Positions 1 through 64,000 of a stretch of 64,000 bases of DNA are shown here, piece by piece. Both the position numbers and the translations under genes were made by a program. The first letter of the stretch is position 1; every line of letters starts with the position of its first letter. The notes under the pieces were generated by a model. The model saw nothing but the letters and a program-made list of their open reading frames with translations. It did no database searches and was not told the origin of the DNA. Location of the stretch: positions 9,053,764-9,117,763 of the forward strand of contig CM082590.2 of NCBI GenBank assembly GCA_040954595.2, given 5' to 3'. The DNA is from Balanoglossus misakiensis (taxonomy: Eukaryota; Animalia; Hemichordata).

Positions 1-310
1 AGTTGCGCGCGAGCGTGCGTTGGGTTGTTTCTGTGTAATGACACGTGACATCTTCAGATCATCGGGATAAACACATAGCCGGATGAACAGATGGAAGTTT
101 TTTTTTTTTTCATTTTCGCAATACCAGCCTGTTTCATCATTTTGCTAGCCTGGTCTCCATACCCAGTGTGTTTTAGGTAGACTCGCACACAAGGGTCTGG
201 CCACAGAGTCAAGTATCTTCCATTTTTAAGATCTGCATGTCAATAGAACTCAAGATGCGATGTCACGGCAACGAGGTCACCACATGGTCTTGACTCTGAC
301 GTCGTTCAAG

Positions 311-1384
311 CCGTCTAAGCGTGTCTGACGTCATTTGATATCGAAGAATTAACTGTGAACAACAGAAGTGTATGAACGAACCAAAGAGGGCGTCTCTGGG
401 TTAATGTTTAAAAGACTGGACGCGGGGATATGGTAGGAAGCAAACTGGAGGCAGGATTTGGAACAGTTCTCTCTCGGCTAAAAGTAAGTGCTTTCTTGAT
501 GAATTCTCTGAAAATTCTTGACAGATCTGGAAAATAAGTGCATGAGGAATCATTTGAATTGGATTTTTGAACAGATTTGCTGCAAAATAATAGTTTAAAC
601 CTTAAATCTACGTGTTCAGAGGTCACCTAAGGTCACTTTAAGTGGTATTTTCAGTAGCTATTTCCTTGTAGCAAATTAGGAATCACGAAAACAAAAGTAG
701 CGATAGAAGGGAAATATTATCGTTATTAGTATTTTGGATTGTTCCGCTAAATTCACAGACTAGGTTGGAATCATTATGACATCAGAAAGTACCTGAAATT
801 TGTGATTGAACTCATTACAGTTCCTTACATAGCCATTAACCACTGGAAATTTGAATGGCTACGTAACTGCCGTCTAAGCGTGTCTGACGTCATTTGATAT
901 CAAAGAATCAACTGTGAACAACAGAAGTGTATGAACGAACCAAAGAGGGCGTCTCTGGGTTAATGTTTAACAGACTGGACGCGGGGGGATATATGGTAGA
1001 AAGCAAACTGGAGGCAGAATTCTGAACAGTTCTCTCTCAGCTAAAAGTAAGTGTTTTCTTGATGAATTCTCCAATAATTCTTAACAGATCTGGTAAATAA
1101 GTGCATGAGGAATCCTTTGAATTGGATTTTTGAACAGATTTGCTGCAAAATAATGGTTTAAACGGTAAATCGCTTGTGTTCAGAGGTCACCTGGGGTCAC
1201 TTTTAGTAGCCATTTTCAGTAGCTATTTCCTTGTTTTAAATTAGGGATCAAGAAAACATCCGTAGCGATAGAAGACGGATAGTATTGTTCTTAGTATTTT
1301 AGGTTGTTCAGCTAAATTCACAGACCAGACTGGAATCATTATGAGATCTGAAAGTACCTGAAATTTGTGATTGAACTCCTCACA
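311..1384. repeat. Tandem duplication of a ~510-560 bp unit (311-~822 and 870-~1384), with a short third partial copy at ~2751-2815
   Basis: CGTCTAAGCGTGTCTGACGTCATTTGATATC...GAAAGTACCTGAAATTTGTGATTGAACTC occurs twice with high identity. Each copy contains an AAAA|GTAAGT donor-like site (~484, ~1046). Confidence 0.9.
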
Positions 1385-1927
1385 GTCATTCTCAGACCAC
1401 TGTTGAGTTCCGTAGCCCTTCCACTTAGTGAGTACACCCAGCAGGCTTTTTTTCCAGTGTCTCACTATTAATTAATTAATTAATTACTTAAGTAATGAAG
1501 TTGATGAAAAGTTTGTTTCTTGCTGAAGAAATATGCAAATTTATTTATATCTAAAATTGTGCCTTATAAACAAAATGTAGTAACCATGGGATTGGCAGGG
1601 TAGTAGAAGGTACCAGCCCCTAACTGAATTTGTAAAATATTACACTTTGGTATGTCTTTAGTTATAAAACTGTGGTTGAAATCATAAAATAGAAAAGAAT
1701 GGTGTGTTAAGTATGTGTAGACATGTTTTGTTGATTGTTCCTATGAAATAATCTCAGTCTAATGTATTATTCTATGTTTTATACCAGTAATAAAGGTGTT
1801 CACAGTCACATATCACTTTACCATGGCTGATATTGTTACATTCCTTGGTAGATGTGACAGATGTACAGTTTAAAGTTATGTTGTTCATCCTTGTGATGAA
1901 CTCCACAAACTGAATGTATGACCAAAG

Positions 1928-2546
1928 ATGGCGCATTTTGATCCGTTTATGGTGTATCTTATAAGGTTGGCAGAGGATATTGGAGATGGTGAGTATAATT
2001 TTCTGGCAGGTGATTAAGGTATATGGCAATGAAATAATAGAACTGAAGCTTTCCAGCACTCAAAGTAATCAAGGGGTTTAAAGTAGATCACAATCTAAGA
2101 TTTCAAATTGAAAATGGGATAAAATATGGTGCATGGGCTAAAATATATAAATGTTACTTGTAAGTGTACAATAGTTCATGGGAGATTTATTTCTTTTTTG
2201 CATTAAAGATGACCTGATTAAATTGGTTGTTGGACTGACTGCTTTAAAGAAACCTTCAATACCTAAAAGGACAAGGGAAAAAATTCGGAAAGAAAACCAA
2301 CCATATTGTTTGCTTGAAACACTTTGTGAATGTGGACATTTATCAAGGGACAAACCTAAGATACTTGTTGAGTTGTTGAAATATGCCAACTGTTACTTGT
2401 TAGCGAAGAATGTAGAAGTTCGATATAAGACAGGATTTGACAAAGACTATTCATATGATAAAGTGACAAAAATAGCAGAGTCGTTGCCATGTAAGTATCA
2501 GAAGTGGAGCGTCAGTAATCCTTTAGATTTAGTATCAATCTCGTGA
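1928..2546 (+). pseudogene. Degenerate death-effector-domain (DED)-like coding remnants
   Basis: From 1928 the frame reads MAHFDPFMVYLIRLAEDIGDGEYNFLAGD*, resembling the FADD DED start MDPFLVLLHSVS, and is cut by a stop. ORF 2178-2546 contains LLETLCECGHLSRDKPKILVELLK, matching the DED LxxxLExxGxLSxxNxxxLxELL pattern. Similarity judged by eye. Confidence 0.4.
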
Positions 2547-2573
2547 TCTGGCCATGTGACCCATGGCGTTGTC

Positions 2574-2758
2574 ATTTCCAGATGACAGGCAAGCAATATT
2601 TTGGCATCCCGTTAAAGTTTGTCCGAGTATGATTATACTTTAGAACCGTCAGACACGTAACATGTATCAGGCATGGTGCCGATCATCAGTGTTTTGGCAT
2701 TTCGTCTGCACTGTCTTTGTCTGGACCACGTTGTTGAATTTGCCTGTCATCTGGAAAT
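2574..2758. mobile_element. MITE-like element with 19-bp perfect terminal inverted repeats
   Basis: ATTTCCAGATGACAGGCAA (2574-2592) and its reverse complement TTGCCTGTCATCTGGAAAT (2740-2758). Confidence 0.6.
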
Positions 2759-3154
2759 TTGAATGCCAACGTAACTGCGCTTGAGTGCGTCTGACATCAT
2801 TTGATATCGAAGAATACGGTTACTCTCCAAGATCACCACAGAATCTCATAATCTGGACTTGCAGCATTTTACAAGTACTCAGTGTATATTTACATTTTGT
2901 GTTATACGAATATCATGATTACTGTAAATGTTTAACCAGAATTATACAAATAATTATGATTTTAAAAGAGGTGAAATGATGGGAAAAAATTGGTCTATCT
3001 TCAGCTGGTCATAGTGATTGAAACTCATAGCATTTTGTGGTCACCTATTAAACCCTTTGGAAAAGTGCCATGCACAATTCATGGTTAGATGCTATTACCA
3101 CAGACTATATCGTACATATTAGTTATGAATGCTCTGACGGCCAAATGTATTTAG

Positions 3155-6100
3155 GTAAAAAGTAAATTTAATGTGAAAAAAATTGGTGAGGATGGAAATA
3201 CACCTTTATATTTTGCAGCACTGTCTGCTGAGGAAGACAGCGCCATACAAAACGAGGTAAAATAACGACCTGATTTTTACAGGTTAATGCTAATTAGGGC
3301 CCAAGCATTTGTTTATTTGTTTAGAGAAGCCTCACATTACATTTCAATAATGTGACCTTATTATTTTACAGTATGAAGACACACTTTTACACTTTGCAGC
3401 AGATAATGGTGATGAAGACTGTGTCAGATTGTTATTGAAACGCAAAGCTGACACTGTATCTATAAAAAACAAGGTAATGCCAACATGACTTCTACAGGTT
3501 TATGCTAATCAACATACAAAATTTTGTTTGTTTGTTTAAGGAAACCTCACATTGCATTTCAATTATTGTGACATTGTTCTCATGCTCCTCCTTCATTACT
3601 TACAGAAAGGATATACACCATTACACAATGCAGCAAGGTATGGAGATGAAGGCATTGTTAGATTGTTATTGGAACACAAAGCTGATGTTAACATACAAAA
3701 CAAGGTAAATACCAACCTGACTATCAATATAGAAACATTTACATTATTATTTGATTGGTTGTTTATTGTTTGTTAAAATATACCTCACATTACTTGTTTT
3801 TGTACTCACACAAAGCATCTTTTGTTTTTTGCATAGGATGGCAACACAGCATTCCACATGGCAGCAATTGGTGATGGATCTTGGAGGGATTTTGGAATAG
3901 TTGTGAAACTGTTGTTGCAATATGGAGCTGATATTAACTGCAAAAACCAGGTACAATTTCTATTCCGATAATTTGTTCCATATCACACTCTGCACCACAT
4001 GTTCTGATCAACTCCTGTTTTATTTGTTAAGTAGTTTTCACAATATTGGAATTTGAAAAGACTCATTTCTCTGGTAGTTGTCTTCTAGTAATATGATGGA
4101 ATCATTTAAAATCATCTGACAATTTAAAAGATTCAATGTCACAGAAGCTCTCACCTAATCTACTAATTGGTTTCTGTTTCAATATAAATTGGGCGCATTC
4201 AGGTTTTATTCACTATTGAACATGAACATGATCATTCTTTGTTTAAACCTATTGTATTGTCTGTTCAATATCAAAATCATAAATGACAGTGACTTCTTTT
4301 TATCCCAATAAAAATTAGATCGGAAAGACACCACTTGATGTCGCTGGAAGAAAATCTGTTAAGGATGTGCTATTGGGTTACATTAGAGTGAGTGTTATTT
4401 TTCTTTGTCATAAATTTTAATAATATATGACCTGAAATGTGCAAATTGTTATGCATCCTGCATTAAAAGGGTCAATTTATATCATTCAGTGATATAACTT
4501 GGTACTTACTACATATATTATATTTTTTTTATTTGTTTATTCAACAAGAAACAAAATGAGTTCAGTGACCTGGTGAAGAAACAAGGTGTGAAATGTGACA
4601 CTTTTAAGTTGTTCTTTGTTGGAAATGGTGGAGTTGGTAAGACTACACTGTTGAAGTCACTTCAGAGGGTATGTTTGTATTAATTTATGTGTGTAACAGC
4701 TCTATTTTACAAAATACATATGCAGGTATGGACCAGGGTTTCATGTGCAAGTTTGCATACTGAATGAAATGATGAGCCAGAATAAAGTCTGTACATGGCA
4801 GTATTTGTGTAAAACCCGTGCTTTCTCAAATATGTTAAGTCCTCTTATGAGGATTTGTAAAGCAACAGATGCCTGTTATGAAAAAAAAAATCCATTAGAG
4901 TGGAAGTATCAGTAGAAATGATTGGCAGAACATGCTCGCTCAGATTTCATCATTTAGTGAAGTTATTTTAGTGCTGGCATTATGGGAGTTCACAGGATAA
5001 ACTCTTCATTGCATTTTCATTTTTCCAATCATTGTATGTGGGGGGGGGGGGGGGGGGTGAGGTTATATTACATTTGTTTGTTGTGTTTTGATTACCCATG
5101 GCCCCTGAAAAGAGAACATCTGCTTTTGTATACAACAGTGATATTGGAAGTACCGGTACTTTGCATGCATATTATACATTGTTTTATTTAAACATTTTAT
5201 ACAATTTAATTAGGCAGTTTAATGCACTCTGATGCACCATCACAAGTAATTATGGTCCTATACAACGAGCAGAAAACTCATAAAATAACTAGAAATTGTT
5301 TTTCTTTCACTTTTCCTTATCAAAGAGTGAAGAAACAACCCTGGAATCTCAAGAAAGTGAACACATTCCCACACCCGGTATTGATGTCCAAAGTGTTCAT
5401 ATTCCTGACGTAGGAAATGTCAATGTTTGGGATTTTGCCGGCCAGGCTGAGTATTATGTCACTCATAACATGTTTCTGGGAACACCCAATGCTGTCTCCA
5501 TATTGGTGTTCAAAGCTACAGACGAGAATGGTCAACTCAACACCTTTGATCGTGTGTTCCCACAGGTAAGAACCTTCACAGTAAATTTACTAAATATGCA
5601 TGAGACTGGAAATCCAATGTTTCGCATCATTTATCTCTTTCCATACCCCAAGAAACTGACCATTCCCAAAATATCATGCTTTGCTTTGAATTTTAAAGCA
5701 CTTTAAGGGTTAAATTGGCCTCAAAATTAATGCTTTTCATGATACAAATATTCTCATTTGTAGATTTTGTTTTGGTTGCGGTTTCTGAAAGGAACAACCC
5801 ACATGGACAGGTATTCATTTGATGAGCCCGGTGAAGGATACAAGAAACCAGTGGTGATATTGGTTGCAAGTCGAGCTGATCAGTTGAAGAGAATCCATAT
5901 GGCTCTAGGTGGGTGTTGTCAGCTCATGCAAATACTGTACAATGTCAAGCTTATAATATCATCAAGCTTATAATATGAGCTATATAATTACAATGTCCAT
6001 TTTAAGCACTAGCTAAGCTGTCAAGGAAAAGATTCACAGCAGAACTTTTTTGCCAAAGTTTCTGCATATGGAATTATCTGGCAATTAATATTGTAATCAC

Positions 6101-8484
6101 TTTATAATTTACAGCTCGTCATTTGCTGAAGGAAGTTCTGACAGAAGCCCAGACTATGTTTCAAGATTATTTAGACATAGTAGTGAGCGACATATTTCTG
6201 TTGAATTGCCAAGATCCTACAGACCAGGGAATGAAGAAACTCCTTGACTGTTTACATCAGAAAAAGGTAACAATATTTTGAATTGTTAAGCTTTTTTAAA
6301 ACAAATGCACTTTAATTGGTGGACAACTTAAAGATTCATAAAGAATATATTTCTAAATGTGTAAAAACAGAACACCCTAATCATGTTGAACAATTATTAA
6401 TTGATACTCAATCTATAAAATTTGAATTTCTACTTGAAAGTTACATTTCCAGACTAAATGCAATGAAAACAATATCGACTGAAATACATTATATTGTAAT
6501 ATTGCCCCTAGGCTTGCAGTATGTCACTTGCTTGACAAGTCATAGTGTTATTTAATATTTTTTCTTGTAACACAGACCAAAAATTGACTGAATATAATAT
6601 TTGGCTACTTCCAATCTTTAAACATGTTATCAATTTCTTTTCATTCTTAGACTGTGAAAATTCTTCCAAGCGTGTGTGCCAAGATAATGGAAAAGAAGAG
6701 GAAATTATATGATGACTTCCCAGCTCTTTATTGGAGAGAATATGTGGCAAGAATCAAAGAAATAGACCCCACGGTTGACGAAAGTTTCTTACAAAAAGCC
6801 ACCAACTATCTGCATGACATTGGAGAGGTCAGTAACAAGAAACAACATCTTGCTCATCCATTCTCTTTTAATTATAATGTATCTGATTTTCCATCAGTAA
6901 CAAATTATCTCAATAAATTTTCTCTTCCGGAGTCAGTAATAGCAGATTCCATAAAGTTGTTGAATAATTGTAATTTATAAATATAATGTATGACTCATAA
7001 TGGACCAAAGCACACATTATGAAGTAAATGCAGTGATCGAGTCACAGGATTAAGACACAGTCAAATTAATCATTGTGGAATGAAAGCAGTCGAAGCTCTA
7101 CTAGTTGTGTGAAAGACTTGTACAGATTGTCCCAAGCATTGAAGTATTTCTTTTCTTGTTTCAGCTTTTGTATGTGAGGAAGTCATCTCCTGAAAGAGAA
7201 GATGTCGTGGTACTTGATCCAAGATGGTTGTATAACAGGATATTTGGACCAATGTTGGCCACCCCTTTATTTGCACAGTTCAGTTCCAGATTCAAGAGAG
7301 ATTGCTTTCAGACGATGGATCAGATAGAAGATGTACTTGGTGAGGAAGGTATAAACATCAAATTTCTCATCGACCTTCTAGAGGATTTTGGGCTTCTCTG
7401 TCCAGTACATGACATCACAAGAACTGGAGGAAAACTTTTCTTCATACCAGGGCTTCAAGACGATGACATGCCTAAAGATCAATGGAAATTGAATCGCATG
7501 AAGACTATCTACCGTGGAATACGGTTTGAATGCCATGATGAATCAGATTCCTTTACGGCAGGCTTCTTCCCAAGATTACAGACCCGTCTATATAAGCGTT
7601 TCACCAACCTTGGCCAACCGCCCAGTGGCTTATGGAGAAATGGTATCAAAGTGTGCCATGATGTTGAAGGTCTTGTCTTTATGACCAATGGCAGAAGGGC
7701 AGTCAATGTCTGTGTACGAGTTAAAGACAAGAAGTTGATTGGTAAGGGCCATGAGCTTCTTGAGATGGTTTCCAAAGACGTACAGGATGTCTTCTCGATC
7801 GCATGTCCAGGCAACAGGATGAATCAGCTTATCCTGAGTGCAGATTCTCTTGCAAACCACGACATGGAACAAGTTGGGTTTTACACTCTTGATGATGTGC
7901 TACGTGCAGAAGACATCGGGGAGAAAGTGTACAACAAAGAAGTTGGTAAAGCAGAAGATGTTTGTGACCTGCTTTGTCAAGGTTATGACACGACAATGTT
8001 ACTGAAGAAGTGGAAACGCTGTGATATCAAATGGATGCTAGAAGATACCAGAGAAAACCTGACAATGGGAATGCAGTCTGATCGTCATTTTTCTCAGAGC
8101 TATGGCACCATGGCAGATTTCATGGGCATTACGCTCCAGGATATCAAGGGATTTAAATCGATGGCGAGTCAGACAGACAGACCAGTTACAGAGTATCTCT
8201 TTGAAGAGTGGTGTCGTAGATGCGCAGAAAAGAAACGACTTCAACGGGAAAAAGAGACAACTACAGGTGCAGGTGCCAGAGCCGTGTCACATGACATCGA
8301 TGCCACCAAAGGTCGTATGGCAAGAATGTCAAGTGGAGAAGCAAGACAGAAGTATCCACGTGTAGAGGGACCCCTCTTCGAAAGCAACTTTGAGAATCTG
8401 TTGGCAATTTTCAAGACCATGGGAAGATACGATATGGTCAGATTTATTGAAGAGATGTTCGAGAAATTGGAAGAACGCAGATAG
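3155..8484 (+). CDS. Ankyrin-repeat / Roc GTPase / COR / death-domain protein (DAPK1-like Roco protein lacking a kinase in this window); 5' end uncertain
   Basis: In-frame GT-AG exons: 3155-3256?, 3372-3473, 3606-3704, 3837-3950, 4319-4387, 4549-4668, 5326-5565, 5764-5908, 6115-6266, 6651-6827, 7165-8484. Ankyrin exons (KGYTPLHNAARYGDEGIVRLLLEHKADVNIQNK); P-loop GNGGVGKTT; Roc G2/G3 motifs TPGID and VWDFAGQAEYY; COR motifs (YLHDIGE, VVLDPRWL, FFIPGL, GFFPRLQ, LWRNGI); C-terminal death-domain-like region (MADFMGI...YLFEEW...NLLAIFKTMGRYDMVRFIE). Confidence 0.85.
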
Positions 8485-9866
8485 ACTGTCAAAAGATGAG
8501 CAGATAACGTGTGTAAATTCCACCCAGTATTAACCAAAACCGTGTGTGTTAAATTGTCATAAAAATGTCAGGTGCCTTTGAAATAATTGATCTGGAAACA
8601 TTATAACCATGTACCACCATGTCAGTTCAGCCCAGTGTAGTGTAGACACGTAAATGGTGGTCCAGAATTGAAAAGAAACTTTGGACCTCAAATCTTTTGT
8701 TTCGAAATAGTAATATTATAGTCTAAAAATGCAAAAGGTGTCATACAACAGTGAAAAGGTTGTCACAGTGTATTTTTTGCCGTTTGTGAATCTGATGACC
8801 AGGAGGTGGTCTTTGAGCAATGTGTATTCAACCTACAAACTATAGTTAAAAGAGTGCATTTCTCATGTCTTAAATACAATGTAGATGTCGAAAAAAAAAA
8901 AGGAAATCCGAGAGTAGTATTTCTGAAATGACATTTTCAAATACCACACGTCCAGTATATAGAGTGATAAGTGTGTGTGATTCTCAATGTATCTATTAAT
9001 TGCCAATGCAGCCCAACAGAATATCTACAACCAATGTACATAAGAGTTTGGTTAATTTTGTTTGTTTGATAGATTTAAACTTCTGTCTCAATAACAATTT
9101 TTGATGTTTGTTTTGTTGTGTTTGTTTTTAATGCTCTGCAAAACTGTTTGTATCTTCTTTACAAGTTATATAAAGAGACCACTAATTTTTAATCCCTACG
9201 AGTATTTTAAGCGAATTTAAAATGTTCCCTGACCAAATGTAATTTTTTAAAACTTTATTGAGGTTCATTATGTATGTCTGTGATTTGTGTGAAGGATGTA
9301 CCATTTTTTTCGTTTAAGAATAAAGTTTCTTTTTTGCTTGATTGCAATAATTTGTAAGCGTTTTTCTTTCATCCATAACATAGTTTACAAACTTAGTTCT
9401 GATCTTGTACTTTTATGGAGACAAAAATGACGGATGAACTTTTGGCGTCACCCCCAAAAATGATATATTACTTTCAATTAATTTTAATTGGGATATGGTC
9501 AGCTGAAAAACATTCAAGTTTCTTTTTGAAGCCTTCCTACATTCACTTATAGTCTGTCTTTGGGTCCAGTTTGACCTAAAAATGTTAGGGGCAACGTTTG
9601 CTATTAAAAGAATGTGTCAGTATGAGGCAAACGACGAACTTGTCGGAAATTGTGAACTTTGACCCAAATCACTATGGTAACCGCGCTGTAAGCACAGTAC
9701 CCCCTAGCCCTGTACAAAATGTGTATTGACGAGCGCCACCAATCTTTACATTACCCATCATGCATTGTAAGTTGCCTGGACGTCCTCAAGGTTCAGGTCA
9801 CTGACGAAGCCTTTAGTTTTCAACGATTCTTGAACGACAAGGTGGGTTTTTCGTGGTGTTACGAGC

Positions 9867-11873
9867 ATGTCGTCACCAGCGGATATCACTCTTTCGTTGC
9901 GGAAAACCATAAATGTAATGTTTATGGGAGAAAGCAGCACGGAGCAGTTTGATAGTGGTAACGCCTACTTTGTGTCGTCTGCGGAACATCGAGTACTTCC
10001 GGGTTTCACCCAACAAGGTAAGGGTTTGTTTACGTGTGTATTAATCATGGTTAGTCGTGGTCATTTGATGTTCCAAACAGGACAATAGTACAGGAATTTC
10101 AAGATAAATTCGTTGTTGCTGTAATGATCGAAACGGAGACCGTTGTGTCAAGCCCTGGCACGAATTGACAAGGTCATATCGTCACACAAAGTCACAAATA
10201 CAAGCTATTCCATTAAAATCTCTGCTTGAGAGATAAATAACTTCAGTGTGTCTTGTTTGATGTGATTGATCAATAGATTGCAGTTATGTCTGGGAGGAAG
10301 CCAGGAGAACCAATCAGACCACTCAGCTTGAAGACTGCTTGGTGAGAAAAACTCAACAACTGATCCATCATCTCAGGAACGACACTCTTTCAGAGAAAGG
10401 TAAACTTGATTAATGCTTCTTATTATCTTTCCACCCAAAAATTAAAAAATATCTTTCCCCGAAAAAATAACTTACATTGACAACAATCAAGTCATGCCAA
10501 GGAGGGGTAGAAAAGGATTCTTAATCGCTATTCGTGTGTATTTGACAGAAAAATCAACCTTGGTCAACTTCCTGTTTGAAAGTGGTGCCATCTCTCTGGA
10601 AGTGACAACCAGCCAATTGCCACGCCCTGAAAGCCAGTACCATGGAAACACCAGCGAAAGAGTGTGTCACCATGACGATGGCACGTATTCTGTGGTGCCG
10701 GAAACTAACATGGGAATCACTGACGTTAAAAGTATTGCTGTCGACTCGGAAATGACACAACACGAAAATGAGGGCTATCAAGCGAGACACTGTGACAATT
10801 TGGATGTTGATACCAGACAATGCCAACCGAGCTTGACAGCAATAACCGGCCAGAAATTTGAGAGTGTGAGAGACATTGTGGATAATTTTGACAGCATCGA
10901 TGAACAGTCAGGAAATTCAAATCGAGAGAACTCGAAATTGTATCCGAATGTCGGAATTGACAATGCAGCGTTGTATCGACACGCCGGCGAAGGAAGTTCG
11001 CGCGCTCGCGGAGACGTCAGTTTTGTGGAGAGTGTCTCTTTCCCAGCTCAGTGTCTGGAGAATGTCACCCAATCGGAAATCTCTCAATGTGTGGATGAGA
11101 ACGAGAGCAAGGATGAGATTGTCATCAAAGAGGAAAGCCCTGGGGATGACATTGTGTACATGTGTAACCCTGAGAGGCCATCAGTGTCACGTGTTGGTGA
11201 AACGACCGAGGCAGACCGCCTGAATGTGGAAATAGAAGCAGAGTCTGACAGATCGCAAATCTTCATCCCCCCTTCTGAGACCTCCCAGGCACTGACACGG
11301 CCTAAACAAAACATCCAACCATTCAGACCCACAGCCAACACTGCAAAAGTTCCAAAAGCCCGGTTAAAACTCGGACTATTGTCCGTTGCTGGCTACAACA
11401 AGAAAAGATCCTTGAAAGGACGATACTTTGTGTGTAATCTATGCTCAGCAGGGTTTGACAACAGAAGTCGGCTTCTAGCCCACATGAAAAGTCACACTAA
11501 GGGTGCGCAGAAGAAGGCCGTGGAATGCAAGGACTGTCGGGAGAAATTCAACAACAAGGAAAGCCTGGTTGCCCACCAGAGATTCCATATCCACACTGGA
11601 GAGACCCCTTTCCAGTGCGACGTCTGCGGAAAAGCGTTCAAATTCCGCAACCGGTTGATCTCGCACACCAGGACGCACACCGGGGAGAAACCTTTCCAGT
11701 GTCTCATGTGCAATAAACGTTTCAGCGACCGGTCCAACCTCAACGCCCACCGCAGGGTGCACACCGGAGAAAGACCTTTCGACTGCTCCGTGTGCGGGGC
11801 CAGTTTCGGACACCGATCCAACCTCCGGAAGCACTACCTGAGATACCACAGTCGAGATGCACCTCCGGTCTAA
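9867..11873 (+). CDS. ZNF-1: C2H2 zinc-finger protein (5 fingers) with the shared novel N-terminal domain
   Basis: Exons 9867-10017, 10277-10399 (123 nt), 10549-11873, joined by phase-1 GT-AG introns. HTGEKPF-type linkers. Exon 2 = DCSYVWEEARRTNQTTQLEDCLVRKTQQLIHHLRNDTLSEK. Confidence 0.9.
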
Positions 11874-12027
11874 AGGAAAACATTTCTCAGAAGAATCCAT
11901 GTATAAATCGAACATTTTAGATGCACAGTGAGATATCAAATGGATTCTGCCATCAGACAATTACATTACTTGGGTTTTTTTGTCAGACATTGACACTGCA
12001 AAGATCAATTATTACCAAATCTTTGTA

Positions 12028-12215
12028 CAGTCAAACCTGTGTTAGTGACCACCTCTATATAGTGACCACCTCTATATAGTGGCCACTATGTTACAGTCCC
12101 TGTGCAATTTACAAATTACATGTGCATTAATTGACCTCTCGATAAAGACCACCTGTCTATAAAGGCCAGTTTAGGAAAGTCCCTTGACTGGCCACTAAAT
12201 ACACAGGTTTGACTG
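12028..12215. mobile_element. Tc1/mariner (pogo/Tigger-type) MITE downstream of ZNF-1
   Basis: TA|CAGTCAAACCTGTG ... CACAGGTTTGACTG termini with internal GACCACCTCTATATAG subrepeats. A homologous copy lies at 20909 in inverted orientation. Confidence 0.8.
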
Positions 12216-12709
12216 TGTCATACATTTCCTTCGTTTTCTGCCAGCATTGCAATATAAACTGACCATATGCCACATGACTTAATGCAGATATTTTTTCAAT
12301 ACATTATTTCTATTGTTTTTCTGGTTACAGTAGAAAAAATGTAGCATCTCTGCATCCATTGTAACTTCATTGCAGAGGTTTTATATTCATATAAGTTAAG
12401 ATAAACAGTTTTGAGAAATAAAGGTTTATCAACTGTAAGATCATTGTCATTTTTTTTACTAATTTCAGCAAAGCTACAGCTTTCTTCTGTTTGCTAAATT
12501 TCTTCCTCTGACTTCGGATGGCATAAGAATTCTACAATATACACAATGTCAAATCTCATAAAGTTGATGTCAAATCTGTGAAATTTCATGTGTGAAATTC
12601 TATAAAGTCCGTTCAATTAGAACCAGGCCACTTAACATATTGGAATGAATATAACATCATCTGTGTACAATTTCCATCATGACAGAAATTTAATTCTATG
12701 TTTCTACAA

Positions 12710-13642
12710 CTAAAGAATGTCTCTCATATCATAAACAAATTTCAATCCATGTTCCTCGGCTTTCCCAGTAACTTCTCGATCAAAAAATTCATTTTGCGCA
12801 ACAGTGAAGTGGTTCTTCCAATCACCGACTTGACCTCTGCGCTGATGACGAGCATCATCTGGAAAGGAGTGCGTATCCGCGCCAACCATTGAATATTGAC
12901 GGAAGATTTCCTTCCCTTGACTCATTGCAACAAAACTGCAACTTTCAGCCACTTTTTCAATTTCCTCGTCTGACTTCGAACGATCCAGAAAATCCGTGAT
13001 CTGGCACAACACAGATTTCAAATCTCTCTTCATATCTTCAAATGTCACATGTAGCACATTGTCCTGCTGGGTGTATCGTTTCCATGCCAACACATGATCC
13101 AACCAAGAGCCGTACAACACTCTCCCCTGAACGAAAGCCTTAACCCAGTCGTTCCAATCCAAATCCATCCCGATCCAAGGAATTGATCTCATGTAACTAT
13201 AATACGACACGCATACATCTTTCGGATTTCTGGCTACATATATGACTTTACACATCTTTTGACCTTTGACCCATGACTTTGGGAACAACTGTGGAGGAAG
13301 ATGGCAGAATAACAACCTTGGTGACGTCATCTTCTGCAAGGATGTCTTCACAGCCTTTGCATGTTCACCATACATACCAGGTATGTGATCGGCGTCTTCG
13401 TAAAGTAGGTCAAGGCGCACTGTTTTCTTTGTGGCTGGCAGTAAGAAATTGAGGTCACTGTACATGCTAGTTAAGGCCTTTAACATCCAGTATGTTCCTG
13501 ATTTGATATACGTCACAATGACGATATCGTCGTCTCTAACGTCCCATGTGTCTATCGGATTGGTCTGCACGGTCTCTATGTTATGGACACAGTTTATGAA
13601 GTAACAACCGTTGTAGAAGAAACCTGGCCATTCCTTTGCCAT
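12710..13642 (-). CDS. Cytosolic sulfotransferase A (SULT1-like), intronless CDS
   Basis: Likely start MAKEWPG at 13642, matching the paralogs. 5'-PSB loop TYIKSGT, RNPKDVCVS 3'-PB motif, YGSWLDHV, RRGQVGDWKNHFTVAQNE (GxxGxWK plus the KxxxTVxxxE dimer motif). Confidence 0.93.
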   Translation of the reverse strand: MAKEWPGFFYNGCYFINCVHNIETVQTNPIDTWDVRDDDIVIVTYIKSGTYWMLKALTSMYSDLNFLLPATKKTVRLDLLYEDADHIPGMYGEHAKAVKTSLQKMTSPRLLFCHLPPQLFPKSWVKGQKMCKVIYVARNPKDVCVSYYSYMRSIPWIGMDLDWNDWVKAFVQGRVLYGSWLDHVLAWKRYTQQDNVLHVTFEDMKRDLKSVLCQITDFLDRSKSDEEIEKVAESCSFVAMSQGKEIFRQYSMVGADTHSFPDDARHQRRGQVGDWKNHFTVAQNEFFDREVTGKAEEHGLKFVYDMRDIL

Positions 13643-13941
13643 TGTGTTTATTGTACTGTCCAAAGCATGAAGTGAAAAGAACAATTTACAGTGACCTTTG
13701 CTTGTCAGAAATGTTGAGGGCGCTCTTCACTTGTAACATGTCATAGACGATCGTTGCCCTTTAATCCACTTTCCCAGAGATTTCCTTTTGTATAAACCAC
13801 GTGGTACGTATTCGCGGTCTGCCTTGAAGGTCACAGTAACCTTGAAGCCACTGTTCTCATTTCAAACATGAAATAGCGAATAAATGGTCTGGTTCTTGCT
13901 TGTTCTGTAGAGGGCAAGTCGCGAAAAGATTGAGCCAACCC

Positions 13942-14201
13942 TGTTCATCACAGGACAGGTGTCACTAAAACAGCGTGTTCCAGTCGAACTATATCGACCT
14001 ACCTATTAATTAAATTCTATATTTGGGGACAGAATGTATACTATTTGGGAACACACGCAAGCACATCTGATTTTAATAAAAGTGTTCATCACAGGACAGG
14101 TGTCGCTAAAACAGCGTGTTCCAGTTGAACTATATCGACCTACCTATTAATTAAATTCTATATTTGGGGACAGAATGTATACTATTTGGGAACATACGCA
14201 A
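13942..14201. repeat. Direct repeat of ~119 bp (13942-14060, 14083-14201) in the divergent SULT-A/SULT-B intergenic region
   Basis: TGTTCATCACAGGACAGGTGTC...ACTATTTGGGAACA(C/T)ACGCAA occurs twice, nearly identical. Confidence 0.9.
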
Positions 14202-14361
14202 TTCGCCAGTTATTATCGACGTGGTTTAGGCCAGTGGCCCATAGTTTATTAGGACACAGTATTGTACAATCGACGTGACTTCAAGCACAAGGTGTCGCGT
14301 ATCCACATAGCAATCGTATTTCTTGTATTATCGGAAGAAGGTACAGCCTCAACACGGCGAG

Positions 14362-15279
14362 ATGGCGAAAGAGTGGCCCGGTTTCTTCCACAACGGTTGT
14401 TATTTCATCGACTGTGTCCACAAGGTGGGAACAGTGACGTCAAATCCGATGGAGAGTTGGGATATAAGGGATGACGATATTGTCATTGTCACGTACCCCA
14501 AGTCTGGGACATATTGGATGTTGAAGGTTATAACGAGCATGTACAGTGACCTCAATTTCTTACTGCCTGCCACGGAGAAAACAGTGCGCCTTGACCTTCT
14601 GTACGAGGACTCTGATCATATACCTGGAATATATGGTGAACATGCAAAGGCTGTGAAGACATCTTTGCAGAAGATGACCTCACCCCGGTTGTTATTTTGC
14701 CATCTGCCTCCCCACTTATTCCCAAAGTCATGGAGAGATGGCGAAAAGAAGTGTAAGATTATCTACGTGGCTAGGAATCCGAAAGACGTCTGTGTGTCAT
14801 TTTATCAGTACATGAAAGCTGTCCCCTGGGGTGATATGCACCTAAGTTGGGAGGAATGGGTAAAGGCTTTCATCGAGGGCAAAATGTGGTATGGATCGTG
14901 GTTGGATCATGTGTTGGCATGGAAACAGTATGGTCTCCAAGACAACGTTCTCCGCATCAGCTTTGAAGATATGAAGGGAGATCTTCGGTTTGTACTGGCC
15001 CAAATTGCAAGTTTCCTGAATCGTCCGTTGTCAGATGCCGAAGTGGTCGCCATTTCTAGAGACTGTACTTTTGAGGCAATGAGTAAGGGTGTAGAGATGT
15101 ATAGACAATACTCAAGTTGCGGTGACCAATATTCATTTGTCGCAGGTGCACGTCACCAGCGAAATGGTCGAGTCGGTGATTGGAAGAACCACTTTACTGT
15201 CGCGCAAAATGAGTTGTTTGATCGGGAAATCACAGAAAAGGCAGAAAACCGCGGGTTAAAATTGGTATACCAGATATAG
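14362..15279 (+). CDS. Cytosolic sulfotransferase B (SULT1-like), intronless CDS
   Basis: Start MAKEWPG at 14362. Motifs TYPKSGT, RNPKDVCVS, YGSWLDHV, RNGRVGDWKNHFTVAQNE. Confidence 0.93.
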   Translation: MAKEWPGFFHNGCYFIDCVHKVGTVTSNPMESWDIRDDDIVIVTYPKSGTYWMLKVITSMYSDLNFLLPATEKTVRLDLLYEDSDHIPGIYGEHAKAVKTSLQKMTSPRLLFCHLPPHLFPKSWRDGEKKCKIIYVARNPKDVCVSFYQYMKAVPWGDMHLSWEEWVKAFIEGKMWYGSWLDHVLAWKQYGLQDNVLRISFEDMKGDLRFVLAQIASFLNRPLSDAEVVAISRDCTFEAMSKGVEMYRQYSSCGDQYSFVAGARHQRNGRVGDWKNHFTVAQNELFDREITEKAENRGLKLVYQI

Positions 15280-15997
15280 TAACACTCACACGCGCATTCA
15301 CTCTCACATTCACTATCACAACAATATGTTGTCCTTTGTTTTCTTGTATACCGTAGTCAAAATCTAAGCAATGGGGCTTTTGTATCCATTGTCACAACTC
15401 CCTATTAATCAGTATAGGTATCAAATGTTTAATTTGGGTCACCACGGTTGAGAACAGATCACTGTGGACCAAAAGTGCCCTTGAAGAAAAAAGACATTGT
15501 GAATATATTGTACTGCCCTACGGGTACCGATTGATTCCCAGGGGCCCATAAGGACCTTGTATCTCCGACTATCTCATCATTGCGGGGAAAACCGGATTGA
15601 AAAAAATGCTTCACAGTCACCGTTTAAAAAAAACACTTGTTGCCATACCCAATTCCTCCAGCCCCCCCCCCCCCGAAATTAAACGGCCCACCCCTAAGAT
15701 TGCATTGTTGCATGATTGAGAGACACTGAAATCGCGTTCTATCCCGGATGAACGCAGTACAGCACAATGGATGGAGGGACACGCCCCATTAGGATACACT
15801 GGCAGGTTGCTAACCCTGAACTTTGCCCTACTGAACAAAAAGTAGACAAGGGACACTTTTCGCCTTTCTGAACACTTCATGTCACGTGACACAAGAAAAT
15901 ACCAAGCCCATAGAAACCAGAGTGACACTCCCTGCCCGACTGAGTTAAATCGCACGGCGTGTAGATCACCCAGACGTTTTTAAGTCTAGTTTTCACC

Positions 15998-16918
15998 ATG
16001 TCGCAGGATTGGCCAGGTTTCTTCTATGATGGCAATTATTTCATCGATTGTGTATTTGACGAGGAAACGGTGAAAAGCAACCCCATTGAGAAGTGGGTGG
16101 TCCGGCCAGACGACGTCGTCGTGGCAACCTATCCCAAATCTGGCACGTTTTGGATGTTGAAGACCATACGCACAATCTGCGGTGATCAGCTCAACTTTTT
16201 GCTGCCTCGCACCCAGAAAGCAGTTCGTCTGGACACGCTGTACGAGAATACAGACAACACGTCAGGACCCTATGCTGAATGTGTGGATGCTGTGAAGACA
16301 TCCCTGCACGAAATGCCAACACCGAGATTGCTGTACCACCATTTTCCTCCGCAGTTCTTCCCAAGGTCGTGGAAAGAAGGTGATCGCCGGTGCAAAGTCA
16401 TCTCCTTATCACGAAATCCGAAGGATGTCTGTGTCTCTGATTATTTCCACATGAAAGCGATCCCCTGGTGTCACATGAACTTTACTTGGGACGAGTGGGT
16501 GAAAGCATTCATCGAAGGTAAAGTGTGGTACGGATCGTGGCTGGATCACGCATTGGCATGGAAACAGTACGGTCTCCAAGACAACGTGCTTCACGTCACG
16601 TATGAAGAAATGAAAGTGGATTTCAAGTCGGTGGTGGCGAAAATTGCTGACTTCTTGGGTCGGCCGAAGTCTGAGGAAGAAATCGAGAGTGTGGTGCAAA
16701 GTTGCAGCTTCGCTGAAATGAATAAAGGGGAAAGTTTCTTCAGGAAATACTCAATGTGTGGAGGCCCCGATTCCTTCACTAAGGGATCACGACATCTACG
16801 CAAAGGTCAAATCGGCGATTGGAAGTACCACTTCACCGTCGAACAAAATGATTTATTTGATCGCCAGATTGTTGAAAAGGCAAAGAAACACGGACTGGAC
16901 TATACTTATTACATGTAA
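15998..16918 (+). CDS. Cytosolic sulfotransferase C (SULT1-like), intronless CDS
   Basis: ACCATGT start context. Motifs TYPKSGT, RNPKDVCVS, YGSWLDH, RKGQIGDWKYHFTVEQND. Confidence 0.93.
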   Translation: MSQDWPGFFYDGNYFIDCVFDEETVKSNPIEKWVVRPDDVVVATYPKSGTFWMLKTIRTICGDQLNFLLPRTQKAVRLDTLYENTDNTSGPYAECVDAVKTSLHEMPTPRLLYHHFPPQFFPRSWKEGDRRCKVISLSRNPKDVCVSDYFHMKAIPWCHMNFTWDEWVKAFIEGKVWYGSWLDHALAWKQYGLQDNVLHVTYEEMKVDFKSVVAKIADFLGRPKSEEEIESVVQSCSFAEMNKGESFFRKYSMCGGPDSFTKGSRHLRKGQIGDWKYHFTVEQNDLFDRQIVEKAKKHGLDYTYYM

Positions 16919-17223
16919 TGTAATAATTTTACGTCTGGCTTTAAAAGCATTGCCCACCCACAGTGGGGTCAGTCACTTTTTGAAATCCACGGTGAAATGT
17001 ATGTTTTTTCTTACGTCTACGGTAATCTGATTAAAATCTACAACTGTACATAGTTGGAGTAGATAAGTTTATATACTTCGTTTTTTTTAATTACAGACTG
17101 CTGGTTTTAAATTGGCTGGTGCTTCAGTGCAGCTCAGTCATGCAGAAAATGTTTCCCCAGCAGGCCCCTTTGTCGAGCTCGGACTTCGCCGCCGGCAAGG
17201 TCATGCTCTCCGCAAAATAGTCG

Positions 17224-17263
17224 CATAAACCATGGAGGTACTAGAGTACCTCCATGCATAAAC
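17224..17263. mobile_element. 26-bp palindromic micro-insertion flanked by a 7-bp direct repeat (possible TSD)
   Basis: CATAAAC | CATGGAGGTACT-AG-AGTACCTCCATG | CATAAAC. Confidence 0.5.
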
Positions 17264-18007
17264 TGAGCAGTCTCTTCAAGGACTGCATATGTATTATTCT
17301 GCGACATACAAAGGTGGCGGCCTAGTTTAGACGTGGGGATAGGGTGGTGGTGGTTCTTTGAAGAAGTCGTATAGGTGTGTTCACGGTACGATCATGGTCT
17401 GATAGACATCTTGAAATCATTCTAAGGAAATGACCTGGTCTAGTCCTCGTCTTAGAAACTGCCCGGAATCATAACCTGAATGCTTCAGTGTGCGAGAATC
17501 AGCTATTATAGACTTCGATTTTGGTCTATCACGTGGCAGGGCTTTAACACAGCGCCACTATGCGGAAGAAATGGGGCGGGGACCAGATTACTTTGTTTTT
17601 ACCCCCACGTGACGAGATCGAGACCGCAGTAGCCCCCGGGCCGGGCTAGTGCCTGAACCTGGAATCATTCGGAGGAAAGTGCATGTTTATCATTTACATC
17701 ATCACGAAAAATGGCATGACGATTATTATTTGCACATAAGACGAACATGCGCTCATCTTCACTTTATTAATTGCCCGTATAATCTTTTGCATAGCTCAAA
17801 CCATAGTCACTAAACTGACTGTATGTACTGCAAAAAGCTCGGCCCCTTTCCCCGAAAACAGGTTCGTCTATGAGTGCGTCCCCCGGAAAGCACATCCCAC
17901 AATCCTGTGCGTGCAGCTGCATAGCCAGTCGATCGGAGAGACTTTGTATCGCCAGTATTTCATGTATTTCTGTCGTTCTCTGGGTCCTTGGTAACGCACA
18001 GGGAATC

Positions 18008-20888
18008 ATGAGCACCGCCGCAGATATCAGTCTTTCCTTCCGCAAGACCATTAATCTCATCTTTGCCGCTGAAGCCGAGAACGCTCAGCGACAAACCGTC
18101 CAGTCGTCTGCTGCCAGCAAGCAATGTCCACTTCCGGGGTCTAATGGTGACATCGACAAGGAGCCTCTCTTGTTATCTTCACAAGGTATGGAATATTCTC
18201 AGGATTATTTCTCCGCTCCACCGATCTAGATAACAATATTCAGAAGTAAAAAACGCTCATTATATTCCTCAGTTTCGCAGAACAACAGCATGTACGTGTA
18301 TGTTATTCATACATGAATAAATTATATTTATTACCGGAATAATTCATGAATTTGCATATCAAATAAACTAGATAATGGTACATGTGGGTAGTTGTTATCT
18401 ATTTCAATACACAATGAAACTTGATTTCATTTTGGCAGTGCTTTTTACGATCGTGGTAAGTCGGACTTTATATCTCGACATTATAGTGTCACAAACGAGG
18501 TAATTACTAATAAAGTATAGTTGTGTATAACTGGTATTATTCCTGTCAAAAATATTGCAACACTCTCAGTAAACCATCTCATTATAGCAGTGATGATCAT
18601 TATGGAAGATAATCCCTAATGTATAAAGCATCTATAGCTTGTTAATATTGCAAAGCCCAGCAGCAAGCATTCCCGTGTCAGCATTATTTAATAATGAATT
18701 ATAGGCAAGGGATATTATACATAATAAGGGGCCAGGGTAGGGTTGTGTTGCTATTGTATTCTAAGAGAACTGCTTTGTTGCAGTTTATAATAAAACATGT
18801 CTTCGTCCATTCCCACAAACTGGACTATGCTGAGATAATTTTAAATATAGATCATGGTCAATGGCCTTTAATTGTCAATAAATTTTGATATTATATATTT
18901 TTCTATATCAGTTGTATAGTGATGTTTTTAATTCCTAAATGAGGCTCACCAAAGAGACATTATACCACATCAATTTTTGACTTTTCACCTTGAGCCAATA
19001 ATTTTTTTTGTAATTTTTTTCCTGTATCACAGATATGACTCTATCAGGCATACATTTTATTTTTTGAAACAATAATGACCTCTTCACTCTTTACTTTTGC
19101 TGTGTGTGTGTACTGATAACTGACCCACAATTTTCGTCTCCTCAACTTTTCAGATTGTTGTTATCTCTGGGAGGAAGCCAGAAGAGCAAACAAAGTGACT
19201 CAGCTGTGGGACTGTTTTGTCAAAGTTACCAATGAAATGTTTCACCGTCTCACTCATAATACACTCTCAGACAAAGGTATGTACTTTACCTGTATCTTGT
19301 TTGTTTGTTTGTTTATGTATTTGTTTGTTTGTTTGTTCCAGAACCAGTAGTTTTGGAGCAAAGTGACACTGACACTACTTTTCTGTTGGTTCTCACAGAG
19401 AAAGCCAATATTGTCAACTTCCTGTGTGACTGCGGCGTCATCAAAATGCAAGTGACCACAGCATGGATGTCCGGCGAAGATCTTCCGGAACCGTGTGGTC
19501 ACGGAATACGGCAGCAGGAACAGAACGGCAATGCACAGCAGTCGGAACATCCCGTGCCAGAGACGCTCGTTGAAAATCATTTCCCGGATCCTCCTGTACC
19601 ATCGGAAACGATTCCAACACAGTCTGGTGGATCTGGATGTACGCGTGATCAGGGTACACAAGTCGGTGAACAAAACCCGTGCTCGCAGAAAACTGGTCAG
19701 AGGAATGAATTCGCCAATGTTAGGATCAAAGAAGAGAAGGAAGAAGTCGGGGAATTGTATCACGCGTATAAGGATGAGCCGAGGGATGTTGAAACCCCTG
19801 CAAATAATAACATACAAGAAATTCGGAACTCTGCGATTAGATTGCAACAGAATACTGCAGCATCTGTCGTCAATAGGGGAGATTCCATTGTTGAGCAGGG
19901 GGGAGAGCCATCTGGAAGAGATGTTGTGAGGCAGGGCAGTGGGGATCTTGGTGGTGAACTGTCTGGGGTTGACAGTACAGAGTCCGGGCAGGATGACGTG
20001 CAGGGTAGACGTGGAACCCAACAGGAGAGGGTTGAAGCGGCCAGTGGAGTCACTTACCGGCAGGTTATTACTCGGAGAGGTTCATCGCAGCAACACAGGA
20101 CTGCAGCAAGTTCTGCCGCAGCGCAAAGGGCGGGGTCGTCACGTGAATCTGGCAGTCTTTCTCGCGGAACGCAAGTTGACGTTCAGTTGAGCGGTACCAC
20201 AGGACGCTCGTCACGCGAATCTGACGGTCTTTCTCGCGGGATGCAAGTTGACGGTCAGTCGAGCAGTACCACAAGACGCAAACTGAAGGAACCGAAGATC
20301 GTAGACGGATTAATCCACTGCCCGTTCTGTCGGCGATCCTTCAAAACCCGGACCACCTTCAACCAGCACATCGTGATTCATGACATGGACCGCCCGTACG
20401 AGTGCACCCGATGTAACATGACATACAAACGACGGATCCATCTGACGGAGCACATGCGCGTGCACACAGGCGAGAGACCTTATACCTGCGAGGTGTGCGG
20501 CCGCGGATTCACCCGGAACATGTATCTGGCGGTCCACATGCGAACGCATACCGGCATTAAACCCTACCACTGCAATATCTGCGGGATGAACTTCAGTCAG
20601 AAACAGATTCTGAACCAACACGTACGGCGACACTCTTCAGAGCGCCCGTTCTCGTGCACAGACTGCGGAAAACGATTCCGCACCGAGAGAGATTTAATCA
20701 GCCACACGCGGGTCCACACAGAAAGGGCATACACCAAGTGTAAAATCTGCAGCAAAAAGTTCCTCTACGCGAAAAGTTTACTCGGCCATATGCGAATACA
20801 TACTGGGGAGAAACCTTTTGAATGTATAACATGCGAAAAAAAATTTAGGTTTAAAGTTCAGTTTGATAATCACATGAAAACTCACTGA
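18008..20888 (+). CDS. ZNF-2: C2H2 zinc-finger protein (7 fingers) with the shared N-terminal domain
   Basis: Exons 18008-18185, 19154-19276 (123 nt), 19399-20888. Exon 1 starts MSTAADISLSFRKTINLIF; exon 2 = DCCYLWEEARRANKVTQLWDCFVKVTNEMFHRLTHNTLSDK; exon 3 starts EKANIVNFLCDCGVI. Confidence 0.9.
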
Positions 20889-20908
20889 CTGATACAAAAA
20901 TAAAATTA

Positions 20909-21087
20909 CAGTCAAACCTCTCTATAGTGGCCAGTCAAGGAACTTTCCTAAACTGGCCTTTATAGACAGGTGGTCTTTATACAGAGGTTAATTAATGCAC
21001 ATGCGAATTGCACAGGGACTGTAACAAAGTGACCACTATATACAGGTGACCACTATATAGGGGTAGCCACTGACAGGGGTTTGACTC
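20909..21087. mobile_element. Second copy of the pogo/Tigger-type MITE, ~20 bp after the ZNF-2 stop codon
   Basis: TA|CAGTCAAACCTC...GGGTTTGACTC. The internal sequence is homologous to the reverse complement of 12028-12215. Confidence 0.8.
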
Positions 21088-21849
21088 ATTGACTGTATTG
21101 TATATTTTGTGATTATAATGTGTTTATCAAGTCAACTACTGTAGAAATACTTGTATTGTTGTGGAACACTTTTTTATTCAATATGACTGAATATTTTTCT
21201 CCACTACAGTCTAAACAGGCTTTTCTTATATGTTTTCTGTACTTTGAGTACTTAGGATGTGACTCCAGCTCAACCAATAATAGGAAATTTGTCTGCAACA
21301 TATCTTTTCATTTATTGTAGTATGTATATAGACATTTCAGATTGAGGGTTGGACGTTGATAGCAACTGATATGCACTTACATATGATCACTTTATGATCA
21401 TTGAAAACATTTTGCAAAAACAATATTTCTTTGCTGTGTTTGTAATTGTTAAGATTAGTAAACGTACCATGCATTTTCAAATAAACATTCACCTCAGTAT
21501 GTATGTCTTGAGTCTAGTGTTGCATTATTTTGGAGACATCACAGATAAATACATGTAGGATTGCATATAAAGCATAAATTATTTTAACCTCAAAGCATAG
21601 CGTTTCTGTCGATATCAAAAATCAACAGAAAACGAAAGAACTGCGGGAACTTCTCGTTGGGAAAAGGTCGATGACCCCGTGACCCGGTTCACTGTTGACC
21701 CGAGTCGAGCGCCCCCTATCGGATTGATTCATTTCACAAAGCACTGTTATGGTGCCTTGAGAGACTCCTCCAGCTGTGGATAATTCCTCGTATTGTGAAC
21801 AAAAACGCACTTTGTTAGGTGAGATTTTCGAGGAAATACTACAGCAGAC

Positions 21850-24800
21850 ATGCATTTTTCGATCTGTAAAAAGATCGAGGTCGTACTGACAGAATATGAG
21901 GCCAGTTTCGACCCCGGAACACCGAGATCCGAATCGCCCCAGATGCAAGATGGACTTCATCTTGGAGGGTCAAAACTCGACCGTACAAGCTCGACTAGCT
22001 GTCTTGGACAGTCGAAACCACTCACTCAAGAAGGTCAGTCGCCCTTTTTATATCTCTGTTTAATCCACAAATAGCTGTGTTGGTCTCCCAGACCCACGAC
22101 CAGATCCCTGTCGAATACAACATCAGCCAGCTCATGGCCATGTAGACCCATTTGCAAAATTATCTCAGTATCTGATTCAGTGAGTGACTAATACTATTAT
22201 AGGCCTACGTCTGTAAAATTTGATCGAGTATGCGACTGAAATGGCCACAACATTAGCCAAGCTTACCAATAAAGCCTTAACCCATGATCTTGTAGCAATA
22301 GATCTTTTGTTAGGTTCAAGTTCAACAAACCAGACTGAAATGAGTGAAAATGTAGTTTTAATTGTTTCAAAACTGTTGTTATGGTAATTGCAGATTGTTC
22401 TCAGATATGGGATGAAGCAAAGAGAAACGATAAAGTTTCTCACCTTGGAAACCATTTCCTGAAAACAACTCAAGAATTATTCCATCACCTTAACAGCAAT
22501 ACTTTATCAGAAAAGGGTAAGTTCAGGGCCAAGGTCAACAAAAGTCAAACTCATACATTTCCATGGTGTGTGTGATCTTGGTGGAGTACCCCCTAACCCT
22601 TTATTAGTTTTAACAACCTCATTTTTTGCTTCATTGCTGATATTCACTGTTTCGTCGAATCGCACAATTTTAATATTTTTGGTTCTTTTTCAGAAAAAGC
22701 AACTATTGTCAACTTTCTGTGCGATAGTGGAGTCATTCAAATGCGTGTTAGAACCACGACATGCGTTGAAAACGATGAACAGCAGATTGCAAGGAGGACG
22801 TCTGGAGACGGTGAAGTTTGCCAAGATGGTGGTGTGCGTCAGACAGAGGAGTCTTTACCTAGCCTTGTTAGAACTCACCCCCCTGAGGGTTCCAATTACT
22901 CCACGAGTTGCCATGGTAATGAGGAAGCAACTGATAGACTGCATGAGTATGATGCCTCGGCCGTTCAACTTGGAAACAACAGCAGTGACTGTAATGTTAC
23001 CAGTCAGTACAGTATGAACGAAACAGCTCAACTGCATTCCAGTGAGAGGACCCCCCAGCTTCCTCAAAGTGAAAACTGGCCCCCTCAGCCTCACACATGT
23101 GAAATTAAGACTCCTCAACTTGCTGATGACAGTCTGATTCCTATTGAGAGCTCAAGGAAAGAGACTCCTCAATTTCATAATTCTACACACCCCAGGAAAT
23201 CGTCACAAGAAGTCACAAATACTGTCTCTCAGAACGTCGTTGACCCAAGTCAGACAGAGAGGATCGAAAAATATGTAAATGAAAGTGAAGGCGCTGAAGA
23301 TTATTTGAACGATAGCAAACGTTTACTGCCACGGTCGTGCAGATCAAAAAGACTGAAGAAAAATATGATGAAAATGAGACGGTTCTTGTGCGACAATCGT
23401 GAGAGTAGAACTTTTGGAAAAAGTTGTTCCAAAGACATCTCTAATTCGGCTATGGAATGCTGGGAGGAAACTGGACAGCAGAGGATTGTGGGAAATGTGC
23501 AGGGTATAAGTAATGAGGTCAGAGGTCAGGTGGACGATTCGCTGCCGAGGATACAGAACTACTACAGCATTCCTGATGTTGAAAGTGTTGCTTTCCCATC
23601 TTCCGAAGTGGTTGTTCCCGAGAACGAGGGAGGAAATCCGGAAGCTGGTGGTGATGAAGGAGAATGTAGCGCTGATCCCGGAAAAGTCACAATAAAGAGG
23701 GAGAATCCAGAGGATGGAATGGCGGATCGGGATCCGGAAGCGGAAAATCCTGGACAGAGTTTGTCAGCTTGTGATGTTGGATTTTTAGAGAGTGTGACGT
23801 ACCATGCAAATCTGTCGGAGGAAAGTGTTAGTGCAGAGAGAACTAGCCATTACCTGTGTGAGGAGACACCCCCTGTTTGCTATAGCAACCAGGGTCAAAG
23901 GTCGGATGACGACAGCATTAGTCGGAATACTGATCTTGCTGTTTCGAACCCTGCGCTTGCAAAACAGAAAGATGGTTTCAGCGCTGTTGGTCCCGCAATC
24001 CGGAATGGGGAAAGCATCCTGGTTGTATACCAACCACTGAGTGATACCCACCAGGCCGGTGGGAGTGAAGGGAATGGCGGCCAACCGGTCGGAGGGGAAA
24101 TTTACGCGGAAAGAGTGCCAACACCCAAAGGGTACCAGTGCCAGTTCTGCGGGAAACGACTGGACTCCAAGAGAAGCCTTGCTCTTCACAAGAACGTACA
24201 TGCAGGTAAGCACGTTTTAACCCGTTCCCCCAATGGTTTAGTCCAAATCCATTGTTTTCTATGGTAAAGTTGGACCTCTACAGAGGGAAATGGGGGTGAA
24301 AGGCTTAAACTTGGGTGACTGGTAAATGATCTGCCAAGTTTAAACATGTAATCTATTTTACACCTCATGTAAATCAACATCACAAGCTATAGTTAACAAT
24401 GGCAAATTCTACTATTGTACATGTACAATCATATTGTAGTGTATGTTTACAAGTCTGTTTTTCTATCATTTCTTATTTGTTTATCTCTTGTTGCTATGAC
24501 TTCACCTGCATCATCATCATCATCATCATCATTATCATCATCATCATCATCATCATCATCATTGAATACTGTTGATGTAGGTCAGTGACTTGTACAAAGT
24601 TCAGTAGATAGTTGAAAGTGTCAATCGAAATGTCCATGGCGATAGTTACTCATGAAAATTTCTCTTAACACATTTTTTTTCTCGTTCCTAATCAGGTAAT
24701 CCCATCCGACTGTCAAAATCCCGATCTTGGACGAAACTTTCCCGGAACAACCGAGCTGTAGCCACTCAAGTCCGGGAGAACGAAACCAACTGGACGATCG

Positions 24801-24988
24801 GCTCCAGTAAGTCGACACGATATTATACTCCGGTGAGCATGTTGTCTCCGGGCGACTTGAAGCGGAGACGCGATGAAATCCGGGAAAGGGTCCGGAAGCA
24901 CCGGGAGAGGAAAAAAATGGGACTGGGAAACCTTCGCCAAGGCCAGAAAAATCAATCATGGACAAATTATGATTCTCTTATGGAATAA
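21850..24988 (+). CDS. ZNF-3: shared N-terminal domain, one C2H2 finger and a basic C-terminal exon
   Basis: Exons 21850-22033, 22394-22516 (123 nt), 22694-24205, and a probable 24696-24988 (GCAG|GTAAG donor, polypyrimidine-CAG acceptor, open in frame, ending ...LKRRRDEIRERVRKHRERKKMG...LME*). Unspliced read-through would stop at 24267. Confidence 0.8.
24221..24304. mobile_element. ~85-bp piggyBac-type (TTAA) MITE; further copies at 28118-28202 and 35718-35801, partial copies at ~52438 and ~53767-53807
   Basis: TTAA|CCCGTTCCCCC...GGGGGTGAAAGGC|TTAA. Other copies begin CCCTTTCACC, end GGTGAA(A/C)(G/A)(T/G)G-TTA, and share the internal AATGGTTT...CCATTGTTTTCTATGG..AAAGT..GACCT. Confidence 0.75.
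24509..24562. repeat. (CAT)n microsatellite in a ZNF-3 intron
   Basis: Run of CATCATCAT with one interruption. Confidence 0.95.
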
Positions 24989-26122
24989 TAACAGTGATTT
25001 GAAACAAGGAGCTTTTTTCATCTTTTTTTTCCTGATTCGATCTTTAATAAACAATTTTCAAGAAGACCGATACTGACTGTACACACATGAGCAATGTATA
25101 TACATGTACTTGCTGAGAAGCTTGTAGTTTTATTGTTGCTATGGGTGTGGTCACTGTTACTATGTGCAAAGTCATAGTGGACTTTTATGGATCACTGAAT
25201 CATGCAAACAAATTGTACCATGGAAACAGATGTCATTAATATTATAAGCAACCTTTTAAAAGTTTTTTGGCTTCATAAAAGTTCTAGCCAGAATATTGTA
25301 TTTTATTTATTGGTTATCATCTACTGACAAAGTACAAAGTAAATGAGAATGTTATTAGTGAGTTCATTTTTTTAAAAACAAGAATCATGCACTGTATCTT
25401 AACACACGTTCAGTCATCATGACATAAACCTTTATGCAACCAATCTGATTTTGTGTTGGTTTTCTTTCAAAGTGATTGAATGTGTCTAGAAATTATGGGT
25501 GTGGTGGTGGTAGAGTGTGTGTGTGTGTGTGGGGGGGGGGGGGTGTTAGGGTGCAGTCGAGCAAACATGGTTTTTAATGAGGGGCATTCCTTACCCAGCA
25601 AAAAATATAATAGAGGATTGGAGTTGCATGAAGATTATAAATGTATTTGGAAAAGCCTGTTCGTTCGTTGTGATTTAGTCCAAAGGAAATCAATTTCTTT
25701 GAGTAAAATACATGGATATTTAATGTCAGTCATAAACACTGTTTATCGAAGGAAGCCTACAGTTGGTTTTATTGTTTATATGCCCAATTTCAACAGAAAT
25801 ATACGACTTTTTAACTGAACTTTGTAGTTATCTCCAGCGAGTGTCCCTTCTTTGTCACCAGCGCCCTCTACGTCAAACTGCGCATTATGGCAACACTCTG
25901 AGGTCAAGTGAGGTCAACAGCTGAAAGAGGTCAAACGTGTGTTTTGATAGACTGTTGGCCTTTTCGTTGTTTTAGAAAGGACAGCGAGACTTGACCACCC
26001 GTGGAGTAGCAAGGACTGATATCGAAGGTGCCAAACTATACTGATATACTGATGTTTTCATTGTTATTCTGAGAAATCTGAAAAGAAAACTCATTCATAT
26101 TTCTGACTTCATAAGCCTCTAT

Positions 26123-28090
26123 ATGTTGAACATGACTGAACTCGATCCCATGCAAGTCACACTTCAAAGAACAGTCAGCCTAGAGTTTAGGCGTGATGTC
26201 AACACCAGGGCAGAGAGAAATGACAGATTTGTAAGACCCAGCTACGCAGAAAATCTGACACAAACAGGTAGGTATTTTGGTCTGTGATAATAAATCTGAA
26301 AAGCTATAAACCCAACAGGTAACATGACCTGAAAGTCAACACATATTTTTCAAGCACTGTTAAAGCTATTGTCTGTCTTATTTTTATTCTCAAGACATAT
26401 CAAAATATTGCTTCCCTCTGTGGCACCTGTCAAAAATCTTACATCTGCCCCCCCCCCCCCTCAGAAATGAAATGGTTCTCCCTTAATGTCCCTTGATTAC
26501 AGATTGCTGTCATCTCTGGGAGGAAATGAGACAAACGAACAGACTGGGAAATCTCACAGATTGTTTTGTGAATTCGACTCAAGATCTACTCACCCGTCTC
26601 CAAGACAACGCACTAAGCGACAAAGGTAAGTTCACCCTTAAGTGTAGAATTAATAGCTAGATAGGTAGTCTCTTCTGTTTGACTTCTCTTCAGAACGCGC
26701 ACCCACCCCAAGACATCTGTGATTGGTTAGATCACGCCTTCCCCGTGGTAACTGTTGGTGAATTTGCATAGGTGACTGCAGTGTGTACCTTTATGGTAAT
26801 TTTCATTATTTCGCAGAGAAAACTGTTGTATTATACTTCCTAATGGATATCGGAGCGATTGACATAAAAACCCCGGCCACTCTGCAAAGCGCTGCATTGC
26901 CTACGGGGATCGCGTTGAGTGACCCAGGAAACCGCGACAACCAAGGATTCTCCGAAGTTGACCGTCAACAACCGACACAAATGGACACACTGTCAGTCAG
27001 GGTCAAAACTGAACCTGAACACGATTCGTACCCAAATCCCTCAAGGAATGAAAACTCAGACACCCATTCCGTTGCCGACCCAACAAACGACAGCAGTTTA
27101 TTTGTTAAAGGTGAAAACAATAGAGATATGTGCACGTGCGTCAGTGTTCATGAAGAAAGGACATCCACTATTGAAAACGTGAATGCAGAGATATTCAACA
27201 CAGACGTTGCAAACTTCACCAACAATACTAACAGAGATGGTCTTCAGAGTTTAACCTTTCCAGACTTTGCACCAGATAGTTGCCAGGAGGAAGAACGTGC
27301 ACCTAATGTCAAAGTTGAAAGGTCAGAGTTCACAGGGGATACTAGTAATTCTGCTGGAAATTCCCTGTCAGATTGGTTCAGAGGTGAGAGTTCAGAGGTC
27401 AACATGAATGCTAATAATGTGTCAAATGAAAGATGGCAGGGCCAGCAACCGACAGAAGAAAACAATGGACAGAAAAAGACAGCCAGACCTAAACGTAAAA
27501 GGTCAAAGTTCAGTGGTGTTGGGGGTCAGAGGTCAGATGAAAGATTGCAAGACCAGCGACTAACGGGAGAAAATTCATCGGAGAGGACGGACAGTTCTCA
27601 ATATGCAGAAATAAGACTGCGTCGTCGGACTAGGAGAAACAGACAAATGCCTTTGCGTGTTCCGGAAGGTGAAGATAACACGGCAACCCACAGCGGAACG
27701 TCGCATTCCATGCCGGGGGTGACAGGGTACGTGGTGGCACACAAAAGATGCCTGATTTGCGACAAGAATTTGAGCAGTAAGACTCATCTGAAAGATCACA
27801 TGAATATTCATACCGGGGCCACGCCTTACCAGTGCGTGCATTGCGGACTCTGCTTCAAGAACTCGGGGTCTTTTTCCCATCACAAGTGGACACATTCCGA
27901 TGCCGGGCGCTTCCGTTGCCAGCATTGCAACCGGAAATTCTATCGCAGGGACCACTACCAGTGCCACGTCAAGAAGCACAGGCAGGAAAAAAATTGCTAC
28001 ACATGTTCGGTGTGCGGAAAGACTTTCTCGCAGAAATCCTCGATGACTAACCACAAGAGAACGCACGCGCGCGCTGGAGAGACCACATGA
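26123..28090 (+). CDS. ZNF-4: C2H2 zinc-finger protein (4 fingers) with the shared N-terminal domain
   Basis: Exons 26123 (or 26132)-26267, 26503-26625 (123 nt), 26817-28090. Exon 1 contains PMQVTLQRTVSLEF; exon 2 = DCCHLWEEMRQTNRLGNLTDCFVNSTQDLLTRLQDNALSDK; exon 3 starts EKTVVLYFLMDIGAI. Confidence 0.9.
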
Positions 28091-29498
28091 AACGTGGGAG
28101 GTGCTTAGATGACTTGACCCTTTCACCACCATGGTTTCGGCCAAATCCATTGTTTGTTTTGTTAAAGTTAGACCTGTGTACACAGAAATAGGGGTGAAAG
28201 TGTTAGAGAGACAATTTTTCACACTCCTACCCATTGATCATTCTTTGATCTAACTTTTCATTGTTTTCCATCAGCATCGGCTAATTTGCATAATATCATT
28301 AATTGTTATGATAAAACATGTCTGTTGTTTTCCCTCTAATTGTTCTATAGTTTATAATTACTTGAGTAGTATGTATTCGGTTGCAAGTCTAACTTTGCTT
28401 AGATGTGTTTAGCTTAAAAATAAAACTGAAATAACAACAGATGAAGTGAGTCTCTTATGATTGAGTGTGTTAATCTGATCAAGAGAAATTCATACTTTCT
28501 TGCAATATAAGTCAGGAAATTGGAAATCCTAATTAGTAAAATCACAACCTACACAATACACAGTAACTATTAAAAATACATTTTATTACCGTACCAATTT
28601 AAGATGCATAGCATATTACAATATATATATTCATCTGTATCAAATATTTAATCTCATAAAAATTGGTCAAATGCTGAAGAAATGAAATTACAAATACTAT
28701 CGAAATTCTTGATAAAACAACTCGTAACTGGTTAAATTATTGACAGTGAATTTACTGCAGGACATTTCTCAGCTATTTATCTTTGCATATTGAAAATAAT
28801 TTGTCTCAACATCGAGTACATTTATTGATGGTAAATCATGTACACTCACCTATGCATGAGTGAGTGAGTGAATCAGACTACATCTAAACATTGCCTTTCA
28901 CCAAACTATAAAACTTGTAAAATCTCATTTACTTTCAGATCTGTGTTATGCAGTACAAATCATGGAACCTATATATTAACACAGCCTGTGATCAAAGAAG
29001 AATGAATATGGCACCTTGGTTACCAGGTAAGACTGCTACAGGCAACAATTTTTTAACTTGGTTGTGTTTTTGGTGTAAAAGTTCACAAATCTATCTACAG
29101 ACAAAATTATGGTTGAAATACAAAACAAATATAGACAATCCTGTATACCATAAACATCTAAACCAACCATACCACTTTTCCTCAACCCTTTGAAGATCAC
29201 AATTTTTTCTGTCAATATGTTGGTGAAAAATTTCATCTTTTCACATTTTTCTGGAATTTGTTGTTTAATTTTGGATGAAATGGTCATAATTGTCCACTGT
29301 CTGCAGGTTTAAATCAGAATTTAAGAGTTGACATCAGTATTAAACTGTCATGTAATAACCTATACGACAACTAAAAATGTGACAAACACAAATTAAGTAA
29401 ACTGTGAACTGTTAACTATGAGTCCCTGGACTTTGTCCATAGGGACTGGAAAAGTTTGTAATGTCATTTTCATGACACAGACACTATTCTGTGTACTT

Positions 29499-32400
29499 TT
29501 ATACGGCAGTCATGTTGGTTGCTGAGTCTGTAACGTTTTCCATTGATGTTACGGAATCCGTAACATTTTCCTCAGGTATTACGGAATCAGTAACATTTTC
29601 CTCGGACAGTACGGCATCTGTAACATTTTCCTCAGATATTACCGGATCCATACTATTTTCCACATATGTTACTGAATCCGTAACATTTTCCTCAGATATT
29701 ACGGAATCTGTATCATTTTCCTCAGATAGTACGGCATCTGTAACATGTTCCTCAGATATTACCGGATCCATACCATTTTCCACATATGTTACTGAATCCG
29801 TAACATTTTCCAGGGATGTTATTCCGTGCACCTTCATGTGGCACTCCAGTTGGCTGTCGAGTCCGTACCGCTTGCCGCACACCGAGCACTTGAAGGGTTT
29901 GATGTCGGCGTGCTTTCTCATGTGCTTGTCGAGCCTGGCTTTGTGCTTGAAGCGATTGCCGCACAGTCGACACATGAAGGGTCTTCGTCCCTTGTGCACT
30001 CGCACGTGGTTGGCCAGGTACTGCTTCTGGCGGAAGCTCTTGCCGCAGTCGGGGCAGTCGAAGGGCCCCTCGTTGTAGAGGTGCACGTTCAGGTGCGACT
30101 TGTAGTTGGAGCTGCAGCTGAACGATTTGCCGCACTGATCGCAGGTGAAGGGCTTCTTGCGAAGATGAATGATGTTGATGTGCTGACTCAGCTGCGACTT
30201 CTGCGAACACTTCTTGATGCAGTACGGGCAAGAGTAAGGTTTCTCGCCGGTATGTACACGCTTGTGGAGCACCACATTATAGGGCCGGGTGAATTTCATG
30301 TCACAGAGATCGCAAGAGAACGGTTTCTCCCCCGTATGCATTCTCATGTGACCCCGAAGATTACTGCTCTGGCAAAAGCTCATATCGCATACTTTGCAAA
30401 CGTATGGTCTTTCTCCAGTATGGATCCTCATGTGTAGAACGAGGTTCTTGTTGTCACGGAAACCCTTCTCGCACACGTTACACTTATAAGGTCGTTCGCC
30501 CGTATGTCGTCTCACGTGAATGACAAGCTCGTGTTTATTCATGAACCGCTGACTGCAGTAGCTACATTCGAAAGGTTTCTCCCCGGTATGTATTCTCTTG
30601 TGGACTCTGAGCGCGTAGCTGTCGTCGAATCGCTTCCCACACTGATCGCACTGACAGCGTTTGATCCCAGCGTGCCTCTTCATGTGTTTCTTAAGTATCG
30701 CTATCGTTCGCAACTTTTTCCCGCATAATTTGCATTCGAATTTATTCCCAGGTGGATTCACCCAGTTGCTGCCTCTTGTCCTGGCTCTGTAGTTATTTGA
30801 ATAATCGTTGACGAGATCAAAGACCGGTTTCTTTTCTGGAGTCTTGTTTGTTTCGCCTACAGAACTCTGGACTTCAAATATATTTCTTATCTGTTCAGTT
30901 GCGCTCTTGGTCACCTCAAACATCTTTTTTATCGGATCGGTTGCGCTCCCGTCCCCCGAAACAGCGCCCTCTTCAGTCTTGTCAGCCACGCTTGCTGAAC
31001 ACGAACTTTCCGAGTCCATGTTTTGGGCGTTTATCGGGTCAAAGCCAATGTCGATGTAATCATCAAAGTCACTCGTGTCATCATAGCCGTCAAGGTCGGC
31101 AACGACATCGTAGTCGCTGTCATCGCTATCATCACAGTCTTCATCTTCCTCCTCATTATCATCATCGTCGTCATCATCATCTCCATCATCATCATCATCA
31201 TCACCATCATCATCGTCATTAGAACCATCACTTGTTTTTGCTTTTTTACTGTCCGCACCACCATCTTTATCTCGGCGATCAATCTCACCAGAATCACCTT
31301 CTGCTTGTCGGTCAGCACCCATGCCAAAATTCACGTATATCTCGTGGATGTCATCTGCAGAGTCACCACCGTCTGTTGTTTGTGGTTTGTCAGTTCTTCC
31401 ATCACCTGTAGCCGTAGATCTGGACACAGCACCACCAGTACCTTCATCATTTCTGCCATCGCCATTCTTTTGGCTTCTGTTTGACTTTTCGGGATTTTCA
31501 GAACGTGCAGCATCAGTCGGCGTGTAACCCTGAACAAAGATGACCTCCGGCACTGGACTGTCTCTGAGCGACATGAGAGTGCTCAGAATGTTGTCATGGT
31601 GACGGCCTTCATGTTTCACCGATCCCTCTGTTCCATTCACTGTATTCCCCTGTTCCATTCCGGAATCCTTCTCTCCACCATCCACTCCGGGCTCCGGCGA
31701 ACCTCGCGATCCGGAACTCTCGCACACAGCCATCCTGCTAACACCGGAATCGGGCAATTCCTGGCCGGAAACCAAGTCTAGAGTCTCGGCACATTTTCCA
31801 GTCGAAGTACAAACCCACAGATCCCCTGTGTCGTCGCTATCCTCAATTTCTTCTTTAATCTTTGTGATTATTTGACAACTGATTTGGTCTCTGTCACACG
31901 CCATGTCATCCTCTCGTTCCACTTTTACGGTAATCGCGCTGAAATCAATCTCCCCTATGGCATCACTGTTGCTGTCCCTGGGCCTGGGTCCATCATGGAC
32001 ATTGGTGATCCTGCTGGTTCCACTACCACCATTGCTGGCCCTGGGCCCATCACTAACACTACTGCTCCCAGGTCCACCACTGACACCCTCCGACAACTCA
32101 GCTCTTGCTTCACCTCCACCGCAAGGCAATCCATTCTCTTCACGTGAATTGCTAGAAACCCTCTCTTCCAAATCAGTCTTGTCTTCACTCCCACACTGCA
32201 CTGCTGTAGTCATGTTAACATTGATGACCCCACTCTCACACAGAAAGTTGACAATAGCTGATTTTTCTGTTGGAATAAAAACAAAAGAATTCCTGTATTA
32301 TACTGAAAGAAACGAACTTGGCACCTTTTCATATCACCTTATTTTTTTCGCATAAAGTAATGTTTTCAGGTTTGAATTAAATTGTAACCATTCTTTTGGT

Positions 32401-33804
32401 CAACTTATGTCATTATCGCAAATATTAACGCAAATATGATGTTCATATGAAAAGTAACAAACATTTTATTATTCAGCTGAGGAATGATCTATTGTATTCA
32501 TTTGGCTTTAAGTGTTCTGTTGGATGGAAGCAGTCACTACCATAGTGTATAATGGGAGGTTTATTATTTGAATACAATGGTAAGAGTAAAAGGTCATGAG
32601 TTAAAACCTTTGACATAGTTTTGTTCATATTAAAAAATACTTAATAAAAATTGTAATCACTTCATGAAAAATACTTAATTACTTATAAATAATTTCTACA
32701 GCTTGCAAAGTTATTTAAAAAGTTTCTTTTACACTGCAGTGATATGAAATCAAAACTTGGAAAATGATAAATACTTACCTTTTTCACTGAGTGAATCATC
32801 TGTGAGTCGAGTCGATAACTCTTGTGTTGTTTTCATGAAGCTTTTACCCAGCAGTGAGATTTTGTTGTTTTTCTTCACCTCTTCCCATACCTCACAGCAA
32901 TCTGCGACAAAAATTATCAGTAAAAAAATATTCAGCTATCTCCAAAGGTATTTATGGTGAATAGGGCAAGTTTGCTTTAGGATGGTTTGGATAGCAATGT
33001 TTTATGTTTGCTAACAAACAAGAGAAAAATTAACAAGCAAATGATACTAATTTATTATAATAATATGTGAACACTAATTTGAATAAATAAATAATAAGTA
33101 CTTCAAATGTTTATTTCACAATGAAGTGAACTGACAGATGTGTGACGTAGTGTACATTTCAGGAACATGTATGAAATCTACCGTTTGTGATTTTTAACCT
33201 TGTATTTCGCGCATAGCCTTGTGTAATTGTACAAATTATCGAAACTAAATGTGCTGGAATTTGGAATTCCCCTCTTTGACTTTGTGCGGGTGACAGTGAT
33301 ATACAAGAGTACCTTGACAGCCCGTTTAGTTAAATATTACTGTCAATTGGCAACCGTGGTATTTATAGATACTGCAGTCGTTCTGACAATGTGTGGGAGG
33401 GTATGTTCATGTTGACACAAGTCAGGAGAGATTTCAGGCTGCCAGTATCTGTAACCTTTGTACCTTCTTTCAAGTAATGTTGTAAAGTCTAAACCAGTCG
33501 ACCGGTCATTTTTTCGGGTTATAAAAACTGTCCAACACTGGCCCACCACTGCTTTCTTAAGGAGCTCGATGGCTTGAATTAATACAATGAAAGATTTACC
33601 TGAAGAACTTAACGTAGGATAATCCCTCATACCGTAACTGACAGGTGACCTTGACCTCATCTGAGGTTGAAATCTGTCTGTGACTCTACCAACAGCAGAC
33701 GACCGTACACTGCATGATTCAGGATCCCTGTTCTCCGCAGTTTTTGCAAAATCTACCTTGATCAACTTACTGACTGACAGAGATAAGTTGACTGAGTAAG
33801 CCAT
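29499..33804 (-). CDS. ZNF-5: C2H2 zinc-finger protein (11 fingers), shared N-terminal domain, poly-Asp tract, C-terminal decapeptide repeats
   Basis: Minus-strand exons 33804-33600, 32901-32779 (123 nt), 32266-29499. Exon 1 starts [19 protein letters not shown]; exon 2 = [41 protein letters not shown]; exon 3 starts [15 protein letters not shown]. Confidence 0.9.
29520..29811 (-). repeat. Coding 30-bp tandem repeat ([10 protein letters not shown]-like, ~10 units) with a 120-bp higher-order duplication
   Basis: ACCGGATCCATAC...CACATATGTTACTGAATCCGTAACATTTTC repeats at 29641 and 29761. The protein repeats ENVTDS/ENVTDA. Confidence 0.9.
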
Positions 33805-35321
33805 GGTGGTGAAAAGCGCTGAAATTTCACCAACCCAGCTGAGTTCCGGATCACCGCCAACTTCAGTGAAACGTTTCACCTTGTTTTCCAACAACTTCAC
33901 AAAACGCAATGCACAATGGGTCTTTCATAGATCTAAGCCTCCGTTGATGGCGTAGTAAGTCAAGCTGTTTCAAAGCAAACACATCAAAGTTTATATTTGA
34001 CATCATTTCATGATGATTTGCAATATTTGAAAGAGTCCATATTCACCGAAATTCCTGAGACAATTCCCTTTTGATTTTTGCGTGTTTATGTCTATTTTCT
34101 GTCCAAATCGATAAGAGATGACTATTATATTCATTTGGCAAGTTTTTACCTGATGGGCTTACCCATACTCGAGTATCCATGGCAACATATACATGTGTGA
34201 ATTATATAAACCGGAACTGTGCACAGTTACATGAGAAAACACAAAGCCACTACTATAACTAGAATTATTTATTCTTTATTTGAATTGATGAAAAACCATT
34301 GTTTACATGACAGTATCCGAATATTTGATTGAAAGCATGTACATTTACCCAATAGCCTTGACCTCTGGTGACCTTTAATGTGACCCCAGGTGACCTTACA
34401 GATGACAATCACTATGATAATTCTTGTAGAATAATCTTTGAGTAAACTCTTTCAACTTATATGTAATGACTAGCTTCAATTTTATTCTCAGTGAGGCAGT
34501 AATATAAATATGCAGAAATGTACATATTAGAGGACAGGTATTCATTGAGTTACCATAGCAACATATGATTTTCAATGAAATAGCAGTATATACAATATTC
34601 ATCTAGAAAAAAAGTATAAAACACCTCAATTAACAGTAGTACATATTTTCAAAACAATTCTATATTTTTAAATTCTATAACATTTTTTTCAAAATGGGTT
34701 TATACATGTTACCAAAGCAGCTGCAAAAATAATAAGAATACTTTATACCAATGTTACATGTTAATATTTTATACATAATGTTTCTTTAACATAAAATTTG
34801 ACGTAAGACTTTACTGCTGGAGAAGTGCTGTACATGTATTTGAAAATTCCTTTCCTATGCCATAGTTAGGAATGTGGATGGTTAATTAATATTCAGGGGG
34901 TGACACACCTAGAATTATTTACGCACATAGAGGTTAACTGCTGGACTGTTCAGAATATCTTACAACAAGATATGGGAGTCATACAACAGCGAAAAATTCT
35001 TGACAAATATTGTCAAATTTTAATTGTAACAGCTTTCTTAAAGAAGTCTGTGAGAATCATGATAAGTATGAAGATTTTGGTCAAATTTGAAAGTTCAGTT
35101 TTCCATTGCACTTTTGTGTTATGGCAGTGATGGAAACAAAAATGGCAGCTGGGTTCATACTCTCGAAGTTATTCAAAGTTTCCAGACTTTTCAGAAGTGA
35201 TTACAGTGATTTTCCAGGTCAAAAAGTCTTGTTTTACAGATGTGTATTTTTCTGCACTGAATTTCATTACCCTACAATTTTCCCAGATTTTTCCAGGAGT
35301 GTATGAACCCGGCCAAAGGAA

Positions 35322-37534
35322 CTAGTTCTTGTTCCGGGACATCAGCAGGACTGCTTTGATCGCCTGGTACAGGGTACTGATGACATTCTCGTAGTATAAA
35401 TTCACACATGGAATTTTCTCGTAGAGTATGTACGATCGCTTCAGGGGGTTTGCGATCGGACATTCGGTCATTCGCCCCAGGGTATCGCGAGCAATGTGAC
35501 ACCGCACCAGATACACACAAACTTGTTCCATCCGACCACCTGGCGAACACACAGTGTGTACGAACACCTGGTGAGCTGTTTTGTAGTATAGAGAACCGAA
35601 CGGGCTGTCCTTTGCAACCGCTAGTGCCTGGCTGGCCATCTGTGGCAAGATCTCTTCCGGGTCTGGGTGGCGCGTAAATACAGTATTCTGTGAAGACAAA
35701 GACGAATTTCATTATTACCCTTTCACCATAATGGTTTGATCCAATTGTATTGTTTTCTATGGCAAAGTAGACCTCTATAGAGCAAAACGGGGGTGAACAG
35801 GTTAATAACATATTTTGCTTTCAAGACTCTCATTTTTGCAAGGGACCAACCCATACTTTTCTATGTGGGAAGGTTCCATTACTTACATAAACAGAGCAAT
35901 CAATTGTTTGTTTCAACATTCAAATCTGTCTATATATCGTTGTAATACAAACCTGTGTGGATGTAGTCACTTGTACAATAGGGTCACCATTAGCACTGCA
36001 AACTTCTACATCACTTTGTAAGGTGACAATCTGACCACACACTGTAATGTAACGGGCCGTGGACTCTCGAATTCTGTCAAGAAAATAAAAACAGTAGATT
36101 TTAATAACACATTTAATATTAATAATTTATTTAAACAGACAAGTTTTCCCTGTAACTGTGAGTGTTCAGTTTTCTAAGAATGACTGAGAACTCTATTTTG
36201 GTATCAGCATTTATTTTGCAAGAAATCGGGGGAGGGTCAGCATTTTTCATGCATCCAGGTTTTGAATCGCACCCCCTCCCCATTAATTTTGACCATGCCC
36301 TAAGTGTGCAACATACTTGAGTGTCACCAGACAATCTGTTTCATACGATGCTGCATTGATGACGTCCACCACGAGATCGTCTAGACGACTTTCACAGAAT
36401 TTCCCGTTTGTGCACAGATTACAGACGTCCAGCCAAGTCAGTAATGCGCGCCTGTGAATCAGACACGGTTTGGCATCAGCCTTATTCACCAACTCCTACA
36501 TAAAAGACAAAAAAGATGATTGATGGTTTGAGTTTATCCTAGGCCAACTCATCAGGTCACATTTGTAACAGATCATTGAATTTGATTTAATACTTACATC
36601 TGAACTCACAGCATTCTTCAAAACATTGATATTGTCTGTCTCAAGATTATAGTTTGCTACAAACGACACCAGAAGTCGGAGGAAATCGTCTTCTTGTAAA
36701 TGTTGTCTGACTGTGAAAATGATTAAGAAAAACAAGGATGTTGATTTGCAAGTGACAGAGTTGTTTGTTGTTGTTGTTGTTGTTGTTGTATAGTACAGTT
36801 TCCCTGAGGTCTACTACCCATGATCAAATGAGATCTTAATCTATACTTTGGTATATTTGACAGTTTCAATGACCTCACATTACAAACACTGTCAAATCAA
36901 CAACGTTTCATGCATCTATAAGTAAACTACTCCACCTCTCCACTTCCGGAGAAGAGGGGCGTGACCTCAAATGTTTAGTAACAGACTTGAAATGTGACAA
37001 TGGTCGTGTACATTGCTTACCGGATGTAACTGTCTTCTGTTGACCTGCAGCTGCTGTTGCTCCTAACGCGAGCTCCCTAAGATCTTGAGTGCAGCCCTCA
37101 GATTCATCTTCTCTCGTATTCTGACACTGACTTCCTAGTTGAAAACTCTCATCCGAGAACAACCACTGGCAGACGATTCGACTACAGGACAATCCCTGTG
37201 GCATGTTAAACGGATGGCAGACAAAACGCAGTCTTTGAATGTGGTGGGTTTCCCAGTTCAGTGGTGTTGATGGGAATATCCTGTGCGGATGGCGGGTTGT
37301 GCTGCAGCTATCAGATTCCATACAAGTTCCTGTTTTATACTGTCGACATTCGATGGGCCGGGTGTTAGCTGGGAACGGCGGAGACATAGGAGACGGCTCG
37401 TTGTCGCCGTCATCTTCGCCGCCATCGTCGCTTACCGTCACCACGGCGGCTATCGGCACTATCTCCGGGATCTCTTCCGTTCCATCACCGCCTCCTCGAG
37501 CGCCGAATTCTTCTCCTGTCGTCAGTGTCGACAT
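35322..37534 (-). CDS. ~430-aa protein: N-terminal CCCH-like zinc finger plus a degenerate PD-(D/E)xK restriction-endonuclease-like domain
   Basis: Minus-strand exons 37534-37021, 36710-36598, 36495-36317, 36073-35953, 35687-35322 splice in frame (phases 1,0,2,0) with GT-AG boundaries. CRQYKTGTCMESDSCSTTRH (C-x7-C-x5-C-x4-H); ESRLDDLVVDVINAASY...ITVCGQIVTLQSDVEV...IVQVTT...DPEEILPQMASQALAVA. The gene structure is well supported; the fold is inferred. Confidence 0.75.
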
Positions 37535-37755
37535 TGATCGCGATGAAGAGTAAATACCCTGAACACAGCTAGCTTCGTTGCCTGGCCGACCTTTGACCTT
37601 AGAAGGGCATTTAAATCCAGCGCCCTCTGGTGTTCACACTTTGACCCAACATTCTGTGCGTTTTCCATCTTCTCCACATCGTACAGGAATAACAAAGGCT
37701 GATATTTTCCTGTCGAATATCAACCAAAGCTATCTGTATAGATCCTGTGCAAACT
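37535..37755. promoter_or_regulatory. Bidirectional promoter between the REase-like gene (-) and ZNF-6 (+), containing a CTCF-like motif
   Basis: Start codons are only ~220 bp apart, head-to-head. GCGCCCTCTGGTGT at 37620-37633 (reverse complement ACACCAGAGGGCGC, the CTCF core). Confidence 0.7.
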
Positions 37756-38201
37756 ATGATCCCGGGCGAGCACATCAGGCTATGTTTAGCGAGATCTGTG
37801 AGTTTAGTGTTTGCAAGGGAACGCGAGAAATCGCCGCTCCACACACCAGGTTCCGAAGCCTCACAAGATCAAAGGATAACTCCGTACGATTCCAATGTTT
37901 TGAGCTCCCAGGGTAGGTTTATTTATCGCTTACGGGTCGACGGTATAATATACTGCTCCTAAACCATGGTTCGGGGCTTGAGAATGGGGCCTTTGAAACT
38001 AGTAATCGTGGTATCAGTACTATCACAGGACTTCGATGTTGTGTGTTTGTGATGTACATTTCATGGTGGTGTTGCCAGGTTGATCTGTATATGGGTGCAC
38101 TGTGTACATCGTGCTTGTAAATTTCACTGAAATTTGTCACAAGTGCTGTCTCGTTTTGGTCAGTTTCCATAGTGATCGGCCTTCGGGCTTTGTGTTACAA
38201 T

Positions 38202-38236
<35 letters not shown>

Positions 38237-40822
38237 GAGGTAATATGAATAACCATGTTGATTTCTACCAATACATGTAATAATATTCATACATTTGTAG
38301 TCTCATTTTCCACCAATGCTTGTTCTTCACCACAGATTGTAAATATGTCTGGGAAGAAGCTAAAAGGACCAACCAAGTCACACATCTTGGTGACTGCTTC
38401 TCCAAATTGGCTCAAGATCTTCATTCACGTCTTCATCAAGATGAACTCACACAGAAAGGTGAGTCTGGAAAATCATCTTCCCAAGAATCCATAATAGCCC
38501 AATGATTATTTGCATAACAAGAGAAACAACAGTTATGTTAATAGGCTTCTATTGTTTTGCCACAATTAAAGAGCTATGGCTTTTTATTTTTCGACAGAAA
38601 AAGCAAGAATCATCAACTTCCTGGGCGAAAGTGGTGTGATCGAAATGCGTGTGAACACAGCCGTACTTTATAGTGAAAACATCAACAACACTAACAGGGT
38701 TACCAGAGAAAGTCCTTCTCCGTGTGAAGACTCAAACAAACAAAGGAATGATGTGGGAAATGTTGAGCGAAATTCCCGGACAGATGAGGAAGATACGGAT
38801 ACTGACATTCCCAGTGGGAAGAACATGGAAAGTTGCCATGAACACCAGGAGACGCCCGTTTGTAATTCCAAGTCCCGATCACAAGACGATTTACATCAGT
38901 TATCTGGAGAACAGTCCAGTAGACAAATCCAGATTAAGAAAGAGTGTGTTGGAAACACACAGGACACATGTATAGATCCACAGAGAGACGAAACTCCGAC
39001 ACCTAATATCAATTTTGGAAACATCGGAACTTTGGAGTACTTTGAAACCAGGCCCAGCTATAATGATGAAGCTTGTGGACGTGTTGATGAGACAGAAAAT
39101 ACCGGTGTAGACAGTTCTAACGATCGCAGCGCAGGAAGTGTTGATGAAGACAGTGATAAGAATCGTGATGAGGGAAGTCCTGTGTGCGCGAAAGATAACA
39201 TTACTGTTGTAAAATTGGAAGAGGACGATGATGATGAAGTTGAAGAGATTACCCAAACACCAGCGGCCTATTATGTTTCAGAGGGACAAATTCTCTCTCG
39301 CAGTCCCCCTGTCAATCACAGACACACAGACAAAAATTTGCATAGGGGTGTCACGGCAACAGAGGGGAGAGAGACGCAGGACAGTGGAGTGTTTAAACTC
39401 AGAATAGATAACGTACAGAGCTACGCTACAGATGTGCATAATGAGAACGTTCCGGTCGCTGGGAATGAAGCAGGTATGGACAGGCATGGGAACGGAACTA
39501 TCAGTGTGGAAAAAACGCCGGATTTGGTTCCGGAAAACAGGTATTCTTCCCAGAGTGATGAAGATGTAATAGTGATACCCGCAGTGGAGAGAGGTCTTGT
39601 CGATAATGTCTCTCGCGTCAGTGAAAATTGCCAAGAAGTAGACATTGTGTATAGTGGACATGGAAGAGGATTCGGTGGCATGGCGGGGACTAGTGTGTGC
39701 AATGATAAAGCGAAACAGAGCATGGAAATTCAAGACTCAAGGACTCTTTACACCCGGGACCAAGCAAGCTATCACCACCAAGGGACAAGGGTGCCCTTCA
39801 ATGGTGACAGAACGATTCGCGATCAACGACGGGACGGGAATATCGGATTTGAAGAAAACTGTAATCGAATTCAAGGAATGAGGACTGTTCTTGCGATCGA
39901 TAAACACCACCCCGGCGGAAATTTACCAAGAGGGAAAATTGCTTATGCTGTTGACCAGAATGTAGTACGACAGGTACAGGTATCCAGACATGTCAAGGAC
40001 TTGCACAGCAAGCTGGATTACCTCGACCGACTCAAACGGCAGCTGGCACCCAGCGGTGTTCGTTCTGACGCCGGCGCGATCGACGTCGAACAGGGGCAGG
40101 AAACGCACCCCGGGTTCACGTTACGTGAAGTGGACTTCGCCAAGCAAGTGCAGCAGATGAGAAGGGACAGTGGTGTCAAACAGGATTTGTCGCGAGGGGC
40201 GATGTTAACAACTAGCGCAGGAAACGCGCATATCGCAAATAGCGGACACATGACCATTCCTAGTGTGGGCGCGGGTGAATTAAGGAAACGCGATTTGAGC
40301 AATTCGTTGCCGAAGGCTAGTTTGCCTCAAGGTTATAGCATCCCAAACAAGGGAGTCGATTCTGCATATGTTTTGAACATGGGCAGGCAGAACTCGCTTG
40401 ATGGCAGTTCGCTGAAACGGAAACTGACAACGAGTCACGCATATTCATCGCAACCGTCTACAAGCGGAGAATCAGCGAAGCTTAGCAGGGTTCAGATCAA
40501 CAGGAACTTCAAACCTCCGGAACGACCGTCGTCGCGACTCGGCGGACCGTTCTTCAGCTCGCAACGGAAGTACGGGATACAACCGGGCGATCAACGATAC
40601 CGGACGTTCTTGCGGTTGAAGGGCGACAGGAAGGCAGCAGCGCTAGTCAAGTGTACGGAGTGCGGGAAGTTTCTCTGCAGTCGTCAGAGCCTCAGCCGTC
40701 ACATGAGGACACACACGGGCGAACGACCGTTTCAGTGTCAAATATGCGACAAGCGGTTCAGTCTGAAACATCATCTTGCCACTCATATGCACGTGCATCG
40801 ATCAAAGAACTTTGACCCTTAG
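37756..40822 (+). CDS. ZNF-6: C2H2 zinc-finger protein (2 fingers) with the shared N-terminal domain
   Basis: Exons 37756-37912, 38336-38458 (123 nt), 38598-40822. Exon 1 starts MIPGEHIRLCLARSVSLVF; exon 2 = DCKYVWEEAKRTNQVTHLGDCFSKLAQDLHSRLHQDELTQK; exon 3 starts EKARIINFLGESGVI. Confidence 0.9.
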
Positions 40823-41459
40823 CTTGTTTGTCAGTCTTTCTGGGTTCTTCCCAGCTGCCGGCTACTCATTAATATTCATGCGGACAGCACCATGGAAACT
40901 GAATTCCAGAAATCTAGCACAATAAAGCTGCATTGGGAAACTGTGCATTCTTTGAAATGTATGATGTATGATTTAAATGATGTATGATTTTAAATGATTT
41001 AAATATTTTACTTTGAACCCTTTATTGTAAGTGTTTCTGAAGTCAATAAACTTGCTTTTGCATGAACCATGTAATAATTTGCTTCATAGTGTTATTTGGA
41101 AAACAATGCAATGTCTTCCAACCCTCACCCAAATATCAATTGGTTTATTCCTTAAAATAGCTCTGGATGTACTTGAAAATATGTTCATTTATGTTGGAAG
41201 AGAGAGAGCCATGCTTGAAAAGATAAAATCTTACTTTCACCAGTTATCAAGATAAAATTGGCCAAAGTTACTGAAACCCAGCTGTTGATTGTTGCATATT
41301 AAAATGGAAAGAAGATAGTATAATATTATAATTATTTTAATTGAACATTCAGCCACCCTTTTAGTCTCAAATACCTATATTCTTAAAAGGACAAAGTCTC
41401 TCTCTTGCTGCCCTTTTCCCATAAATTATGTTTGATACAAGACACCATTGATGTTAAGT

Positions 41460-41783
41460 ACATGTGGATACATGTAAATTAAGACTTTCAAAATGGCCGC
41501 CAAATTTGAGGTTCAAAATGGCCGCCTATATCTGTGCTAAGTCTATGGCATTCAAAATGGCCGCCAAATTTAGTGACTTTGACATTCTCTATGGTAAACA
41601 TTATGGAGAAATTTTACTCATAGTTCAACCACACACACCTTCCATCCCACATGTAGACACAAGAGTGAAAAACTCGCCAAAATGAATATTCGATGTTTAC
41701 CATTTATTCATTTTGGCGAGATTTTTACTTTCATATCCTACAAACGTAATGGTTGAATGTTGATTCACTATATATCCACATGT
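41460..41783. mobile_element. MITE-like element with three CAAAATGGCCGCC (YY1-like) motifs and an internal 16-bp hairpin
   Basis: Termini ACATGTGGATA / TATCCACATGT. CAAAATGGCCGCC at ~41489, 41515 and 41553. CTCGCCAAAATGAATA (41673-41688) pairs with TATTCATTTTGGCGAG (41705-41720). Confidence 0.5.
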
Positions 41784-42508
41784 GCATTAGCATAAACAGT
41801 GTAGTGAATCAAACATAATAAAAGGGAAAAGAAGAGTGAGAGAGAGAATTTGTCCCTTTAAGAAGCTGACTAGATTCTGCTTGTTGAAATAAAAACGAAA
41901 GAATTTGCTAACTCTAAAAGCGCGCCCCCTCTCGGTGATATATAAAACCAATTTGACCCAGAATTTGACCCCACTGCTCATTTACATACATAAACATAAG
42001 GAAGAGAAAGGTCTCCTGGACCGGATGTCTGGATGATCCTGGTGTTTTCGGGACTAAAAGAAATCCTTGAGTGAAACGATCTGTACAGTTTTGAAGGTGA
42101 GTGGTTTGTTGTACCGTATGTCTGCGAGGAATACTCAGCATCGGACGTTTTGGGTCAAATTATGAATCGCGTTCATCAGCTGGTCAGTTCAAGCATTGTC
42201 TGTCCATCGCATCTCCATTATGGCGCTGACAATCATCTTTCTTCTGATTCCGGCTGGTCTTGCGGAGATATATCATGATCAACCCAAGAACATACAATAT
42301 TGAGGCCTTGCTATTCCGTATCAGGTTTAATGATCGACCATACCTCATCCTGACCTTAGCATCACACATAAGACAGCTGATTACCGTTGAAATCGACTAT
42401 TGTTTGGACCAAACTTTTGGCAACTATTTTACTGGTAAACAAATCAAGGAATGACCTTGTGATCGCGTGCCTTGCAGCTGGAAAGGTCATAATTAAATTG
42501 GGGCATAA

Positions 42509-45500
42509 TTAGGGGACCAAGCGCCCTCAGGCGCTTGGTCCCCTTCTGTTATTGCTGGAGTTTTTAGGGCACAAGCCAAGCAGGCTTGTGCCCTATTGGT
42601 ATTACTGGGGTTTTTCATCTTTTTTTTTTTTTTCTTGTGTAGTTTTTTTGCTCAGGTAGATCTTGAAAACGGCTGAACCTACAAATCTCAAACTTGGCAC
42701 AATGGTGCAGGTCTATGAGAGCTCGTGCAGTACCCTCGTGAATGTGTAATTAGTCACATGACCTGATGACCATATATGGGCAAAGTTTTCAAATGGGCCT
42801 AATTTGCATATGAATGATGATATCAAAATTCTGTGCAATCATTTTGCGGACCATATGGTCAGTGTCCTACATGCTAAATTTCAAGGCTCTGGGCAAAGTC
42901 AATTTTGAGAAGAAGATTTTTAAATATTATATTTCATATTTTTTGGACCCAGCCATAGGCCTATACTTTCTATAGTTAAGCTATGATGCTATGTCCACAT
43001 CTGTGCAATGGTCCTGTACTGTGACTCTCTATTGGCCCGTGAGCAGAATGGGACCAAAATAAAAGGCAAAATTTTGGGCTCACCTGTAACACCTGCTTAA
43101 CTCATTAATTATGTGCATACCTAATTCTGGGCTAACTAATAGGGCTAGAGGTTTTGTGCTTGTGGGACATGGACCAGTAAAGGGTAAAAAAAAATTGCCC
43201 AAATTTTTGGTGACCTCAGGTGACCTTTGACCTACTTTCCTATATCTCGGCATCCAGAGCAGGTACAGACTTGGCGTTTGGAGGGTTGGGACTAAAATTT
43301 AAAAGCCAAAATTGAGGGTCACCTGTGACACCTGCTTACCTCATTAATTATGTGCATACCTAATTCCAGGCCAACCAATAGGACTAGAGGTTTGGTTATT
43401 GCTGAACATGAACCAGTATGGGGTCAAAATTTCTTGCCCAAATTTTGGGTGACCTCAGGTGACCTTTGACCTACTTTACCATATCTCGGCATGCACAGCA
43501 GCTACAGCCTTGGCATTTGGAGGGATGGAACTCCTAATGGAGCCTTATACTTTACCTCATTAATTATGTGCATATATAAATCTAGGCGAACCAATAGGGC
43601 TAGAGGTCTGGTTTTTGTTGGACCTGGACTAGTATGGGGTCAAAATTTTTTGCCCAAATTTTGGGTGACCACATATGACCTTTGACCTTCGGCTTAAGCT
43701 TGTGCCCGTCATCGCTGCTTGCAGCTATATTTCTTCTTTCTTCTTGAGTCGTTTTTTTGCGCCCGTTTTTCTCTGAAATTCCGGCAGCTGCGCCTACCAA
43801 ATTTTGCACGGTGGTTGGGGCCCATGAGTACTAGTGCACCTGCCCTTTGAATTTGTAATTAGTCACGTGACTTTGTGTCTGTAATCGAGCGAAATTTTCA
43901 AATTGACCTAATGTGCACGTTAATGGGGGCATGTACATTCTTTTCGCGATTTTTGTAGACTATGTGGCCAAAATCGCCTGTGCCAAATTTCAAGGTCCTA
44001 GGCCAAGTCGATTTTGAGAAGAAGATTTTTGTAATATTTTTCGCATTTTTTGGTGGGCTGAGGACGAACACTTGGGTATCGGACTTTCACTGTCATTACG
44101 TAATCCTGCGGAGGTCTCATTAGCAGGGTACACACTTCGTTGGAAAATCGGCTGAAATACGTAAACAGACCAGTGATTATTTTCCACGGAATGAATTTTG
44201 GGACAACACATTATCAGAGTTCAGTCTGTGTTAGGGCGTTTTATTGAAGTACGCTGAGTTTGTTAGCTGTTGCCGTTCAAATGTTTCTATCCAGACCCGG
44301 CTACACTGGTTAACATTGCGGCAGTGGACTTTGACCCTCAGTCGCTAATGGGCGAGTCAGGTTTCATTAGCATGGTAGTCACATGTAGTGGGTATTAGTT
44401 CGGGAAATCGGCCGAATACGTAAGCAGACCAGTGATTTTCTTGCACGAAGGGAGTATGGTACCAGCAATAATCAGAGATCAGGCTTCGTTGCCGTTCAAA
44501 AGTTCCTACTTCAGTCAAGACATTGCAACTGGATGTTCAGTATGGGGGTCGGCTCGCAGGTGGCCGTGGGGGTTATCAGGTCGCCCGTAATGGCACGTAG
44601 GTTCATGCAGCTGTATGGGACCAAAATAATACGCCCGTTTCGGGGGTCACCTGCGTAACTCAATTATGTGCATGCGTAATTGTGGGGTCAATGAAAGGGA
44701 TGCTAGCGTGATTTTTGTTGCACATGGATCAATATGAAGTCCGATTTTCCTGTCAAGTTGTGGGCGACCTTATGTGACATTTCACCTGCTTTTGCTTAGT
44801 GAATAAAAGCAGATGCATGCAGGTTTGGAGTGGGGGGATATACGGATAGGACCATAATGGTATACCAAAGGCGGGGTCACCTGTTGCACCTGCCAAAGTC
44901 ATTGATTTTGTACATTTAATTTTACACTAACCAACGGGGCGATATGTGTGGTTTTTGTTCCACAGGGACGAATGTGTGTCAGTTGATTTTTGCCCAAACG
45001 TATAAGGTGATTTGGATGACCTCTGTCGTACAGTGCCACATCTCAGCACGTTGTACAGGTGCAGCTTTGGTATTTGGAGGGATGAAATTATCATGAAATG
45101 CCAAATACAAGGGGATACCTGTGACACCTGCTTGATTCATGTATTACATGTATACCTAATGGTAGGCAAAGTGGAAGGGCTGCAGATGCATGATTTGTTG
45201 CACATGACATAAACAGGAATGACAATTTATTGTCAAATTTTTGGGTGACGTCAGGTGTCCATTGACCTGCTTTCCATATGTTAGCATGCACATCATATAT
45301 AGCCAGGTGTTTGAAATGAAATGCTAAATTCCTGGGGCCACCTGTAACTTACTTGCGTAACTCATTATTATATGGCCATATCTAATTTGACAAACCCAAA
45401 GGGCGGGGATTTTCCGTTGTCTTGAATATGAACCAAAAGAGAATCCTAATTTTTGTCCCAATTTTGGGTACCTCAGCTGACCTTTGATGTACTTACTGAA

Positions 45501-45699
45501 GTACTTACAACGTAGAAGTTCACCTTTGGTTGTTGTGTTTGTACTTGTAGGACATGCATTTCGGGTGGTTGCCTACTTCCCAATATCTCAACATCGAGAG
45601 CAAATACAGTCTACGCATTTGAATTGTACAACACTGAATGGAGTCTAATGGTTATTCACACTATGCTTGGGCCCCTTCAACGCTGCTTGCAGCTTTAAT
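42509..45699 (+). mobile_element. Outer non-autonomous Helentron-associated (HINE/DINE-1-like) element
   Basis: 5' palindrome AGGGGACCAAGCGCC-CTCA-GGCGCTTGGTCCCCT (42511-42544). 3' subterminal IR GCTTGGGCCCC (45665-45675) followed by hairpin GCTGC-TT-GCAGC (45682-45693). Degenerate internal tandem units; no long ORF. Confidence 0.65.
42562..43731 (+). mobile_element. Inner (nested) HINE-like element with ~240-bp internal tandem repeats
   Basis: 5' palindrome TAGGGCACAAGCC-AAGCA-GGCTTGTGCCCTA (42565-42595). 3' subterminal IR GCTTGTGCCC (43698-43707) plus GCTGCTTGCAGC hairpin (43714-43725). Internal units containing CTCATTAATTATGTGCAT...GGTGACC...TGACCTTTGACCT at ~43100, 43340 and 43555. Confidence 0.7.
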
Positions 45700-45744
45700 A
45701 ACATTTATTTTTTCTTTTGTAATTCCAGTGTTAGAATTTACGAG

Positions 45745-48537
45745 ATGGGTCGCAAGAAATATTGGAAGAAAAGTCGTGCCCTGAAAGAAGTAAGTTGGCA
45801 TATCTTATCACACAAGGATACATACATACATACATACATGTACATACATACATACATACATACATACATACATACATACATACATACATACATACATACA
45901 TACATACATACATACATACATACATACATACATACAAACATACATGATACTTTAGTGAGTATTGAATGAAAATGATATGTGATTATTGTCTTTGTCTATC
46001 TTCTTTAAATTCTGTAGAAAATTTTGAAGAAAAAATTATTGAAGAAGTTAGGCATAGTCGTTGCACCTACTCCAAAATGTCCAGAAAAGGTGAACGACAG
46101 TGGCTGTGAAATCTTGCCAGAGTCTTCGCGGTTCTCGGGGGTGCTTGTGCAAGTAAAAGAGGAGGGAGAAGATGGCTGTCGACGATATGTTGCGATTCCA
46201 GAAACACAAGCCGTGGAATCTTCTGGCGGACATGTACATTCACAGCTTCCTGAGGACCGGGGCACGGACGAACATTGCAACTACTATGTAGCCAGACCAA
46301 TGTCCCCAGTTAATGAGCTTGTCGAGGAGGCCAGTAACCATAGTAACCTGTCTGTGTGTCTTGATGAACCAGAGGAGAGCCTTGACGAGATTTGCAATCA
46401 CTATGTAGCGATGCCACTATCACCAGATGATAAGGAGTGTGATGTTATCGACTCTGTCGAAATTAATGAACACCGCACCATGTCTGCCAGTACCAGTGTG
46501 GTAACTTCGCACCAAAATTCTGGCTCTGGTGTAACCGTGACAACCAGTATCGGACCAAAACTGAGCAATGTTAACAGCGTTGATGTACCAATGGAAGAAG
46601 ATGATGTCCAAGGACAAAATGTGAAAACGTCTGATAACAGTCAAGATGATGTCAGTGAGGACAGTAAAACAAACGCTCATTCCCCTAAGGATGACAGCAC
46701 AATATTAACAGACAGAAATGATTCTGTTGAAGCCGGAAATAGTATCTGTTCAGACATTGTGACTCCTGTTAAAATTATCCAATCATCTAAGGATGAGAAC
46801 GCAATATTAACAAACAGGGTTGAGACTGGAGAAGAAGGAAATGATATTAGTCCACACATTGCAACGCCTGTCAGTATTATTCAGCCAAAAATCGAAGTCG
46901 GTGTGACAGACAGAAACGCTGAAGACAGCACTGCTTTCAGCGAAAGAAGCTGCACGCCACCAACAGTTAGAAAGGTTAAAGTAGAAGAGAACAACGATCA
47001 TGTTACAGAGCTCCGTAGTGATCAACAAAAAACGACAACGTTAGGAGATCAAACACAGTCCGGTTTAACAGGAAAGCAAAGTTGTAACAATGACAATGAT
47101 ATTGACAGACAAAAATCATCTGACCAGGAGAGAAGTGAAACAACAAACAGACAGACAAACGAACAGCGCCCCCAGGGAAGTCGTCGGAAAGTACGCGCTC
47201 AAGAACCGAAGAAGCCACTGGTGTATACAGTACATGGAAACGAATTAAAGTGTGAAAACGATCCTCATTCGGAAGCTTACAATGAATGGCTTGCCCGGGT
47301 GAGAGACGGGGGTGGTTTTGCCAAAAACTTGCCACAGAGAAATAAAGGACACAAGAAGCTTGGACGGAGAAGAAATTCAGAGAAGGCATTGCTTGTGACG
47401 TCAGAAGCACGTCCCACTGAAAGTCTGGGCGCCAGCTCCACCTCTAGACAGAGGTCAGGATACGAACTACGCCCTCAACCGCAAACTGTGAGTAAGAAAT
47501 GCCAAGAGGTTCAGCAGATCAAGGAGGCAGTCAAGAAGAAGAAGGTCCAGAAGATACCCAAGAAGGCGACGAAGAAGACAGCCAAGGTTCCGAAGATCTT
47601 AAACGGGATTAAGTCACTGTATCAGTCTCCTGCAACAATTATCTCATTTGATGGTACACTCCTTAGCTTTCAATCACAATTACCCTTGCATAACGCACAA
47701 GACATGAACTCAATGGTTGGGTGCCTATCCGAGATAAGCAGCCCTGGCGATGGGGGTGCCAGATCTCAACCAATTCTCTGGGACCCTCAAGTGCCCATAC
47801 CAGGTGGTCTCATACCAGAGCAACAGCCAATACAAAGTAACCCTAATACAGAACTGCACCCACAGACACCAGGAAAGCCCAAGACGGGATACCAGCCATT
47901 GTTGACGGACCCTCATGTGGGATTACAACCCACCCATAGCTCTCAACATACACCCATGCAAAAAGGCTGGCTCTGGGCTCAGACTAATCCATTTGAAGAT
48001 CTGCGAGGATCAGGATCGAGTACTCAGCCACAACAGACAAGCACCCCCGCAGAAAGTAGTCAGTCCCAGTTCAGGTATTTACCCGTACCCAAGCATTTGA
48101 TCGGCCTGAGTCAACAGCTCCAACTTCCCATGTACAACGTTCTGGGGGGACCCCCAACTAACATACAAAAAGAACCGTCTCAGAGAAGCACAGTACAGTC
48201 AATGACATCATCCAATGCACACAACCAGCAACCTGTCAACACACTACCAGAACAACCGTCTCCAACCAGCAGAGAACAACCATCAATGACTTCATCCAAC
48301 GTACATAACCAGCAACCAATGGACACAAATCAAGAACCACAATTCACCTGTGTTTCTTGCGACGCGACTTTCAGCGAGAAATCTCAGTATTTCAATCACC
48401 AGAAACTCCACCTCGAACTCCCTTCTGATTTGAACATACAGGAAACTGATGATAAGGACAAAATTCAAGTGGCCCTCAGACATCAACTTGCAGTAAAACA
48501 AGAGAACAAGCTGGATAGTGTAAATACATGTACATGA
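45745..48537 (+). CDS. ZNF-7: ~850-aa largely disordered protein with a single C2H2 finger, lacking the shared N-terminal domain
   Basis: Probable coding exons 45745-45789 (MGRKKYWKKSRALKE|GTAAGT) and 46018-48537. Finger CVSCDATFSEKSQYFNHQKLH. A likely non-coding first exon ends at the GAAG|GTGAGT donor near 42097. Confidence 0.7.
45819..45943. repeat. (CATA)n microsatellite in a ZNF-7 intron
   Basis: About 30 CATA units; these generate the spurious YIHT and MYVC ORFs. Confidence 0.97.
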
Positions 48538-49305
48538 ATAGAATAGAATAGAATATTTAGAAAATATATGAATAAAATAGTAAATAATAATAATAATTAA
48601 TAAAACATAGTCCGGTATATTATAGCATGTCTGTTTCATAGAATTATATGCCAGTTAGTGTTTTATATCAGCTGGGATTTATATGAGAAATATGAACATT
48701 TTCGGATAGGGACACTTTGAGAACAATTGTAGCATATTGTAGCTTTCCTGTGTGCTTTGTAATAATTTCTGAGTGAATAATTAATTATAATAAAACTGTT
48801 GAAAGCTAATATTATGGCTTTGTGATTTGTTTGTAAGATGTAAAAGATGAGTGTTTGGAAACAGCAGATAATGGAAGGTGTGAGTGAGTTTTTCTGTGTC
48901 AGGATTTTGTTCTATAATTTGCCATGCAACTTGTGATGAAATTGAATGGTTGAATGGAATCAATTTGATACTGTTGTATTTGCCTTTCTACTTCCCAGTA
49001 ATTGAAGGGGAAAGTTTCAATCTATGCAACCCACAATAATGTTTGTTGACGTCAATTTTTTAACTGGTGAAAAGCCTTGTTTTCAACTGAAATGTTTAAA
49101 TCTGCATAGAGTGACCCATGACCTTTTGTTTTGGTGAGCGCCGCCTAGCGGTACTCTTTGAAATCTTTCCCATGATCCATTGCGGCAATAGTATTGCCCA
49201 GCTGTTGTTGTGTACATGACCAGGGATCTCGGATTGGGACGAAAAAAACACAATTTAGCGAACACAGGACCGCGGACTGGCAATCGAGTAGGAAGATCAC
49301 TCACA

Positions 49306-52300
49306 ATGGCTAGTGCAGAGTACATTTCCTTCGCTCTAAGTCGGCAGATAAGCTTAGTATTCGCAGAAGACGTGAGTAACTCTCAGGACAAGAGGTCACC
49401 AGAAGGTCATGCTCAGGATACGAATCTGACACTCAACGGTAAGTTCAAGTGATCAGATCGTGATCGATAAACAAAGAGTTTTACTCTGCTCATCGTCACC
49501 TATTATGAGATCCACTAATGTATGATATTCGTTATTCTCGAGGAAAATATTTCCTTTCTGTACACTGACGTACAGGTACATCCCAGTATAACAGATAACA
49601 CAATGTTTATTTCACCCCCCCCCCCCCCCAAATCTCTAGAGCTCCCATCTCCATCTCTTGTTTGTTAATCAGAATAGACTTCATTATTATTTCCGATCTA
49701 TGACTTACATACTTGTAATTTCTGTTTAAATGCTCTCTTGTTATATCTGCATGTGCAAACCCGTTCCCCTTTAGCTACACCTCATTCAATTGTGGACTAT
49801 ACTATAGAAACAAGTTGTGATGTAACTTGCAAATTATACATGTACTGGGGCTTATATAAGAACATGGTTGTCTGGCATTTCATATAGGGATACATTGCTT
49901 GTAGTTTTGTGTCTCATCAGTAGGTACTGTTTTTGCTAAGGTTGGTGGGGAACATTGGTAAATGATATAGGAGCCATGGCAACACCGGTATGCTACCCAA
50001 TCAATAACATATGCAAGGGTACCCCAGTGGTATTTACCTGGATTATACCATCCTTTTCCTTAACAGAAAGAACACTGATCTATATAGAGATCATGTATAA
50101 GGATAGGGAGGGATCATAATATTATGAGTGGGGGTATGGAGTCTGTAAGAGGCCTATGACATCATCATGTTACTTGTAGAGCTGTCTCCCTCCTGCAATA
50201 AAAGTCATCTCATTATTTTTTCAGACTGTGAGTACATTTGGGAAGAAGTGAAATATGCGGATAAAATCAGGAAATTGGGCGATTACTTTGAAGAGAGCAG
50301 TAAAATGCTGCTGCAACAATTAATGAAAGATCAGCTCTCTCAAAAAGGTAACATTCTCTCAAAATGGTGTATATTTTTAAGTGTTCGTATAGGGTGTGTC
50401 CATTAATTTTACTAGTATTCCATACAGTGATGTTTTGAAAAATGATATAGAATTGGTCACTCAGATGCATATACACTATACAATGACCAGTTTATACAGT
50501 TAATTTAAATTTGTTCATATGCATCTCAGTGTAACCAAATTTATTTCAGAACAACAAAAAGCATAATGAATTGAAAGACAATACAATTATTTTCCTTTGT
50601 GTTACAGACAAACAGACGATTCTGAATTTTCTTTGTCAAAGCGGAGCTGTCAGTGTGACAATGGAATCTTCAAGAAACACTTCTTCACAGAAGAAAGGTG
50701 AAAGTTCCACTCCAAGGGTCCAGAAACTACCAGTTTCCATGGAAACATCCACATCTCAGTATCCTGAAAATATATCGGATAATTTATCAGCGAAAGACAT
50801 TCCAACGATATTCGCAGACTCAAATTCTGAAATCTTTTCCAAAAATGTTGTTGGCACAAGTTCACAGTGCAGTGATCGGCCCAGACACGCCAAGAGGGAT
50901 ATGGGTACCACAGAGGGCGGCTTGAAGAAACCAATGTCCAGCTTGGGTAAATCGCCCTCCAGGAGATTCAAAATGGGAAAACCGAGGAGATTTGGAATCA
51001 AGAAAGAAGTGATTCCTGATTACGAACTTGTAGAGGCAACATCTTTGAATCAGGATGTTAACGATCAAGACGGCTGTGTCTCTGAATATGCACCAGTAAT
51101 GCAAGGTCATGTGATACAGAAAGACAATGACTATGTATCAGGTGACTACAATGGAAAGAGAACAATGGCTGTTGTTCAGGAAGAAGATAATGTGCACGCT
51201 GACAGTTCAAATGGAGTTTCTCGTAACAATCCTGTGGGGTCTGTTTTTCAAACAGGTTCATCTGACAATACAGCGATGCTTCGTGCCGACCACATCATGG
51301 CTGATCAAAAGATTGCACTTGATGCGAGCGTGATCAAATCAGGAAGTGGGTGCGAAACTCAGAGCAGTGTTAGTGATGTAGAGAGCACTGAACACAGCGT
51401 GGATCGCTCAGAAGGGAAATTTGACGATGAGCGAAGTTGCGAGGAGTTCGAATCATCAGAAGATGTTCCGTGCAATGTCGAGATTCCTGGCAGCAGTTAC
51501 ATGTACAATGCCGGAGAAAGGAACAGTCATTCAAATCGGGAAGATTCTGGAATATCTAAAGGTGACGTCAGTTTCGTGGAAAGTGTCTCTCATCCAGGGG
51601 GGTCTCGTGAGTACCGGTCAGAGGTCAAAGGTGAAAGTGCACCGTCTGCTGTTAAGGTTGAGTTAGAGCAACGTGCTGTTTCTGACCAGGGGACTTTGCC
51701 TGTGGGAGATTCGACGTCGCAGTTTGACAGCGCGAATTCGGCTGTTCAGGACTTTCAGAATTTCAACCCCGAGGGCGCTGTGCTCGGCGCCGACGTCAGG
51801 GGCGCGGGGCTCGAATACGTTATGCAAATGAGAGGTGGAGACTCGCCGAGCAATGACGGGCGCCTGTACGAAGTTGTAACGCAAGGCGGGAAAACGTCCT
51901 ATCAGTGCGTCGAATGCGGGAAGAAATTCATGCATAAACGTAGTGTGAGTTTCCACGTGCGCATGCATAATGAGCGCAGGATCTACACGTGTAATATATG
52001 CGGGGCGAAAACGCTTTGGAAGAGCAGTTTCCGACGCCACCTGAAACTGCACACCGGCGAGGAACTCTTTGATTGCCACCACTGCGGGAAAAGTTTCCAG
52101 ACGAAATGTATCCTGATGTGTCACATGAGAAGCCATACCGGGGAGAAACCTTTCAAATGCGACGTCTGCAAGAAGTCGTTCAGTCAGAAGAACGTTCTCA
52201 AGACGCACATGCGCGTGCACACGGGTGAACGACCGTACGAGTGCCACTTCTGCAAGCGGCGCTACAACAGCAAGGACTATCTGGCACGACACGTCAAATT

Positions 52301-52424
52301 CCACACCGAGAAGAAGAACTTCCAGTGCGGACAGTGCGAGGCCATTTACGACACCAAGCGCGAGCTGTCCGCCCACATGTGGGTGCACACGGTCGAGGCA
52401 ACGTATCTGAGTGAAAAGAACTGA
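49306..52424 (+). CDS. ZNF-8: C2H2 zinc-finger protein (6 fingers) with the shared N-terminal domain
   Basis: Exons 49306-49438, 50225-50347 (123 nt), 50608-52424. Exon 1 starts MASAEYISFALSRQISLVF; exon 2 = DCEYIWEEVKYADKIRKLGDYFEESSKMLLQQLMKDQLSQK; exon 3 starts DKQTILNFLCQSGAV. Confidence 0.9.
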
Positions 52425-53554
52425 CAAGGAAAAGTTACCCTTTCACCACAATGGTTCAGTCCGAACCCATTGAAAGCTTAGAGATGATCATATATCTTTA
52501 ATTGCAGCATTTAAGATTTAGATTTCATTGTTGTTTGTGAACTTGGGTGGTAAATATCCACTGAAAAACAGTAATTTCTGAGTTTAGGTTCTACAAAGGC
52601 AGAAATCAGTGAAAGTGAGTTTATTGAAAATATTTCACAGAAGATTGATCAGTGTTTTATGTTGTCCCAATTGATGACACTTTTTTATTTCTATCACATT
52701 GTCAGCAAACAGGTGAAATAAAGAATTAAATGACGATAAATCTTGTTGGTCTCTTAGTATATTATTGGTATGATTGGGATTGTGTGGATGATGTATATTC
52801 TTTGTGTGGTATGTTTAGATGAATGGCAGTCCTATCATCATTGTCAACATTGATGAATGTCTACTCCAGAAACGATTTCCTTTCCTCTACCAAACAACTG
52901 AAGAAAGCTGGTCTTTATTCTACTCATGAACACAGACAGAGAATTGATAATTTTTTGTACAGCTATGCAAATAATTCACACAATTATTTGGAAACAACAC
53001 AAGTTAAAAGAAAGCTGAAATGAGTAACTTTTTTGAGTTTGAACAAAATATAGGAACCTCAGACATACACAGCAAAGGAAGAAAATGCTTTTAAACAATA
53101 AATTTGTTTTATTTTCTTCTTACAACAAGGTAAACAAAAACATGACCCCGCCCTGGACCACGCCTACTTGTTGTGTGCCCTCTACGTTCAATGTGTCGTG
53201 TTACAAGGAGACTGAAATTCGTGTCAAATTCCCATTTGATTTCGGATTCCTTTCGGCTTAGAGAAACGCGTAAAAAAGCGACTGATTTCTTTTACTTTTT
53301 CAAGTCAGAACCACACTAACTACATTATCTGAGTCTACAGTAGGCATTAATTTACAGCCTAAAGCGTAAAAGTAAACATTTTGTCCCTGTACTTTAACTT
53401 GATTCCAAACCCGAATCTGAATCTGAATCTGGCATTAACTACAGTGTCAGGTCATGATAAGGTCACCACACCACCTCTGTTTACCAAAACACGTTGATCT
53501 TCAGATCGACGTCTAAAAGTGACTTTTTATCAATGAAAACTGTTTAATGTGAAC

Positions 53555-56192
53555 ATGGATCGCCGAGAAGACATCTCCTTTCGTTTGAGCAGGACAGTAA
53601 CAGTTGTTTTTAACCCAGATTCCGAACACAACGCAGATGTCAACGCCAGGCAACAGTGGACGCATCTTCCTCTGCAAGGTCAGTGTGTACACTTCATAAT
53701 AACTTTGCACTTTCTTGGATCTTTCTTTACGGGGGTGGTTCTCCCTGAGTCAGGAAGACACATCTGTAAAGTTGGACCTCTGAAGAGGAAAATAGGGGTG
53801 AAAGGGGTTAAGGGTTTACTACAGATTTCACAGAACTGAAATATAAACAGTTGTATTTCCCACTATTTCAGACTCTGAGTACATCTGGGAAGAAGTGAAG
53901 TATGCGGATAAAATCCGGAAGTTGGGTGACTACTTTGAAGAGAGCAGTAAAATGGTACTGCAACAGTTACACAGTGATCAAGTATCACAACATGGTCAGT
54001 TGCTAAATATTTCCATTTGTCTCACTTTTGTACGCAGCTAAGTATTAACAGACCTGCGACAGGATTTGTCTGAAACAGGTCCGTCACAGGTGACGTCCAC
54101 TGCAGCAATGGCTGCAGGGCAGACCTGCCACACATCTGACCATTCACATTCAAGAACAGATTCTCATTTCCCACTTACTTACAGTTGTTTTCCGATTGAA
54201 TTTCCAGGAAAATCCAGTATTTTAAATTTTCTGTGCCAGATTGGTGCCATCAGTGTGGATATGGGATCCTGTTCTCCGGAAATATCAGACGGAGTAACGA
54301 TTCCAGGATTGACCTCTCATGGAGTAGGTGATACCATTTTCCGCCCAGCCGAGCAAACGAAGGTCACCCGAGGTCAACCAGAAGATTCTGGAGATGACAA
54401 TATGGACATTGCCACGGAGACTTCTGATAACACAGTTATATATTCGGAACAGGAAAATGACAGCGGTCGCGAAAATGTGGCAGAGTTTCCCGGGATAAAA
54501 GTGGAACCGAATTCAGAGGATGAGAATATGTTTCATGTTGTGGAACAGGAGATGCCGGAGATCAAAGGGATCGTTTCATCCGATGGACAAGATGCGGAAT
54601 TTTTGCGGAATGATGAGGGAGATAATGTGGATACCATAGGGAGGAGAACATTCCGTGTTTCGGAACCACTGAGGAGAAGTCACAGAAAATCTCGCGGCAG
54701 AAAAGTAAGGAAGCTTGCATCTGTGCGTGAAGGTGATAGTGTGAATGTGGAGTCAAATGTGATATCTGAAGTGCAGTCTGAATCTGAGGCTGGGTACGTT
54801 GGCATCAAGGAGGAGTCTAGTTCGGGACAGACAGCGACTGAAACTGCACCACATCCAGTCGCTGTGAAGGAGACCACTGTTGTGTTGCTGCATCACACTG
54901 CAGCTGATGGCAGCCCAGAGGAGATTCCAGACTGCGGCAGTGCTGTTGCTGTCCTTCCGCGCAGTGACAAATACAGAGACAGTGCCGCAGTAGTAGTGCA
55001 CAGCGACGACTCAGGGGGCAGAACAGCAGCGCTTCAGACCACAGTATCTGCTGCAGCATCATACAGTGATGTCACAGGAGAATTCAACAGTGCAGCAGGC
55101 TTGTACAGCAACGCACTTACATCAGTGAGCGCTGTTGCAGACAGCAACATAATAAGTCACTCGCAACCTAGCTATCAGAGTGTGGACCATAATAGACTTG
55201 ATCAAAATACCACATCTGTGTCTTCCGAACCGGAAGATAATATTCTGCAGGACCACAATAGCACACCACTCAACAAAGATCGGGGAAAACCTTCTTCAAA
55301 TCCATACACACCTGTCCAAATTCGAAAATACAACTTTAAACAATCTCACAAGCACGTCGTCCGCCGAGATAATAAGGAACGTCCACACGCCTGCACAGAG
55401 TGCGACAAGAATTTCGTGCACAAGAAAACCTTACAACTACACATGCTTCAGATGCACCATGAGAAGAAAGTGTTTTTCTGCGGAATTTGCGGGGCCAAGA
55501 CGATGTATAAAAGCAGCTTTGATCGCCATATGACCCGACACATGGGGGAGCTTTTCAAATGCGAGTTCTGCCAGAAATGCTTTCGCAGTGAAGTGGTGCT
55601 CGCCTCGCACCGGAGAACGCATTCCCGTAAAAAGACATTCGCCTGCGAGCTGTGCCCGAAGAGATTCGGTCGTCAAGGGCAACTCCAAGTGCACTTAGAT
55701 AAGCACGCAGCCGGCAAAATCGCACACAGAGGACCAAGCACTGCAGGCAAAAACGTTCAGTTATCCAAGCCCAGTTCTGTTGGACGTCTTCCACAATTTT
55801 TGCGCCGAGAGCAACGTAGAAACACCGTAAGAAAATCTAGCATTTTGGCCAGGGAATCAGCACAGGAAACAGGGAGGCCTTCTGGATTAGACCAATCAAG
55901 TACCACCGTGGCCAGGGAATCAGCACAGGAAACAGGGAGGCCTTCTGGAGAAGACAAGCGATATGTTTGCAAGGTGTGTGGGATTCGCACACGTTGGAAG
56001 GGTAGTCTTTCCCGACACATGAAAGTTCACGAGCGGAAACTCAGCTGTGAAACTTGCTCCGAAGGTTTCAGTGATCTTGACCACCTTCAGAGACATTTAG
56101 ACGGCCATTCTTCAGGGAGAAGCACTCATCCAAGTCTCACTACTTCGGTGTCCCCGGAATCTGAATGTGCTACGAACAAGCCTGCAAGTTGA
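53555..56192 (+). CDS. ZNF-9: C2H2 zinc-finger protein (4+2 fingers) with the shared N-terminal domain
   Basis: Exons 53555-53678, 53872-53994 (123 nt), 54208-56192. Exon 1 starts MDRREDISFRLSRTVTVVF; exon 2 = DSEYIWEEVKYADKIRKLGDYFEESSKMVLQQLHSDQVSQH; exon 3 starts GKSSILNFLCQIGAI. Confidence 0.9.
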
Positions 56193-56976
56193 GCCCAATC
56201 AAATGCTTCCGTTCTTGCCGGGGAATCTGCATAGTTATCACAACTGACACCTGTGGCCCGGGAACCAGCGTCAGGTATTCCATCTACCAGCAGAACAGAA
56301 AGTAACGGCGGCCATTGGGAGAATCTGATCTGTATTTAAAGACCTGTGGCTGGTCATTCATGGCATCTTCATGTAGCAGACAAAATGTCTTAATTTTTTG
56401 AGTTGGGAGTTTGAACACAGAAAAGTACGATTCGACTTTGCACTTATTGAGACTTTATATCTAGTGGTTGAAAAAATGCAGAAAAACTTGGACTTTGAAA
56501 CCAAGATTACAAACATGTACAGATTGCATTTAAGTACGAAATGATTTAATTTCCAGAAGTCTGTTTAGTCTTGAAGTTACTGTTGACATTTGAAAGCAAA
56601 TAAAAATTGGTGTATTATAATACAAATATTTTTGTTTGTGTAGTTTTGATTTCTCACAAGTTAAACAGATTGTTACAATGGTTGGCCCTATGCTTTCTTC
56701 CAAACATAGAATGTTTGTTCTGTAGAGATCTCCCGAAAATATTAGTACTTTTGATTATTGCAAAGCCTACAATGGATATATTGCCAGCTTGCCTACTTCA
56801 TTTTTTTTAGATATTCTGTCCCTAAATGAACTAATATCAGAAATAGTTTGGGAGTTGTTAAGATTTTTCAAAGCTGTATAATGAAAAGTCATCCCTTTAA
56901 TAGTTTATCACTGTTCCTCACGAGCACCATCCAGGGAAATCATTGCCTGAAGAAACAAAAGACAATTTTGATAGCT

Positions 56977-57400
56977 CTCAAGAGGGCGCTGGCCTAATGT
57001 TTGACCTTCTGGTCCCACTTTGACCCAAGTAGTATCTTTTGATTGCTTTTTGTTATCGCAATCTCTGATTTATTGAAAAAGCTCAAAACTGTCGTGGTAA
57101 AGCATTGCCAAAGGCATCCACGGTTCGATTTGTTTTCAATATTGACCTGAGGTTGACCCCTGTGACATCAAATACCTGTATTCAAAATGGCGGCGCTTGA
57201 CCCCTGTTGACCTCAATTTCAAAATGGCGGCGCCCATCCACCCAACTTGCACCGTGGATGTATCTGGTTGTGGTCTGGTGTTAACGGTCAGGGAATTGCG
57301 CGAAACTGCCTAACCCTAGCCCTAACGCTAAACGAACACTAACACTAACCAAACCTCTAACCGTTAACATGAGACCGTAACCGGACCGTGTAACGGTGTA
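56977..57400. promoter_or_regulatory. Promoter-like region: CTCF-like motif, two YY1 motifs and an inverted-repeat element enclosing telomere-like CCTAAC repeats
   Basis: CTCAAGAGGGCGC at 56977; CAAAATGGCGGCGC at ~57183 and ~57220; imperfect 26-bp IR 57266-57291/57357-57382 around CCTAACCCTAGCCCTAACGCTAA. Confidence 0.55.
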
Positions 57401-57449
57401 TGGTCGCTGCTGTTTATGTATCCAATGTTTCACGTGTCACGTGGATTCT

Positions 57450-60140
57450 TGTACTTGTTTCATTGGTGGCTGTCGTGACTGTGGAATCAAGAATCCTGGA
57501 GAACCCGTGGACCTTCAAATAAGGAAGAGTAAGTTGATACATCATAATTGTAACTGGCTTCTACACATCACCAGTATCATTCATGAAAGGGGGAGGGGCG
57601 TTTTCAGCAACCCGGAAGTACTGTGGAGGGGGGGGGGGTATTGATAAACAAAGATTACATTATTGATTTTAAAGGAAACAGAACACATAATCCTGTATTG
57701 TGAATTTTAACATAATTCCTAACCTGCCTTTGCCATGTTTCTGTCTGCTTTGTTTCAGGAAGAACTGAATAGTATAGTCACTCCATTTTTTTATAAATAT
57801 ATATACGTATTTATTATATTGTGTGTAGTGTGAATGAACAGCCTGTGTATGTCTGTATGTATGTGATTAGTGAGTTTTGTACTGTGAATGTAGTTTGGCT
57901 CCTATCAAATAATTTATGATTCTCACAATTTTGTGTATTTTTATTTGCAGGTTGTAAATAATATCACTTTTTAAACTTAGGTATCCATTGATAGGATTGA
58001 CTTCCTCGAAAAAACATTTACTTCTGGGACAGTCTTGTGTTTCTTAAGTACTGTAAGCACCAACCAACTCAGAAACCATGGTTACGGACCGCGAAAGAAA
58101 AAAGGTGAGCCTCTCATCTGATAACAACATTGATAAACAAAGAAAAGATTATTGATTAAGGAGTGTGTGCATTTTCATTGAGACTGGTTTCTAACCTGCC
58201 TTTTGCAATGTTTCTGTCTGCTTTGTTTCAGGATGAACTCAATAGTCACTTCTACTTTTTATATTTTTTACAAATAATATTGATAATATTTGCTTGGGAT
58301 TAGTGAAGTTTGTAGAAATTAGGAGTGTACTGTGTATGTAGTTTGGCGCCTACCAAATAATGTTTGATTCTAATTATTTTGTGCATTTTTATTTGCAGGA
58401 TGTAAGTGATATCACTTTTTAAACCTAGGTTTCCATGGAGAGGATTGACATGTGGTTCTGTAAGTCGGAAACCATGGATACAGACCATGAATGGAAAAGG
58501 TGAGAACATTTCCTCACTCATACGACTGTTAAAGGCATTGATTCTTGATTTTAGTGAAAGCAGATCAAACAATTCTTGCATTTACCAAACATTGAGACAT
58601 TGTGTTTCTAACCTGGCTTTTTGCCTTTATTTGGTTCTGTCTGCTTTATTTCAGGATGAACACAATAGTCACTTCTACATTTTATACTATTTTACAAATT
58701 TATATTGATATTTGTCTATTTTGTGTTTGGTTTGAATGAACAGCCTGTGTGTTAGTAGTGTATGTCTGCATGGGATTTGTGAGATTTTTGTGAAAATTGT
58801 GCCCTCAAACTTAACAACATAGGCTGTAATAATTTGTGATTCTCACAGTTTAGTTTATTTTTATTAACAGGAAGAAAATGATATCACCTTGGTAACCTAT
58901 GTTTTCAAGGTTTGGATTGATATGCTCGCAACACCAGTCAGAAACCATGGATACAGACCATGAATGGAAAAGGTGAGAACAGTTGACTTCATTGACTTCT
59001 CAGTTTCCTTACTCTCATGCAACTGATAACAGCATTGATCATAAAGATGTTGTTACTGATTTTACTGAAAGGAGATCAACTTATTCTTGCATAAGACATT
59101 GCGTATGGAAACGAAACATGTTCAAGAGAATTTACCATAGTGCATTACTTTTCATTTCGACTGGTTTCTAACCTGGCTTTTGCCTTTAAATGAGTCTGCT
59201 TTGTTTCAGGATGAACACACTAGTCACTTCTATTTTTATATACTTCTTTATAAATATATTAAGATATTTGTCTATTTTATGTTTGGTTTGAATGAACAGC
59301 CTGTGTGTTAGTTGTGTATGTCTGCATGAGATTTGTGAGATTTTTGTGAAAAACATTCCCTCAAGCTCAACAACACAGGCTGTAATAATTTGTGATTCTC
59401 ACAGTTTTGTTTATTTTTATTAACAGGATGGAAATGATATCACCTTGGTAACCTATGTTTTCAAGGTTTGGATTGATATGATCTAAACACCAGTCAGAAA
59501 CCATGGATACAGACCATGAATGGAAAAGGTGAGAACATTTCCTCACTCATACGACTGTTAAAGGCATTGATTCTTGATTTTATTGAAAGCAGATCAAATA
59601 ATTCTTGCATTACTCAAAGAGATATTTCTGCTTGTGTTTTGTGAATTCAAACATTGAGACATTGTGTTTCTAACCTGGCTTTTTGCCTATTGGTTCTGTC
59701 TGCTTTGTTTCAGGATGAATGCCATAGTCACTTCTACTTTTTATATTTTTTACAAATAATATTGACTATGTTTGCTTGTCTTTTTTGAAATTGTGGAATG
59801 AAAATGAAATAAAATCATAAAATCTTTCATGCTAAACTGAACCGTAATATAATGTGACTGGTATGTTTTTTTCACAGGTATGAGATGTTCGTTTGAGCTG
59901 ATGTGTGGGCCGTCCACATTCCAGACCGGAGTACCTTGTACACCACAGAGTAGAAAAGAGTTGCTTAGTTTGAATTTGTCATTGACATCATGAATAAGTA
60001 GTCAGACAGCCAAGTCCTTAGTTGCGTATTGGCAGTCAACGGATAAGAGAACTGTTTCTGTCTAAAATGTATAAGACACACTCAAAAATAAATTACAAAC
60101 ACTGACATGATTAGAAAATGTTGAATTGTTGGGAAAATAA
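57450..60140 (+). ncRNA. Spliced lncRNA-like or smORF gene built from tandemly duplicated exon-intron units
   Basis: Exon 1 donor GA|GTAAGT at 57528. Repeated exons 57951-58104, 58399-58499, 58871-58972 and 59427-59528, each (C/A)AG|G ... AAAAG|GTGAG. Last exon from 59878 with AATAAA at 60087 and 60135. Exon 58399 has stops in all three frames near its start; no long ORF. Confidence 0.6.
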
Positions 60141-60174
60141 AGATTGCTACTTTTGGGGGTGGCCGTATTTACAG

Positions 60175-60852
60175 AGTCATACTTTTGAGCTGTATTTTCA
60201 ACATGGCTGTCTATGTTGTTTCATTTTCAAGCGTGTAGTTAGTGAATGATGATGTGAGCTGTAGCCCCCTAGTCATCAAGCACCCCTCCCCCTCCCCCTG
60301 ATCCGTATGGAGTTGTACTTTTGAGCTGTATTTTCAACATGGCTCACTATGTTGCTACATCTGCAAGCTTTGATGAGAAAATGAACACATTTTGACTGTT
60401 AGGCAGACATGTAGTTAGTGAATGACGATGTGAGCTACAGCCCCCTAGTCATCAAGCACCCCTCCCCCCATTACATTAGTGAATGACAATGTGAGGTGAG
60501 CTATAGCCCCCTAGTCATCAAACAAAATGAACAAATTTCGACTGTCAGGCAGACATGTAGTTAGTGAAGGACAATGTGAGATATAGCCCCCTAGTCATCA
60601 AGCACCCCTCCCCTCCCCCCCCCTATATTAGTGAATGACAATGTGAGGTGAGCTATAGCCCCCTAGTTATCAAGTACCCCTCCCCCTCCCCCACTACATT
60701 AGTGAATGACAATGTGAGGTGAGCTATAGCCCCCTAGTCATCAAACAAAATGAACAAATTTCGACTGTCAGGCAGACATGTAGTTAGTGAATGACAATGT
60801 GAGATATAGCCCCCTAGTCATCAAGCACCCCTCCCCTTCCCCTTCCCCCTGA
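60175..60852. repeat. Complex minisatellite, ~55-65-bp core TTAGTGAATGAC(A/G)ATGTGAG..CTATAGCCCCCTAGTCATCAA repeated 7 times
   Basis: AGCCCCCTAGT(C/T)ATCAA at ~60263, 60439, 60504, 60585, 60657, 60728 and 60808, with higher-order duplications. Confidence 0.9.
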
Positions 60853-62229
60853 TCCAAATGAAACTGGTCATGGCCCCATCCAATGAAGTAGGCCAACTAA
60901 TGATGTATGCTGACCAGGCAAAATGTAACCGCTAACAATTTAGTTAAGGGTGTATGTAGCTTGCATGTAAAAATGAAAAAGGGTCAAGTTTTGCTCAGAG
61001 AGTTTGTTCTTCGCATATTGAAATTCTTACAAAAGTAGGTAGGTGTTGATTTTCCTGAGTTCAACAACATAAGGGACTGGTCAGTTTCTTCAACTGGGGG
61101 GTGGGGGGGATTCTATTTTGTGGATATCAAAAAGTGGGTGAACCCCTCCCCCATGCCAACTTTCAAAAACTTAGCGAATAAATAAGTTACAATTTGTATA
61201 CATGCGTAAATTTAAATAATTAAAATAAGACATGAATAAACTAAAAATACAAGTCATAATAATTGGCAGACATAGTAAATTAAGACAAGTGAACAGTGTG
61301 GGAGGGGGTGTCCCCCTCCCGTGTTAAGTCCTCAGATGAATGTGTACAGCAGGTTATTGACCACCACTTTGTATGCTTTGCCCATTCACTGCAAAAATGG
61401 AAAGCCATGTACAGTCCAGTCTGCAATAAATACCTAAATAATAATGTCCTCTAAAATGACAATTTCTTCCCAGTGTCATTAGACTTGCAATAATTTATTC
61501 AATCACTTTGTTTCTTATCAAATACTAGACTTATAAAAATATTGGTCAGTACATTCATTGTAGCTGCCATTTTCATAATGTACTATAAATAATTTAAAAA
61601 TTAAAAACTCTTGCAGAGGTTGACATTGAAAACAACTTGCAATATATTTAGGCCTTTGAATGCAATAAATTTGATTCTTATTCCATACTATCGTTTCCTA
61701 TGCCACTTGGATTTTTCAATAAAATAAATGAAAGTATTAGAAGACATTGTATGGACAGTTATTTTCATTTCACGTTGGTTTTTGAAGATCAATTCAATGG
61801 AAAATAATTATTTGCATTTTAATAATGTCTCTGGAAAATCATTGTCACAAGTGTGCTGCTACCAACATTAATATTTAACCACCAGCATGGTCGTCAGAAA
61901 TAGGCAAGAAATTACTTATGTGCAGAACATATAAAACACACTACACTACCAAAGTTAACGCCCTCCACGGTCAGATTGTAAATGAATTTGTTTTTATTGA
62001 AATAAATATACATGTATGGACAAATAAAAGTCTCTGGAAAATTATTGTTACAAGTCCCTCAACCCCACTACAATTGTTAATATCACCCCCAGCGTCGTGG
62101 TCATCTTCTTCATCGTTGTCAGGCGTAATAAATTATCTGTAAAGCCTTTGAAACACACAGTCAATCATTTGAAAACGTATGGCAATAGTCAATGACATGA
62201 TGTGAAGAACAGCGACCTTTTCCCAAAAT

Positions 62230-63912
62230 ACAGCCGCGCTATCGCCCTTAGGATATGGTTTTTGATAGTATCGCATAAACTACAGACATCTTTCTGTTGG
62301 ATTTACTATACTATGGAAGTTAGGGGTCGTAAATAAGCCCAATCTCATTGTAGCGAACCGAAAAGTAAGGTCATAGAACGTAATCTTATAGTCCATTTAG
62401 TTATAACTTAGTTTTCAGCATAATTATGCAAATGTGTTTGTGGCGTAATTGCTAGAGTGATTGTCTATGGTGCGAGAGGTCACGAGTTCGAATCCCACTA
62501 GGGATTCTATTTTTTTCTTCTTCTAGAGTAGATGTGGATTGTGTTCTTCTGTGTTATGATTTCCAAACAAAGTAACAAGTAAAAGCGGTGTCAATGTTCA
62601 AACCATCTTAACCTGTTAAAGTCACTATTTTCCGATATAATTTATAATTGCAAAAATAAAGTTGCGTGATCTGGCTGTGTGGTCTGGTATTTGACGGACA
62701 TCGTGCAAAGCGCCCTCTGGAGGGGTCCCCAACTAAGTGGACAGAATCCAGGGCTGTGTTGCGTTGCCCAAACACAGTCGCGATAGCGCCCTTTTAAATA
62801 AGTGTTTTGATAGTATCGCACAAAGTACAGACATCTTTCTATCGAGTTTATTCTACCATGGAAGTTACGGGCCGTAAATAAGCCCGCTCTCATCGTAGCG
62901 TCCCGAAAATAACTTAAGTAAACTACCAAGAGCATAGTCTATAGAATATATCTTAGTTTATATGCAAATTAAGCAGATAACTATGTAGCGTACTGGCTAG
63001 AGTGATTGGCTACGGTGCGAGAGGTCCCGAGTTCGAATCCCGTAAGGATTCATGTTTTTTTTTTCTATAGTAGACTGATGTCGATGACCACTGCATCTCA
63101 CGTGACTAAGGCAGACGCTCATCATGGTCTCATTCCTCCCCCTTTTCCCCGTGACGTCATTGCACCTTGATTACGTATACAGTACATTTACATGCGACTG
63201 TCATGTGACTGACTAATTGTCGATATCGTCTCTAGAGAGCGCTGTGCATGACCTTTAGCCTTCTGTGACGTGTGACTTGACCCAAACACAGGCGCGCTAA
63301 AGCCCTTAGAAAAATGCGTGTTTTCGACAGTAAAGTATAAACTATGAACATCTTTCTATCGAATTAACGTTACCGCCAACAGTATTGACCGAAAACAAGC
63401 TCAGTCTTCTTTTTGCAAGTCAAAAAGTACTTGCTTTTACGAGATCGAGCCATCTTGTTTACATACAATTACGTTGTGGCATTCATAACGTAGATGTTTG
63501 GTCTACCATACAAACATTAGCGTGGCCTAGTGGTTGGTGCCATGAACTGCCATGCGGCGGACCCGGGTTCGAGCCCCGGCAAGGGTGGGTTTTTTTTCAA
63601 CCAAAGGCCAAACACAGCGCCCTCTGGTGTTGTAAACCATAGTTTCCTTTGGTTCTTTGATCCAGTTATTTTCCTTTTTTTCTCTCTTAAAACAGGAATA
63701 TGCTCTTTTTATTTACTCTACCATGCATTAGAAGCTGTAAAAACCATTTTTTCATCGAAAAATTGGCTCTAATTCGTATTCTTGACTTATTAGTAAGTGA
63801 GGTAACCAATATATAGAAGTTCCGAGCATACAGTTGCATGAAGCTCCGTGGCCTAGTGGTCAAGGTAAGTGGCTAGCAAGTGGAAGGACGCGAGATCAAG
63901 ACCCGCTGGAGG
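62230..63912 (+). repeat. Array of ~530-550-bp diverged units, each ending in a tRNA-like Pol III head (A/B boxes); not functional tRNAs
   Basis: Heads at ~62438-62507, 62983-63050, 63518-63588 and 63843-63912. A-box T(G/A)GC(G/C)TA(A/C/G)T(T/G)G; B-box GAGTTCGAATCCC / GGGTTCGAGCCCC. The first three heads are followed by oligo-T. Upstream block TTTT(G/C)GA(T/C)AGTA...ACATCTTTCT is shared at ~62260, 62805 and 63321. Anticodon stems do not pair. Confidence 0.7.
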
Positions 63913-64000
63913 ACATGGTGCACATGGAGAAGACTGGACGTGGATGGAACATGGACACAGGTAAGATTTGCAGGTAAGTCAAAACATAGGGGAGGGGTCA

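What the first reader, a model, noticed from the sequence alone, without database searches (positions are those of the whole stretch)
9867..56192. Unrecognised tri-exonic N-terminal domain defining a tandem C2H2-ZNF family (KRAB/ZAD/SCAN-analogous system)
Seen in sequence: eight ZNF genes (ZNF-1 to 6, 8, 9) share one architecture that the ORF track shows only in fragments. (a) Exon 1 has an alternating hydrophobic motif ([117 protein letters not shown]) followed by a variable-length spacer. (b) Exon 2 is exactly 123 nt and phase 1/1 in all eight, consensus DCxxhWEEh(K/R)xx(N/D)xhxxLxDxFxxxTQxLxxxLxx(D/N)xLSxK. (c) Exon 3 opens with (E/D/G)Kxx(I/L/V)(V/L/I)NFLxxxG(A/V)Ixhxh, then a long unalignable linker and 1-11 fingers. 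Established: vertebrate KRAB, insect ZAD and SCAN families have this layout, with a small conserved effector exon upstream of one large linker+finger exon in rapidly diversifying clusters. The motif lacks the KRAB DV/MLENY signature, the ZAD CxxC pairs and BTB features. Inference: this is a lineage-specific effector or dimerisation domain (about 75 conserved aa; predicted strand, helices, then strand) that recruits co-repressors to targets such as transposons.
Basis: partly seen in the sequence, partly recalled or inferred. Interest (0 to 1): 0.92.

Follow-up and report, generated by a model that had tools for sequence, protein, structure and literature searches.

The report
Acorn-worm zinc fingers with SETDB2-like head
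Eight neighbouring zinc-finger genes share a conserved front domain found so far only in acorn worms, and its predicted fold best matches the uncharacterised front domain of the human gene-silencing enzyme SETDB2, so it likely lets these DNA-binding proteins pair up and might link them to that enzyme family.

Summary
Eight C2H2 genes share an exon-1 strand motif, a 123-nt phase-1/1 exon and a conserved exon-3 start; all 16 introns are GT..AG. RefSeq proteins of the acorn worms Ptychodera flava and Glandiceps talaboti join the same three pieces (22 of 23 profile hits). The 62-residue core is indel-free in 31 of 31 rows and 97% identical between orthologues whose linkers are 30% identical.

No named family matched. 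Two AlphaFold models, however, rank the human SETDB2 amino-terminal domain (PDB 5TFP) first: Foldseek probability 0.96 (E 0.18; next unrelated row 0.13) and VIA Z 5.8, 58 of 59 residues, no gaps. These scores are modest and sequence searches miss the link; I put homology at about 70%. The module also heads a QRICH1/DUF3504 protein, so it is portable.

Finger tips of some genes are conserved across two worm genera and the paralogues are old, which argues against a pure transposon arms race. Most likely this is an oligomerisation module of SETDB2-N type. Binding partners, expression and repression are untested.

The parts
9867..11873 (+). Z1: exon 1 9867-10017, exon 2 10277-10399, exon 3 10549-11873; 5 fingers
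   Evidence: groups with P. flava P0006 (99/96, core 76% identical)
18008..20888 (+). Z2: exon 1 18008-18185, exon 2 19154-19276, exon 3 19399-20888; 7 fingers
   Evidence: orthologue P0001, core 60/62 identical, linker 30%, fingers 74%
21850..24267 (+). Z3: exon 1 21850-22033, exon 2 22394-22516, exon 3 22694-24267; 1 finger; start codon uncertain
26132..28090 (+). Z4: exon 1 26132-26267, exon 2 26503-26625, exon 3 26817-28090; 4 fingers; most divergent core
29499..33804 (-). Z5: exon 1 33804-33600, exon 2 32901-32779, exon 3 32266-29499; 11 fingers
37756..40822 (+). Z6: exon 1 37756-37912, exon 2 38336-38458, exon 3 38598-40822; 2 fingers
   Evidence: groups with P0002/P0003 (99/98, core 81%)
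49306..52424 (+). Z8: exon 1 49306-49438, exon 2 50225-50347, exon 3 50608-52424; 6 fingers
   Evidence: fingers 69% identical to P. flava P0008 and 73% to Glandiceps P0018
53555..56192 (+). Z9: exon 1 53555-53678, exon 2 53872-53994, exon 3 54208-56192; 6 fingers
   Evidence: nearest P0014/P0012 (88/92)
19153..19463 (+). Example of the 62-residue helical core (Z2): exon 2 gives helices 1-2 and the N-cap of helix 3; the start of exon 3 gives helix 3, the invariant Gly and the last strand
   Evidence: AF2 models of relatives P0001 and P0013; column counts; top fold match 5TFP
11016..11036 (+). Linker motif V-x-F-V-E-S-V in Z1 (also 23776-23796 + in Z3, 51567-51587 + in Z8, a variant at 31524-31544 - in Z5)
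   Evidence: pattern drawn by eye from these same sequences

Best explanation
These eight genes are members of an old acorn-worm family of DNA-binding proteins whose shared three-exon head is predicted to fold like the amino-terminal domain of the H3K9 methyltransferase SETDB2 and likely serves as an oligomerisation module. Shown: the gene structure, the family, its conservation and its taxonomic hits. Predicted: three helices from exon 2 and the start of exon 3, with the exon-1 strand joining the exon-3 strand across a disordered spacer of variable length. Inferred (about 70%): common ancestry with the SETDB2 domain. Inferred (about 60-65%): the helices pack between chains, so members form homo- or paralogue heterodimers that double the DNA contacts or bridge sites, as ZAD, SCAN and BTB heads do. 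Speculative (about 25-30%): the same pairing would let a finger protein co-assemble with a SETDB2-type enzyme and bring H3K9 methylation to its sites without TRIM28.
For: Fold: AF2 model of P0001 1-129, pLDDT 92-97 over residues 61-110, elements E11-19, H61-73, H77-96, H102-114, E118-126; model of P0013 1-71, mean pLDDT 86.6, three helices, C-terminal strand not formed without exon 1. Foldseek on the core model: 5tfp_B and 5tfp_A rank 1-2 of 17, probability 0.96 and 0.94, TM (target) 0.65 and 0.69, next row 0.13. VIA-align over 48,161 chains: 5tfp_B is the only row at Z>=5 (Z 5.8, rmsd 3.3, 58 of 59 aligned, ranges 5..62 and 5..62; next 4.1); 5tfp_A Z 5.9, rmsd 2.9, 57 aligned. The P0001 model also ranks 5tfp_B first (Z 3.5, rmsd 2.9, 57 aligned, 62..118 on 6..62). 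The gap-free registers both put the family's invariant Trp (31 of 31 rows) on chain residue 12. Recalled, not from any call: residues 12 and 14 of human SETDB2 are Trp and Glu, which would match the two invariant residues of helix 1. Both domains are N-terminal in nuclear proteins of deuterostomes. For an interface: helix 3 is hydrophobic at core positions 46, 47, 49 and 50 in all 31 rows, helix 2 has a stripe at 18, 22, 29 and 33, pTM is only 0.49-0.61 despite high local confidence, and the core is far more conserved than the linker (60-97% against 24-32% in seven orthologue-like pairs). The module is portable: it precedes QRICH1 + DUF3504 in P0017 and is repeated four times in P0015. Precedent for dimerising heads: PMC7913770, passages.
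Against: The structural scores are modest: Foldseek E 0.18, and the tool warns that Z under 8 (about 13 for helical bundles) may be a common arrangement. In one search the top row is tied with unrelated rows (3.5 against 3.4 and 3.2). Foldseek on the full-length head did not list 5TFP. None of eight HMMER searches of PDB sequences listed 5TFP at E<=10. The two models share 21 alignment rows, so they are not independent. I found no paper on the function or oligomeric state of the SETDB2 domain. A shared fold shows no function.
Confidence: 0.5

Rival explanations
1. The head is a lineage-specific invention whose three helices only happen to resemble the SETDB2 domain; it acts as a private dimerisation or effector module.
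For: No sequence-level link to 5TFP in eight searches; 16-18% identity in the structural alignments; hits only in two hemichordate genera and one unnamed fragment; the exon-1 strand lies outside the 5TFP match.
Against: The same target ranks first for two paralogue models and two programs, covers 57-58 of its 59 residues without gaps, and stands clear of the next rows.
Confidence: 0.25
2. The head is a cofactor-docking module rather than a self-association module: it would bind the ATF7IP coiled coil, as the N-terminal helices of SETDB1 do, and so recruit the H3K9 methylation machinery.
For: [quoted passage not shown] A V-x-F-V-E-S-V-like linker motif (7 of 31 proteins) resembles the ATF7IP FNIII-binding motif, described as ITEFSL-like with key V/I and L three residues apart (PMC7706265, passages).
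Against: That paper does not mention SETDB2 (0 occurrences), and nothing here shows that the SETDB2 and SETDB1 N-termini are related. The linker motif ends in V, not L, its pattern was drawn from the same sequences, and 24 of 31 proteins lack it. SETDB2 is not in the three supplementary files of PMC7706265.
Confidence: 0.18
3. Whatever the head does, the family is a KRAB- or FiNZ-like transposon-silencing array in an ongoing arms race.
For: Tandem clustering and KRAB-like layout; a P. flava clade of 9 rows (100/99) with no member in this window; diverged finger tips in the Z9 and Z1 groups; general ZNF-transposon correlation (bioRxiv 10.1101/2022.11.29.518450, passages).
Against: Window paralogues are old (mean pS 0.79). 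Z8 keeps 3 of 6 finger tips identical, and 2 more at one change, in Glandiceps P0018; Z2 keeps 1 of 6 identical and 4 at one change in P0001. Arrays are short (1-11). No transposon binding was tested.
Confidence: 0.15
4. The three exons are not spliced together and the domain is a product of pattern matching.
For: No RNA junction read was seen here.
Against: 16 of 16 canonical introns, open reading through all eight models, held-out scores of 58-79 bits, and RefSeq proteins of two other genera with the same joins.
Confidence: 0.02

Closest known systems
Amino-terminal domain of human SETDB2 (PDB 5TFP)
   Same: Predicted three-helix core superposes over 57-58 of 59 residues, without gaps; N-terminal position in a nuclear protein.
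   Different: 16-18% identity, not found by sequence search; here it has an extra N-terminal strand and spacer and sits on DNA-binding proteins, not on an MBD-SET enzyme. No functional paper on the SETDB2 domain was found.
ZAD-, SCAN- and BTB-C2H2 families (PMC7913770, passages)
   Same: Conserved folded N-terminal head, variable linker, C-terminal finger array, lineage-specific expansion.
   Different: No CxxC pairs or BTB/SCAN motifs, no Pfam match; dimerisation is shown for those heads and untested here.
KRAB-ZNF and cyprinid FiNZ-ZNF genes (bioRxiv 10.1101/2022.11.29.518450, passages)
   Same: Clustered genes with small conserved 5' coding exons and one large finger exon.
   Different: The head spans three exons, its last helix lying on the finger exon; it is a folded 62-residue core, not the 28-residue acidic FiNZ; the paralogues are old and some finger tips are conserved between genera.
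SETDB1 N-terminal helices that bind ATF7IP (PMC12167477)
   Same: Helical N-terminal interaction module in the same enzyme family as SETDB2.
   Different: No sequence or structural match to this head was shown; relation to the SETDB2 domain unknown.

Membership tests
SETDB2 amino-terminal domain (5TFP fold) | Three-helix arrangement covering the whole domain | tested here: met
   Top hit; Z 5.8, rmsd 3.3, 58 of 59 aligned; Foldseek probability 0.96 but E 0.18; predicted models only
SETDB2 amino-terminal domain (5TFP fold) | Significant sequence or profile similarity | tested here: inconclusive
   5TFP not listed at E<=10 in eight HMMER searches of PDB sequences; no SETDB2 alignment available for a profile-profile test
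SETDB2 amino-terminal domain (5TFP fold) | Same oligomeric state and partners | not testable with these tools
KRAB-ZNF | KRAB-A signature (F.DV, MLENY; motifs recalled) and Pfam KRAB match | tested here: not met
   0 of 8 window heads carry the motifs; no KRAB family among 21 heads at E<=1
ZAD-ZNF | Four zinc-binding cysteines in CxxC pairs | tested here: not met
   No CxxC in the first 130 residues of 8 of 8 models; no zf-AD match
BTB/POZ-ZNF | Pfam BTB match and H[KR]x[VI]L motif (recalled) | tested here: not met
   predicted core is three helices in 62 residues
BTB/POZ-ZNF or SCAN-ZNF | Fold match to solved BTB or SCAN structures | tested here: inconclusive
   Not among listed rows; absence from such lists does not exclude a family
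SCAN-ZNF | Pfam SCAN match | tested here: not met
   LE[QE]F motif (recalled) absent in 8 of 8
FiNZ-ZNF | 28-residue glutamate-rich domain on one exon, cyprinid fish only | tested here: not met
   Definition from passages; this head is about 75 conserved residues over three exons
Transposon-silencing ZNF array | Binding to young transposons and repression on tethering | not testable with these tools
   Needs ChIP and reporter assays

The most novel reading that the evidence does not exclude
The SETDB2 amino-terminal domain is an ancient deuterostome pairing module that acorn worms have attached to a whole family of DNA-binding proteins (C2H2 arrays and a QRICH1/DUF3504 protein). Through it the proteins co-assemble directly with a SETDB-type H3K9 methyltransferase or its cofactor ATF7IP: a sequence-specific silencing route with no KRAB and no TRIM28, and the first clue to what the human SETDB2 domain is for.
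Probability: 0.25. Interest if true: 0.87.

Novelty: new variant of a known kind. Interest (0 to 1): 0.63.

Why it matters
Lineage-specific heads on zinc-finger clusters are a known kind, and this scan has noted several others. This one stands out because it has a confident predicted fold and a specific candidate relative: the solved but, in my searches, undescribed N-terminal domain of SETDB2. If the homology holds, a family of over 20 natural variants gives a ready map of the residues that matter in that human domain, dates the module to the deuterostome ancestor, and offers a direct test of how animals without KRAB/TRIM28 aim H3K9 methylation. If it does not hold, the result is still an unnamed, well-bounded hemichordate domain worth a family model.

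Tried and rejected
Pfam: no family on the heads above noise (best AP5B1_N, E 0.0036, 5 of 21 rows, taken as chance on a helix). NCBIfam: six scattered weak rows. PDB sequence searches: only apolipoprotein C-I, p26, designed proteins and other noise; the queries were picked with a recalled SETDB2 sequence in mind and still did not list 5TFP. Foldseek with the full-head model: nothing in PDB or BFVD, and its second look gave no Z>=2. An early BTB idea and a ribbon-helix-helix idea were dropped: several antitoxin/RHH rows appear only at Z 2.4-2.8 with rmsd 6-9. ESM Atlas: ZNF692-fragment clusters at 0.77-0.79, below the tool's noise line, and no usable named hit for the core. Winged-helix Pfam rows on P0015 (Cdc6_C, CtsR_C, HTH_48) come from summing four repeats and were not pursued. 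RNA runs: none was listed, which is no evidence. No whole genome is held; nucleotide scans of contig collections could not be run with so short a query. SUMO-type [IV]KxE motifs are enriched in the linkers (43 against 5.4 expected) but also in ZNF-7, which lacks the head (3 against 0.5), so they are not specific. CtBP and PxVxL motifs: 0 in 31 linkers. Literature: ten searches listed no paper on this domain or on 5TFP; the library lacks most subscription papers, and PMC5023502 was not held.
Full report
1. Observation. The eight exon-1 motifs are in the window as quoted. A scan of both strands for open AG..GT/GC exons of five lengths with a C...W or W[DEQ]E start returned exactly eight exons, all 123 nt and phase 1/1. 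Joining exon 1, exon 2 and the finger exon gives eight open frames of about 510-1030 residues, with 16 of 16 introns GT..AG and 1-11 fingers; exon-1 donors were chosen among several in-frame GT sites. Each exon 2 held out from the profile scores 57.7-78.5 bits, against at most -0.6 in five shuffled windows; mean pS is 0.79 and pN 0.37 over 28 paralogue pairs. ZNF-7 lacks the head.

2. Family. A profile of the eight exon-2 peptides found 23 proteins at E<=0.001 among 1.84 billion representatives. Names came: 17 Ptychodera flava, 5 Glandiceps talaboti, 1 unnamed fragment. Word-seeded searches added P0003, P0027 and P0028, all P. flava. The window is therefore most likely from a related acorn worm (inference). 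The RefSeq proteins join strand motif, exon-2 peptide and exon-3 start as predicted, which supports the models but is not an RNA test. No Saccoglossus, echinoderm or chordate protein passed the cut-off; the profile was shallow, so the range may be wider. By my regular expression 14 of the 23 have C2H2 fingers; some of the other 9 look like truncated models, but P0017 carries QRICH1 (E 1.2e-17) and DUF3504 (E 1.5e-6) instead, and P0015 has four tandem cores. The 62-residue core has no indel in 31 of 31 rows, with Trp6, Glu8, Leu50 and Gly54 invariant (P0005, P0009, P0013, P0015 and P0025 left out as multi-copy, partial or isoform rows).

3. Age and targets. In a 36-row tree of only 62 columns, Z1, Z2 and Z6 have starred P. 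flava partners, Z8 and Z9 fall in a starred group with P. flava and Glandiceps rows, and a starred 9-row P. flava clade has no member in this window. Core identity in seven orthologue-like pairs is 60-97% and linker identity 24-32%. Finger tips (positions -1, 2, 3, 6) of Z8 are identical in 3 of 6 fingers in Glandiceps P0018 and differ at one position in 2 more; those of Z2 are identical in 1 and differ at one position in 4 of 6 in P0001; those of the Z9 and Z1 groups have diverged more. This is an old cluster with some stable targets and some turnover.

4. Fold. AlphaFold2 on P0001 1-129 with 21 rows gives strand 11-19, a low-confidence spacer (26-48), helices 61-73, 77-96 and 102-114 and strand 118-126. 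With P0013 1-71, which lacks exon 1, the three helices form (mean pLDDT 86.6) and the last strand does not, consistent with the two strands pairing (inference). Foldseek with the full head found nothing. VIA-align ranked the SETDB2 amino-terminal domain first but tied with noise (Z 3.5, rmsd 2.9, 57 aligned). With the core model it is first in Foldseek (probability 0.96 and 0.94, E 0.18 and 0.19; next 0.13) and the only one of 48,161 chains at Z>=5 (Z 5.8, rmsd 3.3, 58 of 59; next 4.1; chain A Z 5.9, rmsd 2.9, 57 aligned). The gap-free registers agree and place the invariant Trp on residue 12 of the chain; from memory, not from a call, that residue is Trp in human SETDB2 and residue 14 is Glu. 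Against this: the tools call such Z values common for helical domains, eight HMMER searches of PDB sequences did not list 5TFP, and the two models share most alignment rows. I put homology at about 70%.

5. Mechanism. Shown: gene structure, conservation, portability. Inferred: an interface, from hydrophobic positions on all sides of helix 3 and a stripe on helix 2, and from the rule that ZAD, SCAN and BTB heads dimerise (PMC7913770, passages). I favour self- or paralogue pairing. Co-assembly with a SETDB-type enzyme or with ATF7IP is the bolder reading: SETDB1 binds ATF7IP through N-terminal helices (PMC12167477, abstract, part 1 of 7 and passages; SETDB2 not mentioned), and a V-x-F-V-E-S-V-like motif in 7 of 31 linkers (4 of 8 in the window) resembles the ATF7IP-binding FAM motif (PMC7706265, passages and a search of three supplements), though it ends in V and was defined after the fact. 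Reviews read by passage (PMC13108219, PMC6408861, PMC9768651, PMC12147509) gave no function for the SETDB2 N-terminal domain; PMC10909981 had none of my terms. One notes that SETDB2 supports enhancer-promoter contacts independently of catalysis and one that its role at repeats is unknown. No complex could be folded, so pairing is open.

6. Known systems and novelty. KRAB, ZAD, BTB, SCAN and FiNZ signatures are not met. It is organised like those families but is not a member of any. Ten literature searches listed no description of the domain; the FiNZ preprint has no occurrence of 'hemichord' (its supplements are closed and could bear on this). Earlier notes of this scan list other unnamed ZNF heads in other genomes (8 of 10 shown), none with this sequence or a SETDB2 link.

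7. Verdict. A real, previously unnamed hemichordate head domain on an old ZNF cluster, probably related to the SETDB2 amino-terminal domain. New variant of a known kind; interest 0.63, rising to about 0.87 if it links the fingers to H3K9 methylation.

Noticed in passing
P0017 (P. flava XP_070546828): Same head, followed by QRICH1 (PF25561) and DUF3504 domains and no C2H2 fingers; accession is next to those of P0012, P0008 and P0014. DUF3504 is, from memory, Crypton-transposon-derived and shared with ZMYM proteins. No counterpart in the window.
   Followed up: partly
P0020 (Glandiceps XP_077996611), last 110 residues: Same head, ending in a basic, repeat-like predicted helix instead of fingers; no Pfam family. 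Possibly a third kind of DNA-binding tail.
   Followed up: no
P0015 (P. flava XP_070556264): Four tandem, diverged copies of the core ahead of 15 fingers, on another contig.
   Followed up: partly
window 46018-48537 +: ZNF-7: an 839-codon exon with one finger, no head exon nearby, separated from Z6 by about 5 kb that looks repeat-rich.
   Followed up: partly
window 12710-16918: Three intronless sulfotransferase frames (12710-13726 -, 14311-15279 +, 15965-16918 +) lie between Z1 and Z2; the middle one matches Sulfotransfer_1 at E 6e-60.
   Followed up: no
window 2175-8484 +: Exons with DED, Roc and COR-B matches: a death-effector ROCO gene upstream of the cluster.
   Followed up: no
window 35272-37633 -: Unassigned open frames between Z5 and Z6 (36908-37633, 35272-35820, 35322-35708), no Pfam match; likely exons of another gene.
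   Followed up: no
window 29499-29800 -: Z5 ends in a run of roughly ten-residue acidic repeats after its last finger.
   Followed up: no
ESM Atlas, P0004 1-118: Nearest clusters were chordate ZNF692 fragments at 0.77-0.79, below the noise line; worth one profile comparison.
   Followed up: no
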